Shown piece after piece: positions 1 through 58,403 of a DNA stretch of 58,403 nucleotides. Positions within the stretch are counted from its first letter, which is position 1. Each line of letters starts with the position of its first letter. This DNA comes from a bacterium (GTDB lineage: Bacteria > Zhuqueibacterota > QNDG01 > DTFT01), in assembly GCA_016933415.1 (NCBI GenBank), contig JAFGAX010000140.1:1-58403 (forward strand), given 5' to 3'. The notes beneath the pieces are model-generated. The model saw only the letters and a program-made list of their open reading frames with translations, was not told where the DNA came from and did not search any database. A program made the translations under genes and the position numbers.

Positions 1-243
1 GGACCAGCCGTTCCGGGAAGAATCCAGGCATTTCCGTTCTCCGGCTCGCGGAGATCACCTTGGACGGCTGGATGCCGGACCGCTCCGGTTGAACGCGGCG
101 TCGTTGTTTCCGGGTCATGCGGTAATGTAGGGCGGTTTCCAGAAAAAAACCAATGCTTTTGGCTGTTCCGGCGCGGGCCGGAACGCGTCCGCATTCCTTC
201 GTATTCCGCTTTCGGACGGTTTCAGCCCGACCCGAAACCCACG

Positions 244-276
244 AAAAAAGCCCCTTCATCCCGAAGGGGCTTTTTT
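244..276. terminator. Rho-independent terminator (bidirectional form) downstream of trpB2
   Basis: AAAAAAGCCCCTTC-ATCCC-GAAGGGGCTTTTTT: perfect stem with A/T tracts on both sides, 20 nt past the trpB2 stop. Confidence 0.85.
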
Positions 277-296
277 GATTTGGGTCCAGTCTGAAG

Positions 297-1661
297 TTAT
301 TCCGGCACAACGGGCAGGTGCTTCTGCGCTTCCTTGACCAGTTCGTCCGGGTACTCGTAATCCTCGAGATTGTTGCTGAGATAACGCTCGTAGGATCCCA
401 TGTCGAAGTGCCCGTGCCCGCTGGCATTGAAGACGATCACTTTCTTCTCTCCGGATTGTTTGCATTTCAGCGCTTCATCCATCGCGGTACGGACCGCATG
501 GCCGGTTTCGGGCGCCAGCACATGGCCTTCGGTGCGCGCGAAGCTGATCAGGGCTTCGAACACCGGCCGCTGATGCACGGCCACCGCCTCGATGAGCTTG
601 AGATCGTACAGGTGGCTGATGATCGGCGCCATGCCGTGATACCGCAGGCCTCCCGCGTGAATCGGGGCCGGCATGAAATTGTGCCCCAGCGTGAACATGC
701 GCAGCAGGGGCGTCAGTCCCGAAGTGTCGCCGAAATCATACCGGTACAGGCCCTTGGTCAGGGACGGACAGGCCAGGGGTTCGACCGCGATGATGCGCGT
801 CTTCTTCTTGTCCACGATCTTGTCGCGCACGAAGGGGATGCTGAAACCGGCGAAATTGGAACCGCCCCCCACGCATCCGACCAGAATGTCCGGGTATTCC
901 CCGATTTTTTCGAACTGCTTTTTAACCTCGAGACCGATGATCGTCTGGTGCAGCATCACGTGGTTCAGCACGGAACCCAGGGAATACCGGGTGTCGTCGC
1001 GTTTGATCGTATCCTCCACGGCTTCGCTGATGGCGATGCCGAGGGATCCCGGCGAATCCGGATTTTCAGCGAGCACTTTCCGGCCCGCTTCCGTGTCCGT
1101 GCTCGGGCTCGGGATGCATTTGGCGCCCCAGGTTTCCATGAGCAGCCGGCGGTAGGGTTTCTGGTTGAAGCTGATCTTGACCATGTACACCTTGCACTCG
1201 ATGCCGAACAGGTTGCAGGCGAATGCCAGGGCGCTGCCCCACTGTCCGGCCCCGGTTTCGGTGGCGATGCGCTTCACGCCCTCCTTCATGTTGTAATAGG
1301 CCTGGGGAACCGAAGTGTTGACCTTGTGACTGCCCGCCGGGCTGGTGCCCTCCCATTTATAATAGATTTTCGCTGGCGTGTCGAGGGCTTTTTCCCAGTT
1401 CCGGGCCCGGACCAGGGGCGAGGGTCTCCAGATCCGGTAAATGTCCTGTATTTCCTCCGGAATGTCGATGAACCGCTCCTGGCTGACTTCCTGCTGAATG
1501 AGGCCCATGGGAAATATCGGAGCGAGATCATCCGGCCCGATCGGCTTGCCGGTTCCGGGATGCAGGGCCGGCGGGAGCGGTTTCGGCAGGTCCGCCTGTA
1601 TGTTGTACCACTGACCGGGCATCTCCTTCTCGGTCAGCAATATCTTCTTCGCATCACGCAT
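297..1661 (-). CDS. trpB2: TrpB-like PLP enzyme, tryptophan synthase beta type 2 (TrpB2)
   Basis: 454 aa; GSHKxNT PLP-lysine motif, [24 protein letters not shown]; long N-terminus typical of TrpB2; no trpA adjacent. Confidence 0.93.
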
Positions 1662-1935
1662 GTTTCCTCCTGGACTTCGGTTTACCGATGTAGCGGTTGG
1701 TGACGGTGGACGGATCCTTGATGAGCCGCGCGCCCCGGGTGATCTTGCAGAGACTGACGCCCAGCACCTCCGCGATCCGCCTCTGGGGCATGCCGGTTTT
1801 CAGCATCTTCATGAGTTTCCAGCGCAGGGAGAGATCCGCGATTTCCGAGCGGGTGAAGATTTCCCGGAAGAACCGGCGCATGGTGGCCGGATCGCGGATG
1901 GCCGCGAACACCTCGATCAGGTCGCGGTCCTCCAT
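1654..1935 (-). CDS. trpR: Trp repressor family (TrpR/YerC) regulator
   Basis: 93 aa from ATG 1935 (GAGGGGG RBS); [13 protein letters not shown]...[26 protein letters not shown] matches the TrpR HTH; overlaps trpB2 start by 8 nt. Confidence 0.8.
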
Positions 1936-1971
1936 GCCCCCTCTTTCGCGTTTGTTTCTATTCATAGTAGC

Positions 1972-2000
1972 AAAATAAGAAAAAAAATGCGCTTCGTCAA
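1972..2000 (-). promoter_or_regulatory. Putative sigma70 promoter for trpR-trpB2
   Basis: TTGACG-17 nt-TATTTT on the minus strand. Confidence 0.55.
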
Positions 2001-2020
2001 GCGTTTTCTGGATTTTGGAT

Positions 2021-2052
2021 AAAAAAAAGGCCGGTTCGTTTGAACCGGCCTC
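2021..2052 (-). terminator. Rho-independent terminator
   Basis: AGGCCGGTTC-gttt-GAACCGGCCT stem; the plus-strand A8 gives a U-tract on the minus strand, downstream of the 2075..3226 gene. Confidence 0.8.
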
Positions 2053-2074
2053 TATCACTGCCTTGCGAACAGGA

Positions 2075-3226
2075 TTATTTCATCTTCGTCATCTTGCGGA
2101 TGTCGGTCCGGTCTCCCGCCTGGATGCGGTAGAAATAGATGCCCGAGGCCGCCTGCCGCCCGGCCGCGTCGGTGCCGTCCCACGAAACCGCGTAGATGCC
2201 GGCGGGCCTGTGGCCGTTCACCAGAGTGGCGACTTCCTTGCCCAGCAGGTTGAAAATCGTGATCTTCACCTGCGCCGCGTCGCGGATTTCGTATTCGAAC
2301 TGCGTCGTCGGATTGAAGGGATTCGGATAGTTCTGCGACAGGCGGAAGCCCTGGGGCGCCGGCTTGGTGGTGACGGCCAGCGGGCCGTAATAGGACTTGC
2401 TGGTGTCGCCGAACACCGTGGAGATTTCATGGATCTGGTAGTAATAGGTCTTGTCCCATCCCACATTCGGATCGCTGAACGCGTATTCCATGGCCGATGA
2501 GCTGTTGCCCTGTCCGGGGATCATGGCGCCCGTGACGCGCGTCCAGGAGCCGATCTCGGCGTCCGGGGATTCACTGCGCAGGATGTGGAATCCGGCGGAA
2601 TTCACTTCGCTCTGCGTGGTCCAGTTGAGTTTCACGCCGGCGTCGTACGCGTATTCGCCGAAGAAACGCTGCATCTGGACGGGCAGGGACACATCAGTCA
2701 GATCCGCCGGCATCGAAGCCCGGGTACCGGTCTGGATGTAGGGTTCTCCGAGAAAGGTGTTCCATGCATCCACTTCCCAAAGCGGGTAGGAGCCATTAGA
2801 GGTCCATTCGAATGTGGTTTTAAAACCGGGTGTGCTTGAATACTGATATTCAAAGGTATAAATCGTTTCCCATGTGGACTTGGAAATTGTTTTAAGGTTG
2901 GTGCCATCATCATTCGCTGAAAGAAACTCGAAATAGCAAAAACCATTGGAGTAATTCGTATTTTTCAGATAATCTCCATCCGGGAAATAATCAGGGTCGT
3001 TCTGTATGACCGTCGGAGTGAGATCCCGCAGATCGTCTCCAACATAGAATTGACCGGAAAAGAGATATATTTTATAACCAAATGTAGAATATGCTTGTAC
3101 AGCGACCCGGATGACGCCATTTGTTCCGTCATCGGTATGCAGTGTCTTGACCAGCCTCATGTTCACGGCCGAGTAACTCGACACCGCGAACAACAGCCCG
3201 AACACAACCATTAGCATTTTTTTCAT
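2075..3226 (-). CDS. Secreted protein with variable N-terminal domain, LPV-xxx-F...WxTxSE Ig-like domain and FlgD-Ig/T9SS-A-like C-terminal sorting domain
   Basis: 383 aa; SPI signal MKKMLMVVFGLLFAVSSYSA; SLPVQMQRF...LNWTTQSEVNSAGFHILRS; C-terminal LSQNYPNPFNP...WDGTD...SGIYFYRI. Confidence 0.85.
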   Translation of the reverse strand: MKKMLMVVFGLLFAVSSYSAVNMRLVKTLHTDDGTNGVIRVAVQAYSTFGYKIYLFSGQFYVGDDLRDLTPTVIQNDPDYFPDGDYLKNTNYSNGFCYFEFLSANDDGTNLKTISKSTWETIYTFEYQYSSTPGFKTTFEWTSNGSYPLWEVDAWNTFLGEPYIQTGTRASMPADLTDVSLPVQMQRFFGEYAYDAGVKLNWTTQSEVNSAGFHILRSESPDAEIGSWTRVTGAMIPGQGNSSSAMEYAFSDPNVGWDKTYYYQIHEISTVFGDTSKSYYGPLAVTTKPAPQGFRLSQNYPNPFNPTTQFEYEIRDAAQVKITIFNLLGKEVATLVNGHRPAGIYAVSWDGTDAAGRQAASGIYFYRIQAGDRTDIRKMTKMK

Positions 3227-3309
3227 GGGACTTACCTCCCAATGGTTTCGTTATTAAACCTGTAAAGAAATACTATATATAAATTAGTATATTGCTCGAA
3301 TTACTGGTT

Positions 3310-3338
3310 AATCTATATATTTATTAAATCAATGTCAA
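3310..3338 (-). promoter_or_regulatory. Putative sigma70 promoter for the 2075..3226 gene
   Basis: TTGACA-17 nt-TAGATT in an AT-rich divergent intergenic region. Confidence 0.65.
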
Positions 3339-3523
3339 GAGAAATGTTCAATTTGCCGGGATATGAACATTTAGTCACATACTTTGCAAATTTCATGCCT
3401 TATATTCACTGTTGTCCTCAATTAAGGATTCCGGACAACCATAAAAATTTTAAATAGCAGTTTCCGATTGATTTCATGCGCCGATTTTATTAACATCAAT
3501 ATCCCTAAAAATCAGGAATTGAG

Positions 3524-4951
3524 ATGATCCGCAAATCCATTGTTTTTACAATATTTATATCAACTTCACCTATATTCGCGTCAGAACCCGGCCAGACTTC
3601 TCTTGGATCAGTTTTACCGATCTGGAGCGTCATTCCTTTCATCGGGATACTGCTTTCCATTGCATTTCTGCCCCTCGTGAAACCCCGGTTCTGGCACAGA
3701 CATTTTCCAAAAGTTTCCCTGTTCTGGGCTGCACTCCTGGCGATTCCCCTGATCGCAGCCTTCGGTTCCCCTGCCTGGACCGAGTTGAAACATGTCATTC
3801 TGGTCGATTTTCTACCTTTTATCATCCTGCTCTGTGCCCTTTTCACGGTATCCGGCGGCATCTGTCTGGAAGGCAGTCTGACAGGCACTCCCCTGCTCAA
3901 TTCGATTCTCCTCCTGGCCGGAACCGTGATCGCTTCCTGGACCGGCACCACGGGCGCGTCCATGCTGATGATACGCCCGGTGCTGAGGGCCAACGCGAAC
4001 CGCAAAACAAAAGCCCATATGGTGGTTTTCTTCATCTTTCTGGTCAGCAACATCGGAGGCGCACTCACGCCCCTTGGCGACCCGCCCCTTTTTCTCGGTT
4101 TCCTTCACCACGTCCCGTTTTTCTGGACGATCTGCCTGTTGCCTGAAATGGCGTTCGTGACTGCGATCCTCCTGGCCGTTTTTTTTCTCTGGGACACCTG
4201 GCTGTGGCGGAGAGAAAAGAAAGACGTTCAGGCGGACACCGCGCCGCAGGAAAAGAGCCGTCGGCCCGGCCTCCGGCTCTCCGGAAGCCATAACTTCATC
4301 TACCTCGCGGGCATTGTCGCCGCGGTACTGGTCAGCGGTTTCTGGCATCTCCCGGAGGTGAACGCGGCCGGCGTTCACATCCCCCTGCAGAACCTGATCC
4401 GCGATTGCCTCCTGCTCCTGATTGTCTTTCTGTCCTGGATGACCACGTCACGGGACATCCGGACCCGGAACGAGTTTACCTGGGGCCCCATCCGGGAGGT
4501 GGCCGTCCTGTTCGCGGGCATCTTTGTCACGATCATCCCGGCCGTCGCCATTCTGAAGGCCGGGGAACAGGGCGCCCTGGCCGGCCTGATCCGGGCGGTG
4601 CGCACGCCCGTGCATTATTTCTGGGCATCCGGCCTCCTGTCCAGTTTTCTCGACAATGCCCCGACCTATCTGACATTTTTCAACACGGCCATCGGCCGTT
4701 TCGCGCCCGGAATGCCGGAGCCCCTGGCGGTCGGCCGGCTCATTTGTGAAAATGCCGTTTACCTCAAAGCCATTTCCCTGGGCGCGGTGTTCATGGGCGC
4801 CAATACCTACATTGGAAACGCGCCGAATTTCATGGTGCGTTCCATCGCCGAAGAAAGCGGCGTCCGCATGCCGAGCTTCTTCGGATACATGGGCTATTCC
4901 CTCGTTGTGCTGATTCCGGTTTTCATCCTCACCACCTGGATTTTCTTCTAG
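3524..4951 (+). CDS. IT-superfamily membrane transporter (sodium:proton antiporter / CitMHS_2-like)
   Basis: 475 aa, about 12-13 hydrophobic segments; SWTGTTGASM, NIGGALTPLGDPPLFLGFL, SSFLDNAPTY, TYIGNAPNFMV motifs. Confidence 0.8.
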   Translation: MIRKSIVFTIFISTSPIFASEPGQTSLGSVLPIWSVIPFIGILLSIAFLPLVKPRFWHRHFPKVSLFWAALLAIPLIAAFGSPAWTELKHVILVDFLPFIILLCALFTVSGGICLEGSLTGTPLLNSILLLAGTVIASWTGTTGASMLMIRPVLRANANRKTKAHMVVFFIFLVSNIGGALTPLGDPPLFLGFLHHVPFFWTICLLPEMAFVTAILLAVFFLWDTWLWRREKKDVQADTAPQEKSRRPGLRLSGSHNFIYLAGIVAAVLVSGFWHLPEVNAAGVHIPLQNLIRDCLLLLIVFLSWMTTSRDIRTRNEFTWGPIREVAVLFAGIFVTIIPAVAILKAGEQGALAGLIRAVRTPVHYFWASGLLSSFLDNAPTYLTFFNTAIGRFAPGMPEPLAVGRLICENAVYLKAISLGAVFMGANTYIGNAPNFMVRSIAEESGVRMPSFFGYMGYSLVVLIPVFILTTWIFF

Positions 4952-4954
4952 GCG

Positions 4955-4991
4955 AAAAAAGGCCTCCCGGAACCGCATGGAACCGGGAGGC
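4955..4991 (-). terminator. Rho-independent terminator for cimA
   Basis: GCCTCCCGG...CCGGGAGGC stem with an A6 tract on its left (U-tract on the minus strand). Confidence 0.65.
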
Positions 4992-5038
4992 GTTGACTGT
5001 CCGCCCCCGGAAAAAGTCGACCCGTTCAGACGCCGGGC

Positions 5039-6619
5039 TCAGGGCGCCGGCCGGCTCTTCCCCTCCGTCTTCCCCTTCTGCAGCGCCGTCAGGTTCATCA
5101 TCTTCTCCGTGGCCTCGATCGCGGCCATGACCTGGTCCGAATTGACGCCCTTGGTCATGAACAGCGCCTCGCCGCTGCGCCAGGTGATGGCGCACCGGAC
5201 CAGCGCGTCCGTTTTTCCGCCCGGCGGGATGGAGACGGCGTAATCCACCAGTTTCGGAAGGGGGAAGGCGATGCGGTGCGCCACGCCGTGCAGGGCGTTC
5301 ATGAACGCGTCGTATCCGCCGTCGCCCTGGGCGCTGGATTCAAGCTCCTGTTCGCTCCCGTCCTCCGGATTGCGGACAATAACCTTGATCGTGGCCATGG
5401 GCTTGAGGTCCATGCTGGTGACGATGACGCAGGACCGGAATGTGAAACGCTTCTCTTCCGGCGTGTCGAGCACGTCGGTCACGATGTACGGGAGGTCGTC
5501 GTCCGTGATGCTCTCCTTGCGGTCGCCGAGCTCCACGATGCGGTCCAGCACCGTCCGCTTCTGTTCCGGGGTCAGGGTGATGCCCAGCTTTTCCAGATTG
5601 TAATCCAGGCTGGATTTTCCGCTGAGCTTGCCCAGCGCGTACTGCCGTTTCCGGTTGAAACGCTCGGGCATGAGCCGGGTGTGGTAGAGATTGCCTTTCT
5701 TGTCGCCGTCCGCGTGTATGCCGGCCGTCTGGGTGAACACGTTCGATCCGGAGATGGGTTTGTTGAACGGGACGCGGCATCCGGAATAGGCCTCGACGGC
5801 CTGGCTGACGCGGAACAGCTCCTTTTCGTCCACGTTCGTGGAAAGACCGAGAAAATCATGGATGCCGATCACGGTTTCGTCGAGCGGCGTGTTCCCCGCC
5901 CTTTCGCCCATGCCGTTCACCGTGCAATGGACGCACCGGATCCCCGCCTCAACGGCCGCCAGCGTGTTGGCCACGGCGAGTCCGTAATCGTTGTGTCCGT
6001 GAAAATCGAAACACAGGCCGGGGAAGCGTTTCACGACATCCGAGGTGAACGCCGCCACCTGTCCCGGATACAGAACGCCCAGCGTGTCCGGCAGGAGAAA
6101 CCGCCGAATGGACGACCCGGCGAACTGTTCCAGGAGGAAATAGACATACTCCGGGGAGTGCAGCATGCCGTTGGACCAGTCCTCGAGATACAGATTGCAG
6201 GCCACTCCCCTGGATTCCGCGTACGCGAGCGCGTCGCGGATGTCCCGGACGTGCTCCTCCCTGGTTTTCTTCAGCTGATGGACGCAGTGCTTCAGGGACC
6301 CCTTGGCGAGCAGATTCATCACACGGCCGCCCTGGGAAACCAGCCAGTCGACCGATTTCCCGCCGTCCACGAAGCCGAGGATCTCGACGCGGCCGTCCAG
6401 GCCCTCTGATTTCGCCCATTCGATGATGCGGCGCACGGCCGCTTCTTCACCCTTGCTGACGCGCGCGCTGGCGATTTCCACGCGGTCCACACCGACCGCC
6501 TGAAGAAGCATCTTGGCCAGCGCGAGCTTCTCCTCGGGCGGATAGCTGACATTCTTCATCTGCTCGCCGTCTCGGAGCGTGGTATCCATGACACAGACGC
6601 GGTTTGTTTCCGATGACAT
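5039..6619 (-). CDS. cimA: Citramalate synthase (Leptospira/Bacteroides CimA type; LeuA family with C-terminal regulatory domain)
   Basis: DTTLRDGEQ, VDRVEIASARVSKGE, YLEDWSNG, FHGHNDYG, GERAGN, TQTAGIHADGDKKGNLY, YALGKLSGK; start set at MSSETN (6619). Confidence 0.85.
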   Translation of the reverse strand: MSSETNRVCVMDTTLRDGEQMKNVSYPPEEKLALAKMLLQAVGVDRVEIASARVSKGEEAAVRRIIEWAKSEGLDGRVEILGFVDGGKSVDWLVSQGGRVMNLLAKGSLKHCVHQLKKTREEHVRDIRDALAYAESRGVACNLYLEDWSNGMLHSPEYVYFLLEQFAGSSIRRFLLPDTLGVLYPGQVAAFTSDVVKRFPGLCFDFHGHNDYGLAVANTLAAVEAGIRCVHCTVNGMGERAGNTPLDETVIGIHDFLGLSTNVDEKELFRVSQAVEAYSGCRVPFNKPISGSNVFTQTAGIHADGDKKGNLYHTRLMPERFNRKRQYALGKLSGKSSLDYNLEKLGITLTPEQKRTVLDRIVELGDRKESITDDDLPYIVTDVLDTPEEKRFTFRSCVIVTSMDLKPMATIKVIVRNPEDGSEQELESSAQGDGGYDAFMNALHGVAHRIAFPLPKLVDYAVSIPPGGKTDALVRCAITWRSGEALFMTKGVNSDQVMAAIEATEKMMNLTALQKGKTEGKSRPAP

Positions 6620-6667
6620 GGGAATCCCCATTCGATGGTGAACGCTCATCCTCGGCCGGCGAAGCGG

Positions 6668-7006
6668 TCAGGTCTCCATGCCGAGCTTGATCATCGCCTT
6701 TTTCAGATACTCCGCCAGATGCTGTTTTTCCATCAGGTACCGGATCGCCTTCTCCTTGGTCATGTAGATGTTCCCCAGAATGAATTCGAACCGGTCCGAT
6801 CCCGGATCCCCGCGTCCCACCGAAATCATGGCCACGAGTTCCACGATCTCGTGGTGGGGCATGCCGGCCAGAACCGCATCCAGTTCCTCCGAGGGCCCGG
6901 GTGTCCCGCCCTCCGGGGCGCTCCGGGTCTCCATCGCTTCGGCAAGCGCAATGACGCGGCGCACGGTTTCGGGCTGTATGATGTGCATGAAATGACTCCG
7001 GCTCAC
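6668..7006 (-). CDS. Small DUF3775-like protein
   Basis: 112 aa; ELVAMISVGRGD...YLMEKQHLAEYLKKAM resembles the DUF3775 pattern. Confidence 0.55.
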   Translation of the reverse strand: MSRSHFMHIIQPETVRRVIALAEAMETRSAPEGGTPGPSEELDAVLAGMPHHEIVELVAMISVGRGDPGSDRFEFILGNIYMTKEKAIRYLMEKQHLAEYLKKAMIKLGMET

Positions 7007-7145
7007 GCTTTGAATGACGCAGCGCTGCTGGCCGCCGATGCGGATGACGCATGCCCGGAGGACTCGGACCGGCGCCCCCGCCGGATCCCGGCCTTCGGCC
7101 GGCCGTACGGATCAGAGACGGGGAATCCGGCCCCGGACACGGCCG

Positions 7146-8129
7146 TCACTTCACCGGATCCAGACGCGCCAGGGTCTGTGGTTTGAATTCCAGTTCGATC
7201 CTGTCCGCGAGCACGGGATTGATGTAGCCCCGCGTCTCCCGGTTCACGGCCACGGGAAAATCGACGGGTGATTTGCCCGACAGAATGTCCAGCGCGGTAC
7301 GGACCGCCCACTGTCCCTGTTCGCTTTCGACCATGGTGAAGCCGAACACCGCGTAACGCATCATGGACCGTTCGCAGGTGAACACGGGCTTTCGGATGGT
7401 CCGGAAGACAAATTCATAGGCTTTCGTGTCGTTCCAGCCTTGGATCCCGCCGATGGAGGGAAGGAACACGGCGTCCGCCGTGTTGTTGGCCGCGTCAAAG
7501 TGTCTTTTCCATTCGTTGAAATCATCCACCAGGAGTGTTTCGGAGTGGAGTCCCTCCCCCCGGAGAAGGGTTTCAAGTGTCCGGGCATTCTTGCGGTCGC
7601 TCACGGAATTTCCGGAGAGAACAAAACAGTTCCGGACCGAGGGGACATTGTCCCGCAGCGCGCGAACGGTCTCCCGGACGGGGGGGATTTCAAGAATGCC
7701 CGTGACCTGCGCGGTCGGCAGTCCGTACTGCTGGCAGGACCAGTCCACGCCGCAAAAAACAACCGGGATGCCGCCTTTCCTGAAATACGGCGCGATGATG
7801 TGCTTCACCGCATCGTCGTCCGCGGCGATCAGCACGTCCGGATGAAACGCCTCCACGGTTTCGAGCGCTTCGCGGATCCTGGACTGAAGTTGTTTTTCGT
7901 CCCGTTGTCTCTGGGCGTCGAGAAAGAATATCTTCAGGACGATGTCGGGCCGGGCGGCGACGGCCTGCTGAACGGCGAGCATCTTCTCGTCGCTCGGCGC
8001 ATATCCTTCGTGACAGGAATTGAGATAGAGAATGCGTCGCGGCGATTCACCGCATCCGCACCAAAGCAACAGCGCCTGCAGACAGACAAACGCCGCTGCT
8101 CTTCCTGAAAAACCTCGTCTCATCATCAT
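7146..8129 (-). CDS. ABC-type substrate-binding (ABC_sub_bind-like) lipoprotein
   Basis: Lipobox-like LLLWCGC after MMMRRGF; LYLNSCHEG, DVLIAADDDAV, PVVFCGV, QGQWAVRTALDILSGKSP; ORF start trimmed to the ATG run at 8121-8129. Confidence 0.7.
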   Translation of the reverse strand: MMMRRGFSGRAAAFVCLQALLLWCGCGESPRRILYLNSCHEGYAPSDEKMLAVQQAVAARPDIVLKIFFLDAQRQRDEKQLQSRIREALETVEAFHPDVLIAADDDAVKHIIAPYFRKGGIPVVFCGVDWSCQQYGLPTAQVTGILEIPPVRETVRALRDNVPSVRNCFVLSGNSVSDRKNARTLETLLRGEGLHSETLLVDDFNEWKRHFDAANNTADAVFLPSIGGIQGWNDTKAYEFVFRTIRKPVFTCERSMMRYAVFGFTMVESEQGQWAVRTALDILSGKSPVDFPVAVNRETRGYINPVLADRIELEFKPQTLARLDPVK

Positions 8130-8432
8130 CCTTCCATCCGTGTCCGTTGTCTCAAGGCCTCCCTCCTTGAGCCCTGTCGGAAACCGGTGCGCCGCTGGAT
8201 GGTCACGGCGGAACGCGCCGGCTGAAAGAACCGGTTGCCGGACGCCTGTCGGGCATGCGGAGCGGCATTCCGGCGACACAAGACATGCGCCCTGTCCCCC
8301 CGCCGTCCCTGAGTCCGAAAAAACACAATGCGAAAAGACACATAAAGCCGTTATTATCCTGAAAATATAGTTAAAATTCGTCTCAAATGCCAGAGTTAAA
8401 TACAGATTGCCGTTCGAGGATGAATAAACGGC

Positions 8433-8461
8433 TTGCGAAAATGGGCCCGATTGTGTATTCT
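8433..8461 (+). promoter_or_regulatory. Putative sigma70 promoter for the transglutaminase gene
   Basis: TTGCGA-17 nt-TATTCT. Confidence 0.5.
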
Positions 8462-8571
8462 ACTGCGTCACGCGCGTTGGTCGGCACCGGCCGGTTCCAG
8501 GAGACGGCCGGACGGTTGTCCAACGCCGGTTCGGAATCTGATCCAAGGGCATTGACGCGATGGGAGACCCC

Positions 8572-10269
8572 ATGAGACGAAACCTGCTGTTTGCCTGGAC
8601 TTTCGCGTTCTGTTCCATCGGACATGCCGAGCAGTACCTTCTCAACGGCGGTCAGTCCTCCGAGATCCGCTATGTCATGACCCAGAATTTCATGCCGGGA
8701 GACGGCGTTTCACGGCTCGTGATGAGTTATGTGACGCCGAAAAGTTTCACTTCCCCCGGCTACACCCAGGTCATCCGGAATTTTGACATCCGCTTCTCGA
8801 TTCCGCCGTCTTCGCGGAAAAGCCGGATCGATTCAAGGGGCAATGAGATCCTCGAGGTGGAATGGATGAATCCGCGCAACACGGTCCGCGCGACCCTGAC
8901 CTGCACGGCTGTCAACCGGACGGAACTGAAGCCCCTGAAGGCGTCCGCGCCATTTCCGCTGACCGGCCTCGCGCCGGACGTCCGTCCATACCTTCAGCCG
9001 ACAAAGATGATCCCCAGCGCCCACCCGGAAATTCTGAAGCAGGCGCGCCGCCTGACCGCATCGAGCCGGACCGAATTCGACGCGGTCCAGCGCATTCTCT
9101 CCTGGCTCGTGGACCGAGTGAATTACGTCCAGAATCCGGAGCGTTACGACGCCGTCTGGTCGCTGAAAACCGGGAAAGGCAACTGCCAGAACTACAGCCA
9201 TCTGGCCGCGACCATGATGCGCGCCGTCGGCATTCCCGTGCGGATCGTGAACGGCGTGACGCTGAAACAGCCGTATGAGATGAAAATGCCCGGCGGGACA
9301 TTCGCCATGCGCATGGCCCAGGGCCGGCATTCCTGGATCGAGGTGTACTTTCCGGACCTCGGGTGGGTGCCTTTTGATCCCCAGCAGAGCGAGCTGTTCG
9401 TGAGCAACCGTTTCATCCGGGTGGAAACCGGACTGGACAACGAAGAGACCGTCAATGACGGTTCCATCCGATGGAAACGCGCTCCCCGGAGCCTTCAGAT
9501 GCCGTTGTTCCAGGAAATCGTGGATGCCGAGTTCGTTCAGGACCGGGTGGAACTCTCCGCCGCGCGGCAGTCTTACGGTCCGAAAAAACTGCTCTTTTCA
9601 CCGGTCGTTGAATCCGCGTTCGAGAACGTCGCATTCGTTCCCGAGCAGGAAGCCGCGCCGGTCGCGGAACCGGTTTCCACACGCAGGCTCGATTTCAGCA
9701 TGCCGGACACAACGGGCAATCTGGAATATCCCAGGGGCGAGGATTTCTCCGGATTCCGGCAGGCCCGGGGTTCCGGCTCGGACGACGAGTTCACCATGAA
9801 CCGGAGCTTCATGGTGGAAACCGCGGAATACGTCACCGGCCGCGGCGAGCGGTACGCACAGACTTTCATTCTGGACCGGCCCATGCGGATCGAACAAATC
9901 GGACTCGCCCTGCACCCGTTCGGGGGATCGGGCAGTCTCTGGCTGGAAGTGCTCCGGGACGACGGAAACGGAAAACCCGGCGGCCTCATCGAAACAAGCG
10001 ACCTGATCCCCGTCGGAACCGCTAAACCGGCCGCCGGCTATGACTGGATGGATTTCGCTTTCACCGCACGCGCCATGGAACTGGCGGCCGGACGGTACTG
10101 GATGGTGTTGTGCTACTCCGGAAGCCCGGTGGTCAACTGGTTCTTCACGTACGGCAAGCCCGTGGGCCCCAATGACGGGACGCGCTACAACACGCTGTTC
10201 GATGAAAACTGGAGCCGAAGTCTCTCGTACGAATTCAATTTCCGGGTGATCGGGAAAACGGCGCGGTGA
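8572..10269 (+). CDS. Secreted transglutaminase-like cysteine enzyme with C-terminal beta-sandwich domain
   Basis: Signal peptide MRRNLLFAWTFAFCSIGHA; triad motifs GNCQNYSH, GRHSWIEVY, WVPFDP; start at 8572 follows a GGGAG RBS. Confidence 0.8.
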   Translation: MRRNLLFAWTFAFCSIGHAEQYLLNGGQSSEIRYVMTQNFMPGDGVSRLVMSYVTPKSFTSPGYTQVIRNFDIRFSIPPSSRKSRIDSRGNEILEVEWMNPRNTVRATLTCTAVNRTELKPLKASAPFPLTGLAPDVRPYLQPTKMIPSAHPEILKQARRLTASSRTEFDAVQRILSWLVDRVNYVQNPERYDAVWSLKTGKGNCQNYSHLAATMMRAVGIPVRIVNGVTLKQPYEMKMPGGTFAMRMAQGRHSWIEVYFPDLGWVPFDPQQSELFVSNRFIRVETGLDNEETVNDGSIRWKRAPRSLQMPLFQEIVDAEFVQDRVELSAARQSYGPKKLLFSPVVESAFENVAFVPEQEAAPVAEPVSTRRLDFSMPDTTGNLEYPRGEDFSGFRQARGSGSDDEFTMNRSFMVETAEYVTGRGERYAQTFILDRPMRIEQIGLALHPFGGSGSLWLEVLRDDGNGKPGGLIETSDLIPVGTAKPAAGYDWMDFAFTARAMELAAGRYWMVLCYSGSPVVNWFFTYGKPVGPNDGTRYNTLFDENWSRSLSYEFNFRVIGKTAR

Positions 10270-10447
10270 ATCTTCGAGAGTGATGAATTGATTCTGTTTT
10301 CGGGTGGCGCAGTCCGGGGTGATCCTTTCGGAAACAGACCGCCTCGGAAAGAGACTTCAAGAGACACGGAAACGGATACGGAAAAACGGCTGTCCGGTGA
10401 TCCCAATCTTTCCAGAACCGTCGCACAGGATGACGGCAGCAGACAGC

Positions 10448-10483
10448 ACGGCCCGGATCCGATTGACACCGAATCCGGGCCGT
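10448..10483. terminator. GC-rich hairpin between convergent genes (possible terminator)
   Basis: ACGGCCCGGAT (10448-10458) and ATCCGGGCCGT (10473-10483) form a perfect 11-bp inverted repeat; no clear U-tract. Confidence 0.4.
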
Positions 10484-10538
10484 CCATGATTCATGACGTC
10501 CCTACCCTCTCATCCTCACAAGTTCACCGGATAGGTAT

Positions 10539-10566
10539 CTTTGCGCTTTGTACTTTGCGCTCTGCC
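10539..10566. repeat. Tandem heptamer array (single arm)
   Basis: CTTTGCG CTTTGTA CTTTGCG CTCTGCC, ending 2 nt from the stop of the 10569..12233 gene. Confidence 0.55.
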
Positions 10567-10568
10567 CC

Positions 10569-12233
10569 CTACTTCACCAGCACGACTTTACGACTCGCCG
10601 CGGCACCTTCCGCTTCGAGGCGGACGACATAGACGCCGGCCGGCACGACATTCCCGGCCGCGTCCGTCCCGTTCCATGCCGCGCGGTGAAGACCGGCATC
10701 GACCGGACCATCCGTCAGGGTCTTCACAAACCGTCCGCGGACGTCGTACAGGACGAGTGAGGCGCGGGTGCGGCCCGACGTTTCGAACATGAGCATGATG
10801 CTGGAATTGAAGGGATTGGGATAGGCTTCAGCCAGCACGCATCGGGATGGTTTCTGCGGACCCAAGCGATCCTCCACGCCGGTCGACCGGGCATCCGCCC
10901 AGACCGTGTCAGAAACAACCTCCACGCCGTCCCGGAAAGAGATCGCGAAATACCCGTTCTTCTTGCCGAGCCGGATCGTGTCCCGGTACCGGTAGTCTGC
11001 GCCTGTTTTGAATCCCCACAGCGCCTGGTACGCCGCATCCTCCCCCGCCTGCTTGAAGAACATGCCGAGTCCGGGAGCCCCTTTCGGCCAGATATAATTC
11101 ACGTCGAATTTCATCGTCGTGGAGGTCACGGACGTCCTGTGGACAGTGAAAACCGGCGCGTGCGCGCTCCCATTCTCCTTTAAAATTCGGAAATCCGAGA
11201 CGCGGACCGTGTCGCCGTCCGGATGGGATGCTCCGGTCACGGTGAGACGGACGTACCGGGCCTGCACCGGCGCGGTCATGTCGAGGGCCACGGCCGCGGT
11301 GTCGGTCCGCGTGGACCGATCCACGACCCCGGCCCAGACGCCTGAGACCGTCGAGGTCTCAACCGTGTAAAGGAGTCCGGTTCCGGCCGCGTCCCCGAAT
11401 CCCACCCGGAACAGGTCGACCGTCTGAACGGAGCCCAGATCCACCACAACCTGCGACGGGAACCCGGTTGCGATCCAGAAAGTCCGGTCATCGCCGTCCA
11501 CCAGGTTGGCCGGCCCGTACAGAGCCGCATCAACGGAACCGCTTGCGGCCACGGGCCTGCCCGCGGCCGCGTCTTCGTCCGTCACCCGCACAACGGTCCG
11601 CCCGGTCAGCGTTTCCCAGAGCACTTTGGCCATAAGCCCGGATCCCTCGATGTTGGGATGGATTCCGTCGGGCAGAAGGCCCTGGCGGTCGAGCAGCGGC
11701 GTTCGAAAATCGATGATCGGGCAATCCTTGTCCGCCGCGATCTGCCGGATCATGGGGATGATGTCGTTGGTGATGACCGAGTCGCTGATATCGTACGCCG
11801 AACTGAAGGCCGGCGGCGGAATACAGACATAAACGAGGGGGTGACTGGGCAGAGCCCGGAACGTATCGATCATCGCATGATAGTCCGCAACGAACCGGTC
11901 CTTGTAGACCCAGTTGTACGGTTTGCTGTCATTGGTCCCCAGGCAGATGGTGACCGTGTCGGGATTGAAATCCAGTCCGAGCTTGAATTTATTCTCGACC
12001 CAGAGCGGAAAATCACCCTGTTTCAGCATCGTCCTTCCGGAGACACCCGCATTTTGAATGGACCAGCCGGATCCGAGCATGGCCGCGGCCTGGGAGGGAT
12101 AGGCGTCGGTCGCAGGATTGCTCAACCCGGCACCCTCGGTGATGCTGTTGCCCACACAGGTCAGGCGGGTTTGGCCGGTTGCGGAAGCAGACAGAAACAG
12201 AAGGGCTGCGGCAAGCACGGTTTTCTTCGGCAT
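10569..12233 (-). CDS. SGNH/GDSL esterase + F5/8 type C (CBM32-like) domain + FlgD-Ig/T9SS-A-like CTD
   Basis: Signal peptide; CVGNSITEG (block I), NAGVSG, LGTND, DGIHP; NLVDGDDRTFW...ARYVRLTV discoidin motif; AYPNPFN...WNGTD...GVYVVRL. Confidence 0.88.
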   Translation of the reverse strand: MPKKTVLAAALLFLSASATGQTRLTCVGNSITEGAGLSNPATDAYPSQAAAMLGSGWSIQNAGVSGRTMLKQGDFPLWVENKFKLGLDFNPDTVTICLGTNDSKPYNWVYKDRFVADYHAMIDTFRALPSHPLVYVCIPPPAFSSAYDISDSVITNDIIPMIRQIAADKDCPIIDFRTPLLDRQGLLPDGIHPNIEGSGLMAKVLWETLTGRTVVRVTDEDAAAGRPVAASGSVDAALYGPANLVDGDDRTFWIATGFPSQVVVDLGSVQTVDLFRVGFGDAAGTGLLYTVETSTVSGVWAGVVDRSTRTDTAAVALDMTAPVQARYVRLTVTGASHPDGDTVRVSDFRILKENGSAHAPVFTVHRTSVTSTTMKFDVNYIWPKGAPGLGMFFKQAGEDAAYQALWGFKTGADYRYRDTIRLGKKNGYFAISFRDGVEVVSDTVWADARSTGVEDRLGPQKPSRCVLAEAYPNPFNSSIMLMFETSGRTRASLVLYDVRGRFVKTLTDGPVDAGLHRAAWNGTDAAGNVVPAGVYVVRLEAEGAAASRKVVLVK

Positions 12234-12278
12234 GGTATCCCCTGTTGTTTTACGGGACCGGGACAGGCACAGTCCGAC

Positions 12279-12977
12279 TTACGGATAATCCGGATTCGTC
12301 ACCTGAATGCCGACCGCGGTTTTGCCGTGAACGGATATTCCGAATTTCACGGGGACCAGGACGGTCGGATCCCCGGATGTGAATCCGATGCAGGGCGCCA
12401 GTTCGAAAAAGAAATTCGAACGGCGATCGAGCATTACCTCGACGCCGAAGCCGGCGGTGACACCGAGCACCGTCTCGTTCGCCGCGGGACGGACCACGCG
12501 GCCCGTCGTGGATATCTGGTTTTGATAATCGTTGATCTCGATCTTCCCCTTGCGCAGACCGAACAGACCGGCCCCCGCCATGACGTAGGGCTCCGCCTTG
12601 CCGCCGCTTCCGGACGGAAAAGCCAGCTTGGCGTTGAACGTCAGGTTCCAGACCCTGGCATCGCCTCCTTCAATGTCCACCTCGGGATCCGCGCGGTTGG
12701 CGTCCGTGAACGCGACGATGTCCGGATCCGCGTTCATGTAACCCCGGTTGTCGAAGGCGGCGTTGTTCAGTTGGAGCATGGCCTGTACCTCGAAACTGCG
12801 GGTCAGACGCCGCCCGGCCGCCAGACCGACGTTGAAGCCCTGGGAGTAGGCGTCCCTGAAAGCCTCGGGCGCGAGTGGCACGGAGGTGCCGGTGTGCAGG
12901 TAAAACACATTCCGTTCTCCGCCGAAAAGAGATACTGCGCAGAGACAGACAAGCGCGATGAGCCGTTTGGCGTTCAT
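12279..12977 (-). CDS. Outer-membrane beta-barrel protein (OmpA-like/porin-family membrane domain)
   Basis: Start MNAKRLIALV (12977); alternating beta-strand pattern GFNVGLAAG, PYVMAGAGLF, GVTAGFGVEV, VPVKFGISV. Confidence 0.7.
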   Translation of the reverse strand: MNAKRLIALVCLCAVSLFGGERNVFYLHTGTSVPLAPEAFRDAYSQGFNVGLAAGRRLTRSFEVQAMLQLNNAAFDNRGYMNADPDIVAFTDANRADPEVDIEGGDARVWNLTFNAKLAFPSGSGGKAEPYVMAGAGLFGLRKGKIEINDYQNQISTTGRVVRPAANETVLGVTAGFGVEVMLDRRSNFFFELAPCIGFTSGDPTVLVPVKFGISVHGKTAVGIQVTNPDYP

Positions 12978-13178
12978 GAAATTTCCTTTTCTGGTTGGAT
13001 GATACAATCCGGAACGCAGAGCGTCTTCGGGATGCTCAAGCACCAATATAAACAACACGCCTGAAAGACGCAACGGATTTCAGGCCTGAAAAAGCCGGCC
13101 GCCGGGGGAACGTCCGCGGCGGTTTTGCGGCCGAGGATCCGGTTCACGTTTCTTCCGGGGATGTCCCGGCCGGCGGGG

Positions 13179-15359
13179 TCATTCCCCTGCCCTGAATGCC
13201 GCCCTGAGCTTCAGATCAGCAGAGGAAGGCCCGACAGCCGCCTCGAAAACGCCAGGTTCCACGGTCCACGCGCCCGAAGCGTCGATCATGGATAGATCCT
13301 CGGGCGTGATCGTGAAGGACACGGTTTTCGACTCGCCGGGATTCAGATGCACGCGGTGGAATCCCTTCAGGGACCGGGCGGGTCTCGGCGTGCTTGCTTC
13401 GATGTCCTTCAGATACAGCTGGACAACCTCGTCTCCCGCCACCTTCCCCGTGTTGCGCACCGACACCGAAATCCCGGCATTCTGACCCGCTGGAACCGTT
13501 GTTTTCGGAACCTCGAGCCCGGTGTACTCGAAAGTCGTATAGCTCAGCCCGAATCCGAACGGGTACAGCGGTTCGCCGCTGAAATAACGGTAGGTCCTGC
13601 CCGCCATGCGGTATTCTTCAAAGGGCGGCAGTTGTTCGTTTGAGCGGTAGAACGTGACGGGAAGACGCCCGGCGGGATTGGTGTCCCCGAACAGCACGTC
13701 GGCCAGCGCTGTTCCGCCGGCCTGGCCCGGATACCAGGCCGCGAGGACGGCCTGCAGGTGATCATGCTCCCACGGAATCGCGATCGCGCTGCCGGTCAGG
13801 AGAACGAGAATGACGGGTTTGCCCGTGGCATGAAGCGCCTGGAGCAGGCCGGTCTGAACCGCAGGCAGGCGGATGTCCGTGCGGTCTCCGCCCAGGAAAC
13901 CCGGCGCGTCCACGCGCATTTCCTCGCCTTCCAGCCGGGGTGAAATGCCGCCGACGAAAACAACCACGTCCGCTTTCTTGGCGGAATCCACGGCCGCGGC
14001 TGCCGCGGCCGCGTCTGCACGCGTCCAGTCGCAGCCGGGCGCGTACAGCACGGTCGTGCGGGTCGAAACGCTCCTGCGGATGCCCTCGAGAGGCGTCACT
14101 GCGGCCGAGGGCGTTCCGTTGTAATTGCCGTACATCACGGAAGCCTGGTCCGCGTTCGGTCCGGTCACGAGAAGGGATTTCAGGCTTCTGGAAAGCGGCA
14201 GAAAACCGTCCGCGTTCTTCAGCAGGACCATTGATCTGCGCGCGGCTTCGAGCGCGAGAACGCGGCGTTCGGGGCTGTCGTTCCTCTCAAAGGGAATCCG
14301 CGCCCAGGCCACGCGTTCCGGCGGATCGAACATGCCGAGCCTGAAACGCGCCTCGAAAAGCCGCTTGATCGCGACGTCGATTTCCGCTTCCGTGATCAGG
14401 CCGGTTTTCACGGCCTCTTTCAACGAACGGTATTCCCGGCCGCAGTCGAGATCGCAGCCCATTTTCACCGCCAGGGCGGAAGCCTCGGCCTCGGTCCGCG
14501 CGAGGCGATGTCCCCGCCAGATGTCCTCGATGGCGCCGCAATCGGAGACCACGTAGCCCTTGAAGCCCCACTCGCCGCGCAGAATACCGCCCAGCAGCTG
14601 CCGGTGCGCGCAGCAGGCCTCGCCGTTGGTGCGGTTGTATGCGCCCATGACCGACCACGCGCCGGCTTCGGTCACCGCGGCCTTGAACGCAGGAAGATAG
14701 GTTTCATACAGATCCCTGCGGTCCGCGGCCGCGTCGAACCGGTGCCTCTCCGGTTCGGGTCCGCTGTGCACCGCGTAGTGCTTGGGCGTGGCCACCAGTT
14801 TCAGGTACTTCGGATCGTCACCCTGGAGCCCGGTGACGAACGCGACGGCCATCCGCGCCGCCAGATAGGGATCCTCCCCGTATGTTTCCTGGCCCCGTCC
14901 CCACCGGGGATCCCTGAAAATATTCACATTGGGCGACCAGAAGGTCAGTCCCTGATACCGCTTCCGCCTGCCGTTGCGCGCGAATTCATGGTGCTTGGCG
15001 CGCGCCTCGTCCGAGATCGCGGTCGCGACCTGAAGCATCAGGTCCGTGTCGAACGAGGCGGCAAGACCGATGGCCTGCGGAAAAACCGTCGCGATTCCGG
15101 CCCGGGCCACGCCGTGCAGGCATTCGTTCCACCATCCGTATTCCGGAATGCCGAGCCTGGGCACCGCGTGCGACCAGTCCTGCATCTGCGAGACTTTTTC
15201 CTCGAGGGTCATGCGGGAGACCAGATCCTCCACCCGTTCCCCGACCGGGAAATCGGCATTCTGAAAGGGAAAAGACGGCTGACCGCTGATCCGGGTCAGC
15301 GGGGCTCCGCACATCAGTCCGACCGCGACCGCCGTCACTTTCATTCCGTGCATGCGCAT
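13179..15359 (-). CDS. Glycoside hydrolase family 3 (beta-xylosidase/beta-glucosidase) with C-terminal Fn3-like domain
   Basis: WWNECLHG, WSPNVNIFRDPRWGRGQETYGEDP, ATPKHYAVH, GYVVSDCGAI (nucleophile Asp), EGEE, YPFGFGLSYT; signal peptide. Confidence 0.93.
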   Translation of the reverse strand: MRMHGMKVTAVAVGLMCGAPLTRISGQPSFPFQNADFPVGERVEDLVSRMTLEEKVSQMQDWSHAVPRLGIPEYGWWNECLHGVARAGIATVFPQAIGLAASFDTDLMLQVATAISDEARAKHHEFARNGRRKRYQGLTFWSPNVNIFRDPRWGRGQETYGEDPYLAARMAVAFVTGLQGDDPKYLKLVATPKHYAVHSGPEPERHRFDAAADRRDLYETYLPAFKAAVTEAGAWSVMGAYNRTNGEACCAHRQLLGGILRGEWGFKGYVVSDCGAIEDIWRGHRLARTEAEASALAVKMGCDLDCGREYRSLKEAVKTGLITEAEIDVAIKRLFEARFRLGMFDPPERVAWARIPFERNDSPERRVLALEAARRSMVLLKNADGFLPLSRSLKSLLVTGPNADQASVMYGNYNGTPSAAVTPLEGIRRSVSTRTTVLYAPGCDWTRADAAAAAAAVDSAKKADVVVFVGGISPRLEGEEMRVDAPGFLGGDRTDIRLPAVQTGLLQALHATGKPVILVLLTGSAIAIPWEHDHLQAVLAAWYPGQAGGTALADVLFGDTNPAGRLPVTFYRSNEQLPPFEEYRMAGRTYRYFSGEPLYPFGFGLSYTTFEYTGLEVPKTTVPAGQNAGISVSVRNTGKVAGDEVVQLYLKDIEASTPRPARSLKGFHRVHLNPGESKTVSFTITPEDLSMIDASGAWTVEPGVFEAAVGPSSADLKLRAAFRAGE

Positions 15360-15527
15360 ATCGGGTTCCCTTTTGATCAATGCGTCCAGCGGGCCGGCGG
15401 CCTGAGCCGCCGGTTCATCCCGGCCCCGGATCCCGGCCGCTCATCCATCCGGGGAAGCTTGCGTCACGGATCAAAGTACGGGAAAAAGAATTTTGAGTCA
15501 ATTCATTTAATGTAAACAATTGTAAAG

Positions 15528-15558
15528 AAAAAAGGCGACCGTTCTCCGGTTCGCCTTT
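15528..15558 (-). terminator. Rho-independent terminator of the lacI-SDR-gnd-larA operon
   Basis: AAAGGCGA-CCG...CGGT-TCGCCTTT stem with an extra A-tract on the left. Confidence 0.7.
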
Positions 15559-15629
15559 CCGATGCCTTCGGTTACGCCGGACCCGGGACACGGACCGCCC
15601 ATACCGGGAAACGCAGCCGGCGTTCCGGC

Positions 15630-16882
<1,253 letters not shown>

Positions 16883-16886
<4 letters not shown>

Positions 16887-18295
16887 GTCCACTCCGTATG
16901 GAAGAATCGCCCGCGCGGCCGGTCCGTGCGCTCATAGGTGTGCGCGCCGAAGAAATCCCGCTGGGCCTGGAGCAGGTTCGCGGGCAGTACCGCGGACCGG
17001 TATCCGTCATAATAGGCGAGCGCGCTCGAGAAGGTCGGAACGGGGATGCCGGTCATCGCGGCTTCGCTGACCACAGCGCGCCAGGAATCCTGGCAACCGG
17101 CCAGTACGGACCGGAAATACGGCGCCAGCAGCAGATTCTTCAGACCGGGCTCCGCGTCGAACGCCTCCTTGATTTTGTCGAGGAACTGGGCCCGGATGAT
17201 GCATCCCGCGCGCCAGAGCAGTGCGATGGCGCCGAAATTCAGACGCCATTTGTACTCCTCGTCCGCGGACCGGAGCAGTTGGAAGCCCTGCGCGTAGGAA
17301 CAGATTTTGGAGGCATACAGGGCTTCCCGAACGGCTCCGACGAAAGCCGCACGGTCGCCGGAGAACGGGCGGGAAGGACCGGCGAGTATTCCGGACGCCG
17401 CGACTCTTTCCTCCTTCAGCGCCGACAGGCACCGCGCGAAAACAGCCTCCGCAATGGTCTGGGCCGGAGCGCCCAGATCCAGCGCGGTCTGGCTGGTCCA
17501 TTTTCCCGTCCCCTTCTGGCCGGCCGCGTCGAGTATGACATGCACCATGGGCTTTCCGGTTTCCGTGTCCTTCTTCTTGAGAATCCGGCCCGTGATCTCG
17601 ATGAGATAACTGTTCAGGTCGCCGCGGTTCCATTCATCGAAAACGGACGCCATCTCCTCCGTCGTCATGCCGAGCAGCGTCTCGAGGAGAGCGAAGGATT
17701 CTCCGATCATCTGCATATCGCCGTACTCGATGCCGTTGTGCACCATCTTCACGAAATGACCCGCGCCTCCGGACCCGATCCATTCACAGCATGGCGTGCC
17801 GTCCGGCGTTTTCGCGGCAATGGCCTGAAAAAGGGGCTTGACGACAGGCCAGGCGTCCGGATTGCCCCCCGGCATGATGGAGGGCCCCTTGAGCGCGCCT
17901 TCCTCCCCGCCGCTGACCCCGGTGCCGATATAGAGGATCCCCGTGCCCTCCAGGGAGCGGATCCGCCGCTCCGTATCCAGGAACAGGGAATTGCCGCCGT
18001 CGATCAGAACGTCGCCCGGTTTCAGGAGGGGTTTCAACTGGTCGATCAGCTGGTCCACGGCCTTTCCGGCCGGAACCATCATCAGAATTTTCTTCGGCGC
18101 GGACAGGTCGCCGCAGAAGGACGCGAGGTCCGGATGCACCGCCGCGTTCTTCCCGGAAGTGCGCTCCGCGAACCGGTTCCGCTTGCCCGCGTCCAGGTCC
18201 GTGCCGGCCACCGAATAGCCGTGGTTCGAGAAATTGAGGGCCAGGTTCTCACCCATCACGCCGAGGCCGACGATGCCGATGTCTTTCTTGCTCAT
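16883..18295 (-). CDS. gnd: 6-phosphogluconate dehydrogenase, NADP-dependent, decarboxylating
   Basis: 470 aa; [73 protein letters not shown]. Confidence 0.97.
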
Positions 18296-18344
18296 TTGAG
18301 TCCCTTATCGAGTTTAAATGTCAGTTTACCATAGGTTCTGTCTG

Positions 18345-18440
18345 AGTTCAAAGTTCAAAGTTCAAGGTTCAAAGTTAAAATAAATGGTTTGACTTCGATT
18401 CCGCCGTTCTCTTTGAACTTTGAACCTTGAACTTTGAACT
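18345..18440. repeat. Inverted heptamer-array element A
   Basis: (AAAGTTC)n left arm and (GAACTTT)n right arm; 18352-18376 and 18416-18440 are a perfect 25-bp inverted repeat around a 39-nt loop. Confidence 0.9.
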
Positions 18441-18444
18441 GATT

Positions 18445-19221
18445 TTAGATCGTCATCGCCGAAAATCCGCCGTCCACCCGGATCAGCGCGCCCGTGACGA
18501 AGGAAGAAGCCTTCTCCGAGGCGAGCCAGACCACGGCGCCCGTCAGTTCCTCCGCGTTTCCAAAGCGCCCCATCGGCGTGTGGTTGAGAATCGAAGCCGT
18601 GCGTTCGGGCGTGAGCAGTTTGCGGTTCTGCTCCGCGGGGAAAAAACCCGGCAGCAGCGCGTTCACGCGCACGCCCTGCCGGGCCCATTCCCGGGCCAGA
18701 AACTGGGTGAGGCTGTTGACGCCGGCCTTGGAGATGCCATAGGTGAACACCTTGGACAGGGGCGGTCCGGACGATGCCGATGAGATATTGATGATGCTGC
18801 CTCCCTTTTTCCGGTCGATCATGCGGCGGCCGAATATCTGGCACGCGAGCATCATGGACTTCAGGTTCACGTTCAGAATGCGGTCCCATTCGGATTCCGC
18901 GATGTCGAAGAAAGGCGTGGCGGAGTTCACGCCCGGCGCGTTGATCAGAATATCCGCGCCGCCGAAAGCGTCCGCCACCTCGGAATCCGCCCGCTCCAGT
19001 TCGGCCTTGGACGAGGCGTCCGCAGCCACCGCCAGACCCCGGACGCCGGACTTCTCGACGCGGCCGGCCGCCGCCTCGGCCTTCCCTTTGTCCAGATCCA
19101 CAATCGCCACATCGGCTCCCGCATCGGCGAGACCCTCGGCCATGGTGCTCCCGAGAACGCCGCCCCCGCCGATGACCACCGCGGTTTTCCCCTTCAATCC
19201 GAACCACTCCTGCACATTCAT
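18445..19221 (-). CDS. SDR oxidoreductase, UxuB-like (D-mannonate oxidoreductase / fructuronate reductase type)
   Basis: GGGGVLGSTMA, NAPGVN, NISS, YGISKAG (YxxxK), NALLPGFFPAEQN, HTPMGRFG, VDGGFSA resemble the SDR-type UxuB of Bacillus; substrate is inferred. Confidence 0.8.
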   Translation of the reverse strand: MNVQEWFGLKGKTAVVIGGGGVLGSTMAEGLADAGADVAIVDLDKGKAEAAAGRVEKSGVRGLAVAADASSKAELERADSEVADAFGGADILINAPGVNSATPFFDIAESEWDRILNVNLKSMMLACQIFGRRMIDRKKGGSIINISSASSGPPLSKVFTYGISKAGVNSLTQFLAREWARQGVRVNALLPGFFPAEQNRKLLTPERTASILNHTPMGRFGNAEELTGAVVWLASEKASSFVTGALIRVDGGFSAMTI

Positions 19222-20333
19222 GCCATGCCTCCTGCCGTTCGGAGTCCGTCCGGACTCGCGTGCTTTTTCTTCGGGATTCCGCCCGCCGGCCGGCCGTCCG
19301 CCCTCGCGCAGGACGCCCGGGGAACCAGAGTCGCCTCCAACTCCACCGTCTTGCGGATCACGGAATCGGTTTTGCCGATCTGCTGCATCAGCAGGTCCGC
19401 GGCCGCCTTCCCCATTTCATAGGCGGGTACCCGGATCGAGGACAGCGGAACGCGGACGGATCCGCAGAATTCGATGTCATCGAAACCGATGACCGAAACG
19501 TCCTCCGGGATGTGGACGCCCAGTTCCATCAGCGCATTCATGACCCCGATGGCCACCAGATCGTTGAAGCAGAAAACAGCCGTGGGCCGCTCGCCCGATC
19601 CGGAAAACTGCGCCTTCGCCGCGGCGTACCCGTCAGCGAGATAGACCCCCGCCTGCCGGACGCCGGACGCGGAAAACGGAAGACCGTGTTCCATCATGGC
19701 CCTCCGGTAGCCGGTCAGACGCTCCCGGTTGTGCATGGAATAGTCCGGACCGGAGTAATAGGCGATCTTGCGGTGTCCGAGACCGATCAGATAGGAAACC
19801 GCCTCGCAGGCCGCACCCTCGTTCCTGATATCGACGACATTTGCCGCGACGTTGGCCACTTTCTCGAGCAGGACGAGCGGCACCTGGTTCTGAGAGATCA
19901 GTGACAGATGGGACATATCCGCGTCCGACCCCTGGAGCGGAGACAGAATCAGGCCGTCGACGCGCTGGCGGAGAAGGGCTTCAATGCTGCTCTTTTCACG
20001 GTCCGGTTGAAGTTCCGAACTGCCGAGAAGAACCGTGTATCCGCAACCGGAGAAATACTCGAATACGCCGCGCATGATCTTGGTGAAATACGGATTATCG
20101 ATCTGTTTCACCACCAGCCCGATGCTCCGCGTCTGTCGGGAAGAAAGTGAACGGGCGATCTGATTCGGTTGATAATTCAGTTTCCGGATGACATCCCGCA
20201 CACGGTCCCGCGTCGCTGCGGAAATGCTCGGGCGATTGTTCAGGACAAAAGAAACCGTTGATTTCGACACTCCGGCCAGGCGGGCGACGTCATCGATGGT
20301 TACTTTTTCTTTAAAACGGTTTTGATTATTCAT
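19218..20333 (-). CDS. LacI-family transcriptional regulator
   Basis: VTIDDVARLAGVSKSTVSFVLN HTH, YQPNQIARSL hinge, AVFCFNDLVAIG, VSVIGFDD. Confidence 0.95.
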   Translation of the reverse strand: MNNQNRFKEKVTIDDVARLAGVSKSTVSFVLNNRPSISAATRDRVRDVIRKLNYQPNQIARSLSSRQTRSIGLVVKQIDNPYFTKIMRGVFEYFSGCGYTVLLGSSELQPDREKSSIEALLRQRVDGLILSPLQGSDADMSHLSLISQNQVPLVLLEKVANVAANVVDIRNEGAACEAVSYLIGLGHRKIAYYSGPDYSMHNRERLTGYRRAMMEHGLPFSASGVRQAGVYLADGYAAAKAQFSGSGERPTAVFCFNDLVAIGVMNALMELGVHIPEDVSVIGFDDIEFCGSVRVPLSSIRVPAYEMGKAAADLLMQQIGKTDSVIRKTVELEATLVPRASCARADGRPAGGIPKKKHASPDGLRTAGGMA

Positions 20334-20394
20334 ATTCTATTTAAAATCAATTGGTTATTATTCGGTGTTTTATTATTTGTTAAACCGATATAGT

Positions 20395-20423
20395 AAGATA
20401 TGGATAATTATCCTCGAAATCAA
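20395..20423 (-). promoter_or_regulatory. Putative promoter of the lacI-SDR-gnd-larA operon with an internal palindrome
   Basis: TTGATT-17 nt-TATCTT; perfect palindrome GGATAATTATCC (20402-20413) in the spacer. Confidence 0.55.
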
Positions 20424-20479
20424 GTGATAAATTGAAAAATGCGAGCGCAGGTATTTCTGCCAAAATTGCATTTTTCAAC

Positions 20480-20508
20480 TTGCATATTTCCGCCAAAATT
20501 GTTATAAT
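20480..20508 (+). promoter_or_regulatory. Consensus sigma70 promoter (extended -10) for the FAH-family gene
   Basis: TTGCAT-17 nt-TATAAT preceded by TG. Confidence 0.75.
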
Positions 20509-20540
20509 ATTGAAATTATATAAGTTATCATGAGGAAACC

Positions 20541-21449
20541 GTGCGACTCTTTTCTTTCCAATTACCGGATGGTTCATTCGGTATCGGTGTTGAAACACCG
20601 GAAGGACCGGTCAATCTCACAGCCGCTTTTGAGATTTACCAGCAGGCCAAGCGGGTGCGACAGCCGGTCACTTTTGCCTTTATTCAGGTCATGGTGGAAA
20701 TGGGTTACGGTTCCGCCTCCGCCATACGCAGAATCGTGGAAGATCCGTGGGTCCGCTCCAAATCCGCTGGTCTACGCCTGCCGCAGGATTTCGAATTCGG
20801 TCTTCCCATCCTGCGTCCCTCGAAAATTGTGGCCATCGGCCGCAACTATCTGGCCCATGTCCGCGAACTTCAGCACGAAATCCCGACGGAACCCGTTTTC
20901 TTCTGCAAGGCGCCGTCCTCGCTCGTGCCCCACGGATCGAACATCGTCATTCCCGCCTGGCTCGATTCCCGCGTGGATCACGAGGCGGAACTGGCGCTGG
21001 TCATCGGGAAACCCTGCCGGAACGTTCCGGAAGCGGAGGCGCTTGAATACATCGCCGGGTACAGCATCGTCAACGACGTCACCGCCCGGGCCATGCAGAA
21101 AGAGGACATCGCGGCAGGCAATCCGTGGTTCCGGTCGAAGAGCATCGACACGTTCTGCCCCATGGGACCCTATTTCGTGCCGTCCGATGACGTGCCCGAT
21201 CCCAACCGCCTGAACATCCGGCTCACGGTGAATGGAGAGACGAAACAGCAGGCCGGCACTGCATCCATGATTTTTCCGGTGGAACGCCTGGTTTCCGCTG
21301 TTTCACGGTACATGACGCTTCAACCCGGCGACGTGATCGCCACGGGCACCCCCGAGGGCGTCTCCCCCATCGGTCCGGGCGACGTGATCGAAATCGAAAT
21401 TGACGGGCTGGGGACGCTCAAAAATCAGGTCGTCAAGGAAGGAGTTTAA
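20541..21449 (+). CDS. Fumarylacetoacetate hydrolase family protein
   Basis: KIVAIGRNYLAHVRE, PVFFCKAPSS, DHEAELALVIGK, GYSIVNDVTAR, RSKSIDTFCPMGP, GDVIATGTPEGV; GTG start. Confidence 0.92.
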   Translation: MRLFSFQLPDGSFGIGVETPEGPVNLTAAFEIYQQAKRVRQPVTFAFIQVMVEMGYGSASAIRRIVEDPWVRSKSAGLRLPQDFEFGLPILRPSKIVAIGRNYLAHVRELQHEIPTEPVFFCKAPSSLVPHGSNIVIPAWLDSRVDHEAELALVIGKPCRNVPEAEALEYIAGYSIVNDVTARAMQKEDIAAGNPWFRSKSIDTFCPMGPYFVPSDDVPDPNRLNIRLTVNGETKQQAGTASMIFPVERLVSAVSRYMTLQPGDVIATGTPEGVSPIGPGDVIEIEIDGLGTLKNQVVKEGV

Positions 21450-21460
21450 GGTATATTGCT

Positions 21461-21604
21461 AAAGTTTAAAGTTCTAAGTTCAAAGTTCAAAGAAAGACGC
21501 TATCAGCATGCTTTTTCTCTGAACACTGATTATTGCGCTCCAGGAAAATAACTATTTTCATAAGACTTTTTTTTACTTTGAACTTTAAACCTTGAACTTT
21601 GAAC
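21461..21604. repeat. Inverted heptamer-array element B
   Basis: AAAGTTT AAAGTTC TAAGTTC AAAGTTC AAAG ... CTTTGAA CTTTAAA CCTTGAA CTTTGAAC around an AT-rich ~83-nt core. Confidence 0.85.
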
Positions 21605-21627
21605 CGAAGAAAAATCAGGAGGCAACG

Positions 21628-22545
21628 TTGAAACTTTTAGTGACCGGCGGCGCCGGATTCATCGGATCGCACATCGCGGACGGCCTGATCGAAAAGGGAC
21701 ACGACGTCACCGTCATCGACAACCTGCTCATGGGCCGAATGGAAAACGTGCCGAAAGCCGCGCGCTTCCACCTCATGGACATCCGGGCGCCTGAGATCGA
21801 GAAGGTTTTTGATCTCGGCCGGTTTGACGCGGTTTTCCACCTGGCGGCGCAGATGGACGTCCGCAGGTCCGTGGAGGATCCCATTTTCGACGCCGGCGTG
21901 AACGTCCTCGGCACCCTGAACCTGATCCGGAACGCGGTCCGCACGGGCGTGAAAAAAGTGGTCTTCGCCTCGACCGGCGGCGCTGTGTACGGCGAGCAGG
22001 AAGTCTTTCCGTGCGACGAGACCCATCCGACCCGGCCCGTATCTCCCTACGGCATCACCAAGCTGTGCGTGGAAAAGTACCTTTTCTATTATGCCCTGGA
22101 ATTCGGCCTGAAATACGCCGTGCTCCGGTTCGCGAATGTCTACGGCCCGCGCCAGAATCCGCACGGTGAGGCCGGCGTGGTCGCCATATTCGCCAGCCGC
22201 CTGCTGTCCGGGGAACAGCCCGTCATCAACGGTGACGGCAAACAGACGCGGGACTACGTTTATGTGGGCGATGTGGTGCAGGCCAATCTCAAGGCGCTCG
22301 AGCACCCGGAAAATGACGCGTTCAACGTGGGCACGGGCGTCGAAACGGATGTCAACCGGATATTCGACCTTCTGAACCGTCACACCGGAGGTAAGGCCTC
22401 CGAACAGCACGGCCCCGCCAAGCCCGGGGAACAGAAACGCAGTGTCATCAGCTTTCGGAAAATCAAGGACGTCCTGGGCTGGGAACCCCGTGTCGGGCTG
22501 GAGGAAGGCCTGAAACGCACGGTCGACTATTTCAGGAACCGTTAG
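21628..22545 (+). CDS. NAD-dependent epimerase/dehydratase (UDP-glucose 4-epimerase-like extended SDR)
   Basis: LVTGGAGFIGSH, HLAAQMDV, ASTGGAVYG, YGITK, LRFANVYGPRQ, RDYVYVGD; TTG start 21628 after AGGAGG. Confidence 0.9.
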   Translation: MKLLVTGGAGFIGSHIADGLIEKGHDVTVIDNLLMGRMENVPKAARFHLMDIRAPEIEKVFDLGRFDAVFHLAAQMDVRRSVEDPIFDAGVNVLGTLNLIRNAVRTGVKKVVFASTGGAVYGEQEVFPCDETHPTRPVSPYGITKLCVEKYLFYYALEFGLKYAVLRFANVYGPRQNPHGEAGVVAIFASRLLSGEQPVINGDGKQTRDYVYVGDVVQANLKALEHPENDAFNVGTGVETDVNRIFDLLNRHTGGKASEQHGPAKPGEQKRSVISFRKIKDVLGWEPRVGLEEGLKRTVDYFRNR

Positions 22546-22560
22546 GACGGACGCCGGGTC

Positions 22561-23703
22561 ATGAGCCAGATCGAGCCGCGACCGCCTGAAACCCGTCCGG
22601 AAGACCACGGTCTGGTCGGCCGTTCCGAGGCTTTTCTGCAGGCATGGGAACTCGTCAAGCAGGTCGCTCCGACCCAGATCACCGTTCTCATCACGGGAGA
22701 GAGCGGAACCGGCAAGGACATGATCGCCCGGGCCCTTCACGCGATGAGCCCGCGCCGCGAGAAACCGCTCCTGAACGTCAACTGCGGCGCGATTCCCGAG
22801 GGCCTGCTGGAAAGCGAGTTGTTCGGGCATGAAAAAGGCTCCTTCACGGGCGCCACGGATTCCAGGCGTGGTTATTTCGAAATGGCGGACGGCGGCACCC
22901 TCTTTCTCGACGAAATCGGGGAATTGCCGCTCGCCACGCAGGTCAAGCTTCTCCGCGTGCTTGAGACCATGGAATTCATGCGCGTGGGCGGAAGCCGCCT
23001 CCAGCGGGTGGACGTCCGTGTGATCGCGGCCACGAACAAGGATCTGGATTCCGCCGTGTCCCGCGGCGAATTCCGGCGTGATCTGTTCTACCGCCTCAAT
23101 GCGGTCAAAATCCGGGTGCCTTCCCTCCGGGAGCGCCGGACGGACATCCGCGACCTGGCGCTCCGGTTCACGGACGCGGTATGCCGGACCAACCGCATTC
23201 CCTTCGAGGGATTCACCGAAGACGCTTTTGAACTGCTCGAAAGCTATTCCTGGCCCGGGAACGTCCGGGAGATGCGCAACGTGATCGAGCGCGTGATCGT
23301 CCTGGAAAAGGGTCAGCGGATCGACCGCGCCCGGCTCGAAAGCCATCTCGGCGAAGGGCTGGATTTCGAACGCAACCTTCCGGTCATCACGCACAAGAGC
23401 TCCGAACAGGCGGAACGGGAGCTCCTGGTCCGTGCGCTGCTGGACATCCGTATGGCCATCGAGGAGATCCGTCGTCTGCTGGTCCGCGGATCCGGCCCCA
23501 GGGCTCCGCTCACGCCCGTGCCGCCGGAACAGGCGCCTGTCGTGGAAACCCTTTCGAGGGATTTCAATCTCGAGGAGCTGGAAAAACAGCAGATCGAACG
23601 CGCGATCGACCGGTTCGCCGGAAACCGGAGAAAGGCGGCGAAAGCGCTGGGCATCGGCGAACGCACCCTCTACAGGAAACTGAAGGAGTACGGAATTGAA
23701 TGA
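22561..23703 (+). CDS. Sigma-54-interacting AAA+ regulator with Fis-type HTH and no sensory domain
   Basis: GESGTGKD, ESELFGHEKGSFTGA, LFLDEIGE, FRRDLFYRL, WPGNVREM, AAKALGIGERTLYRKL. Confidence 0.92.
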   Translation: MSQIEPRPPETRPEDHGLVGRSEAFLQAWELVKQVAPTQITVLITGESGTGKDMIARALHAMSPRREKPLLNVNCGAIPEGLLESELFGHEKGSFTGATDSRRGYFEMADGGTLFLDEIGELPLATQVKLLRVLETMEFMRVGGSRLQRVDVRVIAATNKDLDSAVSRGEFRRDLFYRLNAVKIRVPSLRERRTDIRDLALRFTDAVCRTNRIPFEGFTEDAFELLESYSWPGNVREMRNVIERVIVLEKGQRIDRARLESHLGEGLDFERNLPVITHKSSEQAERELLVRALLDIRMAIEEIRRLLVRGSGPRAPLTPVPPEQAPVVETLSRDFNLEELEKQQIERAIDRFAGNRRKAAKALGIGERTLYRKLKEYGIE

Positions 23704-24238
23704 CCCGGACGCGACACCGGATCGGAGAGCCCGATGCCGCCGCGCTTTCCCGCCGGCCCGGACGGTCGGGGCCGCGGCGGTTCTCGCGTTGACGGCCCTG
23801 CTCATCCGTTGCGGGGCCTACAGTTTCTCCGGAGCCTCCCTCCCGCCGCACCTGAAAACGGTCGCCATCCCTCTTTTCGAAAACCGGACTCCTGAATTCG
23901 GCATCGATCAGACGCTGACGGACGCCGTGATCGAAGCCGTGACACGGGACAACACGCTGAAGATCGCGGAGCCCGCATCCGCCGACTGCATCCTTCGGTG
24001 CACGCTGAACCGTGTCGAGGACAGGGCCGGCCAGTACAACCAGAATGAGGAGGCGTCCACGTTCCGGGTCACGCTGTCCGTCCAGGCGGTCTTCGAGGAC
24101 ATGCGGAAGCGCGTCGTGATCTGGCAGGGCCCGTTCACCGCTTTCGGCAACTATTCTGAGGACCGCGACGCGGGAATCGACGAAGCCGTGGACAAGCTGA
24201 AAACCGAAATCGTCAACCGGATGGTTTCGAACTGGTAG
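23696..24238 (+). CDS. lptE: LPS-assembly lipoprotein LptE family
   Basis: CGAYSFSGASLPPHLKTVAIPLFENRT...TLTDAVIE...KTEIVNRMVSNW, FCB-type LptE pattern; start codon uncertain (TTG 23696). Confidence 0.75.
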   Translation: MNDPDATPDRRARCRRAFPPARTVGAAAVLALTALLIRCGAYSFSGASLPPHLKTVAIPLFENRTPEFGIDQTLTDAVIEAVTRDNTLKIAEPASADCILRCTLNRVEDRAGQYNQNEEASTFRVTLSVQAVFEDMRKRVVIWQGPFTAFGNYSEDRDAGIDEAVDKLKTEIVNRMVSNW

Positions 24239-24245
24239 AAACAGG

Positions 24246-24274
24246 TTGAATTAAAATCCGTTTTTTGTTATATT
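24246..24274 (+). promoter_or_regulatory. Consensus sigma70 promoter (extended -10)
   Basis: TTGAAT-17 nt-TATATT preceded by TG, upstream of the TPR gene. Confidence 0.7.
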
Positions 24275-24361
24275 TAATTGCGACCGCGGTGCGCCTCCGC
24301 TGAGACGGCAGGCGGACAGGCGCCGGAAAGAACCGTCACCGTAACCGGCCGGAGCCCCAAC

Positions 24362-25813
24362 GTGGAAAAAGACGAATTGCTCGACTATCTGGAGTCCCGC
24401 CTGCGGGACAATCCGAAATCGCTTCTGTTCGCGCGGCTGGCCGATGAGTATCTGAAGCGCGGCAATTCAGACGATGCGCTGGTTCTCTGCACCGAGGGCG
24501 TGAAGCATCACCCCTATTACACCACCGGATACTTTGTCCTGGCCAGAGCCCATGTCCTCCGCAAGGAATATGACAAGGCCGAAGCGGCCCTGAAAAAAGT
24601 GCTGTCCCACGACCAGCAATATCTGTCCGCACAGAAACTGCTCGGCGACATACTGGTCAAAACCGGCTGGGAAGCGGCCGCTTCCGAGCATTACGCCAGC
24701 GTGATTGACTCCGATCCCATGGAGGACAGAGTCCGTGATCTGATGAAACGGTACTCTGTACCCGCAGACGGTCCGAAACCCCGGAGCGCCGCCCTCCCGG
24801 AAACGCCTGCGTCCGCTGAACCGGAGTCGCCGTTACAGCCGGAGCCGGACTCCGAACCCGTCGCGACGCCGGTCATGCCGGCCCCGGAAATGAAAACGAC
24901 TGTTCCGATCCCCCCCGATGATACGGATTCGGACTGGACCGAACAAATACGCGAATTCAGTCCGGAGGACATCGATCTGCCGGTTCCGTTGACAGCCGGA
25001 CTGCCGGATGGGACGCCCCCCCCGGCGGATTTCATGACGGATCCCGGGACCGCGGAAACGACGCTGCCTGCGGCCCCGGATGAACCGGATTCCGGCGACG
25101 AACTCGAATCCCTTATTACCGACCTTGAGGAAACTCCGGCGCCGGCCGATGCGCCGTCTTCAGCGAAACCCGAACCGGTTCAAAACCCCGAAGAAATGGT
25201 GGATTTCACCCAGAACTGGTTTGATCTGTCCTCGTTCGACAACCCGGAGGAGGAAAAGACGGAGGAAACCCCGGCCGGGGACAAAGCCCAGGACCTCGAA
25301 CTTGACATCCAGGAGGTTGAAACACCGGCCTCCGGGGCCGATGCTCCACCCCGGACGGATGAGCCGCAGGCGTCTGACTTGTTCGAGAAAAAGGAGCCGG
25401 AGGGATTCCTCAACCCGTCTGAACTGGAACCGGCCGTGAACCCGCCTGCGCCGGAGCCCCCGCCGGAACCACCGGCGCGGGAGTCCGTCAAACCCGTTCC
25501 CTGGTTCAAGGCCGAGAAACATTCCGGCACGGCCGAAAAATCCCCGGCCCCGCAGACATCGCCTGTTGCGTCTCGATCGGGAGAAACGGCCGCCGCACGG
25601 CCGGCCGATCCGGTACAGCCTTCGAGAGCGGATGACCGTTCCGACCTGAAAATCGTGACTTCCACGCTCGGCGAAATCTATGCCGCACAGGGTCAGTTCG
25701 AAAAGGCGATCGAAGTTTACGAGGCCCTCCTCGAAAAATCGCCCAATGAATCGCGGTACAAGGACAAGATCGCGGACCTGCAAAAGAGACTGAAGGAATC
25801 ATCCGGAAAATAA
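24362..25813 (+). CDS. Tetratricopeptide-repeat protein with a long acidic/proline-rich linker and a C-terminal TPR
   Basis: GTG start after GGAG; N-terminal TPRs (LFARLADEYL, GYFVLARAH, AQKLLGDIL); about 300 aa P/E/D/A-rich; C-terminal TSTLGEIYAAQGQFEKAIEVYEALL. Confidence 0.8.
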   Translation: MEKDELLDYLESRLRDNPKSLLFARLADEYLKRGNSDDALVLCTEGVKHHPYYTTGYFVLARAHVLRKEYDKAEAALKKVLSHDQQYLSAQKLLGDILVKTGWEAAASEHYASVIDSDPMEDRVRDLMKRYSVPADGPKPRSAALPETPASAEPESPLQPEPDSEPVATPVMPAPEMKTTVPIPPDDTDSDWTEQIREFSPEDIDLPVPLTAGLPDGTPPPADFMTDPGTAETTLPAAPDEPDSGDELESLITDLEETPAPADAPSSAKPEPVQNPEEMVDFTQNWFDLSSFDNPEEEKTEETPAGDKAQDLELDIQEVETPASGADAPPRTDEPQASDLFEKKEPEGFLNPSELEPAVNPPAPEPPPEPPARESVKPVPWFKAEKHSGTAEKSPAPQTSPVASRSGETAAARPADPVQPSRADDRSDLKIVTSTLGEIYAAQGQFEKAIEVYEALLEKSPNESRYKDKIADLQKRLKESSGK

Positions 25814-25885
25814 CAAGCCTGTTGGCCGGTGTTGGCCATCTGCCGGCCCGATCCCATTCCCCCGCGACCCGGACAACCGGCGGCC

Positions 25886-26767
25886 ATGATATCCGTCCTG
25901 ATCGTCACCTATCGCAGTGAACGTTATATCCTCCCCTGCCTGTCCTCCCTGCCCGGGACGGTGGACGGGGGGGTCGAAGTCTGCGTGGTGGACAACAGTC
26001 TGTCCGATGAAACGCGGGCCCTCATCGGGACCTTCATGCGCGGTCCGGAAGGACGGCGCATCCGCGTGATTCCGGGCCGCGAACCGAGAAGTTACGCCGC
26101 GGCCGTCAATCTCGGCCTCCGCGCCTGCCGGGGCGACTGGATCTGCCTGCTCGGCCCGGACACCCGGATGGGCCGCGGTTGCCTGGAATATATGATCCGT
26201 TATCTGAGACGCCACCCCGAAGCCGGCGCCGCGGCCCCCCGGCTCACGGACGACGCAGGCCGGCCCCTTCCGTCGTGCCGGCGTTTCCCCGGGGTACGGG
26301 ATGCCCTTCTGGAAATGAGCGGACTGCCGCGGCTGTGGCCGTCCCGATTCACGCCCCGGTGGAAGATGCCGGACTTCCGGCTTGACCGGATCGCCGATGT
26401 GGATCAGCCGGAAGCGACCTGCCTCCTCCTCCGGCGCCGTGTGGTCGATGCCGTCGGGCCGATGGATGAACGTTTTCCGCTGTTCTTCAATGATGTGGAC
26501 TGGTGCCGCCGCATCCGGACGGCCGGATGGCGCATCGTCTTTCTGCCGGAAGCATCCGTGGAGCATGTCCGCGGCGCCAGCGTGAACCGGGAACCGTTCA
26601 TCAAAATCTGGCGAAGCCACCAGGGTTTCTACCGTTATCTCTCGAAACACATCGGGTCCGGCCGGCGACGGCCGCTGCTCCCGGTGCTCGGATGGCTTTT
26701 CATCGTGACGGCCGTCCTTCGCGCCGGATGGACCCTTATGCAACTCAATCCGGGGAAGAACGAATGA
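25886..26767 (+). CDS. Glycosyltransferase family 2 (WbbL-like)
   Basis: ISVLIVTY, VVDNSLSD, YAAAVNLG, CLLGPDT, CLLLRR, MDERFPLFFNDVDWC, HVRGAS. Confidence 0.88.
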   Translation: MISVLIVTYRSERYILPCLSSLPGTVDGGVEVCVVDNSLSDETRALIGTFMRGPEGRRIRVIPGREPRSYAAAVNLGLRACRGDWICLLGPDTRMGRGCLEYMIRYLRRHPEAGAAAPRLTDDAGRPLPSCRRFPGVRDALLEMSGLPRLWPSRFTPRWKMPDFRLDRIADVDQPEATCLLLRRRVVDAVGPMDERFPLFFNDVDWCRRIRTAGWRIVFLPEASVEHVRGASVNREPFIKIWRSHQGFYRYLSKHIGSGRRRPLLPVLGWLFIVTAVLRAGWTLMQLNPGKNE

Positions 26768-27276
26768 ACAAACGTTTTGAAGGCCGGGTCTGGAAACTCG
26801 GGGACCAGGTGGATACGGATGTCATCTATCCGGGCCGATACCTTCCGATTCTCGATCCGGCTGAAATGGCCCGTCACGCCCTCGAAGGCGTGGATCCGGA
26901 GTTTCCGGAAAAACTGCGGCCGGGAGACATTCTGGTGGCGGGTTCCAATTTCGGATGCGGGTCATCCCGGGAACAGGCGGCGACCTGCCTCAAGGAGGCG
27001 GGCGTGGCCTGTGTCATCGCGAAATCCTTCGCGAGAATTTTTTTCCGGAACGCCATCAACCTGGGGCTTCCGCTTGTCGAGAGCGCGGACGCCCCGGACC
27101 GGATTCAATCCGGGGACCGTCTGGTCGTTGATTTTGACACCGGCTTGCTCCGGACGGGCGGGGTCCAATTCCGCTTTTCGTCCCTTCCGCCCATGGTCAT
27201 GGAGATTCTCGACGCCGGCGGTCTGATCGCCCAGGTCCGCGCCAAACTCGGACGCAACGGCCCGCCCGCAGGATAA
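26764..27276 (+). CDS. leuD: 3-isopropylmalate dehydratase / aconitase-family small subunit (short, archaeal-type)
   Basis: 170 aa; GRVWKLGDQVDTDVIYPGRYL, VAGSNFGCGSSREQA, SFARIFFRNAINLGLP, ILDAGGL; ATGA overlap with the GT2 stop; could be a HacB/DmdB-type paralog. Confidence 0.8.
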   Translation: MNKRFEGRVWKLGDQVDTDVIYPGRYLPILDPAEMARHALEGVDPEFPEKLRPGDILVAGSNFGCGSSREQAATCLKEAGVACVIAKSFARIFFRNAINLGLPLVESADAPDRIQSGDRLVVDFDTGLLRTGGVQFRFSSLPPMVMEILDAGGLIAQVRAKLGRNGPPAG

Positions 27277-27361
27277 CGCGCATCACCGCCGCTGACGGGC
27301 CCGCAAGCGGCCGCACCGGTTCATCCCGATTCCGTTCAACGCCGAAGGAGCCAATTCAGAC

Positions 27362-29047
27362 ATGCCCGCCCCCCAGCCCGACAAAATCATCTACACCATG
27401 ATGCGCGTCAGCAAATTCTACGGCCAGAAACAGGTACTGAAGGACATTTCCATTTCCTACTTCTACGGCGCCAAGATCGGCGTCATCGGCCTGAACGGAT
27501 CCGGAAAATCCTCCCTGCTCCGCATTTTCGCCGGCCGGGACGTCGAATACAACGGAAAAACGATCCTGTCTCCCGGGTATTCGGCCGGCCTGCTGGAACA
27601 GGAACCCCTGCTCGACTCCGGGAAAACCGTGCGCGAGGTCGTCGAAGAGGGCGTCCAGGATGTGGTGAACCTGCTCGCCGAGTACAACCGCATCAATGAA
27701 AAATTCGCCGAACCCATGTCCGACGACGAGATGAACAAGCTGATCGAGCGGCAGGGAAAGGTGCAGGAACAGCTGGACGCCTCGAACGCCTGGGATCTCG
27801 ACTCGCGTCTTGAAATGGCCATGGACGCGCTCCGCTGTCCCCCGCCGGACACGCCCGTGAACGTGATCTCCGGCGGAGAACGCCGTCGCGTGGCCCTCTG
27901 CCGGCTCCTGCTTCAGAAACCCGACATTCTCCTGCTCGACGAGCCGACCAACCATCTGGACGCGGAATCCGTCGCCTGGCTGGAGCATCACCTCCAGCGG
28001 TACGAAGGCACGGTCATCGCCGTCACCCATGACCGGTACTTCCTCGACAACGTGGCCGGATGGATTCTCGAGCTGGACCGGGGCGAAGGCATCCCCTGGA
28101 AGGGGAATTATTCCTCATGGCTCGAGCAGAAGCAGAAGCGGCTCAGTCAGGAGGAGAAAGCCGAAACCGAGCGGCAGAAAACCCTTCAGCGGGAGCTGGA
28201 CTGGATTCACATGGCGCCGAAAGCGCGGCACGCCAAGGGCAAGGCGCGCGTGAATGCCTATGAAAACATGCTGGCCGAGGCAAACCGGGAGCGCGTGGGC
28301 GAACTGGAGATATTCATTCCGCCGGGTCCCAGGCTCGGGAACATCGTCATCCAGGCGGAGAACGTATCCAAAGCCTACGAAGAGAACATCCTGGTTGAGG
28401 GCATGACCTTCTCCCTGCCGCCCGGCGGAATCGTGGGCGTCATCGGTCCCAACGGCGCGGGCAAGACGACCCTGTTCCGCATGATCACCGGATCGGAAAA
28501 GCCTGATTCCGGAACGATTCGGGTCGGCGAAACCGTGACGCTCGCCTATGCCGACCAGGACCGGAACCTGAATCCGAACCAGACGGTATGGGAGGCGATT
28601 TCCGAGGGAAAGGACATACTCCCGCTCGGCGAACGCGAGATGAATTCCAGGGCCTACGTCTCCCGGTTCAATTTCTCCGGCACGGACCAGCAGAAAAAAC
28701 TGTCCATGCTGTCCGGAGGAGAACGGAACCGCGTGCACCTCGCGCGCATCCTGAAACGCGGCGCAAACGTCATCCTTCTGGACGAGCCCACCAATGACCT
28801 GGACGTGAACACGATGCGGGCCCTCGAGGACGGTCTGGAGAACTTCGCCGGATGCGCGGTGGTGATCAGCCATGATCGCTGGTTCCTGGACCGCATCGCC
28901 ACGCACATTCTCGCGTTCGAGGGGGACTCGAAGGTTTTCTGGTTCGAGGGGAATTATTCGGAGTATGAAGAAGACAGGATCCGCCGCCTGGGCGCAGAAG
29001 CCGAACAGCCGCACCGGATCAAGTACAGGCATCTGACGAGGACTTAA
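27362..29047 (+). CDS. ettA: Energy-dependent translational throttle ABC-F protein
   Basis: 561 aa, two ABC cassettes; YFYGAKIGVIGLNGSGKSS, SGGERRRVALCRLLLQKPD, EGNYSEYEED, HRIKYRHL. Confidence 0.95.
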   Translation: MPAPQPDKIIYTMMRVSKFYGQKQVLKDISISYFYGAKIGVIGLNGSGKSSLLRIFAGRDVEYNGKTILSPGYSAGLLEQEPLLDSGKTVREVVEEGVQDVVNLLAEYNRINEKFAEPMSDDEMNKLIERQGKVQEQLDASNAWDLDSRLEMAMDALRCPPPDTPVNVISGGERRRVALCRLLLQKPDILLLDEPTNHLDAESVAWLEHHLQRYEGTVIAVTHDRYFLDNVAGWILELDRGEGIPWKGNYSSWLEQKQKRLSQEEKAETERQKTLQRELDWIHMAPKARHAKGKARVNAYENMLAEANRERVGELEIFIPPGPRLGNIVIQAENVSKAYEENILVEGMTFSLPPGGIVGVIGPNGAGKTTLFRMITGSEKPDSGTIRVGETVTLAYADQDRNLNPNQTVWEAISEGKDILPLGEREMNSRAYVSRFNFSGTDQQKKLSMLSGGERNRVHLARILKRGANVILLDEPTNDLDVNTMRALEDGLENFAGCAVVISHDRWFLDRIATHILAFEGDSKVFWFEGNYSEYEEDRIRRLGAEAEQPHRIKYRHLTRT

Positions 29048-29048
29048 A

Positions 29049-29224
29049 AAGTTCATAGTTCATAGTTCATTGTTCATGGTTAACAGAAGATACTCTTTTT
29101 GCAATGAACTCTTATGGATAAAGAAAAGGAGCAGGAATCATTAACGAGCAATTATTTTCTCTGAACAATGAACTGTAAATCATGAACTTGTTTTGCTATG
29201 AACAATGAACCATCAACTATGAAC
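29049..29224. repeat. Inverted heptamer-array element C
   Basis: AAGTTCA TAGTTCA TAGTTCA TTGTTCA TGGTTAA ... TGAACAA TGAACCA TCAACTA TGAAC, starting 2 nt after the ettA stop. Confidence 0.85.
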
Positions 29225-29249
29225 AGATTTTCCATGCCCCATCCTCGCC

Positions 29250-29278
29250 TTGATTTCCTCGAATAATTTCATTAATTT
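29250..29278 (+). promoter_or_regulatory. Putative sigma70 promoter for the CDGSH-UbiA-dtd-maf-dapF-NYN operon
   Basis: TTGATT-17 nt-TAATTT. Confidence 0.55.
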
Positions 29279-29305
29279 ATAAATATTTAGCATTCGGAGA
29301 GCCGC

Positions 29306-29971
29306 ATGCGCCGTGAACGAATCATCCCCTATCGAGGTAAAAACATCATCGTCCGGTTCACCATCGACCGTTGCACCCACGTGGCGGAATGCCTCATGGG
29401 GCTTCCGGACGTGTTCGACACGCGGCGCCAGCCCTGGGTGTCACCGGACGCCGCGTCGCCGGACGAAGTCGCTGAGGTGATCGAACGGTGTCCCACTGGA
29501 GCGCTCCACTACAAGAGGCTGGACGGGGGACCCGAAGAATCCATCCCGGATCAAAACACGCTGACGCTTGTTCAGAACGGCCCCCTGTACGCCCGGGGCG
29601 ATCTGCTGATCGAATCCGCGGACGGAACGCCTCTGTTCCGCGACACGCGCGTCGGCTTCTGCAGGTGCGGCGCATCGAAGCATAATCCCTTCTGCGACAA
29701 CCGGCATGACCTCGTGGATTTCGAGGAGCGCGGCCGCTTTCAGCATACCGCGCCCGTGACCGGCGTACCGGGACCGGTCAGGAAAGGCGTTCTCCGCATC
29801 CGGCTGTCCGCGGACGGACCCCTGATCCTCTCCGGGCCCATGGAGATAATCGATTCGGACGGCCGATCCGGTTTCCGCGGCAACCGCGCCGCCCTCTGCC
29901 GCTGCGGCGCTTCGAAGAACCATCCGTTCTGTGACGGCTCGCACAAAGCCGCGGGATTCCGTTCGGAATGA
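29306..29971 (+). CDS. CDGSH iron-sulfur protein with N-terminal divergent 4Fe-4S (Fer4_19-like) domain and two CDGSH motifs
   Basis: RCTHVAEC...RCPTGAL; FCRCGASKHNPFCDNRH and LCRCGASKNHPFCDGSH. Confidence 0.88.
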   Translation: MRRERIIPYRGKNIIVRFTIDRCTHVAECLMGLPDVFDTRRQPWVSPDAASPDEVAEVIERCPTGALHYKRLDGGPEESIPDQNTLTLVQNGPLYARGDLLIESADGTPLFRDTRVGFCRCGASKHNPFCDNRHDLVDFEERGRFQHTAPVTGVPGPVRKGVLRIRLSADGPLILSGPMEIIDSDGRSGFRGNRAALCRCGASKNHPFCDGSHKAAGFRSE

Positions 29972-30825
29972 ACGCCGCCTTCAGGCCGGACCGGATCCGG
30001 GGCTTCTGGCTTCTGGCAAGGCCGAACAATCTTGCCATCGCATTTCCCGCCATCCTCGTCGGCGGCATCGTTTCCGGGGCTGAGCTGAAATGGCTGCCTC
30101 TCCTGCTGGCGGCCGTTTCCGGCATATTCATGGGCGCCGGCGCCAATGCGATCAATGATTATTACGATCTTGAAATCGACCGGATCAACAAGCCGAACCG
30201 TCCGCTTCCTGCCGGTCTCCTGACCCGCCGGGACGCCCGGGTTTTCGCGACCGTCGCATTCCTGGCCGGCATCGCGGTAGCCGTGTTCATCAATTGGATC
30301 TGCCTCTCCATCGCGCTGATTTCCGCGGTCCTGCTCGTCCTGTACAGCCGCTCCCTGAAGAAGACGGTTCTGCTGGGAAACTTGACCGTGGCGTTTATGC
30401 TGGGCCTCGCCCTGGTTTACGGCGGACTCGCCGTCGGCGGTATGCGGAACGCGGCCGCGGTCGGTCTCTTCTCTTTCCTGTACAATCTGGCCCGGGAAAT
30501 TCTCAAGGATGCGGACGACATGGAAGGCGATATGACCCAGGGCGCGGACACTTTTCCCATCCGATACGGCATCCGGGCTTCCCTGGTCCTCGTCACCGTC
30601 GTTCTTCTGCTCCTGGTCGCGGCCACGGTCGTTCCCTACAGCCTCGGCTGGTTCTCGCGAACCTATCTCTGGATCGTGGCTGTCGGTGTGGACGCCGTTG
30701 TATTCGGGTTCATCGTCTCCATGTGGCGGAAGCCCGAACCCGGCCATCTGGGCAGGCTTGCGGTCTGGATGAAGGCGGACATGCTGGCCGGCTTGGCTGC
30801 TGTTTACTTCGGGGGTAATCCCTGA
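29968..30825 (+). CDS. UbiA-superfamily prenyltransferase, DGGGP-synthase-like
   Basis: ANAINDYYDLEIDRINKPNRPLPAG and REILKDADDMEGD Asp-rich motifs; about 8 TM segments. Confidence 0.82.
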   Translation: MNAAFRPDRIRGFWLLARPNNLAIAFPAILVGGIVSGAELKWLPLLLAAVSGIFMGAGANAINDYYDLEIDRINKPNRPLPAGLLTRRDARVFATVAFLAGIAVAVFINWICLSIALISAVLLVLYSRSLKKTVLLGNLTVAFMLGLALVYGGLAVGGMRNAAAVGLFSFLYNLAREILKDADDMEGDMTQGADTFPIRYGIRASLVLVTVVLLLLVAATVVPYSLGWFSRTYLWIVAVGVDAVVFGFIVSMWRKPEPGHLGRLAVWMKADMLAGLAAVYFGGNP

Positions 30826-31274
30826 TGCGTGCCGTGGTACAGCGCGTCCGGCGCGCGTCGGTTCTTTCGGAGGGCCGGCCCTCGGGAACCATCGGACGCG
30901 GTCTCCTGATTCTGGCCGGGGTGGAAAGCGGGGACACGGACCGCGACGCCGAATGGCTGGGCAAAAAATGCTCCGAACTGAGAATTTTCGAGAACGAGAC
31001 CGGCCGTTTCGACCGGTCCGTCATGGAAACCGGCGGTGAAGCGCTCGTGGTGTCCCAGTTCACCCTGCTCGGAGACTGCAAACGCGGACGCAGGCCGGAT
31101 TTCACGGCCGCGGCCGGGCCGGAGGAAGCCGAACCGCTGATTGAAAAACTGATCGCTCGCCTTCGCGCGAGCGGCCTCTCCGTCGCGTCGGGCGTATTCC
31201 GCACGTCCATGGAAGTTGAACTCATCAACGACGGACCGGTCACGCTCATTCTCGATTCCCGGAGCGGCGCATGA
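30825..31274 (+). CDS. dtd: D-aminoacyl-tRNA deacylase
   Basis: MRAVVQRV, VVSQFTL, LINDGPVT. Confidence 0.95.
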   Translation: MRAVVQRVRRASVLSEGRPSGTIGRGLLILAGVESGDTDRDAEWLGKKCSELRIFENETGRFDRSVMETGGEALVVSQFTLLGDCKRGRRPDFTAAAGPEEAEPLIEKLIARLRASGLSVASGVFRTSMEVELINDGPVTLILDSRSGA

Positions 31275-31966
31275 GCATGCAATGCCCGTCCGGTCCGCCT
31301 TCCGCGGCGGGCGGCCGTCGTCCCGGGCCGTCACAACCGGGACCCCGGCTCATTCTGGCTTCGCGTTCGCCGCGTCGCGCGGAACTGCTCCGGCGCATGG
31401 GTTTTATATTCGACGTCATGGAACCGGACATCGAGGAAAACGTGCCGGAACGCGGCGATCCCCGGACCCTGGTGTCCGCCCTGTCCGCAGGAAAGGCGGA
31501 GGCGGTTCTCAACGCGGTCCGGGACGGATGGATCGTGGGCGCCGATACGGTTGTCGTTCTGGACGGAGCCATACTGGAAAAACCCGCATCCCCCGGCCAT
31601 GCGGCGGAAATGCTGTCCCGGCTTTCCGGACGGACCCATGAGGTATTCACGGGTTTCACGCTGATTCAGGCCCTGTCCGGCAGGCGCTGTTCGGACACCG
31701 AACGCACCGCCGTGACGTTCCGGTCGCTGGACAAATGGGAAATCGACGATTACGTGTCCTCCGGCGCGCCCATGGACAAGGCCGGCGCGTACGGCATTCA
31801 GGACCGGAGCGGTTTGTTCGTCGACCGGATCGAAGGCTGCTTTTACAATGTGGTGGGTTTTCCGCTCACCCGTTTCTATGAGGCGCTGAAACGGGAGGCA
31901 CCGCCGGACGTTCTGCGGAAGCTCATGTCCGGCCGCGACCGAGGTCGAAAGGATCCTGCGGCATGA
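31271..31966 (+). CDS. maf: Maf/YhdE nucleoside triphosphate pyrophosphatase
   Basis: ILASRSPRRAELL, VGADTVV, HEVFTG, DKAGAYGIQ, NVVGFP. Confidence 0.93.
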   Translation: MSMQCPSGPPSAAGGRRPGPSQPGPRLILASRSPRRAELLRRMGFIFDVMEPDIEENVPERGDPRTLVSALSAGKAEAVLNAVRDGWIVGADTVVVLDGAILEKPASPGHAAEMLSRLSGRTHEVFTGFTLIQALSGRRCSDTERTAVTFRSLDKWEIDDYVSSGAPMDKAGAYGIQDRSGLFVDRIEGCFYNVVGFPLTRFYEALKREAPPDVLRKLMSGRDRGRKDPAA

Positions 31967-32802
31967 AAGAGACGGATCTCATTCCATTCACGAAAATGTC
32001 GGGGACGGGAAACGATTTCATCGTTTTCGACAACCGGGACGGCCGTTTCACGGGGGAAGAATCATCGTTCTTTGCCGCTGTCTGCCGGAGGCGGCATTCG
32101 GTCGGTGCCGACGGTGTCATTCTCGCGGACCGGGGAGCCTCGGCGCCGGTGCGGATGCGGTATTACAACGCGGACGGCGGTGCGGCCGCCTTCTGCGCGA
32201 ACGGCGCCCGCTGCGCGGCGCGTTTCGCCTTTGAAAAGGGCTTCACGGAAGAACACCGCTTCATTCTCGAGGCTTCAGACGGAAACCATGCAATGGAAGT
32301 CCTGCCGGATACCGTCCGCCTGCGCATGGCCGAACCCGTGGCCTATACGGAATCCCCCGAGATGGCGCGGGACTCCCGCTTCCGCGATGCCGGATTTATC
32401 AACACCGGTGTTCCCCATCTCGTCCTGTTTCTGGACGACGCCGCCGCTCTGGAAGCACTGGATGTTGAATCCGAAGCGCCTTTCTACCGGCGTCATCCGG
32501 CATTCCCGGGTGGAACCAACGTGAATTTCGCCGCACGGACCGCGGAGGGCGAAATCCGGGTCCGCACCTTTGAACGGGGCGTCGAGGGTGAAACCCTTTC
32601 CTGCGGCACAGGCTGCACGGCGGCCGCCCTGATCGCGTCCAGAGCCGGACGGGCCGCCGCCCCACCCGTTTCCGTGCGCACCCGGGGCGGCCTTCTGACC
32701 GTCGATTTCGACCCGCACTGGCGGACTGTTGTTCTGTCCGGACCCGCGGTGACCATATTTGAAGGCGTTCTGCGCCCAACCTCCTGGAGCACCGGGCCGT
32801 GA
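31963..32802 (+). CDS. dapF: Diaminopimelate epimerase
   Basis: TKMSGTGNDF, GADG, YNADG...FCANGARC, NTGVPH, GTNVNF, ERGVEGETLSCGTGC. Confidence 0.93.
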   Translation: MKETDLIPFTKMSGTGNDFIVFDNRDGRFTGEESSFFAAVCRRRHSVGADGVILADRGASAPVRMRYYNADGGAAAFCANGARCAARFAFEKGFTEEHRFILEASDGNHAMEVLPDTVRLRMAEPVAYTESPEMARDSRFRDAGFINTGVPHLVLFLDDAAALEALDVESEAPFYRRHPAFPGGTNVNFAARTAEGEIRVRTFERGVEGETLSCGTGCTAAALIASRAGRAAAPPVSVRTRGGLLTVDFDPHWRTVVLSGPAVTIFEGVLRPTSWSTGP

Positions 32803-33302
32803 AACGCGTCTACCTGGTCGACGGCTACAATCTGCTCCACCAGTTCCCGGAACTGCGGCGGAAAATCGAGTATGATATGGAAAATGCGCGTGAGTCCCTG
32901 CTGGCGCGGCTCACGGGCTTCTCGCTCGCGAAAGGCGTGGACATATCCGTGGTGTTCGACGGATCCGGAGAGCCGGATCCCGCCCCTTTGCGGAAAAAAG
33001 CAGTCCGCGTCCGTTTTTCAAGGCCCCCGGAGAAAGCCGATCCGCTGATCAAAAGGATGATATCGGAACGGAAGAAGGGGGAGGAACTCATTCTGGTTTC
33101 ATCGGACCGCGACATCGGCGATTATGCGCGTCTCTGCGGCGTGAAAGTCGAATCCTCTCAGACATTCGCGCAGGCCATGGAACGCCAGTCCGGGACGCAG
33201 GCCGGGGACATGCGGACCGACCGGTCCATGTCCGACCGGGAAATTCAGGAATGGATGGCGCTTTTCGGGGGAAAAAGAAGCGGGGGACCATCGGACCCCT
33301 GA
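32799..33302 (+). CDS. NYN-domain (YacP-like) ribonuclease-family protein
   Basis: YLVDGYNLL, VVFDG, EKADPLI, LVSSDRDI acidic NYN motifs. Confidence 0.85.
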   Translation: MKRVYLVDGYNLLHQFPELRRKIEYDMENARESLLARLTGFSLAKGVDISVVFDGSGEPDPAPLRKKAVRVRFSRPPEKADPLIKRMISERKKGEELILVSSDRDIGDYARLCGVKVESSQTFAQAMERQSGTQAGDMRTDRSMSDREIQEWMALFGGKRSGGPSDP

Positions 33303-33321
33303 ATCTGTCAGCGTGCGCATT

Positions 33322-33440
33322 CCCCCGCTCTGCGGAACCATCAATACCCCCTAAAAAAATACGGGATCGGTCCCGCAAAGCGGGGTCTTCAATGACTCAC
33401 AAATCAAATTGCCTGATCCCGCTCCGCTGGGCATTCAATC
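33322..33440 (-). repeat. Cluster of three REP-like units (ATTGAAG-x-CCCGC-N3-GCGGG), period 46-48 bp
   Basis: Minus strand reads ATTGAATGCCCAGCGGAGCGGGATC / ATTGAAGACCCCGCTTTGCGGGACC / ATTGATGGTTCCGCAGAGCGGGGG; homologous to 57002-57095 on the plus strand. Confidence 0.8.
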
Positions 33441-33547
33441 ATTGACGGATGGAACCGTTTTGTCCCGAGTCGCCTTCGGAAAGAAGTTTCTTGCTGGTCC
33501 CGCGAAGCGCAAATGCGCGCTCGCTGACAGATCCCCGTCCTTCATGG

Positions 33548-34222
33548 TTACCGGTGGCGGGCGGCGGTCCGAGGTGTCCGGCGGTTTCGTCCGGTCCGGA
33601 TTTCAGACGCGCCGGGCCGCTTCCGCGGGCCGGGATTGCCCACCCGCGCGTCGCAATGATGCGCCCGGGCCAGACGCGTCAGCGCCCGAGCCGCCGCGGT
33701 CAGGCTCTTTTTCCTGCACCGAACCCTGCCTGTGTTGTAGTCCCCCCCCGAACACGGGATGCCTAGAAAGAACACGCGCCTGGCGCGTCCCCGGTACACG
33801 TCCGTCTCATCCGAATCCGACACGGGATCGGGGCATCCGGAGAATATTGCAACCTTCCGCATGCCGGCGAGCGCCTTCCGGACAAAACGCCCGGTTTCCG
33901 GATCCGCGCATTTCTCGATCGTGATGTCCGCGCGGGTTTTCGCGCCGGTCACATCCACGACCACAACCGTGTCTTCCTTTGAAAGAGTCCGGCGGACCGC
34001 CTTGGCGCCCCCGAAATCCGTTTCCTCGCCGTAAGTCAGTTCAATCCGCACGCCTTCACGGTCCAGCCCTCCGCTGAAGTAAGCGTCCATGACGGCCTTG
34101 ACGCCTGCAAAATTATCCAGGTGGCCGAAACAGACTGTCCCGCCTTTCTCCAGCCGGCACCGGTGGCTCCGGAATCCGGTGTCCGCGTGGCAGGAGATGA
34201 CGAACTGGGCTTTGGACCGCAT
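33548..34222 (-). CDS. Small Zn-exopeptidase-fold (M20/M28/M42-like) protein
   Basis: CHAD (HxD), HLDN, YGEE, VVVDV in the expected order; start MRSK after a GGGGAG RBS; the last metal-ligand position reads GGDYN. Confidence 0.6.
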   Translation of the reverse strand: MRSKAQFVISCHADTGFRSHRCRLEKGGTVCFGHLDNFAGVKAVMDAYFSGGLDREGVRIELTYGEETDFGGAKAVRRTLSKEDTVVVVDVTGAKTRADITIEKCADPETGRFVRKALAGMRKVAIFSGCPDPVSDSDETDVYRGRARRVFFLGIPCSGGDYNTGRVRCRKKSLTAAARALTRLARAHHCDARVGNPGPRKRPGASEIRTGRNRRTPRTAARHR

Positions 34223-34354
34223 CCCGTTCTCCCCCATTTCCGAAAACCAGTCGCTTCCCCGGTTCGCGACGGCCCGCCGACGGCCGCCGGCGTCTCCATA
34301 CAGATTCGCCCCCTCGGGAGGGGGCGATCGTGACAGAGACCGTGTACCGCCGGT

Positions 34355-35518
34355 TCAAAGCAGAAGCTTGACTCCGAATCCGGCATCCATGCCGAAAAGT
34401 CCACTCCGGTTCCCGTTCGATTCGAGGTTGCCTCCGAGAAATTTGATACGCATGTCGCCGAGCGCGTTCTCCCACAGGGTAAACTGCACGCCGAACCCTG
34501 CGCCGGCCGCAAAACCGTCGAGATCGGAACGGGTAACGTAAAGCACTTTCACCGTCTGACGCGAATAGTAACGGGCGTCCGCCAGCAGAAAGAGACCGCC
34601 CTCCCGGAAGGCGATGACCTTGTAGACGGCGTTCATTTCCAGCTGGCTCCCCTGCGGTTTTCCCGGCGCCTCTTCGAGTTTGAGCCCCTGCAGGGTTTGA
34701 ATCTTGTCATTGAATCGGGCCGTGAACAGGGCCATCCAGTACTGCCGGTCGAATTCGCGGTACAGCCCGATGCCGATCGTGGTTTTCGCGCCTGCCTGGA
34801 ATATTTCCTTGTCGCCGAGCATATCCTTCTGATAGAACGTGTATTCCGCGTCCGCCATCAGCTTGAAATGATCGTCCAGACGGACGTCCAGGCCGATCTG
34901 TGCCGTCGCCTCGTCCCCAGGCTCGTACGCCTCGTCCGCGGTTTTGACGATGCCGTCGAATTCATACCGGTATTCAACCGGATTGTACCGGCCGCGCATC
35001 AGGTACTGGCCGCCGACACCGAGAACCGCCTTTTCGCCGAGGGGGAACGCCCCGGCCGCTCCGGCCCGGCCGCACAGGCCCTGTCCGTACACCGGGAGCG
35101 AGAAGCGGAAAAAATTCTGGCTGATGATCTGGCCGAGCTCGAATTCCTCGTTGTTCAGCCGGGTTTTGCCGGTGGGGACGCCCAGTCCGAAGTTCAGGAG
35201 AAGCGTCTTGTTCGGATGCAGGTAGGATCCCTGAATCCAGGTGTCCGATGTTCCGTTGATCTTGTAGCCGCCGTACCACCGGCTCATGGCGGGCGTATGC
35301 TGGATCGCGAGCCGGATATCCCGGCCCACGGGCGCGGTCAGCAGGACTGGAAAGGAGACCTGATTCACGACCCGGTGATCCCCGGCTTCCATCCGCCACA
35401 TCTGGACGGAGCAGGAAGTCGTCAGCGATGCCACGGGTTCCCGTGATGAAACGTCGGGTTGGGCGGACAGGATGCACGGCAGCAGGGCCGCGAATCCGAT
35501 CCAGGCTTTTCCTCTCAT
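34355..35518 (-). CDS. Predicted outer-membrane beta-barrel protein (module A); paralog of 44688..45854
   Basis: Signal peptide; amphipathic strands; SDTWIQG...GLGVPTGKTRL...FRFSLPVYGQGL is shared with the paralog. Confidence 0.72.
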   Translation of the reverse strand: MRGKAWIGFAALLPCILSAQPDVSSREPVASLTTSCSVQMWRMEAGDHRVVNQVSFPVLLTAPVGRDIRLAIQHTPAMSRWYGGYKINGTSDTWIQGSYLHPNKTLLLNFGLGVPTGKTRLNNEEFELGQIISQNFFRFSLPVYGQGLCGRAGAAGAFPLGEKAVLGVGGQYLMRGRYNPVEYRYEFDGIVKTADEAYEPGDEATAQIGLDVRLDDHFKLMADAEYTFYQKDMLGDKEIFQAGAKTTIGIGLYREFDRQYWMALFTARFNDKIQTLQGLKLEEAPGKPQGSQLEMNAVYKVIAFREGGLFLLADARYYSRQTVKVLYVTRSDLDGFAAGAGFGVQFTLWENALGDMRIKFLGGNLESNGNRSGLFGMDAGFGVKLLL

Positions 35519-35559
35519 GCATGCACCTCGCGCTCGTGAAATGCGGTTCGAAAGCCGGC

Positions 35560-38500
35560 TCATCGGACCAACAGCATTTTTCTGGAGGATGTCGATTCCC
35601 GGGTTTTGACCCGCGAAACGTAAAGACCGCTGGGAACGGGCCGGCCGGCGTCATCGCAGCCGTCCCAGACAGCCGTGTGATCCCCCGTTTTCTGGACCGC
35701 GTCGACCAGAATGCGTATTCTCTGACCGAGCGCGTTGAAAACCGACACTTCGACGGCTCCGTTCTTCGGCAGACGGTAGCGAATCGTGGTCTCCGGATTG
35801 AACGGATTCGGATAATTCTGGAAGACATGGAAAACGACCGGTTCCAGGGGGATGCCCTCGCTCTCGGCCCGGATAAACGCATCGGAACCCGCCACCAGCT
35901 TGAACAGCCGGACATCCGGAGCCTTGCCGCTCGTGTACGTTTTCACCCCGAGTTCGGTCATGTTGACGGAGGTGCCTTCGGCGAGGTCGAACAGGAAAGC
36001 TTTCCATCCCTCCGGCATGGACGAAAGCCATTTCCAGGTCAGCGTCACCGGCTCTTCCGGATTCCGGGTTTCGACGAACAGGCTCCAGACATGGCCCTCC
36101 GCACCGCTGTTCCGGATATCGGCCGCATAGGAGCCGGCATGGCGTCCCCAATCGCCGTGATCGAATCCGGCCGATATCCTCGGCTCAACCGGAGGCGGAT
36201 CGGGCCGGTCCCATAGGTCCCACCCGTCGCGGGCGTTTTTCCTGACGCCGGCATACTGGAAGCCGTCCTTCTGCCGCTTCCCGGCCGCAGAGAGCTGCAG
36301 CAACCATTCCCCGCTGCCGAGCGATTCCGCAAGCCCGGACCGTTTCGTGCCCGTCTTGCCGAAGCCGCGCGATTTCGGGGGAATGAACAGGGCGTGCGAC
36401 ACGGTGTCCGCATTGTAGATCCAGTAGCCCTTCCAGGGATCCAGGGTCTGCCAGTCCGATCCGTATCCCTCCTCCGGATTGTAGTAATAGAGTGTTCCGA
36501 TGGAATCCGAAGAGAGCGAGCAATCCTGCCATCGGACGGTGAAATTGAAGGGATTGCCGATCATGTTCCACCCCGGTTCCACGGCCACCCGGAAAACGGT
36601 GTCGAGGGAGACGGTGCGCGCACTCCCGAGATCGAAGGCCTTCTCGGTCGAGGAGACGAGCCAGTATGCGCGGGACGGTGCAAAATCGAAATACAACCGC
36701 GTCGTATCCGTGGCGTTGTAGGTGATGTACCGCTGGCGGAGCCGGTGCCACCAGAAAAGCCGCCACTGGAAGGGATCATAGGATCCGAAATCGTCCCTGT
36801 CCTCAAGCACGCTCCTCACCGTGGCGGTGTCGAGCTTCATGGGAACCGAGAACATCTGGAATTCCCGGGCGCGGAAGGTGATGCCGGATTTGAGGCCCAC
36901 GGTGCGTACGCTCCGGGACATCGGGTTCTGCTCCGGGTCGATTCCGGGCACGGTGAGGTCGCCCTTGTCGGTCCGGACTTCGAGCCAGTACTCGAACCCG
37001 CGTTCGGTCACCTGTTCTGCGGGGATGACGGTCTTGTACACCGAATTCGTCTGGCGTTCCGTCTGAACCGACCGGTAGCCGGTCTGTCCGCCCTGCCGGT
37101 AGTACAGAATCACCTGCTGGGCCTGAAGCACGGACGGAACGGCGAAAACCATGGTCATCATCGATCCGGCGGCCGGCGGGTCCGGGGTGACGGACTGAAC
37201 GCGTATGCCGTAGTCGATGACCTGGAATTCCCAGGACTCCCGGACGATGTCGGAAATCCGGACTTCGTCGATGGCGCCCTTGAAGTGTCCCGTGAACGAC
37301 ACGGAGTCATTCTGGGCCGCGCCGATGACCAGCGGAAGGAATTCCTGCCGCGGTGTGTAGGGAATCATGGGCCTTTCCCATACCTGCAGGGTGTCGACGA
37401 ACAGACGGCCCCGCTTGAGCAGATGATTGTAGGAGAAGGCCGCAAAATGCCAGGCCGCGTCGTTGACACGGGGGCCGCCCGGTCCGAAGTGTTCGATGGA
37501 AAGACGCCCCTCCGAATCGATGTCCATGCCGAAATTCCGTGAGCGGCGGCCGTCCGTGACCCCGAGGGAGAGCAGGGTCTGCGACAGCGTGTCCGTCTTG
37601 AAGTAGCATTCCAGCGTGAAACTCCGCCTGTCGTAGTCCATGATCAGGGCGGAATCGGCCGGGACGAGAATGCGGTCCCCGTCTCCGTCGAGCCAGATGG
37701 CGCGGCCGAAAAATCCGTCCGAGGCCCAGATCGCGTCGTTCTGCAGAATCCCGTGGCGGCCGTTTCCGGAGGCGTCCTCCGCGGTGTCGCTCTGCGCGGA
37801 ATTCAGGTGATACAAAGCGATCGTATGCGCGTCCGCGGCGTATTCCTTCCGTCCGGTGAATTCAGCGCCCCGGCCCTCGAGCGCGATGTTCACGGCGGGT
37901 GTTTCCGGATCGTTGCTTGCGACCGTAAGCATGGCCGTCTGCGTCACGTTGATCGTGTCCGGGCTGTACGTGACCGTCACCATCCGGGTCTGCAGGCGCC
38001 TCAGCGTGAAAGTGCGGACCGAATCGGGAATCGAGAACTGGGCGGTCATCCCCGAGATCGAGGTGACGACCAGATCCTGGTCGCCCGCGTTCCTCACCCA
38101 GAACGGAAAGGCGCGTTTTTCCGTTTTCAGCACGGAAGCGAAATTCAACGATACGGGAGCGGCCTCGATGGTCGGAGGCACCACATGGAATTCCCAGGCG
38201 GCCCGCGCGATCCTTGATATACGCACCTCGTCCAGCATGCCGGTGAAGGGATTCTCCCTGTTCAGGCCGGATCCGAGCCGCAGAACCGACGCCCGGGCCT
38301 GACGCAGCGGCCCGGCGAACGCCTTGCGGTCCCGGAGACCGTTGTTCAGATACAGTTTCAGCGTGTCGGATTCGAAGGTCACCGCCGCATGCATCCACTG
38401 GTTGCGCGGCGTGGCTGCGAGGCTCCCCGTTTTCAGGAGGGCGGCACCGCCCTGTCCGTTCCAGAACCGGGCGGTCAGACCTTCGGACGCGGCGTTGACG

Positions 38501-41500
38501 AGCGAAATTTCGACCGTCGCCGTGTCGCCGTTCCCCTGCTTGAGCAGAATGGAGGAGGTCCCCGGGAGCGTCTGGATGTTGAACCAGAATTCCAGGGTGA
38601 ACGCATCGTCCGGAACCGCCAGCCGGCCCGCGGTTGGAATGCGGACGGATCCGTTCGCGAAGCGCAGAGCCCGGCCGAAGCGGCCCGAATCCGTTCGCGT
38701 CACGCCCGTCTCGAGTGTGCCCTGAAGGCCCACTGCGGAGGAATCCCAGAGAGTCCTGGCGGTGTCGGCCGCCTCATCCATGTGGAAAAGGCCGAGGGTG
38801 AATGCATCCGCTGTGTACGGCGCAAACGACCGCTCCGCCAGGCCCGTTCCCGTCAGGGGAACCGCCCGGTTGGGCCAGAACGGGTCGTTGCTCCGGAAGG
38901 TGAGCTGTGCGGTCACCGCGCCCGTGGCCTGCGGATCGTATGTGACGTGAATCCTCCGGCTGGCGCCGGACGGAACCGTGAAATGCGTGGTATCCACCGA
39001 GAAGACCGAGGGAAGCGAGGAAACGATGTCCGTCACGACCAGATTGTCGATGCCCGTGTTCCCCACGGTCATCGCCAGGGTCCTTTCCCTGCCCAGCAGA
39101 ACGCTCTCGAAGGCCAGCGCCTCCGGGGAAAGGCCGATCCTCGCCAGGTTCACGTTATACTCCCACGGCTGACGCGCCGTCGAGGACAGCCGGATCTCGT
39201 CCAGCACGCCGTAGAAGGGCGTGCTCCGGTTCCAGCTCGATCCGATCAGCACGGACATCGTATCGGTTCCGGCGGGGCTGCCGCCGGCCGCGAGTGTTCC
39301 CGTAAAGGCGCGGACCGCGACGGCATTGCCGTTGACGTAGAGCCGGACGCTGTCGCCTTCAAATACTGCAGCCGCATGATACCACTGCCGTATCTTGAGC
39401 GCGCCCATGGAGGCGCTGGTCACGGAGAATGCCTGCTGCTGGGAGTTGAAAAACTGCCCCACCAGCGCGGCCGTGCTGTCGACGTAGAGATGGAACTGGG
39501 ACGAGGCGCCGGAGGCGCGCCGCATCAGAGTGCCCCTGCCGAGCGGGAGGCCCTGCAGATAGAACCACGCTTCGGCGGTGAGCCCACCCCAGGTCGGTTC
39601 GATTTTCACGCCGCCGGGCGGCCGTGCGGAAACCAGTCCGCTCTGTCCGTCGAAACGGAGCGCCGAACCCGGATCGAATTTACGCGTCTCCGTTTCGCGG
39701 GTCACGGATCCGGACAGAGTGCCGTTCATGCCGTTGCCGGAGGAATCGCGCGCGGTCAGGCCGGAGGATTCGTCGAGATGCCAGAGCCCCAGCGTCAGCG
39801 GATCAGCCGCATAGGGCCCGGCGGGAAGCGAGTTGATGCCGTTTCCCCGGAGCGGCACGGCCAGGACCGGATAGGTGGGGTCATTGCTCCGGATCTGAAG
39901 CAGACTCCCCTGCGTCAGCACCTCCACTCCGACCGGCGAGAAGGAGACATCGAGCGTGTCCGTCTGTCCGACGAACAGGGTGAACGGGCCGGACGGATCC
40001 ACCGTGATATGCGCATTGCCGGTCGTCACGGACTGAACCACCAGCGGCTGGCTGCCGAGATTGGAGAGGGCCAGGGGTACGGTGCGGGTCTGATTTGCCA
40101 GGACGTTTCCGAATTGGACGATGGACTGGGAGACCGCGATGCGCGAGCGCGTGACATGGTATTCCCAGGATTCGCGGGCAATGTTGGAAAGCCGGACTTC
40201 GTCCATGCGCCCCCGGAACACGGCGGTTCCGTACTGGTTGGCGCCGATGGCCAGCGGTTCGGTGGCCACGAATTTCAGCTTGTTCCGGACCTGCAGTCCG
40301 GCCTTCAGAACGCCGTTCAGGTACAGTTTCAGGGAATCTCCGTCCCAGGTCAGGGCCGCGTGATACCACTGGTTGACATTGAACAGGTCGATGGATCCGG
40401 AGGTCAGGGTGCGCGCGCCGGAGGCGTCCCAGACGCGTCCGATCAGCCCCACATCACCCGATCCCAGGGCCAGTTCAAACTGGGCATGGGAGTCGCTGCC
40501 GTGCCGGATCAGGACATAGTGATCCGCTGGAAGCGCATCCATATTGAACCAGCATTCGGCCGTGAAGGATTTCTCGCTGAAATTGAACAACGGATTCTGC
40601 GGAACGAGGATCCGGTCGGTTTCGGAGTCGAAACCGATCTGGCGGCCGTAACCGGAACGCTCGGAGTTTTCGCGGAACGGCGTGCCTGCCAGCTGGCCGT
40701 GCAGGCTGTTGCCCGAGGCGTCCGCGGCCGTGAGAACGCCGTCGCCCTCGTCGAAATGCCAGAGTCCCACCGTGAAATCGTCCGGTGTATAGGGGCCTTC
40801 GGTCACCAGGGCGGTGACCTCGGCCTGCAGGTTGATGTAGGCCGTCGGATTGGACGGATCGTTGGTGCTGATCTCGATGCGGTCGTCCTGACGGAACGGC
40901 CAGGTGTCATAGGACGGTGCAAAACGGATGACGAGCCGGAAGGTATCACCCGCCGCGATATCAAAACGCGTGGCGGAAAACGAATAGGTCGTGCGTTTGC
41001 TCTGGATGTTCGTCACCTTCAGGATGGATGTGCCGGTGTTCCGGATCAGGGCGGTGAGCGAACGGGAATAGTCCGGCGGGACGAGCCCGAAATTCAAAGT
41101 CGGGGGCGTGATGGTGATGGCCGGGCTGATGCGGCTTCGGAACAGCCAGAAACCGTAACGGCCGTCGGCCATGACGGCCTTTCCGTCCGAGTCGGAGACG
41201 CCGAGTCCCAGCGCCTCCCCCGTTGTCCGGTAATAGCCGACTTCCTTGATTTCCCCCGCGGTGGATGCGTCATAGATGCGGAATCCGTTGACCGCGTCGC
41301 TGACGTACAGCGTCTTCTCCCGGACCGTGATGCCGGTGGCCGTGCCGGCGATATCCTGCAGGAGGACGGCGTCGTTCGAAGTTTTCCAGAGAAGGAGGCC
41401 GTGCCTGCCGTTCGCGACGAATACCGTGTCGCCGATGACGTCCAATGCGCGGGCGTCCATGGGCATCGTGGCGCCCGCCGTCAGGGAGTCGGTCAGGGAA

Positions 41501-43143
41501 ACGCCGGTCAGGCTTCCGCCCGACTGGGTCAGCGCGTAGACATACACGGCGCCTGGAGTCGCGACGTAGGCCTTTGAACCGTGAACCTTCACGTCCAGCG
41601 CCGGACCGGCCGTACGGAGAGGACTCTGGGCCGTTTCGAAAATACTTCCGCTGATGTCCACGATCCGGACGCCGTCCCGGCCCGCGGCCATAAACGCGTA
41701 GGACCCGGAAAGCAGATCGACCCGGTGCACGGTGTCCGTGACGGCCGTGAAACGGCCGGACAGGACCGGGTTCACCGGATCGCTGATGCTGTAGATTCCC
41801 AGCCCCTGCACGCCGTTGGCCACATAGAGCCTGGAACCGAACACCCGGAGTCCCCGGGCCTGGCCGCCGGTGTCGAGCGTGCCCCTCAGGGGCAGACGGT
41901 CTATGTCCGGGTCGGCCGCGGTTCCGGTCGTGTCCACGATCTTGACGCCGGCCCATCCCGCCGCGACATAGGCGTACCGGCCGGACCAGTCCGCGTCCCG
42001 GCAGACGTCTCCGCCGGTCCGGATCGAATCGATCACCGACGGCTGGTAGCTTTCACGGGCATCGACGAACAGGAGACCGTTTTCCCGGTCGGACACGAAT
42101 AGCAGTTCCCCCGCCTTGAAACGCATCAGCGCGCTTCCAATGAACAGTGAATCCGCTTCGGCGGAGACGACGATACGCGTCGTTGTGCCGCGCGTGTCCA
42201 CATTCTGATAGGGCGGGCCCTTGAGATCCCTGGGATTCTGGATGTTGATCGGACAGAAAACGCCCTTGGAACCGCAGGCGAGATAGGCGTACTGGGGGGC
42301 GGGTTTGCCGCCGATGGTTTCCCAGGTGACGTCCAGTCCGAGCACTTCGGTGTAGGGGCTGTTCATCCACACGCCCATCTGGGTCATCAGGCGCGGATTC
42401 CGGATGTCCACCGTACGCAGGCTCCCGTACCCGGTCGCGACGTAGGCGACGGTGTCGATGACGGTGACCTGCACCGCGCGGGGAACCGGGACCTGGAATC
42501 CCGGATAAACCGTATTGAAAGCCAGACGGTCATAGACCGCCGGAGCCGTGGGATCAGTGACGTTCACGGAATAGAGCCCGGCCGAATCGGCGGCCACCAG
42601 CACCATGGTGTTGTCGACCGCCGGCGTATTCGCGACCACCCACACGCCCCGGGCGGCGCCGGCGGTGGCCAGCGTGCTCCGAAGCGCGGGCTGAGCGGGA
42701 TCGGACACGTCGACTACGGCCAGGCCGCCGGGCCCGTCCGCGATATAGGCCGTGTTCCCGTACTGCATCACGCCGTCAGCGGAGCCCGGCGTGTCGAGGA
42801 TTCCCACGACATCCCCGAAACGGCCGTCCACGGGGTCAAACGAGACCACCCGGAGCCCGGTGCCGCCGCATGCGATGTACACATGGCTGAGCGTATTCTT
42901 CGCCCACACGCCCTTGACGAGCCCGGGCATCAGAATGCTGTCGGACTTCGTGTATTCGCCGTGCTTGTTCTGATACACCTCAAGCATCGGGCCGCTGCTG
43001 ACGAACAGGAATCCCGCCCGTCGGTGGATGACTTCACACTGTCCGAGCGCCCATCGCCCGAGACGGCTGACGTTGGCCGCGGGCTGAGCGGCCGCCCATC
43101 CGATCGATCCGAACAGACATCCGAGAACGATCCATTTTCGCAT
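35560..43143 (-). CDS. Giant secreted protein A (2527 aa): LVIVD beta-propeller repeats + 4x(ASH/Ig + LamG) + unassigned domain + FlgD-Ig/T9SS-A-like CTD
   Basis: Signal MRKWIVLGCLFGSIGWAAA; LVIVD-type repeats (AYIADGPGGLAVVDVSDP); NFG...IRNTG Ig units; LWHFDE...DEVRLS LamG units; QNYPNPFNP CTD; start at 43143 after AGGAG. Confidence 0.88.
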   Translation of the reverse strand: MRKWIVLGCLFGSIGWAAAQPAANVSRLGRWALGQCEVIHRRAGFLFVSSGPMLEVYQNKHGEYTKSDSILMPGLVKGVWAKNTLSHVYIACGGTGLRVVSFDPVDGRFGDVVGILDTPGSADGVMQYGNTAYIADGPGGLAVVDVSDPAQPALRSTLATAGAARGVWVVANTPAVDNTMVLVAADSAGLYSVNVTDPTAPAVYDRLAFNTVYPGFQVPVPRAVQVTVIDTVAYVATGYGSLRTVDIRNPRLMTQMGVWMNSPYTEVLGLDVTWETIGGKPAPQYAYLACGSKGVFCPINIQNPRDLKGPPYQNVDTRGTTTRIVVSAEADSLFIGSALMRFKAGELLFVSDRENGLLFVDARESYQPSVIDSIRTGGDVCRDADWSGRYAYVAAGWAGVKIVDTTGTAADPDIDRLPLRGTLDTGGQARGLRVFGSRLYVANGVQGLGIYSISDPVNPVLSGRFTAVTDTVHRVDLLSGSYAFMAAGRDGVRIVDISGSIFETAQSPLRTAGPALDVKVHGSKAYVATPGAVYVYALTQSGGSLTGVSLTDSLTAGATMPMDARALDVIGDTVFVANGRHGLLLWKTSNDAVLLQDIAGTATGITVREKTLYVSDAVNGFRIYDASTAGEIKEVGYYRTTGEALGLGVSDSDGKAVMADGRYGFWLFRSRISPAITITPPTLNFGLVPPDYSRSLTALIRNTGTSILKVTNIQSKRTTYSFSATRFDIAAGDTFRLVIRFAPSYDTWPFRQDDRIEISTNDPSNPTAYINLQAEVTALVTEGPYTPDDFTVGLWHFDEGDGVLTAADASGNSLHGQLAGTPFRENSERSGYGRQIGFDSETDRILVPQNPLFNFSEKSFTAECWFNMDALPADHYVLIRHGSDSHAQFELALGSGDVGLIGRVWDASGARTLTSGSIDLFNVNQWYHAALTWDGDSLKLYLNGVLKAGLQVRNKLKFVATEPLAIGANQYGTAVFRGRMDEVRLSNIARESWEYHVTRSRIAVSQSIVQFGNVLANQTRTVPLALSNLGSQPLVVQSVTTGNAHITVDPSGPFTLFVGQTDTLDVSFSPVGVEVLTQGSLLQIRSNDPTYPVLAVPLRGNGINSLPAGPYAADPLTLGLWHLDESSGLTARDSSGNGMNGTLSGSVTRETETRKFDPGSALRFDGQSGLVSARPPGGVKIEPTWGGLTAEAWFYLQGLPLGRGTLMRRASGASSQFHLYVDSTAALVGQFFNSQQQAFSVTSASMGALKIRQWYHAAAVFEGDSVRLYVNGNAVAVRAFTGTLAAGGSPAGTDTMSVLIGSSWNRSTPFYGVLDEIRLSSTARQPWEYNVNLARIGLSPEALAFESVLLGRERTLAMTVGNTGIDNLVVTDIVSSLPSVFSVDTTHFTVPSGASRRIHVTYDPQATGAVTAQLTFRSNDPFWPNRAVPLTGTGLAERSFAPYTADAFTLGLFHMDEAADTARTLWDSSAVGLQGTLETGVTRTDSGRFGRALRFANGSVRIPTAGRLAVPDDAFTLEFWFNIQTLPGTSSILLKQGNGDTATVEISLVNAASEGLTARFWNGQGGAALLKTGSLAATPRNQWMHAAVTFESDTLKLYLNNGLRDRKAFAGPLRQARASVLRLGSGLNRENPFTGMLDEVRISRIARAAWEFHVVPPTIEAAPVSLNFASVLKTEKRAFPFWVRNAGDQDLVVTSISGMTAQFSIPDSVRTFTLRRLQTRMVTVTYSPDTINVTQTAMLTVASNDPETPAVNIALEGRGAEFTGRKEYAADAHTIALYHLNSAQSDTAEDASGNGRHGILQNDAIWASDGFFGRAIWLDGDGDRILVPADSALIMDYDRRSFTLECYFKTDTLSQTLLSLGVTDGRRSRNFGMDIDSEGRLSIEHFGPGGPRVNDAAWHFAAFSYNHLLKRGRLFVDTLQVWERPMIPYTPRQEFLPLVIGAAQNDSVSFTGHFKGAIDEVRISDIVRESWEFQVIDYGIRVQSVTPDPPAAGSMMTMVFAVPSVLQAQQVILYYRQGGQTGYRSVQTERQTNSVYKTVIPAEQVTERGFEYWLEVRTDKGDLTVPGIDPEQNPMSRSVRTVGLKSGITFRAREFQMFSVPMKLDTATVRSVLEDRDDFGSYDPFQWRLFWWHRLRQRYITYNATDTTRLYFDFAPSRAYWLVSSTEKAFDLGSARTVSLDTVFRVAVEPGWNMIGNPFNFTVRWQDCSLSSDSIGTLYYYNPEEGYGSDWQTLDPWKGYWIYNADTVSHALFIPPKSRGFGKTGTKRSGLAESLGSGEWLLQLSAAGKRQKDGFQYAGVRKNARDGWDLWDRPDPPPVEPRISAGFDHGDWGRHAGSYAADIRNSGAEGHVWSLFVETRNPEEPVTLTWKWLSSMPEGWKAFLFDLAEGTSVNMTELGVKTYTSGKAPDVRLFKLVAGSDAFIRAESEGIPLEPVVFHVFQNYPNPFNPETTIRYRLPKNGAVEVSVFNALGQRIRILVDAVQKTGDHTAVWDGCDDAGRPVPSGLYVSRVKTRESTSSRKMLLVR

Positions 43144-43293
43144 CGTGCAGTTTCTCCTCGAGTCCCGTTGCGTGGATCCGCCCCTCCGGTCGCTGAATGG
43201 ATCCGGGACGGATCGGGTGAATCCCAAATGCTTCCAGGGCCGATGCAGCCGGCCGTTTTCAGGCGCGGCCGTCTAGCCCGCAGCCGTGCCCCC

Positions 43294-44667
43294 CTACCGG
43301 CCGGGAGGCGGAACCGGGGGCTCCCCCAGCCGCAGCGGGAGGACGGACGCCCCGGACAAACCCGCTTCCTGGAAGGATTTTCTTGAATCGGCGCCCGGCA
43401 GGAAACCGGCGTTCTGCCTCAGGCTCATCCATTGAAGACGGCCGGTCGTGGAAAAAAGTTCGGGTTGATTGTCCGCCGACAGACGCGCACGCGCGCCCCG
43501 CCGTGTCAGAAAAGCGACGTCCCGGTCCACCCGGCGCAGGTTCTGGGCGTGCGTCGCATCCCAGAGCTCCCGGACGATGAGCCAGTCCCGGGCCATGCGG
43601 AAATCGGGATCCTCCCGAACCGCCTGACGAAAATGCGCATAAGCGGTCCGGTAGTCGTCCGAGTCCTGGGCGTCCAGACCGCGGCAGTAATGCAGGAAGG
43701 CGGACACGTTCTCCGTGGGAATCTCCAGCACGGCTTCCTTCTGCCGGGTGGTCAGCGTGATGCCGAAATAATCCACGATCCTCAGGACCATCTGCTTCTC
43801 CATCTGAAACATGGTGGAAAGGTTTCCGTCTTCGCTGAAAGTCGTGGGCTGGTCCGCCTTCTGAAAGGGATGGATCCCCGCGTCCAGTGTCATCTTCAAG
43901 TCCGGCATGACCAGAAAGGATCCCTTGACCAGATACCGGGCGCCGGCGAGCATGCCCGCCCGCCTGGCGGCCGCCGAATCTCCGAGACTCGACGCGTTGA
44001 GGCCGAGCTCGTAGAGAATCTGATCGAGCTTCGTCCGTTCCACGACCGTCAGCCCCTCCACGCCTGACAGATCGCGTGTCACCATGTCCGCGAGCCCCTT
44101 CTGAAGAGGCTCCCACTCCCGGTTGTCCCCGAGGTTGAGAAAGGTGAGAACCGCCACGCTGCGTTCCGGAGTCGAGGAAGCGTCCAGCCGTCCTTCGTCT
44201 TTCAGCGCCGTCTCGATATCGTGCATGATCTTGCGCTTGGCCAGAAAGTCAAACCGGCCGGCCAGCGCCTGACGAAACGGATCGCCCGGGTCGACTTTCG
44301 TGTACTCGCGGTACATGGCGATGGCGTTGGCCTCGTCTCCGAGACTCTCGTAGGTCAGGCCCATGTAGAAATAGGCCTTTCCGTAATCCGGATCCTTCTC
44401 CGTGACCAGCCGGAGAATCTTCAGCGCCGTTTCGTACCGTTCCATGTGCCAGTACGTCACGCCCAGACCCGTGACCGCCTCGCGCTCGTAGTAGATGAAC
44501 CGCTTTCCGTCCCGCGCGTGCGGTTCCAGTCCCCTCAGATAGGACCGCAGCGCCTGGACATATTCCCCGCGCTTCAACTGGCCTTCGGCCAGCCCGTGCC
44601 GGGAAGCGGCGCAGCCGCTGAACAGAATGAGCGCGCCGAGCGCGGCCAGCATTCTCGCTTTCATCAA
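43294..44667 (-). CDS. TPR + CsgG/TolB-N/FlgO-like lipoprotein (module A)
   Basis: Lipobox LFSG-C; N-terminal TPRs; AVLTFLN...PLQKGLADMVTRDL...VVERTKLDQIL...GARYLVKGSF; further TPR; GFLPG motif and Pro-rich tail. Confidence 0.78.
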   Translation of the reverse strand: MMKARMLAALGALILFSGCAASRHGLAEGQLKRGEYVQALRSYLRGLEPHARDGKRFIYYEREAVTGLGVTYWHMERYETALKILRLVTEKDPDYGKAYFYMGLTYESLGDEANAIAMYREYTKVDPGDPFRQALAGRFDFLAKRKIMHDIETALKDEGRLDASSTPERSVAVLTFLNLGDNREWEPLQKGLADMVTRDLSGVEGLTVVERTKLDQILYELGLNASSLGDSAAARRAGMLAGARYLVKGSFLVMPDLKMTLDAGIHPFQKADQPTTFSEDGNLSTMFQMEKQMVLRIVDYFGITLTTRQKEAVLEIPTENVSAFLHYCRGLDAQDSDDYRTAYAHFRQAVREDPDFRMARDWLIVRELWDATHAQNLRRVDRDVAFLTRRGARARLSADNQPELFSTTGRLQWMSLRQNAGFLPGADSRKSFQEAGLSGASVLPLRLGEPPVPPPGR

Positions 44668-44687
44668 CGGATCCTCCTAAAGCCCGA

Positions 44688-45854
44688 TTACCATCCGTAT
44701 GTCATTCCGGCCAGGAGGTCGAAACTGGCCAGTCCGGTGCGGACCGTTTTTTCCGCTGTCTCGTTCCAGTCCTTCGTCTTGCCCGTGAGCCCGATCAGGT
44801 TCAGGGAAACCGAAAGCCGGGGCGACACCCGCGCGTCCACACCCGCGCCGCCGCCGTACACATCGGCCCCTCCGGTACGGTAATCATTCTGGCCGTAGAA
44901 ACGCCCGGTCGCGAGAAGCGAAAACGCCGCCTGCGGGCCCCACGGGATGCGCCAGGCCGCGTCCAGTTCGGTCTGCGGTCCGTTGGAGTTCTTCTTCTCC
45001 GTCTGCTTCTCGGTCTGCGTTCCGGTGTGGATCCAGTATTCGTTTTTGCCCCGCTGACGCCAGTTGAGCAAGGCGGTCAGAGTGCCGGGCCCCAGTTTTC
45101 CGGTGAAGGAGCTGTTGATCAGCAGTTTTTCACCTGAGGCGTACACGGTTTCATCGTTCAGCTTGTCACTGCCGTAGAAGGTATAGCTGAGGTTCACGGA
45201 CCATTTCGCGGTCGGCGAAACCTGTACGTCCACGCCGCCGAACAGGGCCGCTTCCCCGCCCGCCTGGTAGTCGAAAGAGTCCGCGTCCACCGGCTCGAAG
45301 GAGCCATGGTGGATGTAATGCGCGCCCGCGCCGATCACCACGTTCTCGCCCGCCGGAAACGCGGCTCCTGCGCCGATCTTCGCGGCCAGACCCTGTCCGA
45401 AAACCGGGAGACGGAAACGGAAGATGTTCTGGCCGATGATGCGGGACAGATCGAACTCCTCCATTCCCAGCGAATCGGCCGCGATCTTGAGCTTCGTTTT
45501 ACCGGTCGGAAGGCCCAGGCCCGCGTGCAGCATGGTTCGACCGCCCGGGACGCGGTAGGTCCCCCGGATCCAGGTGTCGGACATGCCGCTCAGTTTCAAC
45601 TCATCCCAGGACACCGAACCCGGCGTCCCGGAAATGGTGAGCGACAGGTCCGGCCGGACCGGAAAATAGACCGTGGTCGGCGCGCAGACTTCCTGCAGGC
45701 CCTTGTCCACATCCTCGAACGACCACTGCTGGTACGACAGGCCCGTGGTCACGAATCCGCCCCGCGGGCCGGCCGGCGGCGGGGCCCACTGGGCCGCCGC
45801 CAGCGCCGGCAGAATCAGCAATCCGAAAATCCGCATGGTTCTGTGTCTGATCAT
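44688..45854 (-). CDS. Predicted outer-membrane beta-barrel protein (module B)
   Basis: Signal peptide; SDTWIRG...GLGLPTGKTKL...FRFRLPVFGQGL; ends LAGMTYGW (terminal aromatic, BAM-type signal). Confidence 0.75.
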   Translation of the reverse strand: MIRHRTMRIFGLLILPALAAAQWAPPPAGPRGGFVTTGLSYQQWSFEDVDKGLQEVCAPTTVYFPVRPDLSLTISGTPGSVSWDELKLSGMSDTWIRGTYRVPGGRTMLHAGLGLPTGKTKLKIAADSLGMEEFDLSRIIGQNIFRFRLPVFGQGLAAKIGAGAAFPAGENVVIGAGAHYIHHGSFEPVDADSFDYQAGGEAALFGGVDVQVSPTAKWSVNLSYTFYGSDKLNDETVYASGEKLLINSSFTGKLGPGTLTALLNWRQRGKNEYWIHTGTQTEKQTEKKNSNGPQTELDAAWRIPWGPQAAFSLLATGRFYGQNDYRTGGADVYGGGAGVDARVSPRLSVSLNLIGLTGKTKDWNETAEKTVRTGLASFDLLAGMTYGW

Positions 45855-45889
45855 GGGAATCCCCTTCGAGACAGGGTGACGGCCGTTGG

Positions 45890-48800
45890 TCATTTCACGA
45901 AGACCAGTTTCCGGACCGCGACCTTGTCCAGGAATTCTAGCCGGTAGAGATAGATGCCGCTGGCGGCGCGGAGTCCGCGGTCATCGGTTCCGTCCCACAT
46001 CTCTTCGTGGCTGCCCGTCTTCTCATCCCGGTCGACCAGCACCTTCACCCGCTGGCCCATCAAGTTGTACACGGTGAGCCGGACGCGGCCGTTTTTCGGG
46101 AGCGCATAACGGATCGACGTCACGGGATTGAAGGGATTCGGGTAGTTCTGGGAGAGTCCGAACGCCACCGGCCGCAGCGGAACCTCGCTCCTCGATTCGA
46201 CGAATTCCCGGCTTCCCGCGAGGAGCTGGAAACGCCTCACGTTCGGCACGGATCTGCCGGTTTCCAGGCGGATTCCGTCCTTCTCGGACAGACACACCGA
46301 CGTGCCTTCGTCCACGTCCACCAGATAGGCCACCCATCCCTCCGGAAGGGTCCGGCTCACGGACCAGGAGAGGTCCACGGTCCGTCCGGCCAGACGCGTT
46401 TCCAGGGTCAGGTCCCAGACATACCCGGGCGCACCGGGCTGACGGATGTCGGCTGCGTACGCTCCCGGATTTTCCGACCAGTCGGCGTGCGTGGTGTACA
46501 GGGAGACGTAATCGCCGATCGGGGGCGGCTCGACACGGTCCATGCCGTCCCAGGTTTCCAGCGCGGAAGCGCGGACGCCGAAGAAATTATCCAGGTCCTT
46601 GGCATCCGGCGTCTGTGCGGAAAGCTTCAGGACCCACTCGCCTTCCGCCAGTTCGTGCAGAACGCCGCGCTTGGTCAGCGCCTGGCCGCTTTTGGCCTTC
46701 CGGGGCGGCATATAAATCGTCGAGGGCGCGGTCCGGTTGTTGTAGACGAAATACCCCTTCCAGGGTTCCAGTGTCGGCCAGTCCAGCCGGTATCCGGTGC
46801 CGTCGTAGGCGTACAGCGTGCCGATCGCATCGGAAGACAGGGCGCAGTCGTCCCAGGACACCGGGAACGGGAACGGAGACCCGACCATGTTCCACTGGGC
46901 CTGAAGCGTCCGCCTCGCGGGCGACACCGGCACGCTCATGCCGCTGTCCACGTCAAAGGTCTTCGCAGCGGACGTGATGACCCAGTAGGCGCGGCCGGGC
47001 GTGAAGTTGAAGGACGCACTGTCCGCCTCGGACAGGGTGTCCGAATACTCGATGTACGCCGTGTCCTTCCACGCGAACATGCGCCATTCATAGGGATCGT
47101 AGGCGCCGAGGTCGTCGCGCAGCACGTCGCGCACCGACGGCCGGGTCAGATTGCCGGGCACGGAGACCATCGAATACTTCTTCGCCGGAAGCGTGATTTC
47201 CGGGATGAGGGACCGGAACCGCACGGCGACGGAAACGGGCCGGTTCACCGGATCGAAGACCGGCTGCGTGACCGACACGGTTCCCTTGGTCTTGCGGGCG
47301 TACAGTTCCAGGCCGGACGCAGTGACCGCAGCCGCCGGAACCGTGGCCCGGTACCGCATGCGGTCGCCCGTCGTGGTCTGAACCGAACTCCAGGCGGAAT
47401 CGCCGGTGGTCCGGTAGAAGAGCGTGATGGTTTTCTCGTCCGTGTCCGCGGCGACGTTCACGTCCACGATCTGGCTGGATCCCGCGACCGGCGTGCCCTG
47501 CACGCTCAATTCCATGCCGCTTCCGGCGAACAGGAATTCCCAGGGCCTGCGCGCGACGTCCGAGATGCGGAGTTCGTCGATGGAGCCCTCGAAATAATCC
47601 GTGAACTGATTGACGCCTGTCGGCCGGGCGCCGATGACCAGAGCGCGGAGCGTGCGGGCGTCGGACGTACTGCCGAGCCAGGGCCCCTGGAATTGGATGG
47701 ACCCGTCTACGTAGAGCGTCCCGCGAAGGACCGACGGGTCGTACACGAACGCGGCATGGTGCCAGGCGTTGTCGGCCACCCATCCGTTGCCCCGGCCGAA
47801 TCCCGTGACGGACAGAAGCCCGTCATCGTCGATGGACAGGCCCCACGGGGCCGCCCCGCTCTGCACGTCCATGTAGAAGATCGACTGGCCGATCGTGTCT
47901 GTTTTAAAGAAGCACTCGACGCTGTAGCTGTCGGACGCCGGATGAAAGATCGAGTCTTCATCTTCCTGGGAAGTCATGGGAACGGACACGAGCTGATTCG
48001 TCCCGTTAAAACGGAGCGCCAGGTCGGCGGCGGAGGAAGGCTTGAAGTAGCCGTCGACCCGGACCGGTTCGTTCACGGCGGTTCCGTTTAATTCGTTCCC
48101 GCTGGCATCGCTGACCGTCACGCCCGTTGTTTCATTGAAATGATACAGGGCCAGCGTGTGTTCGTCCGTTGTATACGGCACCTTGGCGCGGTAATCGACC
48201 GCGGTGGCGGCGATTGGAAGGGTTTTCGTGCGCTGGGTCGGATCGTTGCATGAGACGACCAGCGTATCCGGCTGGGATCCGGCCGCATTGGGCGTGAAGG
48301 TGACGGACACGTTGCGGCTTGCCCCCATCGGGATTTCGAACACCAGGGGTTCCACGCTGAAAACGTTCCGTTTCCACTGAATTCCCGTGATCTTCAAGGG
48401 CTGATCACCGGTGTTGAGTATCTGGAACGACGCCGTCTCGGACAAGCCGAGCAGGACCTGGGTGAACGACAGACCCGTCGTGGTCGAGTAATATTTCGGG
48501 CCGGTCACGTTGAACTCCCAGTACTGACGGGCCACCGAGGAAACCCGGAATTCATCGATGTAACCGTTGAAACCGTGATTGAGGCCGTAATTGCCGCCCA
48601 CGGCCACGGATTCGGAGGACGGCCTCAGGCCGCCGGTCAGGGCCGTGGAATCCACGCACACCCCGTTCATATACAGCCGCAGTTTGTTGAGATCCCACGA
48701 AAGGGCGACGTTGTAATAGGTGGCGTTCATCGTGGAGTCCGGCGGTCCGTACAGGACGACCGGCTGACCCTGGGCATTGTAGACCCGGGCCACCAGTCCC

Positions 48801-51800
48801 CGGCCTGGATTCAGGCTGTCGCCGTAGAGAATTTCGTACTGGCAGGAGGCGTTCCGGCCGCGCCGGACGAGCACGTCATAATCGCCCTCCGCCGGACGCG
48901 AAGTTGCGCGGAACCAGGTCTCGATCGTGAACGCCGAGGACGCAAAGTCCAACGCCGCATGATAGGGCAGTTCCATCCAGCCCGTGGTGCCGTCGAAATA
49001 CAGCGCGGAAGCGCCGTACCGCGGGAACAGGATGTTCCGGGACACGCCGGGCCTGCGCAGAAAACCGGTGAGGCCGCTGGCCGAGGTGTCCGTCACGGCG
49101 GTGTCGCCCCGAACCCAGTCCATGTGCCAGAGGCCGGTGGTGTATCCGTCGACCTCATAGTGTGTGACCGCGGTCTGCTCGTATCCCGTACCGGTCAGCA
49201 ATACGGAACGCAGTCCGCCGTTGACCGGGTCCGTGGACTGGATGTTCATCAGGGCGTTGAAGACGCCTGTGGACTGGGGCGAGAAGCGCACCTGCACCGT
49301 CACCCGGCCGCCGGGTCCGATGGCGAAAACGGAGGGCGACACTGTAAACTGCGGATTCGTGGTGCTGATGCCCGACACCCAGAGTTTTCCCGCGCCGCGG
49401 TTGCGGATTTCATAATACTGGACCCGGGAGTAACGGACCAGCACCTTCCCGAAGTTGACGCTTTCCGCGGCCAGCTGAATGCGGCCCGTGCTGACGTTGA
49501 ATTCCCACGCGTCCCGAGCGACTCCGGAAATGCGGAACTCGTCGATGTAACCGTCGAATCCGTTCTCGCCGTCCGCCGCGCCGAGCGTGCCGGTCAATCC
49601 GGTGTTCGGAATCGAGACGGCCACTTCCAGTGTGTCCACGGGATCGCCGTTGACGTAGAGAATCAGCCGGTTGTTCGTTTTGAACACCAGGGCCGCATGG
49701 TTCCAGTCGGAAGTCTGGAGCGCATGCACGGTGTCTGAAACGACCTCGACCGGCTCGCCCGCGACCGGCATGGTCAGGCCGTACACACCGCGCTTGGTGG
49801 CGGTCAGGTCCTTGACTCCCAGTTCGAAGATCGTGCGTTCACCCTGGGCCAGCCGGAAAATGGTTTTGCTGCCGGTCTGGGGCCGGACCGGGCGGAACCA
49901 GGTGTCGATCGTGAATCCCGTCGCTTCCGGAAGCCGGGCCGCGGAATCGAGTTTCACCTGCACCCGGTCGGAAGCCTCCAGTATCAGCGCTCCGCCGAAA
50001 CCGGCTTTCGCCGAGTCCGCGGAAAGGAGCCGGCCGCCGTAATTCCTTCCGTCCAGGTAGCCGTACATGGAGGAATCGGGCACAAGCGTGTCGCCCGGCA
50101 GGGTTTCCATCCGGTACAGCAGGTACGTGTAATAATCCGGCGTGTACGGCGCCAGGGGCGTGTCGCTGACGCCCAGACCCGTTACGCGCACGGTCACTTC
50201 AGAATTGTCCGCATCGCTGACAAGGGTCAGGATGTCATCGTAGAACTGGGCGGCCGTGGGATAAAAATAGACGCCCAGCGTATAGGACCGGTTCGGATAA
50301 ATCGTGATCGGCATGGCCGTGCCCGTTTTGAAATTGCCCGTCGCGGAACTCACGGACTGGATGTGCACGACCCGGGTGCCGGTGTTCTCGAGGTTGAGAT
50401 AGAGGGTGCGGGTCCGGTACTGAACCACGGTCCCGAATTCAAGAACGGACGACCGGGTCGCCAGATGGCCGGTGAAATTCGCCTTGAACAGATAGAGACC
50501 GGCTTCGCCGTCAGCCACGGCAATGGTATCGCCGGACAGATCAACGGCCGCGCTGAATCCCGCGGTATGGGCATATCCCACCTCGACCGGGGACTGGGAC
50601 ACGGAGAGAATCCGCACCGTGCCGTCTCCGTCGGCCAGGATCGCCGCGTCCCCGCTCATCCGGATATCGGCGGCCATGCCGGGCGTGTTGTAGGACATGC
50701 CGGTGACGGCGCGCGGCGCGCCGGCGTTCGTCACGTCATAGACGCGCATGCCGTTCACGCCGTCCGCGATGTACAGCGTCCGTGCGTCCGCGCCGAGGTC
50801 CGAGGCCTGGGAGTTGTTGGTGCCCTCGCAGGACGTCATCAGCGAGCGATCGTCCAGGTTGACCACCTGGACCGCCGCATCCGTTGAAACAAAGGCCACA
50901 TGCCGCGTTTCGTCCACTTCGATGGAACGGGCCGGAAGCGTGCCGAGGGAAACGGTCCCCAGGAAAGTCGGATGACGGGGATCGAGGATGTTGTAGATGT
51001 GCACGCCCCCGGATCCGCCGGCGATGACCGCGCGGTTCCCGTCAAAGGCCACGTCGTGCGCCTCGTCCGCGACGGGGATGTTGGCGAGCATGCGCGGGCT
51101 CTGCGGATTCCGGACGCTCATCACCTTGACCCCGTGGGGGCCGTTCGAGACAAGCAGCAGGGTGTCGCGGACCGCGACACCCTGGCAGTATTCAAGCGTG
51201 TCGACATGCGCCAGAACCGGAATATCCGTGAGGGTCGCGGCCGGCCGGTTCAGAATCCAGAGACCGGATTGGCGGCCCGCGGCGAACAGCACGTTCCCGC
51301 GGAAAGCCGCGTCGACAAAGGCATCGCCTGTCTGGACCGAACGGATCAGGGAGGGCTGCGGGTTGAAGACGTTCAGCATGAGCAGTCCGCCTCCGCAGTC
51401 GGACACGAAAGCGGTGTTGGGCGCCGTGCTCGGCATGCTGTGCGTGATCCGGAGAGCCGATCCGTCCGTCGCCAGGCCTGCGATCTCGTTCGGGACGTCG
51501 CTGACATCCAGCACGCGGACGCCGTACAGCGAATCGGCCAGATAAGCCCGGGAAGACTGGACGAACACGTCGGTGATCGCGACACGCTCCTCTTCCCCGG
51601 GAACCCAGGTGCGGTACACCGCCATGGCCGTGGGATTGGTGATGCTCACTTCGCTGAGCCCGCCGGCTCCGGCGGCCACATAGGCGATGGTCGGAGACAG
51701 AAAGAGCCGGGACGCGGCGCCCGAGAGACGGAGCGCGCCCAGGCGGATGATTTCACTGTCCTGGGTCACGTCGAGCGCCCAGATGCCCGCGGTGTCCGCG

Positions 51801-52375
51801 GCCACATAGGCGACGGTCCGAATGCCCCCGCCGCCAGCCCAGAGGTCGACCTTGACATCGCGGACGATGCGGTTGTTCAGGGTGAACACACCGACCGAAT
51901 ACGGGGAGACAGGGGACGCGACGTTGACGACGCGCAGACCGCCCGGTCCATCCGCGACATAGGCCCGGTTTTCCCACACGAACACGCCCATCGCCGTTCC
52001 GGGCGTGTCGTACGAACCCCTCAGAAAGGGGGCCGTCGGGCTGGAGATATCGACGATCTGCAGGCCGGCGCCGTTGCAGGCGACATACGCCTTCTGATCG
52101 ACGGCGTAGATGTCCTCAACGACATCCGGAAGCAGCAGGCTTCCCTTCTTCTCCAGGTACGGCAGGGTGCCCTTGACTTCGTAGATTTCGAGGTAGGCGC
52201 CGTTGCCCGCCAGCACGTAATTATCGGCCACATAAGCGGCGCGGTTCGGCCCGGAGGCATTCCGTCCGATTTCGGTCATGTTGAGCGTCTCCAACGTCTG
52301 CTGGGCGTTGGCCGGAAGCGCGAGTGCGGCCGCCGCCAAAACGGCCCACATCGCGAAAACGGTCGCTCTTTTCAT
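45890..52375 (-). CDS. Giant secreted protein B (2161 aa): LVIVD repeats + 3x(ASH/Ig + LamG) + unassigned domain + FlgD-Ig/T9SS-A-like CTD
   Basis: Start MKRATV after AAGGAG; same architecture as 35560..43143 with one fewer Ig+LamG unit; LSQNYPNPFNP...RKLVFVK. Confidence 0.88.
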   Translation of the reverse strand: MKRATVFAMWAVLAAAALALPANAQQTLETLNMTEIGRNASGPNRAAYVADNYVLAGNGAYLEIYEVKGTLPYLEKKGSLLLPDVVEDIYAVDQKAYVACNGAGLQIVDISSPTAPFLRGSYDTPGTAMGVFVWENRAYVADGPGGLRVVNVASPVSPYSVGVFTLNNRIVRDVKVDLWAGGGGIRTVAYVAADTAGIWALDVTQDSEIIRLGALRLSGAASRLFLSPTIAYVAAGAGGLSEVSITNPTAMAVYRTWVPGEEERVAITDVFVQSSRAYLADSLYGVRVLDVSDVPNEIAGLATDGSALRITHSMPSTAPNTAFVSDCGGGLLMLNVFNPQPSLIRSVQTGDAFVDAAFRGNVLFAAGRQSGLWILNRPAATLTDIPVLAHVDTLEYCQGVAVRDTLLLVSNGPHGVKVMSVRNPQSPRMLANIPVADEAHDVAFDGNRAVIAGGSGGVHIYNILDPRHPTFLGTVSLGTLPARSIEVDETRHVAFVSTDAAVQVVNLDDRSLMTSCEGTNNSQASDLGADARTLYIADGVNGMRVYDVTNAGAPRAVTGMSYNTPGMAADIRMSGDAAILADGDGTVRILSVSQSPVEVGYAHTAGFSAAVDLSGDTIAVADGEAGLYLFKANFTGHLATRSSVLEFGTVVQYRTRTLYLNLENTGTRVVHIQSVSSATGNFKTGTAMPITIYPNRSYTLGVYFYPTAAQFYDDILTLVSDADNSEVTVRVTGLGVSDTPLAPYTPDYYTYLLYRMETLPGDTLVPDSSMYGYLDGRNYGGRLLSADSAKAGFGGALILEASDRVQVKLDSAARLPEATGFTIDTWFRPVRPQTGSKTIFRLAQGERTIFELGVKDLTATKRGVYGLTMPVAGEPVEVVSDTVHALQTSDWNHAALVFKTNNRLILYVNGDPVDTLEVAVSIPNTGLTGTLGAADGENGFDGYIDEFRISGVARDAWEFNVSTGRIQLAAESVNFGKVLVRYSRVQYYEIRNRGAGKLWVSGISTTNPQFTVSPSVFAIGPGGRVTVQVRFSPQSTGVFNALMNIQSTDPVNGGLRSVLLTGTGYEQTAVTHYEVDGYTTGLWHMDWVRGDTAVTDTSASGLTGFLRRPGVSRNILFPRYGASALYFDGTTGWMELPYHAALDFASSAFTIETWFRATSRPAEGDYDVLVRRGRNASCQYEILYGDSLNPGRGLVARVYNAQGQPVVLYGPPDSTMNATYYNVALSWDLNKLRLYMNGVCVDSTALTGGLRPSSESVAVGGNYGLNHGFNGYIDEFRVSSVARQYWEFNVTGPKYYSTTTGLSFTQVLLGLSETASFQILNTGDQPLKITGIQWKRNVFSVEPLVFEIPMGASRNVSVTFTPNAAGSQPDTLVVSCNDPTQRTKTLPIAATAVDYRAKVPYTTDEHTLALYHFNETTGVTVSDASGNELNGTAVNEPVRVDGYFKPSSAADLALRFNGTNQLVSVPMTSQEDEDSIFHPASDSYSVECFFKTDTIGQSIFYMDVQSGAAPWGLSIDDDGLLSVTGFGRGNGWVADNAWHHAAFVYDPSVLRGTLYVDGSIQFQGPWLGSTSDARTLRALVIGARPTGVNQFTDYFEGSIDELRISDVARRPWEFLFAGSGMELSVQGTPVAGSSQIVDVNVAADTDEKTITLFYRTTGDSAWSSVQTTTGDRMRYRATVPAAAVTASGLELYARKTKGTVSVTQPVFDPVNRPVSVAVRFRSLIPEITLPAKKYSMVSVPGNLTRPSVRDVLRDDLGAYDPYEWRMFAWKDTAYIEYSDTLSEADSASFNFTPGRAYWVITSAAKTFDVDSGMSVPVSPARRTLQAQWNMVGSPFPFPVSWDDCALSSDAIGTLYAYDGTGYRLDWPTLEPWKGYFVYNNRTAPSTIYMPPRKAKSGQALTKRGVLHELAEGEWVLKLSAQTPDAKDLDNFFGVRASALETWDGMDRVEPPPIGDYVSLYTTHADWSENPGAYAADIRQPGAPGYVWDLTLETRLAGRTVDLSWSVSRTLPEGWVAYLVDVDEGTSVCLSEKDGIRLETGRSVPNVRRFQLLAGSREFVESRSEVPLRPVAFGLSQNYPNPFNPVTSIRYALPKNGRVRLTVYNLMGQRVKVLVDRDEKTGSHEEMWDGTDDRGLRAASGIYLYRLEFLDKVAVRKLVFVK

Positions 52376-52422
52376 CTTCGTCTCCTTTTGCATTCGGTGT
52401 CTGAAATCCGTTCGGAAAATGC

Positions 52423-53844
52423 CTAGCGCCGGCTCGGCGGGCTCGGGGGCCCGGGCAGAACCCAGCGGGTCGGCGTGTAGGGCGGCGCCGGCGCCGCGGG
52501 CAGTGCGCCCGGAAGGATGTTCGGCCCGCCCGCCGCCGCGAAATCGGTATCCGCCATGTCGCGCGCATCATTGCCCGGGAGAAAACCCGCATCCATCAGA
52601 AAGCCGAGCTCCTCGAGCCGGCCCGCGGTCGACACGCTGTAGAGACCGGCGGCCGCGCCGGTCACGGGGCCGCGGCCGGTTCCGGAAATCATGCGTTCGA
52701 CCACCGAGTTCATCGCGGCGAACTGCGAAGCGTGCGCGGCGCGATACACCGCCGGATCCGCCACCCAGTCCTGGGCCAGGAAGAAATCGGGATCCAGGGC
52801 CAGCGCTTTCCTGAAACTGCCCTGCGCCGACTCGAATTTGCCGGCATCCATGTCGTTCAACCCGTTACAGTAATGGATAAAAGCCTTGATATCCCGGGTG
52901 CCGGAGGCCGATATCAGCCTCTCCTGTTCCGCATTCAACCGGATGCCCATGTCCGCGATCAGGCGCCGGACCATCCGCTTTTCAAGAGCGATCAGATCCT
53001 GAAGCGCTCCCGTCATCTTGACATATTCCGGGGTTCTGGATTCGGAGACATACACCGAACCGACGCTCAACTCGATGCGCTGATTCGGGAGAATCTTGAA
53101 TGATCCTTTCACCAGCGTCCGGGAACCGAGCAGTCTGGCGACCTGGACCGACCGGCTGTCCTGGGCCATGGCCTGAACCGTCCAACCCATGGATTCCATG
53201 GTGCGCTGAACCTTATCGCGGTCCGCGACGAGAAGCGGCTCCACGCTGGACAGATCGTTGATGATCAGCTGGGCCAGTCCCTTCTGGAGGGGCGCCCAGG
53301 CGCTTTTCGAGAGATTCTGGAAGTAGAGGACGGCCACGGATTCCTTCGGAAGCGAGGCGAGATTGACCGACGCCTCATCGGCCGCGGCCTTCCGCGCGTT
53401 CTGGCCGGCCAGACGCCGGTCGCACCAGTGCGACCGCCAGCGGAGAAATTCCCGGTATGGATCGGACTGGTCGAGCAGGGCGTACCGGCGGTAGATTTCG
53501 CCCGCTTTGTCGAGCTTGTTCTGCGATTCATAACTGCCGCCGAGATAGTACAGCGCCTTGCCGTACTGGGGCGTCCTGCGGACCACCTGTCCGAGAACGC
53601 GCGCCGCCGTGTTGTAGCGCTTCATATGCCAGAGCACCACGCCGACCCCGGTCATGGCCTCGGGCTCATACGCGATCACCCGTTTGCCGTTCTGCATGCG
53701 GGGATTGAGCGCTTTGAGGTAGATCTGCAGCGCCTGCCTATATTCTTTTTGAGAAATATAAGTCTCGGCCTGCCGGTAAGGAGCGACCGCGCATCCCAGA
53801 AACACGGACGCGACGACCACTCCCACCACTCTCCAGCATTTCAT
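52423..53844 (-). CDS. TPR + CsgG/TolB-N/FlgO-like lipoprotein (module B)
   Basis: Lipobox VFLG-C; AVLYFQN...PLQKGLAQLIINDL...VADRDKV...GSRTLVKGSF; GFLPG and PGPPSPP tail; paralog of 43294..44667. Confidence 0.78.
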   Translation of the reverse strand: MKCWRVVGVVVASVFLGCAVAPYRQAETYISQKEYRQALQIYLKALNPRMQNGKRVIAYEPEAMTGVGVVLWHMKRYNTAARVLGQVVRRTPQYGKALYYLGGSYESQNKLDKAGEIYRRYALLDQSDPYREFLRWRSHWCDRRLAGQNARKAAADEASVNLASLPKESVAVLYFQNLSKSAWAPLQKGLAQLIINDLSSVEPLLVADRDKVQRTMESMGWTVQAMAQDSRSVQVARLLGSRTLVKGSFKILPNQRIELSVGSVYVSESRTPEYVKMTGALQDLIALEKRMVRRLIADMGIRLNAEQERLISASGTRDIKAFIHYCNGLNDMDAGKFESAQGSFRKALALDPDFFLAQDWVADPAVYRAAHASQFAAMNSVVERMISGTGRGPVTGAAAGLYSVSTAGRLEELGFLMDAGFLPGNDARDMADTDFAAAGGPNILPGALPAAPAPPYTPTRWVLPGPPSPPSRR

Positions 53845-53931
53845 AGGGCCTCCTAAGCTCCTGTGATTCCCCCTGAGGCGCGCGGCGAAACCCGAGAGGG
53901 AGATGTGTGAGGTTTGGCTGAAACGAATGCG

Positions 53932-54609
53932 TTATCTTGTTTTCGAAAGACGGCTCAGCCGGTCCTTCGCAGGCCCGAAATCGGGCTCCATGGCCAGGGC
54001 TTTCCGATAGCATTCCGCGGCGCGGACTGCATCGCCCCGATCTTCGAATTCGACCCCCTTGGAAAACTGGGTGAGCGCGTCAAGGCTGACGTTTCCCGGC
54101 GGCCGGTCATCAGGCGCCGTCAGCCTGAGTTCAAGATCCTTGAGCACCTTGCGGCTCAGCTTGCGCACGAGGGAAAGCACGTCGCGGGTTTTTCCGGTCG
54201 CCTCTCCCGCCTGCAGGGTGAGCCCGGTCTCCACTTCCACGATGCGCACATCCATCCGCATCTTGCCGTCCGGCATGACCAGGTAACCGCCGAATACCAG
54301 GTTCTGCGCGCCGGCCATCCGCCCCACCTGGACGACGTTTTCTTCGTCCGTGACGCCCGCCTGGGCCAGTTTCAACTCGTCCACCAGGCGCTGGAGTTTT
54401 CGCCGCTCGACAATGCGGACGGAAGGACAGCGGCCGAGCTCCGTGGCCATCATCTGGCCGAGGCCTTTGGACAGGGGCTGAACTGCCTCCGAATTGAAAA
54501 AGCTGTTGTTTTCGAAATCCAGAACGGCCAGCGTCCGGACTGGTTCCGAAGCCTGGACGCGAAACGTCAGGAAAGTCGCAAGAAGAAGGAAAAAAGGAAC
54601 AACTCGCAT
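53932..54609 (-). CDS. Short soluble CsgG/TolB-N/FlgO-like protein with a C-terminal TPR
   Basis: SPI-type signal with no lipobox Cys; LAVLDFEN...PLSKGL...IVERRKLQRLVDEL...GAQNLVFGGY...RIVEVETG; AAECYRKALAMEPDF. Confidence 0.78.
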   Translation of the reverse strand: MRVVPFFLLLATFLTFRVQASEPVRTLAVLDFENNSFFNSEAVQPLSKGLGQMMATELGRCPSVRIVERRKLQRLVDELKLAQAGVTDEENVVQVGRMAGAQNLVFGGYLVMPDGKMRMDVRIVEVETGLTLQAGEATGKTRDVLSLVRKLSRKVLKDLELRLTAPDDRPPGNVSLDALTQFSKGVEFEDRGDAVRAAECYRKALAMEPDFGPAKDRLSRLSKTR

Positions 54610-54662
54610 TGGATTCCGGCTCCAAAAATAGTCAACCATCTGAAACCAATTGAGTTAGCTAT

Positions 54663-54691
54663 ACTTTAATAAAAATTTACATCTTTGTCAA
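54663..54691 (-). promoter_or_regulatory. Near-consensus sigma70 promoter of the 20 kb operon
   Basis: TTGACA-17 nt-TAAAGT in AT-rich DNA about 55 nt upstream of the first gene. Confidence 0.65.
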
Positions 54692-54901
54692 GAAATATTT
54701 TAATTCCATCAAATCCGAATGATTCGATCCGTTTTCTGCAATTGTCGTGCCCTGAGCCGTACATTTATTTAATCGTCTTAATTTCAAATGATTATACCTG
54801 TTCCACAGATAGCCAATCCGGCCGACGGTCTTTCGAATGGCTGATTCTGAACCACTTTCATTATTGCATTGCAGACTCATTTCTGAAACGGGATGTCGAA
54901 T

Positions 54902-54938
54902 AAAAAAAGCCCGTCCCTGCATCATGCGGAGACGGGCT
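54902..54938 (-). terminator. Rho-independent terminator for arsR
   Basis: AGCCCGTC...GACGGGCT stem with A7 on the left (U7 on the minus strand). Confidence 0.75.
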
Positions 54939-54960
54939 GACCAATTCATGAAATTCCGAT

Positions 54961-55257
54961 TTACAGGATATCCCTGAACGATTTCATGATGCGGATGAAT
55001 TTGGGATCCACCAGCTTATAATAGATCTGAGTTCCTTCGCGCCGATTCGTCAGATAGCCGTTGGATTTGAGGAATTTCAGCTGCTGGGAGATGTAGGACT
55101 GTTTGGCGCCGAGCATTTCCTGGATTTCCCCCACCCGGCGCTCCCCTTCCGTCAGGATGCAAAGGATTTTCAGACGCGTTGTGTTGGAGACCATCCGCAG
55201 GAAAGGAATGACCTTTTCACATTCCTTTATCTTATTTTTAACCTGAGGGTCGACCAT
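54961..55257 (-). CDS. ArsR/SmtB-family transcriptional regulator
   Basis: 98 aa; SNTTRLKILCILTEGERRVGEI...QSYISQQLKFLK...RREGTQIYY. Confidence 0.9.
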   Translation of the reverse strand: MVDPQVKNKIKECEKVIPFLRMVSNTTRLKILCILTEGERRVGEIQEMLGAKQSYISQQLKFLKSNGYLTNRREGTQIYYKLVDPKFIRIMKSFRDIL

Positions 55258-55310
55258 GTTTCCTCCTTGCTTGTTTCAGGCGTCGCCCGATTTATTTGTT
55301 AGCCGTCGAC

Positions 55311-55339
55311 AATATAAGGGTTCCCGATTGTTTAGTCAA
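55311..55339 (-). promoter_or_regulatory. Putative sigma70 promoter for arsR
   Basis: TTGACT-17 nt-TATATT. Confidence 0.65.
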
Positions 55340-55355
55340 GCAAAAAAATTAGTAT

Positions 55356-56456
55356 TTAAAAATTTTCATGAATCAGTCGGACGATGGTTTCCGACGCCCG
55401 TCCGTCTCCGAAAGAAAAGGCCGCTTCCGCCGGCACAGCGGAATTATCCAGGGCCTGCAGAATCGCATCCGGATCCGTGCCCGCGAGGCGGTTCCATCCG
55501 TCCCGCACCGTCTCCACCCATTCCGTTTCGTTCCGCAGTGTGACGCACGGCACCCGGTAAAAATAGGCCTCCTTCTGGACGCCTCCGGAATCCGTGAGAA
55601 TCGCCGATGCGTTCCGTTCCAGACGGATCATGTCGAGATAGCCGACGGGATCGATCAGCCGGATCGAGGAAGCCGCGGACAGATCCTCTGCCAGTCCCCA
55701 GCCCTCGAGCATTTTGCGGGTTCTGGGATGCAGGGGAAAAACCACGGTCCGGCCGCTGCGCCGGAGGGCCTGCACGATGCCGCCGAGACGGCTTCGGTCG
55801 TCCGTGTTCTCCGCCCGGTGAACCGTGCACAGCACATAGCCGTCCTTCCGGAGCGAAAGTGTTTCCAGTACGCGGGACCGCGTTTCTGCGAGACCGGCGA
55901 ATCGCAGGGCGGCGTCGAACATGACGTCTCCGGTCAGGTGAACGCCCCGATCCACGCCCTCGCGTCTCAGATTCTCCACCGCGGTCTGTGTGGGGCAGAG
56001 GAGCCAATCGGCGCAGTGATCCGCCACGACCCGGTTGATTTCCTCCGGCATGGCGCGGTTGAAGCTCCGGAGGCCGGCTTCCACATGCGCGAGCGGGATG
56101 AGGAGTTTGGCCGCGGCCATGGCTCCGGCCAGCGTGGAATTGGTGTCCCCGTAGACCAGCACCGCATCGGGTTTCTCATCCAGCAGAATCTTCTCGATAC
56201 GCTCGAGCATCAGCCCGGTCTGCAGGCCGTGGGAACCGGAGCCGACGCCGAGATGATGGTCCGGCCGGGGGATTTCCAGCTCGTCAAAAAAAGTCCGGGA
56301 CATGTTGTCGTCATAATGCTGTCCCGTATGAATCAGAATTTCATCCGCCCCGGCGCGCAGGACGCGGCTGAGCGGGGCCGCCTTGATGAACTGCGGCCGC
56401 GCGCCGACGATGGACACCACTTTGATTCTTTTTCCGCCGCAACGCGCAGAAGTCAT
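55356..56456 (-). CDS. wecB: UDP-N-acetylglucosamine 2-epimerase (non-hydrolysing; WecB/WbpI family)
   Basis: SIVGARPQFIKAAP, IHTGQHYD, VYGDTNST, HVEAGLRS, PEEINR, TVHRAEN, TDSGGVQKEA, RNETEW. Confidence 0.93.
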   Translation of the reverse strand: MTSARCGGKRIKVVSIVGARPQFIKAAPLSRVLRAGADEILIHTGQHYDDNMSRTFFDELEIPRPDHHLGVGSGSHGLQTGLMLERIEKILLDEKPDAVLVYGDTNSTLAGAMAAAKLLIPLAHVEAGLRSFNRAMPEEINRVVADHCADWLLCPTQTAVENLRREGVDRGVHLTGDVMFDAALRFAGLAETRSRVLETLSLRKDGYVLCTVHRAENTDDRSRLGGIVQALRRSGRTVVFPLHPRTRKMLEGWGLAEDLSAASSIRLIDPVGYLDMIRLERNASAILTDSGGVQKEAYFYRVPCVTLRNETEWVETVRDGWNRLAGTDPDAILQALDNSAVPAEAAFSFGDGRASETIVRLIHENF

Positions 56457-56609
56457 CTCGTCTGATCTCCGGATCGTCCGGTCGGACCGTTCTCTATATA
56501 TAATGAGGGAGGTTCATGCCGACCGCATCGACCGGTCAATATAAAAAAAAATTCCGGTATTTCAATGAGAAATATCAGGATAATCCGTAACGGGCCGGCC
56601 TGATAACAC

Positions 56610-56638
56610 TTGACATTCATGGGCAAACGTCCTAAATT
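56610..56638 (+). promoter_or_regulatory. Near-consensus sigma70 promoter about 530 nt upstream of ychF
   Basis: TTGACA-17 nt-TAAATT. Confidence 0.6.
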
Positions 56639-56651
56639 GAGCAACTCATGG

Positions 56652-57107
56652 CCCGCTACGCAGGATCCAGCAATTCTATTTTTTTCATGAATGTCCGGTA
56701 AAAGCTTTTTAATTACGGAGCATAACGTTTTTAATTTTCGTATTTCTCTCAGCATTAAACTCTGTCGACTTGAAAATCGAATAGCGGTTTGTCATTTTTT
56801 ATGGCAACCCCCTGGACACGTCCCGCTACGCGGGACCTATCGACAGATCCTGCGGGATTGAAGGCTAAACGCGTCCGTCCCCATTGTCAGGGGGACGGTT
56901 ATCCACTCGGCCCCCCTGACAAGCCTTCAATCACGATCCATCGGGTTGATCGGCCCCGTGTAGCGGGAGCGGCGACGGGAGATTGCTTAAAGGGTTAACC
57001 GGGCAATTATGATATTTTTGAATCATTGAAGACCCCGCTTTGCTGGTCCGATTTATTGTATTTTCAGAGTATTGAAGGCCCCGCAGTGCGGGATCCCGCA
57101 TCGCGGA
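56652..57107. repeat. Mosaic of REP-like CCCGC-N3-GCGGG units, including an inverted pair forming a ~183-nt hairpin (56804-56986)
   Basis: Hairpin cores at 56652 (CCCGCTACGCAGG), 56822 (CCCGCTACGCGGG), ~56956 (minus), ~57034, ~57080 and 57095; ATTGAAG at ~56857, 57025 and 57071. Confidence 0.75.
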
Positions 57108-57169
57108 ACCGGGCAATGCGCCCGCTGACAGATTTAGAAAAACAAAGCCGTCACCCGAAGGGTCCCTGC

Positions 57170-58258
57170 ATGGGCTTCAAATGCGGCCTGGTCGGCCTTC
57201 CGAACGCCGGTAAATCGACCGTTTTCAACGCCCTGACCCGCCTCGGAGTCGAAGCCTCCGCCTACCCGTTCTGCACCATCAATCCTCATTTCGGAATCGT
57301 TCCGCTGGAGGACGGCCGCCTGGACATCATCCGCGAGGCGGCCGGATCCGCGAAGATCACTCCGACCGTGCTGGAATTCGTGGATATCGCGGGCCTTGTC
57401 AAAGGCGCCAGCAAAGGCGAAGGCCTGGGCAACCAGTTTCTCTCCCATATCCAGGCTGTGGATGCGATCGCCCACGTGGTGCGGTGTTTCGACGACGCCA
57501 ATGTGTCCCACCCGTACGGATCGCCGGATCCGGAACGGGACGCGGAAATCGTTGAAACCGAACTGGCGCTCAAGGACCTGGACGTGCTCGAGCGCCATTC
57601 GGCCAAAGTGCGGACCGCGGCGAGAAGCGGAAATGCCGATTTGGCGCGCAGACTCGAGGCCTGCGAATCGCTGATGAAACGGATCAACCGGCGTCCCCCG
57701 GGCCTCGACGGTCTGGGAGACGCGGAACAGGAGGCGGTTCGCGAGCTGAACCTGCTTTCCTTCAAACCGGTCATCTTCCTGGCCAACACCGGAGAAGCCG
57801 GATCCGCCGGTTCGGCCTGGAAGGACCGCCTGGAAGCATTTGCGGCCTCGCGTCAAAGCCTTTGTCTCCCTTTTTCCGCGAAAATACAGGCGGAAATCGC
57901 TGAATTGCCGGAAGCCGAGCAGGCCGGATTTCTGAAAACCATGGGCATCCGGGAAAACGGCGTGCAGATGCTGATTCAAGCCGGAAACGCGGTGCTCCGG
58001 CTGATCACCTTCTTCACGGCCAATGCGAATGAAGCGCGCGCCTGGACCGTGCCCGCGGGCACACCGGCCGCCGAAGCGGCGGGACGGGTTCACACGGATT
58101 TCGATCGTCATTTCATCCGTGTGGAGGTGATCCCCTTCTCCGTTCTCGAGACACACCGGACCCTCAAGTCGCTCCACGATCTGGGATTGGTGCAGGTGCA
58201 CGGCCGGGATTACGCCGTCCGGGACGGAGACTGGGTCACGTTCCGGATACGGAAATGA
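57170..58258 (+). CDS. ychF: Redox-regulated Obg-like ATPase YchF
   Basis: GLVGLPNAGKST, YPFCTINP, FVDIAGLVKGASKGEGLGNQFLSHI, LITFFT, RAWTV, VHTDF, DYAVRDGD. Confidence 0.95.
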   Translation: MGFKCGLVGLPNAGKSTVFNALTRLGVEASAYPFCTINPHFGIVPLEDGRLDIIREAAGSAKITPTVLEFVDIAGLVKGASKGEGLGNQFLSHIQAVDAIAHVVRCFDDANVSHPYGSPDPERDAEIVETELALKDLDVLERHSAKVRTAARSGNADLARRLEACESLMKRINRRPPGLDGLGDAEQEAVRELNLLSFKPVIFLANTGEAGSAGSAWKDRLEAFAASRQSLCLPFSAKIQAEIAELPEAEQAGFLKTMGIRENGVQMLIQAGNAVLRLITFFTANANEARAWTVPAGTPAAEAAGRVHTDFDRHFIRVEVIPFSVLETHRTLKSLHDLGLVQVHGRDYAVRDGDWVTFRIRK

Positions 58259-58275
58259 TTGGAGAATCCCGCGGC

Positions 58276-58310
58276 CCCGTCCCGTCCTGTCCCGTCCCGT
58301 CCCGTCCCGC
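58276..58310. repeat. Pentanucleotide microsatellite (CCCGT)x7, imperfect
   Basis: CCCGT CCCGT CCTGT CCCGT CCCGT CCCGT CCCGC, flanked by the inverted repeat ATCCCGCG (58266) / CGCGGGAT (58313). Confidence 0.9.
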
Positions 58311-58403
58311 TTCGCGGGATCAATCAACAGATGCGGATTATTGAAGACTTCGCGGGATCAATCAACAGATGCGGATTATTGAAGACTTCGCGGGATCAAT
58401 CAA
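58310..58403. repeat. Perfect 38-bp tandem repeat running off the window end
   Basis: CTTCGCGGGATCAATCAACAGATGCGGATTATTGAAGA at 58310 and 58348, partial copy at 58386; no spacers. Confidence 0.92.

Follow-up and report, generated by a model that had tools for sequence, protein, structure and literature searches.

Three inverted heptamer arrays and their gene context

The window, which is the whole 58,403-nt stretch of DNA analysed, belongs to a KSB1-type MAG of 2.7 Mb and 76% completeness (designated as G000). It contains three elements, A, B and C, in each of which paired arrays of period 7 were found by Tandem Repeats Finder, and the two arrays are mutually reverse-complementary. The elements are listed below with the neighboring genes, which were assigned by Pfam; the units of the gnd-side arm of A and of the left arm of B were also read from the sequence.

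16883-18295, minus strand: gnd, 6-phosphogluconate dehydrogenase (6PGD, 438 bits), downstream of A in the same operon
18345-18380: element A, arm beside gnd, about five AGTTCAA units of AAA/AAG flavour
18381-18410: element A, loop, AT-rich, no ORF, no kinship with the loops of other copies
18411-18440: element A, arm beside the SDR stop codon
18445-19221, minus strand: SDR gene (adh_short_C2, 173 bits), stop codon adjoining A
20541-21449, plus strand: FAA-hydrolase-family gene, stop codon ahead of B
21461-21492: element B, left arm, 4.6 units, the outer ones degenerate
21493-21574: element B, loop
21575-21604: element B, right arm, ending 11 nt ahead of the epimerase gene's ribosome-binding site, AGGAGG
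21628-22545, plus strand: NAD-dependent epimerase gene, downstream of B
27362-29047, plus strand: ABC-F ATPase gene, stop codon adjoining C
29050-29081: element C, left arm of ATA/ATG flavour (GTTCATA, GTTCATA, GTTCATT, GTTCATG)
29082-29161: element C, loop
29162-29187: element C, inner right-arm copy, the arm region being duplicated in tandem over 37 nt (period-37 row of Tandem Repeats Finder)
29198-29225: element C, outer right arm, partner of the left arm in the minimum-free-energy fold
29306-29971, plus strand: CDGSH iron-sulfur protein gene, downstream of C

Element A is located 4-5 nt past the SDR stop codon, between the SDR gene and gnd. Element B starts 11-12 nt past the FAA-hydrolase stop codon (21447-21449) and element C 1-3 nt past that of the ABC-F gene (29045-29047). 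The preliminary description had the elements beginning 2-12 nt past stop codons and A lying inside an operon, and the gene context is in agreement with both statements. The epimerase gene likely starts at TTG 21628 and not at 21592, judging from its ribosome-binding site.

The predicted fold of element A is a stem of 25 base pairs with no interruption (-39.1 kcal/mol, z = -6.8), as expected from the perfect stem of that length noticed earlier. The folding energies of B and C are -35.2 kcal/mol (z = -3.5) and -47.3 kcal/mol (z = -4.35), respectively, and for each of the three elements 0 of 200 shuffles reached the native value. The inverted heptamer arrays reported previously are therefore real by repeat detection and reverse complementarity. 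Their layout as paired arms also holds, except that C has a third array (the inner right arm) and the outer left units of B are degenerate. The 13-mer TTTTCTCTGAACA, said to be common to B and C, is present in both. We read it as the usual inner junction of the family, in which a T-run precedes the first inner right-arm unit, and the copy inside the loop of B is probably a leftover inner right-arm unit. The family 26-mer GTTCAAAGTTCAAGGTTCAAAGTTCA has an exact copy in the SDR-side arm of A (18414-18439, minus strand). Inspection of the sequence revealed no ORF in the loops of A, B and C. The stems are A/T-rich, and the T-runs sit at the loop-facing edge of the right arm. With no U-tract after them, the stems would make poor intrinsic terminators, and this role was rejected.

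Family members in the genome and its relatives

The genome was scanned for inverted period-7 arrays and any genes enclosed by them, as the preliminary description had proposed. About 230 GTTCNNR arrays were found in G000 and one with a reversed-motif control, and their abundance is far above chance. The scan yielded 67 inverted (convergent) pairs as compared with three divergent ones, but no GTTC-armed four-helix-bundle (PF05635) gene in the 76%-complete assembly, from which the gpsA-asnS region described below is missing. A typical arm has about 4 units (28 bp; range 3-10), and both arms are of one flavour in 64 of the 67 pairs. The flavours among the 230 arrays are AA (134), CG (71) and AT (22). 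Among the 53 GTTCA-type pairs, the loops cannot be aligned with each other except for other repeat families nested inside. The elements are scattered among housekeeping genes, and a contig end is found 150 nt or less away from 24 of the arrays (5.8 expected).

Placement is strongly patterned. Intergenic arrays account for 180 of the 230; the median distance to the adjoining stop codon is 7 nt, and it is 9 nt or less in 38 of 65 cases. Modules typically begin 0-9 nt past a stop codon and often finish just ahead of the next ribosome-binding site, with arm ends often 5-15 nt away from it. Where the flanking genes converge (12 elements), an arm always lies 8 nt or less from a stop codon. Such stop-codon-to-ribosome-binding-site placement, which includes operon interiors (A, SDR/gnd), fits purely RNA-level devices under per-transcript selection and with no DNA-level copying, namely intercistronic RNase III sites, 3'-end stabilisers or translation coupling and attenuation. 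The very stable stems of A-C fit them as well, and 28-bp IVS stems are RNase III substrates. Nevertheless, we consider this explanation unlikely. No sense-strand bias was detected in G-U pairs (58 vs 56) or folding energy (p = 0.12) and no compensatory covariation between partner arms, so that nothing in these comparisons points to a signal specific to selection on RNA structure. In addition, six elements lie between divergent genes, and structure-only selection would not predict a species-wide change of flavour.

For comparison we used three sister species (G001, G002 and G003) and a member of the sister genus (G004). Generic GTTCNNN x4 counts are 146 in G000, 244 in G001, 132 in G002, 184 in G003 and 24 in G004, while the other 162 genomes of the phylum mostly give zero and a few reach about 20. 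The family is confined to the genus of G000 and, with fewer copies, the sister genus. In 43 of 50 cases, the orthologous spacers are also occupied in the three sister species, and the spacers compared showed neither a clean empty site nor a target duplication. The earlier suggestion of mobile elements or insertion scars thus lacks support in its simple sense: across sister species the slots are mostly fixed, which is largely the first outcome that the preliminary description had named as refuting it, and it is their content that changes. A simple MITE was likewise rejected, given the unrelated loops, the lack of a target-site duplication or clean empty site, and the occupation of most slots in all species.

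The prevalent flavours are AAA/AAG in G000 and G002, ATA/ATG in G003 and CGG/CGA in G001. Sites of AAA flavour in G000 are ATA in G003 (12/12), CGG in G001 (8/10) and AAA in G002 (6/8), and flank nucleotide identity is 87-89% among the four species, which are roughly equidistant. G004 also has a CGG-type element past the SDR stop codon.

Replication slippage and template switching could in principle create and change such arrays in situ, with neither inter-locus copying nor dedicated machinery. The variable unit number, the positions fixed across species and the mixed or intermediate units (e.g. GTTCAGG and GTTCTGA) are all consistent with this. Moreover, heptamers are over-represented among long simple-sequence repeats in many bacteria, which a passage in PMC4679880 puts down to polymerase slippage. 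We nonetheless regard in-place origin as improbable. One 26-mer has 36 exact copies with an identical A-G-A-A unit order at different loci. Partner arms are not closer to each other (87.4%) than arms of different loci (88.1%), whereas partners should resemble each other more if slippage acted locally or one arm corrected the other. Flavour is also species-wide and not locus-specific, as the 12 of 12 sites in G003 illustrate.

Homogenisation by a Y1 transposase (RAYT), as for REP/BIME-type elements (REPINs), was considered as well. Gilson reportedly observed in 1987 that the REP consensus is species-specific at positions shared by E. coli and Salmonella. The architecture here fits a BIME, in which a highly variable linker separates two conserved halves in inverted orientation (PMC3333891). 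The high copy number and the intergenic location near stop codons and gene 3' ends are shared too (PMC3333891, PMC3116915), and several Y1_Tnp proteins are encoded in the genomes. In G000, however, the classical REP flanking a Y1_Tnp gene differs from one gene to the next (GTAGGGTGGGCC..., CCCACGGCTTTAGCCGTGGG and TGTAGGTCCGAAATGCC...), so the resident RAYTs have REP families of their own. There were 21 Y1_Tnp matches across five genomes, and at the 10 loci whose flanks were inspected, none had a GTTC array within ~1.5 kb. Furthermore, the arms taken singly are tandem arrays instead of palindromes and have no 5' GTAG. Mobilisation by a RAYT is accordingly very unlikely in our view. As for an autonomous element, no GTTC pairs 0.4-6 kb apart were found in the incomplete MAG G000. 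In G003, also an incomplete MAG, the only wide GTTC pair among the matches listed (about a third) encloses a PF05635 gene and not a transposase.

A PF05635 cassette in the gpsA-asnS slot

In G001, G002, G003 and G004, the slot between gpsA and asnS contains a PF05635 (S23p/Avd-like) gene within GTTC-heptamer arms, and further metagenome-recovered relatives have an armed PF05635 gene at the same place. The cassette genes score 121 and 118 bits. Their arms are ATA in G003 and CGG in G001 and G002; the CGG cassette is the only one seen in G002, though AAA is the commonest flavour of that genome, a mismatch that counts against the interpretation given below. Between G003 and G002, nucleotide identity on either flank is 90-95% but drops to 50-60% inside the outer arm ends, while G001 and G002 are 85-98% identical across the whole gpsA-asnS stretch. 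The cassette protein is 56% identical across the block swap, and another species pair is ~97% identical over the same stretch. Arms and gene are exchanged as a single block with breakpoints at the outer arm ends. This sharp block, with its divergent protein, is a further point against in-place slippage.

Close relatives of G003 have a gene-less or decayed version in the slot. The other alleles found there have GTTACGA arms with a third protein type, are decayed, or are gene-less, and the adjacent AsnRS is 88-96% identical across relatives with differing alleles. In the slot downstream of asnS, the flavour equals that of the cassette in 4 of 5 lineages. The preliminary description had mentioned similar arms around four-helix-bundle genes in other genomes. 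This statement is supported by these relatives and by a wider sample, in which inverted heptamer arms surround 33 of 68 PF05635 loci drawn from many phyla (controls, 0/68 in each of two windows).

It had also proposed that A-C are the empty form of such cassettes. On sequence grounds this is reasonable, because an armed PF05635 gene and gene-less or decayed alleles exist at gpsA-asnS in relatives and the identical arm type encloses the gene in sister species, although no armed gene was found in the 76%-complete assembly of G000 itself, from which the gpsA-asnS region is missing.

Interpretation and comparison with known repeats

Anatomy, copy number, placement, orthology and the turnover of flavour are established, as are the existence of the cassette and the exchange of whole blocks. 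On this basis we interpret A-C, with moderate confidence, as gene-less members of lineage-specific, rRNA-IVS-like foldback modules with block-swapped slot content. A module consists of two inverted arms of ~4 GTTCNNR units (about 28 bp) around an unconserved loop, in a slot extending from a few bases past a stop codon to the next ribosome-binding site or the next stop codon. The slots pass vertically, and their content (arms plus loop, or arms plus gene) is traded as one block with breaks at the outer arm ends. Since one flavour prevails throughout a species, an arm-recognising copy-and-replace process would have to keep rewriting the arms from a genome-wide template; the replacing machinery is postulated here. 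In the transcript, the 25-28-bp stem would be a duplex of the kind that RNase III cuts in rRNA IVSs, and by this analogy it may be processed. It would also stop 3' exonucleases in the manner of REP hairpins. By analogy, the transcript would likely be processed between cistrons or shielded at the upstream 3' end.

Drosophila foldback (FB) transposons also have long inverted arms of short tandem repeats, with a middle that is heterogeneous or absent and sometimes carries cargo. They are eukaryotic, much larger and of demonstrated transposition, whereas nothing here indicates insertion at new sites. Among bacterial systems, the Coxiella burnetii 23S IVS has terminal inverted repeats forming a ~28-bp stem, and its loop may hold an S23p four-helix-bundle ORF; it is seen as selfish or formerly mobile, and RNase III cleaves its stem (Warrier et al. 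2016, PMC4990558). The modules described here have a similarly long inverted-repeat stem (25 bp and perfect in A; arms of ~4 x 7 nt). In contrast to the IVS, they lie between protein-coding genes and not in 23S helices, their arms are tandem heptamers, and a genome carries some 100 copies or more. An ORF is missing from most of them, A-C among these; the PF05635 ORF occurs only in relatives, in the gpsA-asnS slot.

The GGGAATC heptamers of Xanthomonas form about 186 arrays per genome, with 70-75 convergent pairs as potential stem-loops; 89-93% are intergenic, and they are nearer the upstream ORF, at a mean of 28 nt (Rehm et al. 2015, PMC4692102). Both families are dispersed intergenic 7-nt tandem arrays (at least three units) with convergent pairs near the upstream ORF and positions kept in sister species. 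They differ in that the units here (GTTCAAA, GTTCATA, GTTCCGG) have no G-runs and cannot form a quadruplex, in that flavour differs among congeneric species at shared slots, and in the link to PF05635, none being reported for the Xanthomonas repeats. The cyanobacterial STRR/Nostoc heptamers, which include TTCAAAA/TTTTGAA arrays, and the TAACTGA repeats of Beggiatoaceae are dispersed, intergenic and of unknown function (PMC4679880; bioRxiv 10.1101/2022.06.06.494920). Most of these are direct arrays that stand singly near start codons, inverted pairs being few, and, unlike the present family, they are not reported as post-stop slot-filling hairpins.

The same set of ~100 or more intergenic slots, common to the species and filled with at least four interchangeable heptamer flavours, amounts to a natural experiment. 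Three ideas become testable: recognition of arms in trans, IVS-like punctuation of operons at the RNA level, and in-place rewriting of dispersed repeats rather than their movement. For metagenomics, the arrays break assemblies and mislead start-codon calling.

The family links the heptamer repeats of bacteria to the gene family of rRNA intervening sequences. To our knowledge, both tandem heptamer repeats (cyanobacterial STRR, Xanthomonas GGGAATC) and the S23p/23S-IVS family have gone unexplained for decades. As a speculative extension, and one that we would not expect to prove correct, the PF05635 protein of a 'master' cassette might recognise its own heptamer arms by their sequence, with roughly one subunit per 7-nt unit, and drive the copying of that array into every pre-existing slot with the help of a host nuclease, polymerase or reverse transcriptase. 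If so, a swap of the cassette allele would re-flavour hairpins genome-wide, S23p/IVS proteins would gain a function, bacterial heptamer repeats would be explained, and a new, protein-guided form of concerted evolution would come into view.

Heptamer-armed hairpins in the window and across the genome

The preliminary description reported three hairpins (A, B and C), each made of inverted arrays of tandem heptamers behind a stop codon. They were confirmed as described, and Tandem Repeats Finder located their period-7 arrays.

Heptamer arms of elements A, B and C in the window.
18345-18380 and 18411-18440: arms of A, period 7
21461-21492 and 21575-21604: arms of B, period 7
29050-29081 and 29198-29225: arms of C, period 7
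29162-29187: extra inner right arm of C, from a 37-nt duplication

Pfam assignments place A between the SDR gene and gnd of a minus-strand lacI-SDR-gnd-larA operon, B between an FAA-hydrolase gene and an NAD-epimerase gene, and C 3' of an ABC-F ATPase gene and 5' of a CDGSH protein gene. The distance from the upstream stop codon to the arm start is 1-12 nt. The predicted RNA folding energies are -39.1 kcal/mol for A (z -6.8, with 25 uninterrupted pairs), -35.2 kcal/mol for B (z -3.5) and -47.3 kcal/mol for C (z -4.35). Rfam yielded only sub-threshold matches of A to plant and animal miRNA precursors, regarded as chance matches to a long hairpin. Element B ends 11 nt 5' of an AGGAGG sequence that serves the TTG start codon at 21628. 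Taking the longest ORF would start the epimerase gene at TTG 21592, within the right arm of B (window 21592-21630), but TTG 21628, with AGGAGG 6 nt upstream, is likely the true start. Start codons were called too far upstream through heptamer arms in nine cases among the gene calls made here; such arms are expected to mislead start-codon calling often in this way.

The source genome, designated G000, is a 2.7-Mb MAG of 227 contigs (76% complete), in which the window is contig C116. An assignment to KSB1 fits the names of AsnRS relatives. When GTTC motifs were chained at 7-nt spacing with at least three units, 230 arrays were found, compared with 1 for the reversed motif. According to the last three bases of the GTTCNNR unit, hereafter the flavour, 134 arrays are GTTCAAA/G, 71 are GTTCCGG/A and 22 are GTTCATA/G. 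A purpose-made codon-usage gene caller assigned 180 of the 230 to intergenic regions, and 91 of the 1099 spacers of at least 40 nt hold an array. Arrays are over-represented within 150 nt of contig ends (24 versus 5.8 expected), so their true number is higher.

The arrays form 67 convergent and 3 divergent pairs, and both arms share one flavour in 64 of the 67 convergent pairs. The preliminary description had proposed a scan for such pairs and for genes enclosed by them; the pairs are abundant, while GTTC-armed PF05635 genes were found in the relatives and not in the G000 assembly. G000 has no arm pairs 0.4-6 kb apart, and no kilobase-scale cargo was found between its arms. In 53 GTTCA-type pairs, the loops are 24-227 nt long and mutually unalignable, except for other repeat families nested in some of them. 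The arms lie near a single consensus, AGTTCAAAGTTCAAGGTTCAAAGTTCAAAG; one 26-mer occurs in 36 exact copies, and the unit order A-G-A-A is preferred. Two arms are unusually long with 10 units (C214:13982-14060 and C117:6846-6919), and in that of C214 blocks of AAA units are followed by blocks of AAG units, which suggests local slippage superposed on a 4-unit template.

The outer arm edge lies at a median of 7 nt from the adjacent stop codon (no more than 9 nt in 38 of 65 distances), and each of the 12 elements that separate convergent genes has a stop codon no more than 8 nt from one arm. Towards the start codon, the arm often ends 5-15 nt ahead of the Shine-Dalgarno sequence. In compact co-directional spacers the module occupies the entire spacer, and no extra stop-codon bias was left there once ~25 nt had been set aside for ribosome binding. 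Six elements are flanked by divergent genes.

Other repeats are nested in the loops. The last stretch of the window (58276-58403, to the contig end) holds 2.5 copies of a 38-nt unit, CTTCGCGGGATCAATCAACAGATGCGGATTATTGAAGA, which are 100% identical and preceded by a (CCCGT)x6.8 run. This ~38-nt sequence also lies in heptamer-element loops at C44:31417-31604, C145:2000-2201 and C38:27479-27750, and thus represents a second repeat family nesting in those loops. A small palindromic repeat, GGAATTCAGGCTTCAGCCTTTCAT...ATGAAACCCTGAAGGGTGAATTCC, recurs in loops at C91:4341-4530, C179:155-334, C145:2000-2201 and C161:9505-9669, and replaces the heptamer element in some sister-species slots (site 1 in G002).

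Orthologous slots and their contents

The genome was compared with three sister species (G001, G002 and G003) and a sister genus (G004). The four species are about equidistant: their coding flanks are 87-89% identical in nucleotide sequence. Only this genus has the exact AAA-type arm (119 matches in G000, 98 in G002, 12 in G001 and 7 in G003). The looser pattern GTTCNNN x4 gave 146 matches in G000, 132 in G002, 184 in G003, 244 in G001 and 24 in G004; among the 162 other genomes of the phylum, most gave 0 and a few up to ~20.

The three window sites and 18 further sites provided 50 evaluable orthologous spacers, 43 of which contain a heptamer element with boundaries kept within a few bases. 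At sites that are AAA in G000, the flavour is ATA in 12 of 12 in G003, CGG in 8 of 10 in G001 (the other 2 ATA) and AAA in 6 of 8 in G002 (the other 2 CGG). Site C is ATA in G000, AAA in G002 and CGG in G001, and a CGG-type element follows the SDR stop codon in the sister genus too. Most loops cannot be aligned between species; at site 7, both loop ends are common to the AAA-flavoured copies of G000 and G002. This occupancy, combined with differing flavours and loops, indicates that the slots (intergenic spacers filled by the module) are old and stable and that their contents turn over.

Simple mobility, as suggested in the preliminary description, is largely contradicted by the 43 occupied spacers. 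The orthologous loci offered no clean empty site and no target duplication: two candidate empty sites in G003, sites 5 and 10, are rearranged or deletion remnants. An extra 3 kb at site C of G003, considered as cargo, consists of two ordinary ORFs (514 and 325 aa) that separate the ABC-F gene from the next gene downstream (L023, G003:C14:214600-218000) and have a small CGG-type element between them; it is an indel of ordinary genes beside a slot. At site 10, G000 (C35:4950-5040) retains only the last ~85 nt of a gene whose intact form is a 1.9-kb insert in G002 (L048, G002:C60). The remnant encodes ...LVRKMMLVK*, resembling a T9SS-type C-terminal tail, and has a heptamer element directly behind it.

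A four-helix-bundle gene within the same arms

It had been proposed that the elements could be the empty form of cassettes carrying a four-helix-bundle gene. In support of this idea, the same arms enclose a PF05635 (S23p/Avd-like) gene in G001-G003, G004 and further relatives. The G003 gene (121 bits) lies exactly within ATA-type arms (G003:C5 127815-128336), the sole wide ATA-type pair among the matches listed. In G002 (118 bits) and in G001, where a contig end truncates it, the gene lies within CGG-type arms. All three cassettes occupy one spacer, gpsA-asnS, where the sister genus has a truncated copy with GTTCTGA/GTTCCGG arms. Between G003 and G002, both flanks are 90-95% identical, and identity drops to 50-60% exactly from one outer arm end to the other before rising again; between G001 and G002, it is 85-98% across the whole stretch. 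The proteins of G003 and G002 are 56% identical, and those of G001 and G002 are nearly identical over the available part.

Further genus-level relatives, found via AsnRS, show other contents of the slot.

Further alleles at the gpsA-asnS slot.
L162: CGG-armed allele
L163 and L165: GTTACGA-armed alleles with a third protein type, one with an in-frame stop
L166: C-terminal remnant with the right arm only
L160 and L161, closest relatives of G003 (AsnRS 96%): spacer with no gene, holding remnant ATA units and a REP insertion

In the slot downstream of asnS, the flavour of the empty element equals that of the lineage's cassette in 4 of 5 lineages, which are not independent. Both gpsA and asnS are absent from the G000 assembly, so its own cassette cannot be seen; a metagenome scan for the slot flank gave 0 matches.

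The single PF05635 gene of G000 (C65:9230-9970) is without GTTC arms. Its N terminus is extended by 12-nt coding repeats rich in RNE/RND, and an octamer array, GAACGTTA x7 (about 9905-9965), lies behind the gene. GTTC arms are likewise missing from the orthologues in G001-G003 (L071, L073 and L074). A sister-genus PF05635 gene (L072, G004:C306, 1331-2025) has a period-8 hairpin of GATTGGAA / TTCCAATC type on each side, so the period-7 rule is not absolute.

More generally, inverted heptamer arms were found at 41 of 81 PF05635 loci, comprising 80 homologue loci from many phyla and the G002 cassette locus. At loci with full flanks the figure was 33 of 68; two shifted control windows each gave 0 of 68. 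The units include GTCCAAA, GTTTCTG and GTTTCAA, and five loci from other phyla have GTTCAAA/G arms. Protein distance and heptamer-unit distance are weakly correlated (Mantel r = 0.20, p = 0.0004), and co-inheritance of gene and arms alone could give this correlation. All 16 host genomes tested contain tens to hundreds of GTYYNNR arrays, with several flavours each in the two whose matches were listed.

Proposed mechanism and comparison with known systems

A link to REP-associated Y1 transposases (RAYTs) was rejected: the Y1_Tnp genes of G000 each have a classical REP family of their own on both sides, and GTTC arrays were near none of 10 Y1_Tnp loci with DNA fetched across five genomes. The three genes (C212:1-1000, C4:1560-2450 and C197:5400-6470), bracketed by the families CCCACGGCTTTAGCCGTGGG, TGTAGGTCCGAAATGCCGAG... 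and GTAGGGTGGGCCGCAGGCCCACC, resemble classical REPtrons. The second family (TGTAGGTCCGAAATGCCGAG...) has copies inserted in several heptamer-element loops and one in the decayed gpsA-asnS slot of L160/L161.

The elements are not classical terminators, since no T-run follows the right arm. As to a promoter role of the TTGAAC units, inspection by eye revealed no suitably spaced -10 element at B, and this reading was abandoned. G-U pairs showed no sense-strand bias (58 versus 56), and folding energy did not favour the sense strand (23 versus 18, p = 0.12). Partner arms showed no covariation in a permutation analysis, being 87.4% identical compared with 88.1% for arms of different loci. Each arm thus resembles an independent draw from a template common to the whole genome, and not one of two halves that co-evolve under local selection for an RNA stem. 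Once transcribed, the stems of 25-28 bp may be substrates of RNase III or barriers to exonucleases. RNase III cuts the middle of the 28-bp stem of the Coxiella rRNA intervening sequence (IVS), which has been studied experimentally (PMC4990558).

We interpret elements A-C as empty members of a heptamer-armed, IVS-like module family, for which anatomy, placement, slot conservation, species-wide flavour, block exchange at the arm ends and a four-helix-bundle version are established here. We propose that the slots are rewritten from a template by an activity that acts in trans and recognises the arms, which would explain the uniform arms, the absent partner covariation and the species-wide flavour. 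The four-helix-bundle protein may be this factor. G003, G001 and the GTTACGA lineage fit such a role, whereas G002, with a CGG cassette and an AAA majority, does not, unless its assembly (84% complete) lacks a second cassette.

The architecture matches that of the convergent GGGAATC heptamer pairs of Xanthomonas, which number 70-75 per genome, lie near the upstream ORF and are 83% positionally conserved (PMC4692102). The elements also resemble BIMEs, with their conserved halves and variable linkers (PMC3333891). The exact arm sequence had no relevant match in the literature. The novelty lies in the lineage, in flavours specific to each species at slots that the species share, and in showing directly that a swappable PF05635 cassette is enclosed by the same arms.

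Follow-up and report, generated by a model that had tools for sequence, protein, structure and literature searches.

Two giant surface proteins, each encoded with a lipoprotein and an outer-membrane barrel, as the likely cargo of an undescribed T9SS add-on

Do the neighbours of a giant surface-protein gene form an export system of their own, or do they serve one that the cell already has? The question is raised by seven co-oriented open reading frames on the minus strand of the window (the whole 58,403-nucleotide stretch of bacterial DNA that was analysed), which a first-pass annotation had described as a dedicated export or surface-anchoring apparatus. All seven were found in the order claimed there: a gene for a soluble TolB-N/TPR protein is followed by two paralogous triplets, B first and A second, each running from lipoprotein through giant to barrel. 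The promoter proposed for the operon was likewise recovered by direct reading as a sigma-70-like element upstream of it (54663..54691, minus strand), with TTGACA at 54691-54686, a 17-nt spacer and TAAAGT at 54668-54663. Further upstream lies a small, possibly HTH-like ORF, with a hairpin and T-run at its end that may form a terminator. The first gene of the operon (53932..54639, minus strand as are all features below; 235 aa, probable start Met11 at 54609) encodes a short periplasmic TolB-N-like/TPR protein that has a signal peptide and lacks a lipobox Cys. It is followed by the genes for lipoprotein B (52423..53844, 473 aa), giant B (45890..52393, 2167 aa), barrel B (44688..45893, 401 aa, probable start 45854), lipoprotein A (43294..44667, 457 aa), giant A (35560..43227) and barrel A (34355..35563, 402 aa, probable start 35518). 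Giant A has 2555 aa from a TTG codon and, as first annotated, 2527 aa when counted from its probable start, Met29 at 43143. Both giant/barrel junctions show a 4-nt overlap from the first ATG, or gaps of 35-41 nt if the starts suggested by homologue alignments are used. The GC content of the cluster (0.61-0.65) is that of the remaining window, in agreement with its description as host-like, and all seven genes are under purifying selection (dN/dS 0.08-0.19 against locus L019 of a congeneric MAG).

Pfam and NCBIfam searches of the giants returned LVIVD, choice-of-anchor-D/ASH Ig and LamG_3 domains. In giant B, a signal peptide and an LVIVD region precede three units of choice-of-anchor-D Ig plus LamG_3, a pre-CTD region and a type A C-terminal sorting domain (CTD), and giant A is built in the same way with four Ig plus LamG_3 units. 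Sec signal peptides can be read from the sequence: giant B begins with MKRATVFAMWAVLAAAALALPANA/QQ, giant A with MRKWIVLGCLFGSIGWAAA/QP. The CTDs (45893..46171 in giant B and 35563..35841 in giant A) score 36.0 and 33.0 bits, respectively, with the T9SS type A model TIGR04183 (cut-off 23), which confirms the earlier assignment of T9SS-type CTDs; Pfam FlgD_ig exceeds its own cut-off, and only type A models are matched, type B (TIGR04131/CHU_C) giving no match. These CTDs are generic and module-unspecific: 81 ORFs in this genome carry such a type A domain at their C-terminus, and the module CTDs are 50-55% identical among themselves and 50-54% identical to those of unrelated ORFs. Also encoded are PorU (828 bits, cut-off 420), a partial match to SprA that is confined to model positions 1343-2299 (225 bits summed against a cut-off of 200) and a PorV-like protein that narrowly misses the curated cut-off (243 bits against 250), one of about 10 PorV-like paralogues; nothing in this MAG, which is 76% complete, matched the GldM model. 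Since a generic type A CTD is combined with PorU, a partial SprA and a PorV-like protein in the genome, we regard the set as a T9SS accessory. It is probably an undescribed add-on that mounts the giants on the cell surface, and probably not a self-sufficient export system. Of the apparatus first proposed, cargo-cognate anchoring thus stands as the best reading, whereas independent export probably does not, given the generic CTD and the T9SS parts.

The proposed pairwise paralogy of the three gene types is evident from identities of 36% between the lipoproteins (E 6e-96), 34% between the barrels (E 7e-51) and 35% between the giants across about 1570 columns; between the short protein and lipoprotein A, identity is 30% over residues 164-363 of the latter. 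The pre-CTD regions (about 450 aa at 46184..47524 in giant B, and 35854..37215 in giant A) match one profile, A4, with E-values of 2.3e-201 and 4.3e-202, respectively, and have no match in Pfam or to any curated family. Trees of the barrel, the lipoprotein and the pre-CTD region are congruent, each resolving clades A, B and C; barrel A belongs to clade A among the barrels, and lipoprotein B to clade B among the lipoproteins. The triplet was therefore duplicated as a unit long ago and has co-diverged, which upholds the single-unit duplication suggested at first reading. While barrel, lipoprotein and pre-CTD region are conserved and co-diverging, the N-terminal domains of the cargo vary freely, including LVIVD/LamG, ASH Ig arrays and a WxGT-repeat region that may be propeller-like.

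Co-occurrence and conserved order of the three families extend beyond this genome, as had been anticipated. Of 167 genomes of the phylum, 120 have the barrel, and its family comprises 1,395 clusters at 50% identity (barrel A matches the family profile at E 7.5e-121). Modules comprising short protein, lipoprotein, giant and barrel are found singly (L024, L026 and L031), doubled (L016, L019, L022 and L050) or rearranged (L013, L038-L040 and L044), and orthologues of the short protein head single and double modules in L019, L022, L024, L026, L031, L048, L050 and others. Barrel and lipoprotein are neighbours at almost every locus with readable flanks; at each of the 20 barrel loci in a phylum-wide sample, the lipoprotein gene adjoins the barrel gene or is separated from it by cargo only. 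A hand count among the matches listed gave at least about 80 barrel/pre-CTD pairs that lie side by side on one contig and strand. The own genome contains four barrels, all associated with a lipoprotein and three adjoining pre-CTD cargo. Pre-CTD region and barrel do not always go together: in 30 genomes of the phylum the former occurs without a detectable barrel, and distant families have up to 10 pre-CTD copies and 1-3 barrels. Conversely, lipoprotein and barrel occur without pre-CTD cargo in 14 genomes and at class II loci, with a lipoprotein instead 3' of the barrel; this class II cargo has no CTD. Profile searches placed neither the barrel nor the pre-CTD region nor the architecture of the lipoprotein in a named system, and our literature search found no paper describing the gene set, in keeping with the first impression that the arrangement is not a named one.

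The T9SS-accessory reading is favoured because of the TIGR04183 CTDs, the T9SS genes, the cargo-barrel order, the synteny, the congruent trees and the low dN/dS. The giants, with their LVIVD region and Ig/LamG repeats, would be surface adhesins or lectins that are exported by Sec and cross the outer membrane through the cell's general T9SS by means of their ordinary type A CTD. Each would possess a private platform, made up of the barrel encoded directly downstream and the periplasm-facing TPR/TolB-N/TPR lipoprotein encoded directly upstream, with the soluble TolB-N/TPR paralogue common to both modules. We infer that the barrel and its giant associate physically, that this anchors the giant at the surface and that the pairing is cognate-specific. 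The barrel would receive or hold its giant at the cell surface, the most plausible contact being between the pre-CTD region and the conserved barrel loop, and the TPR/TolB-N proteins could scaffold or chaperone the hand-over from within the periplasm. A cargo-specific docking or hand-over platform, resembling PorE-PorP/SprF but built from unrelated proteins, is the most likely role; for T9SS-exported giants each served by a private barrel and lipoprotein, we put the chances at about even. If this is correct, each giant adhesin has its own outer-membrane dock, specified by a gene set that recurs across the phylum. Several points speak against it: the loose tie between pre-CTD region and barrel, the genomes and class II loci that have lipoprotein and barrel but no pre-CTD cargo, the missing GldM match, the lack of detectable homology of the barrel to PorP/SprF or PorV, and the fact that type A cargo of the Bacteroidota is anchored through PorU and A-LPS and needs no private barrel.

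The nearest precedent is provided by type B cargo, the gene for which lies directly upstream of that for its PorP/SprF shuttle (PMC12618676). PorP binds both its cargo and the TPR-containing PorE (PMC9143113); the PorE-PorP-PG1035 complex is found in Porphyromonas gingivalis, and SprF-SprB and similar shuttle/cargo pairs in Flavobacterium johnsoniae (PMC9143113, PMC12618676). Common to these pairs and the modules described here are a large surface protein, secreted by the T9SS, whose gene immediately precedes that of its own barrel, a TPR-containing periplasmic or lipoprotein partner, several paralogous cargo/barrel pairs per genome together with orphan cargo, and a proposed role in hand-over from the translocon and surface anchorage. 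However, the cargo CTDs are of type A here and type B there, the present modules have an additional soluble TolB-N/TPR paralogue, and the host is an uncultured non-Bacteroidota lineage. PorE, moreover, combines TPR, beta-propeller, CarboxypepD_reg and peptidoglycan-binding OmpA_C domains, whereas the lipoproteins have only TPR and a TolB-N-like/partial CsgG domain. Profile searches and hhalign detected no homology of the barrels to PorP/SprF or PorV. Neither window barrel matches PF11751 or TIGR03519 (PorP/SprF) in Pfam and NCBIfam; the PF11751 profile has zero matches in the own genome and equally zero in control genomes, which makes that search uninformative, the hhalign probability against the PorP_SprF protein of L014 is 0.2%, and one of 39 barrel family members gave a weak PorP/SprF match (E 1e-3). 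PorV carries type A CTD cargo in general (PMC10994853). Like PorV, the window barrels are outer-membrane barrels that would handle type A CTD proteins, but they are cargo-linked and are not among the genome's 11 matches to the PorV model NF033710 (hhalign probability 0.7%).

The structure predicted for the barrel bears on a different function, nutrient capture, in which the giants would bind glycans, the barrel would act as a porin-like uptake channel and the TPR lipoprotein would be accessory, forming a TonB-independent analogue of Sus. The AF2 model of barrel B (pLDDT 81) is an outer-membrane beta-barrel of about 16 strands, as counted from its secondary-structure string, with a long, conserved and apparently inward-looking loop (PTGKT...FRFRLPVFGQG) after strand 5. 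Its PDB structure matches are generic only, the nearest folds being FadL, OmpG and porins, and the barrels match no curated family in Pfam or NCBIfam, including in the family-member search. The porin-like layout of the model, these nearest folds, the LamG/ConA-like lectin domains of the giants and a putative GH3-type glycosidase ORF after the C136 module of the own genome would all suit an uptake function. We nevertheless consider it unlikely, as the cargo N-terminal domains are the variable part while barrel, lipoprotein and pre-CTD region are conserved and co-diverge, the neighbourhood has no conserved glycoside hydrolases or transporters, and the class II partners are unrelated lipoproteins.

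The class II loci, at which lipoprotein and barrel are paired with CTD-less lipoprotein cargo, and the 14 genomes with a barrel but no pre-CTD cargo raise the further possibility of a Slam-like, autonomous translocon that moves the adjacent cargo, giant or lipoprotein, without SprA. In Slam of Neisseria, a TPR part and a DUF560 barrel form a single polypeptide. The present set is similar in that a periplasmic TPR part and an outer-membrane barrel are encoded beside the surface protein served, which at class II loci is a lipoprotein, and TPR_Slam is matched below threshold in lipoprotein A (23.7 bits, cut-off 35.2) and in the precomputed Pfam lists of several homologues. The two parts are, however, separate genes here, and the barrel family matches neither DUF560 nor a Slam barrel in Pfam or in the family-member search, nor a TonB plug/box, POTRA or autotransporter model in Pfam and NCBIfam. 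The giants, with 2,100-2,500 residues and folded Ig/LamG domains, bear a genuine T9SS CTD in a genome with T9SS parts, and a roughly 16-stranded barrel whose conserved loop points inward, if modelled correctly, is small for folded cargo of this size. Autonomous translocation is accordingly quite improbable in our view.

Trans-envelope signalling, with the giant serving as surface receptor and the barrel and TolB-N/TPR proteins passing its state on to regulators in the cytoplasm, would account for the location of the module in the distant loci L013, L038 and L039 directly after genes for FHA/SLT, PP2C and PEGA Ser/Thr kinase proteins, and for the presence, among the weak matches to the lipoprotein query (E 1e-5 to 3e-9), of proteins in which a kinase or response-regulator (Trans_reg_C) domain is joined to TPR repeats. 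It is very unlikely, since neither the window nor its order-level relatives contain a linked kinase and the only upstream candidate, the HTH-like ORF, lies behind its own putative terminator.

The lipoproteins had been labelled CsgG-like, and the label holds in part. Pfam CsgG is matched by the short protein (E 3.4e-12, model positions 10-97) and lipoprotein A (E 6.9e-7), and TPR matches were found among the products of the set (Pfam/NCBIfam). In the AF2 model of lipoprotein A (lipobox FSGC; pLDDT 82), TPR repeats (25-156 and 307-390) flank an alpha/beta domain (170-300) and precede a disordered tail; lipoprotein B (lipobox FLGC) similarly has a TolB-N-like domain between TPR repeats and a disordered Pro-rich tail. 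This central domain, also present in the short protein, shares its fold with CsgG, the TolB N-terminal domain and the lipoprotein GNA1162 (PDB 4hrv), the last two being Foldseek neighbours of lipoprotein A (rmsd 3.5 A over about 140 columns for TolB), although the TolB beta-propeller is absent. The suggestion that the lipoproteins oligomerise into a curli- or holdfast-type secretion pore is close to refuted, despite the Pfam matches, because these are limited to the N-terminal half of the 210-position model, at 10-97 or 35-97, the compact TolB-N-like domain has no transmembrane hairpins, and CsgA, B, E and F families are absent from the seven products, which, as previously stated, also contain no curlin, TonB plug, POTRA or autotransporter families (Pfam, NCBIfam).

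Returning to the T9SS-accessory reading, the giants, as putative adhesins or lectins, resemble RemA/RemZ of F. johnsoniae, which are large lectin-type gliding adhesins with type A CTDs. To our knowledge, RemA has no private barrel. The pre-CTD profile weakly matches the stretch just before the RemA CTD (PDB 8gl6 chain D, E 1.4e-3), a marginal similarity confined to part of the pre-CTD region, with the motif WNMIGNPF set against NLIGNPYPS.

The region is made up of seven ORFs, all on the minus strand, which lie behind a promoter read from the window sequence as TTGACA-17-TAAAGT (54691-54663, minus strand). From the promoter onwards these encode a short TolB-N/TPR protein (53932-54639), lipoprotein B (52423-53844), giant B of 2167 aa (45890-52393), barrel B (44688-45893), lipoprotein A (43294-44667), giant A (35560-43227; 2555 aa from a TTG start, or 2527 aa from Met29) and barrel A (34355-35563). 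Lipoboxes can be read in lipoproteins B (FLGC) and A (FSGC); the signal peptide of the short protein lacks the cysteine, and those of the giants and barrels are of the ordinary type. Lipoproteins, giants and barrels are each pairwise paralogous between modules A and B, with 34-36% identity, and alignment identifies the TolB-N/TPR core of the lipoproteins as the counterpart of the short protein. The ORF coordinates, the promoter reading and these pairwise identities bear out the seven-gene order, promoter and A/B paralogy described in the first-pass annotation. The GC content of the operon matches the remainder of the window, and comparison with the locus of a congeneric MAG (L019) gave dN/dS values of 0.08-0.19 for all seven genes, implying that both copies of the module have been kept by selection. 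Just upstream of the operon is a 98-aa HTH-like ORF (54961-55257, minus strand), apparently of the ArsR type from its sequence only, and a hairpin followed by a T-run, a putative terminator, lies between it and the operon promoter.

Pfam and NCBIfam assignments reveal that the giants combine LVIVD repeats with alternating choice-of-anchor-D/ASH Ig and LamG_3 domains, with three such Ig/LamG_3 units in giant B and four in giant A. Both end in a T9SS type A C-terminal sorting domain (CTD), scoring 36.0 and 33.0 bits with TIGR04183 (cut-off 23). We rejected a distinct CTD subclass for the module cargo, since these CTDs resemble unrelated ones (50-54% identity) as closely as they do each other (50-55%). 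It follows that the giants belong to the ordinary type A cargo of the T9SS; what sets them apart is the region upstream of the CTD and the adjoining genes. Approximately 450 residues from the last LamG to the CTD (the pre-CTD region) are conserved in both paralogues and in all relatives, with no match to a Pfam family. The pre-CTD profile weakly matches the stretch before the CTD of the RemA chain in PDB 8gl6 (E 1.4e-3); this possible similarity is the sole lead on the region and we treat it only as such. Although 81 ORFs of the same genome carry this type A CTD, the pre-CTD region is found in only three, alongside four barrels. Two of the CTD-bearing ORFs are elsewhere in the window, at 2078-3250 and 10572-12278, both on the minus strand. 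With eighty-one such ORFs, the T9SS secretome is very large for a genome size of about 3.5 Mb.

Components of the T9SS itself were sought in the genome, a 2.7-Mb MAG that is 76% complete, as the first-pass annotation had proposed for the core genes. PorU was clearly recovered (828 bits, cut-off 420), SprA matched partially (225 bits summed against a cut-off of 200, covering model positions 1343-2299 only) and the main PorV candidate, on contig C117, fell just short of its threshold (243 bits against 250). The GldM model gave no match in this 76%-complete MAG, nor did it in any of the control genomes, which makes the negative uninformative. Besides the C117 candidate there are around ten further PorV-like paralogues, with E values of 1e-7 to 1e-25 to NF033710, on contigs C156, C214, C158, C217, C72, C74, C220 and C170. 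The ORF adjoining the PorV candidate on C117 has the appearance of an M6-type peptidase.

The same gene order recurs on other contigs that carry barrel homologues. The double module is present in L016 (45-52% identity), L019, L022 and L050, and a single module of short protein, lipoprotein, giant and barrel in L024, L026, L031, L052 and L055. Of the phylum's 167 genomes, 120 (72%) match the barrel profile and 136 the pre-CTD profile; by hand tally, 106 have both, 14 the barrel alone, 30 the pre-CTD region alone and 17 neither. Among the matches listed, we counted by hand at least about 80 barrel/pre-CTD pairs that adjoin on the same contig and strand. In 20 of 20 barrel loci sampled across families, the lipoprotein likewise adjoins the barrel or has nothing but cargo in between. 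Recurrence of the gene set in other genomes, which had been put forward as a check, is hence upheld. Maximum-likelihood trees of the barrel, the lipoprotein and the pre-CTD region from 19 complete modules contain identical clades: clade B (window module B, L019, the first module of L016, L022 and L050), clade A (window module A, the second module of L016, L024, L026, L031, L052 and L055) and clade C (distant families). This implies that the triplet was duplicated as a unit, as the first-pass annotation had suggested, and that duplication predates the divergence of families within this order. Barrel, lipoprotein and pre-CTD region have remained together ever since. A literature search found no paper on this gene set.

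Knowledge of the T9SS is founded almost wholly on two Bacteroidota models, in which type A cargo travels via PorV and is attached to LPS, and type B cargo uses private PorP/SprF barrels. Here, type A cargo is tied by gene linkage to private barrels, from a family that is unrelated to these and has no curated model, and to a new kind of TPR/TolB-N lipoprotein. The module is best read as an outer-membrane platform that is specific for its cargo and cooperates with the general T9SS. Receiving or holding the giant would fall to the barrel, with the TPR/TolB-N lipoprotein and the latter's soluble paralogue working on the periplasmic face. We infer the physical contacts, anchorage and cognate specificity of such a platform. 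PorE-PorP-PG1035 and SprF-SprB are analogous platforms (PMC9143113), but the proteins here are unrelated to them and the cargo has type A CTDs. Should the module anchor or hand over cargo, it would constitute a new class of T9SS component.

There are limits to the association with cargo. Some pre-CTD regions lie apart from any barrel: distant families have up to 10 copies for 1-3 barrels, and there are genomes with the region in which no barrel was detected. The lipoprotein/barrel pair, in turn, also occurs without pre-CTD cargo, on contig C128 of the same genome and in L042, L043, L051, L053, L054, L058 and L060. These class II loci, exemplified by C128:2625-6815, have the order short TolB-N/TPR protein, lipoprotein, barrel and then a partner lipoprotein, which consists of a conserved domain of approximately 120 aa (V.VMVLD.S.Y...W.E..KL...F..V..Q.L.I.G..A.G.V.GV.GLN) and a variable remainder with a LamG-like insert (our own reading), Ig, PEGA or other domains. 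The partner lipoproteins have no CTD, and their conserved domain corresponds to no Pfam family, cohesin included; a relationship to the pre-CTD region or to the module lipoprotein was rejected (hhalign probability ≤1%). L059 also has the short protein-lipoprotein-barrel order, with no downstream gene called. Since the pair is found with differing partners, lipoprotein and barrel form the invariant core. This fixed core with a varying partner resembles the type B system of F. johnsoniae, in which PorP/SprF shuttles are linked to certain cargo and a single shuttle is shared among the orphans (PMC12618676).

A third cargo module in the same genome (C136:1-5504) comprises a lipoprotein cut at the contig end, a 1,223-aa cargo and a barrel. 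The cargo contains WxGT-type repeats, Ig, pre-CTD and CTD; its pre-CTD region lacks the first ~110 positions, which reduces the core of the region to ~345 aa. Going by sequence alone, the WxGT-type repeats may form a Reg_prop-like propeller, and the ORF after the module looks like a GH3/PA14-type glycosidase.

A core of this composition could also be viewed as a Slam-like autonomous translocon of barrel and TPR lipoprotein, a less well supported alternative to the cargo-specific platform given the type A CTDs of the giants. A broader form of the platform reading, which we consider possible but rather doubtful, would make the lipoprotein/barrel pair an undescribed outer-membrane machine, widespread in uncultured phyla with a T9SS. 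It would carry or anchor cargo as a third class alongside PorV and PorP/SprF, recognising a dedicated docking domain and mounting the proteins on the surface. In type A cargo the docking domain would be the pre-CTD region of ~350-450 aa, in class II lipoproteins the ~120-aa domain, and the paralogous modules would supply each giant adhesin with its own dock. Anchoring or hand-over of cargo by the module, if true, would also suggest how uncultured relatives of the Bacteroidota display adhesins of several thousand residues, and would give a function to a large family of outer-membrane proteins now annotated as hypothetical.

That family comprises at least 1,395 clusters at 50% identity (E ≤ 1e-3), or 503 at E ≤ 1e-30, and its named members are "hypothetical protein" entries from uncultured bacteria. 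No Pfam or NCBIfam family covers the barrel, and identity with PorP/SprF or PorV was rejected, there being no homology by Pfam, NCBIfam or hhalign (probability 0.2% against a PorP/SprF protein and 0.7% against the genome's own PorV). From the strand and turn pattern of the AF2 model (pLDDT 81) we read 16 strands with both termini periplasmic. PTGKT...FRFRLPVFGQG, the motif best conserved in the family, would sit, going by the secondary-structure string of the model, in a long helix-bearing loop after strand 5, comparable to the L3 loop of porins. Foldseek returned only generic barrels (FadL, OmpG and porins; TM ~0.45), so that the fold gives no functional clue, and a PDB profile search yielded only a marginal stretch of OprC (E 0.07). 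A nutrient unit of lectin plus porin is a further, less likely rival, favoured by the LamG domains of the giants and the porin-like loop.

Some loci depart from the usual order. L013, L038 and L039 (~2400-7600) are rearranged, with two TolB-N/TPR proteins, a barrel and an Ig cargo of 1,209 aa that carries a CTD; immediately upstream of the module in this distant lineage are FHA/SLT, a PP2C phosphatase and a PEGA-domain Ser/Thr kinase, and a trypsin-like protease comes after it. The kinase/phosphatase linkage hints at regulatory coupling, and a signalling device is accordingly among the rivals, but this linkage is absent from the window. L040 and L014 encode a lipoprotein, a protein with an FGE-sulfatase domain (L040:418-1557; L014:1-894), an Ig-repeat giant of 2,800-3,010 aa, a barrel and a short protein; PorK/GldK/GldJ are members of the same Pfam family as this inserted protein.

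The CsgG-type pore implied by the "CsgG-like" label of the first-pass annotation did not hold up and is nearly excluded, because the Pfam CsgG matches are partial (model positions 10-97 or 35-97 of 210) and the structural comparisons point elsewhere. The AF2 model of lipoprotein A (pLDDT 82) consists of TPR, a compact alpha/beta domain (residues 170-300), TPR and a disordered tail, with no transmembrane hairpins, and TPR proteins aside, its Foldseek neighbours are the TolB N-terminal domain (rmsd 3.5 Å over ~140 columns) and lipoprotein GNA1162. The C-terminal tails of the lipoproteins (window 43294-43500 and 52423-52650) are predicted to be disordered (pLDDT <50) and carry a conserved motif, R.Q...AGFLPG.D.R, plus a Pro-rich end. 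Residues P424, G425 and P451 do not vary among 26 homologues, and the tail may be a linear docking peptide.
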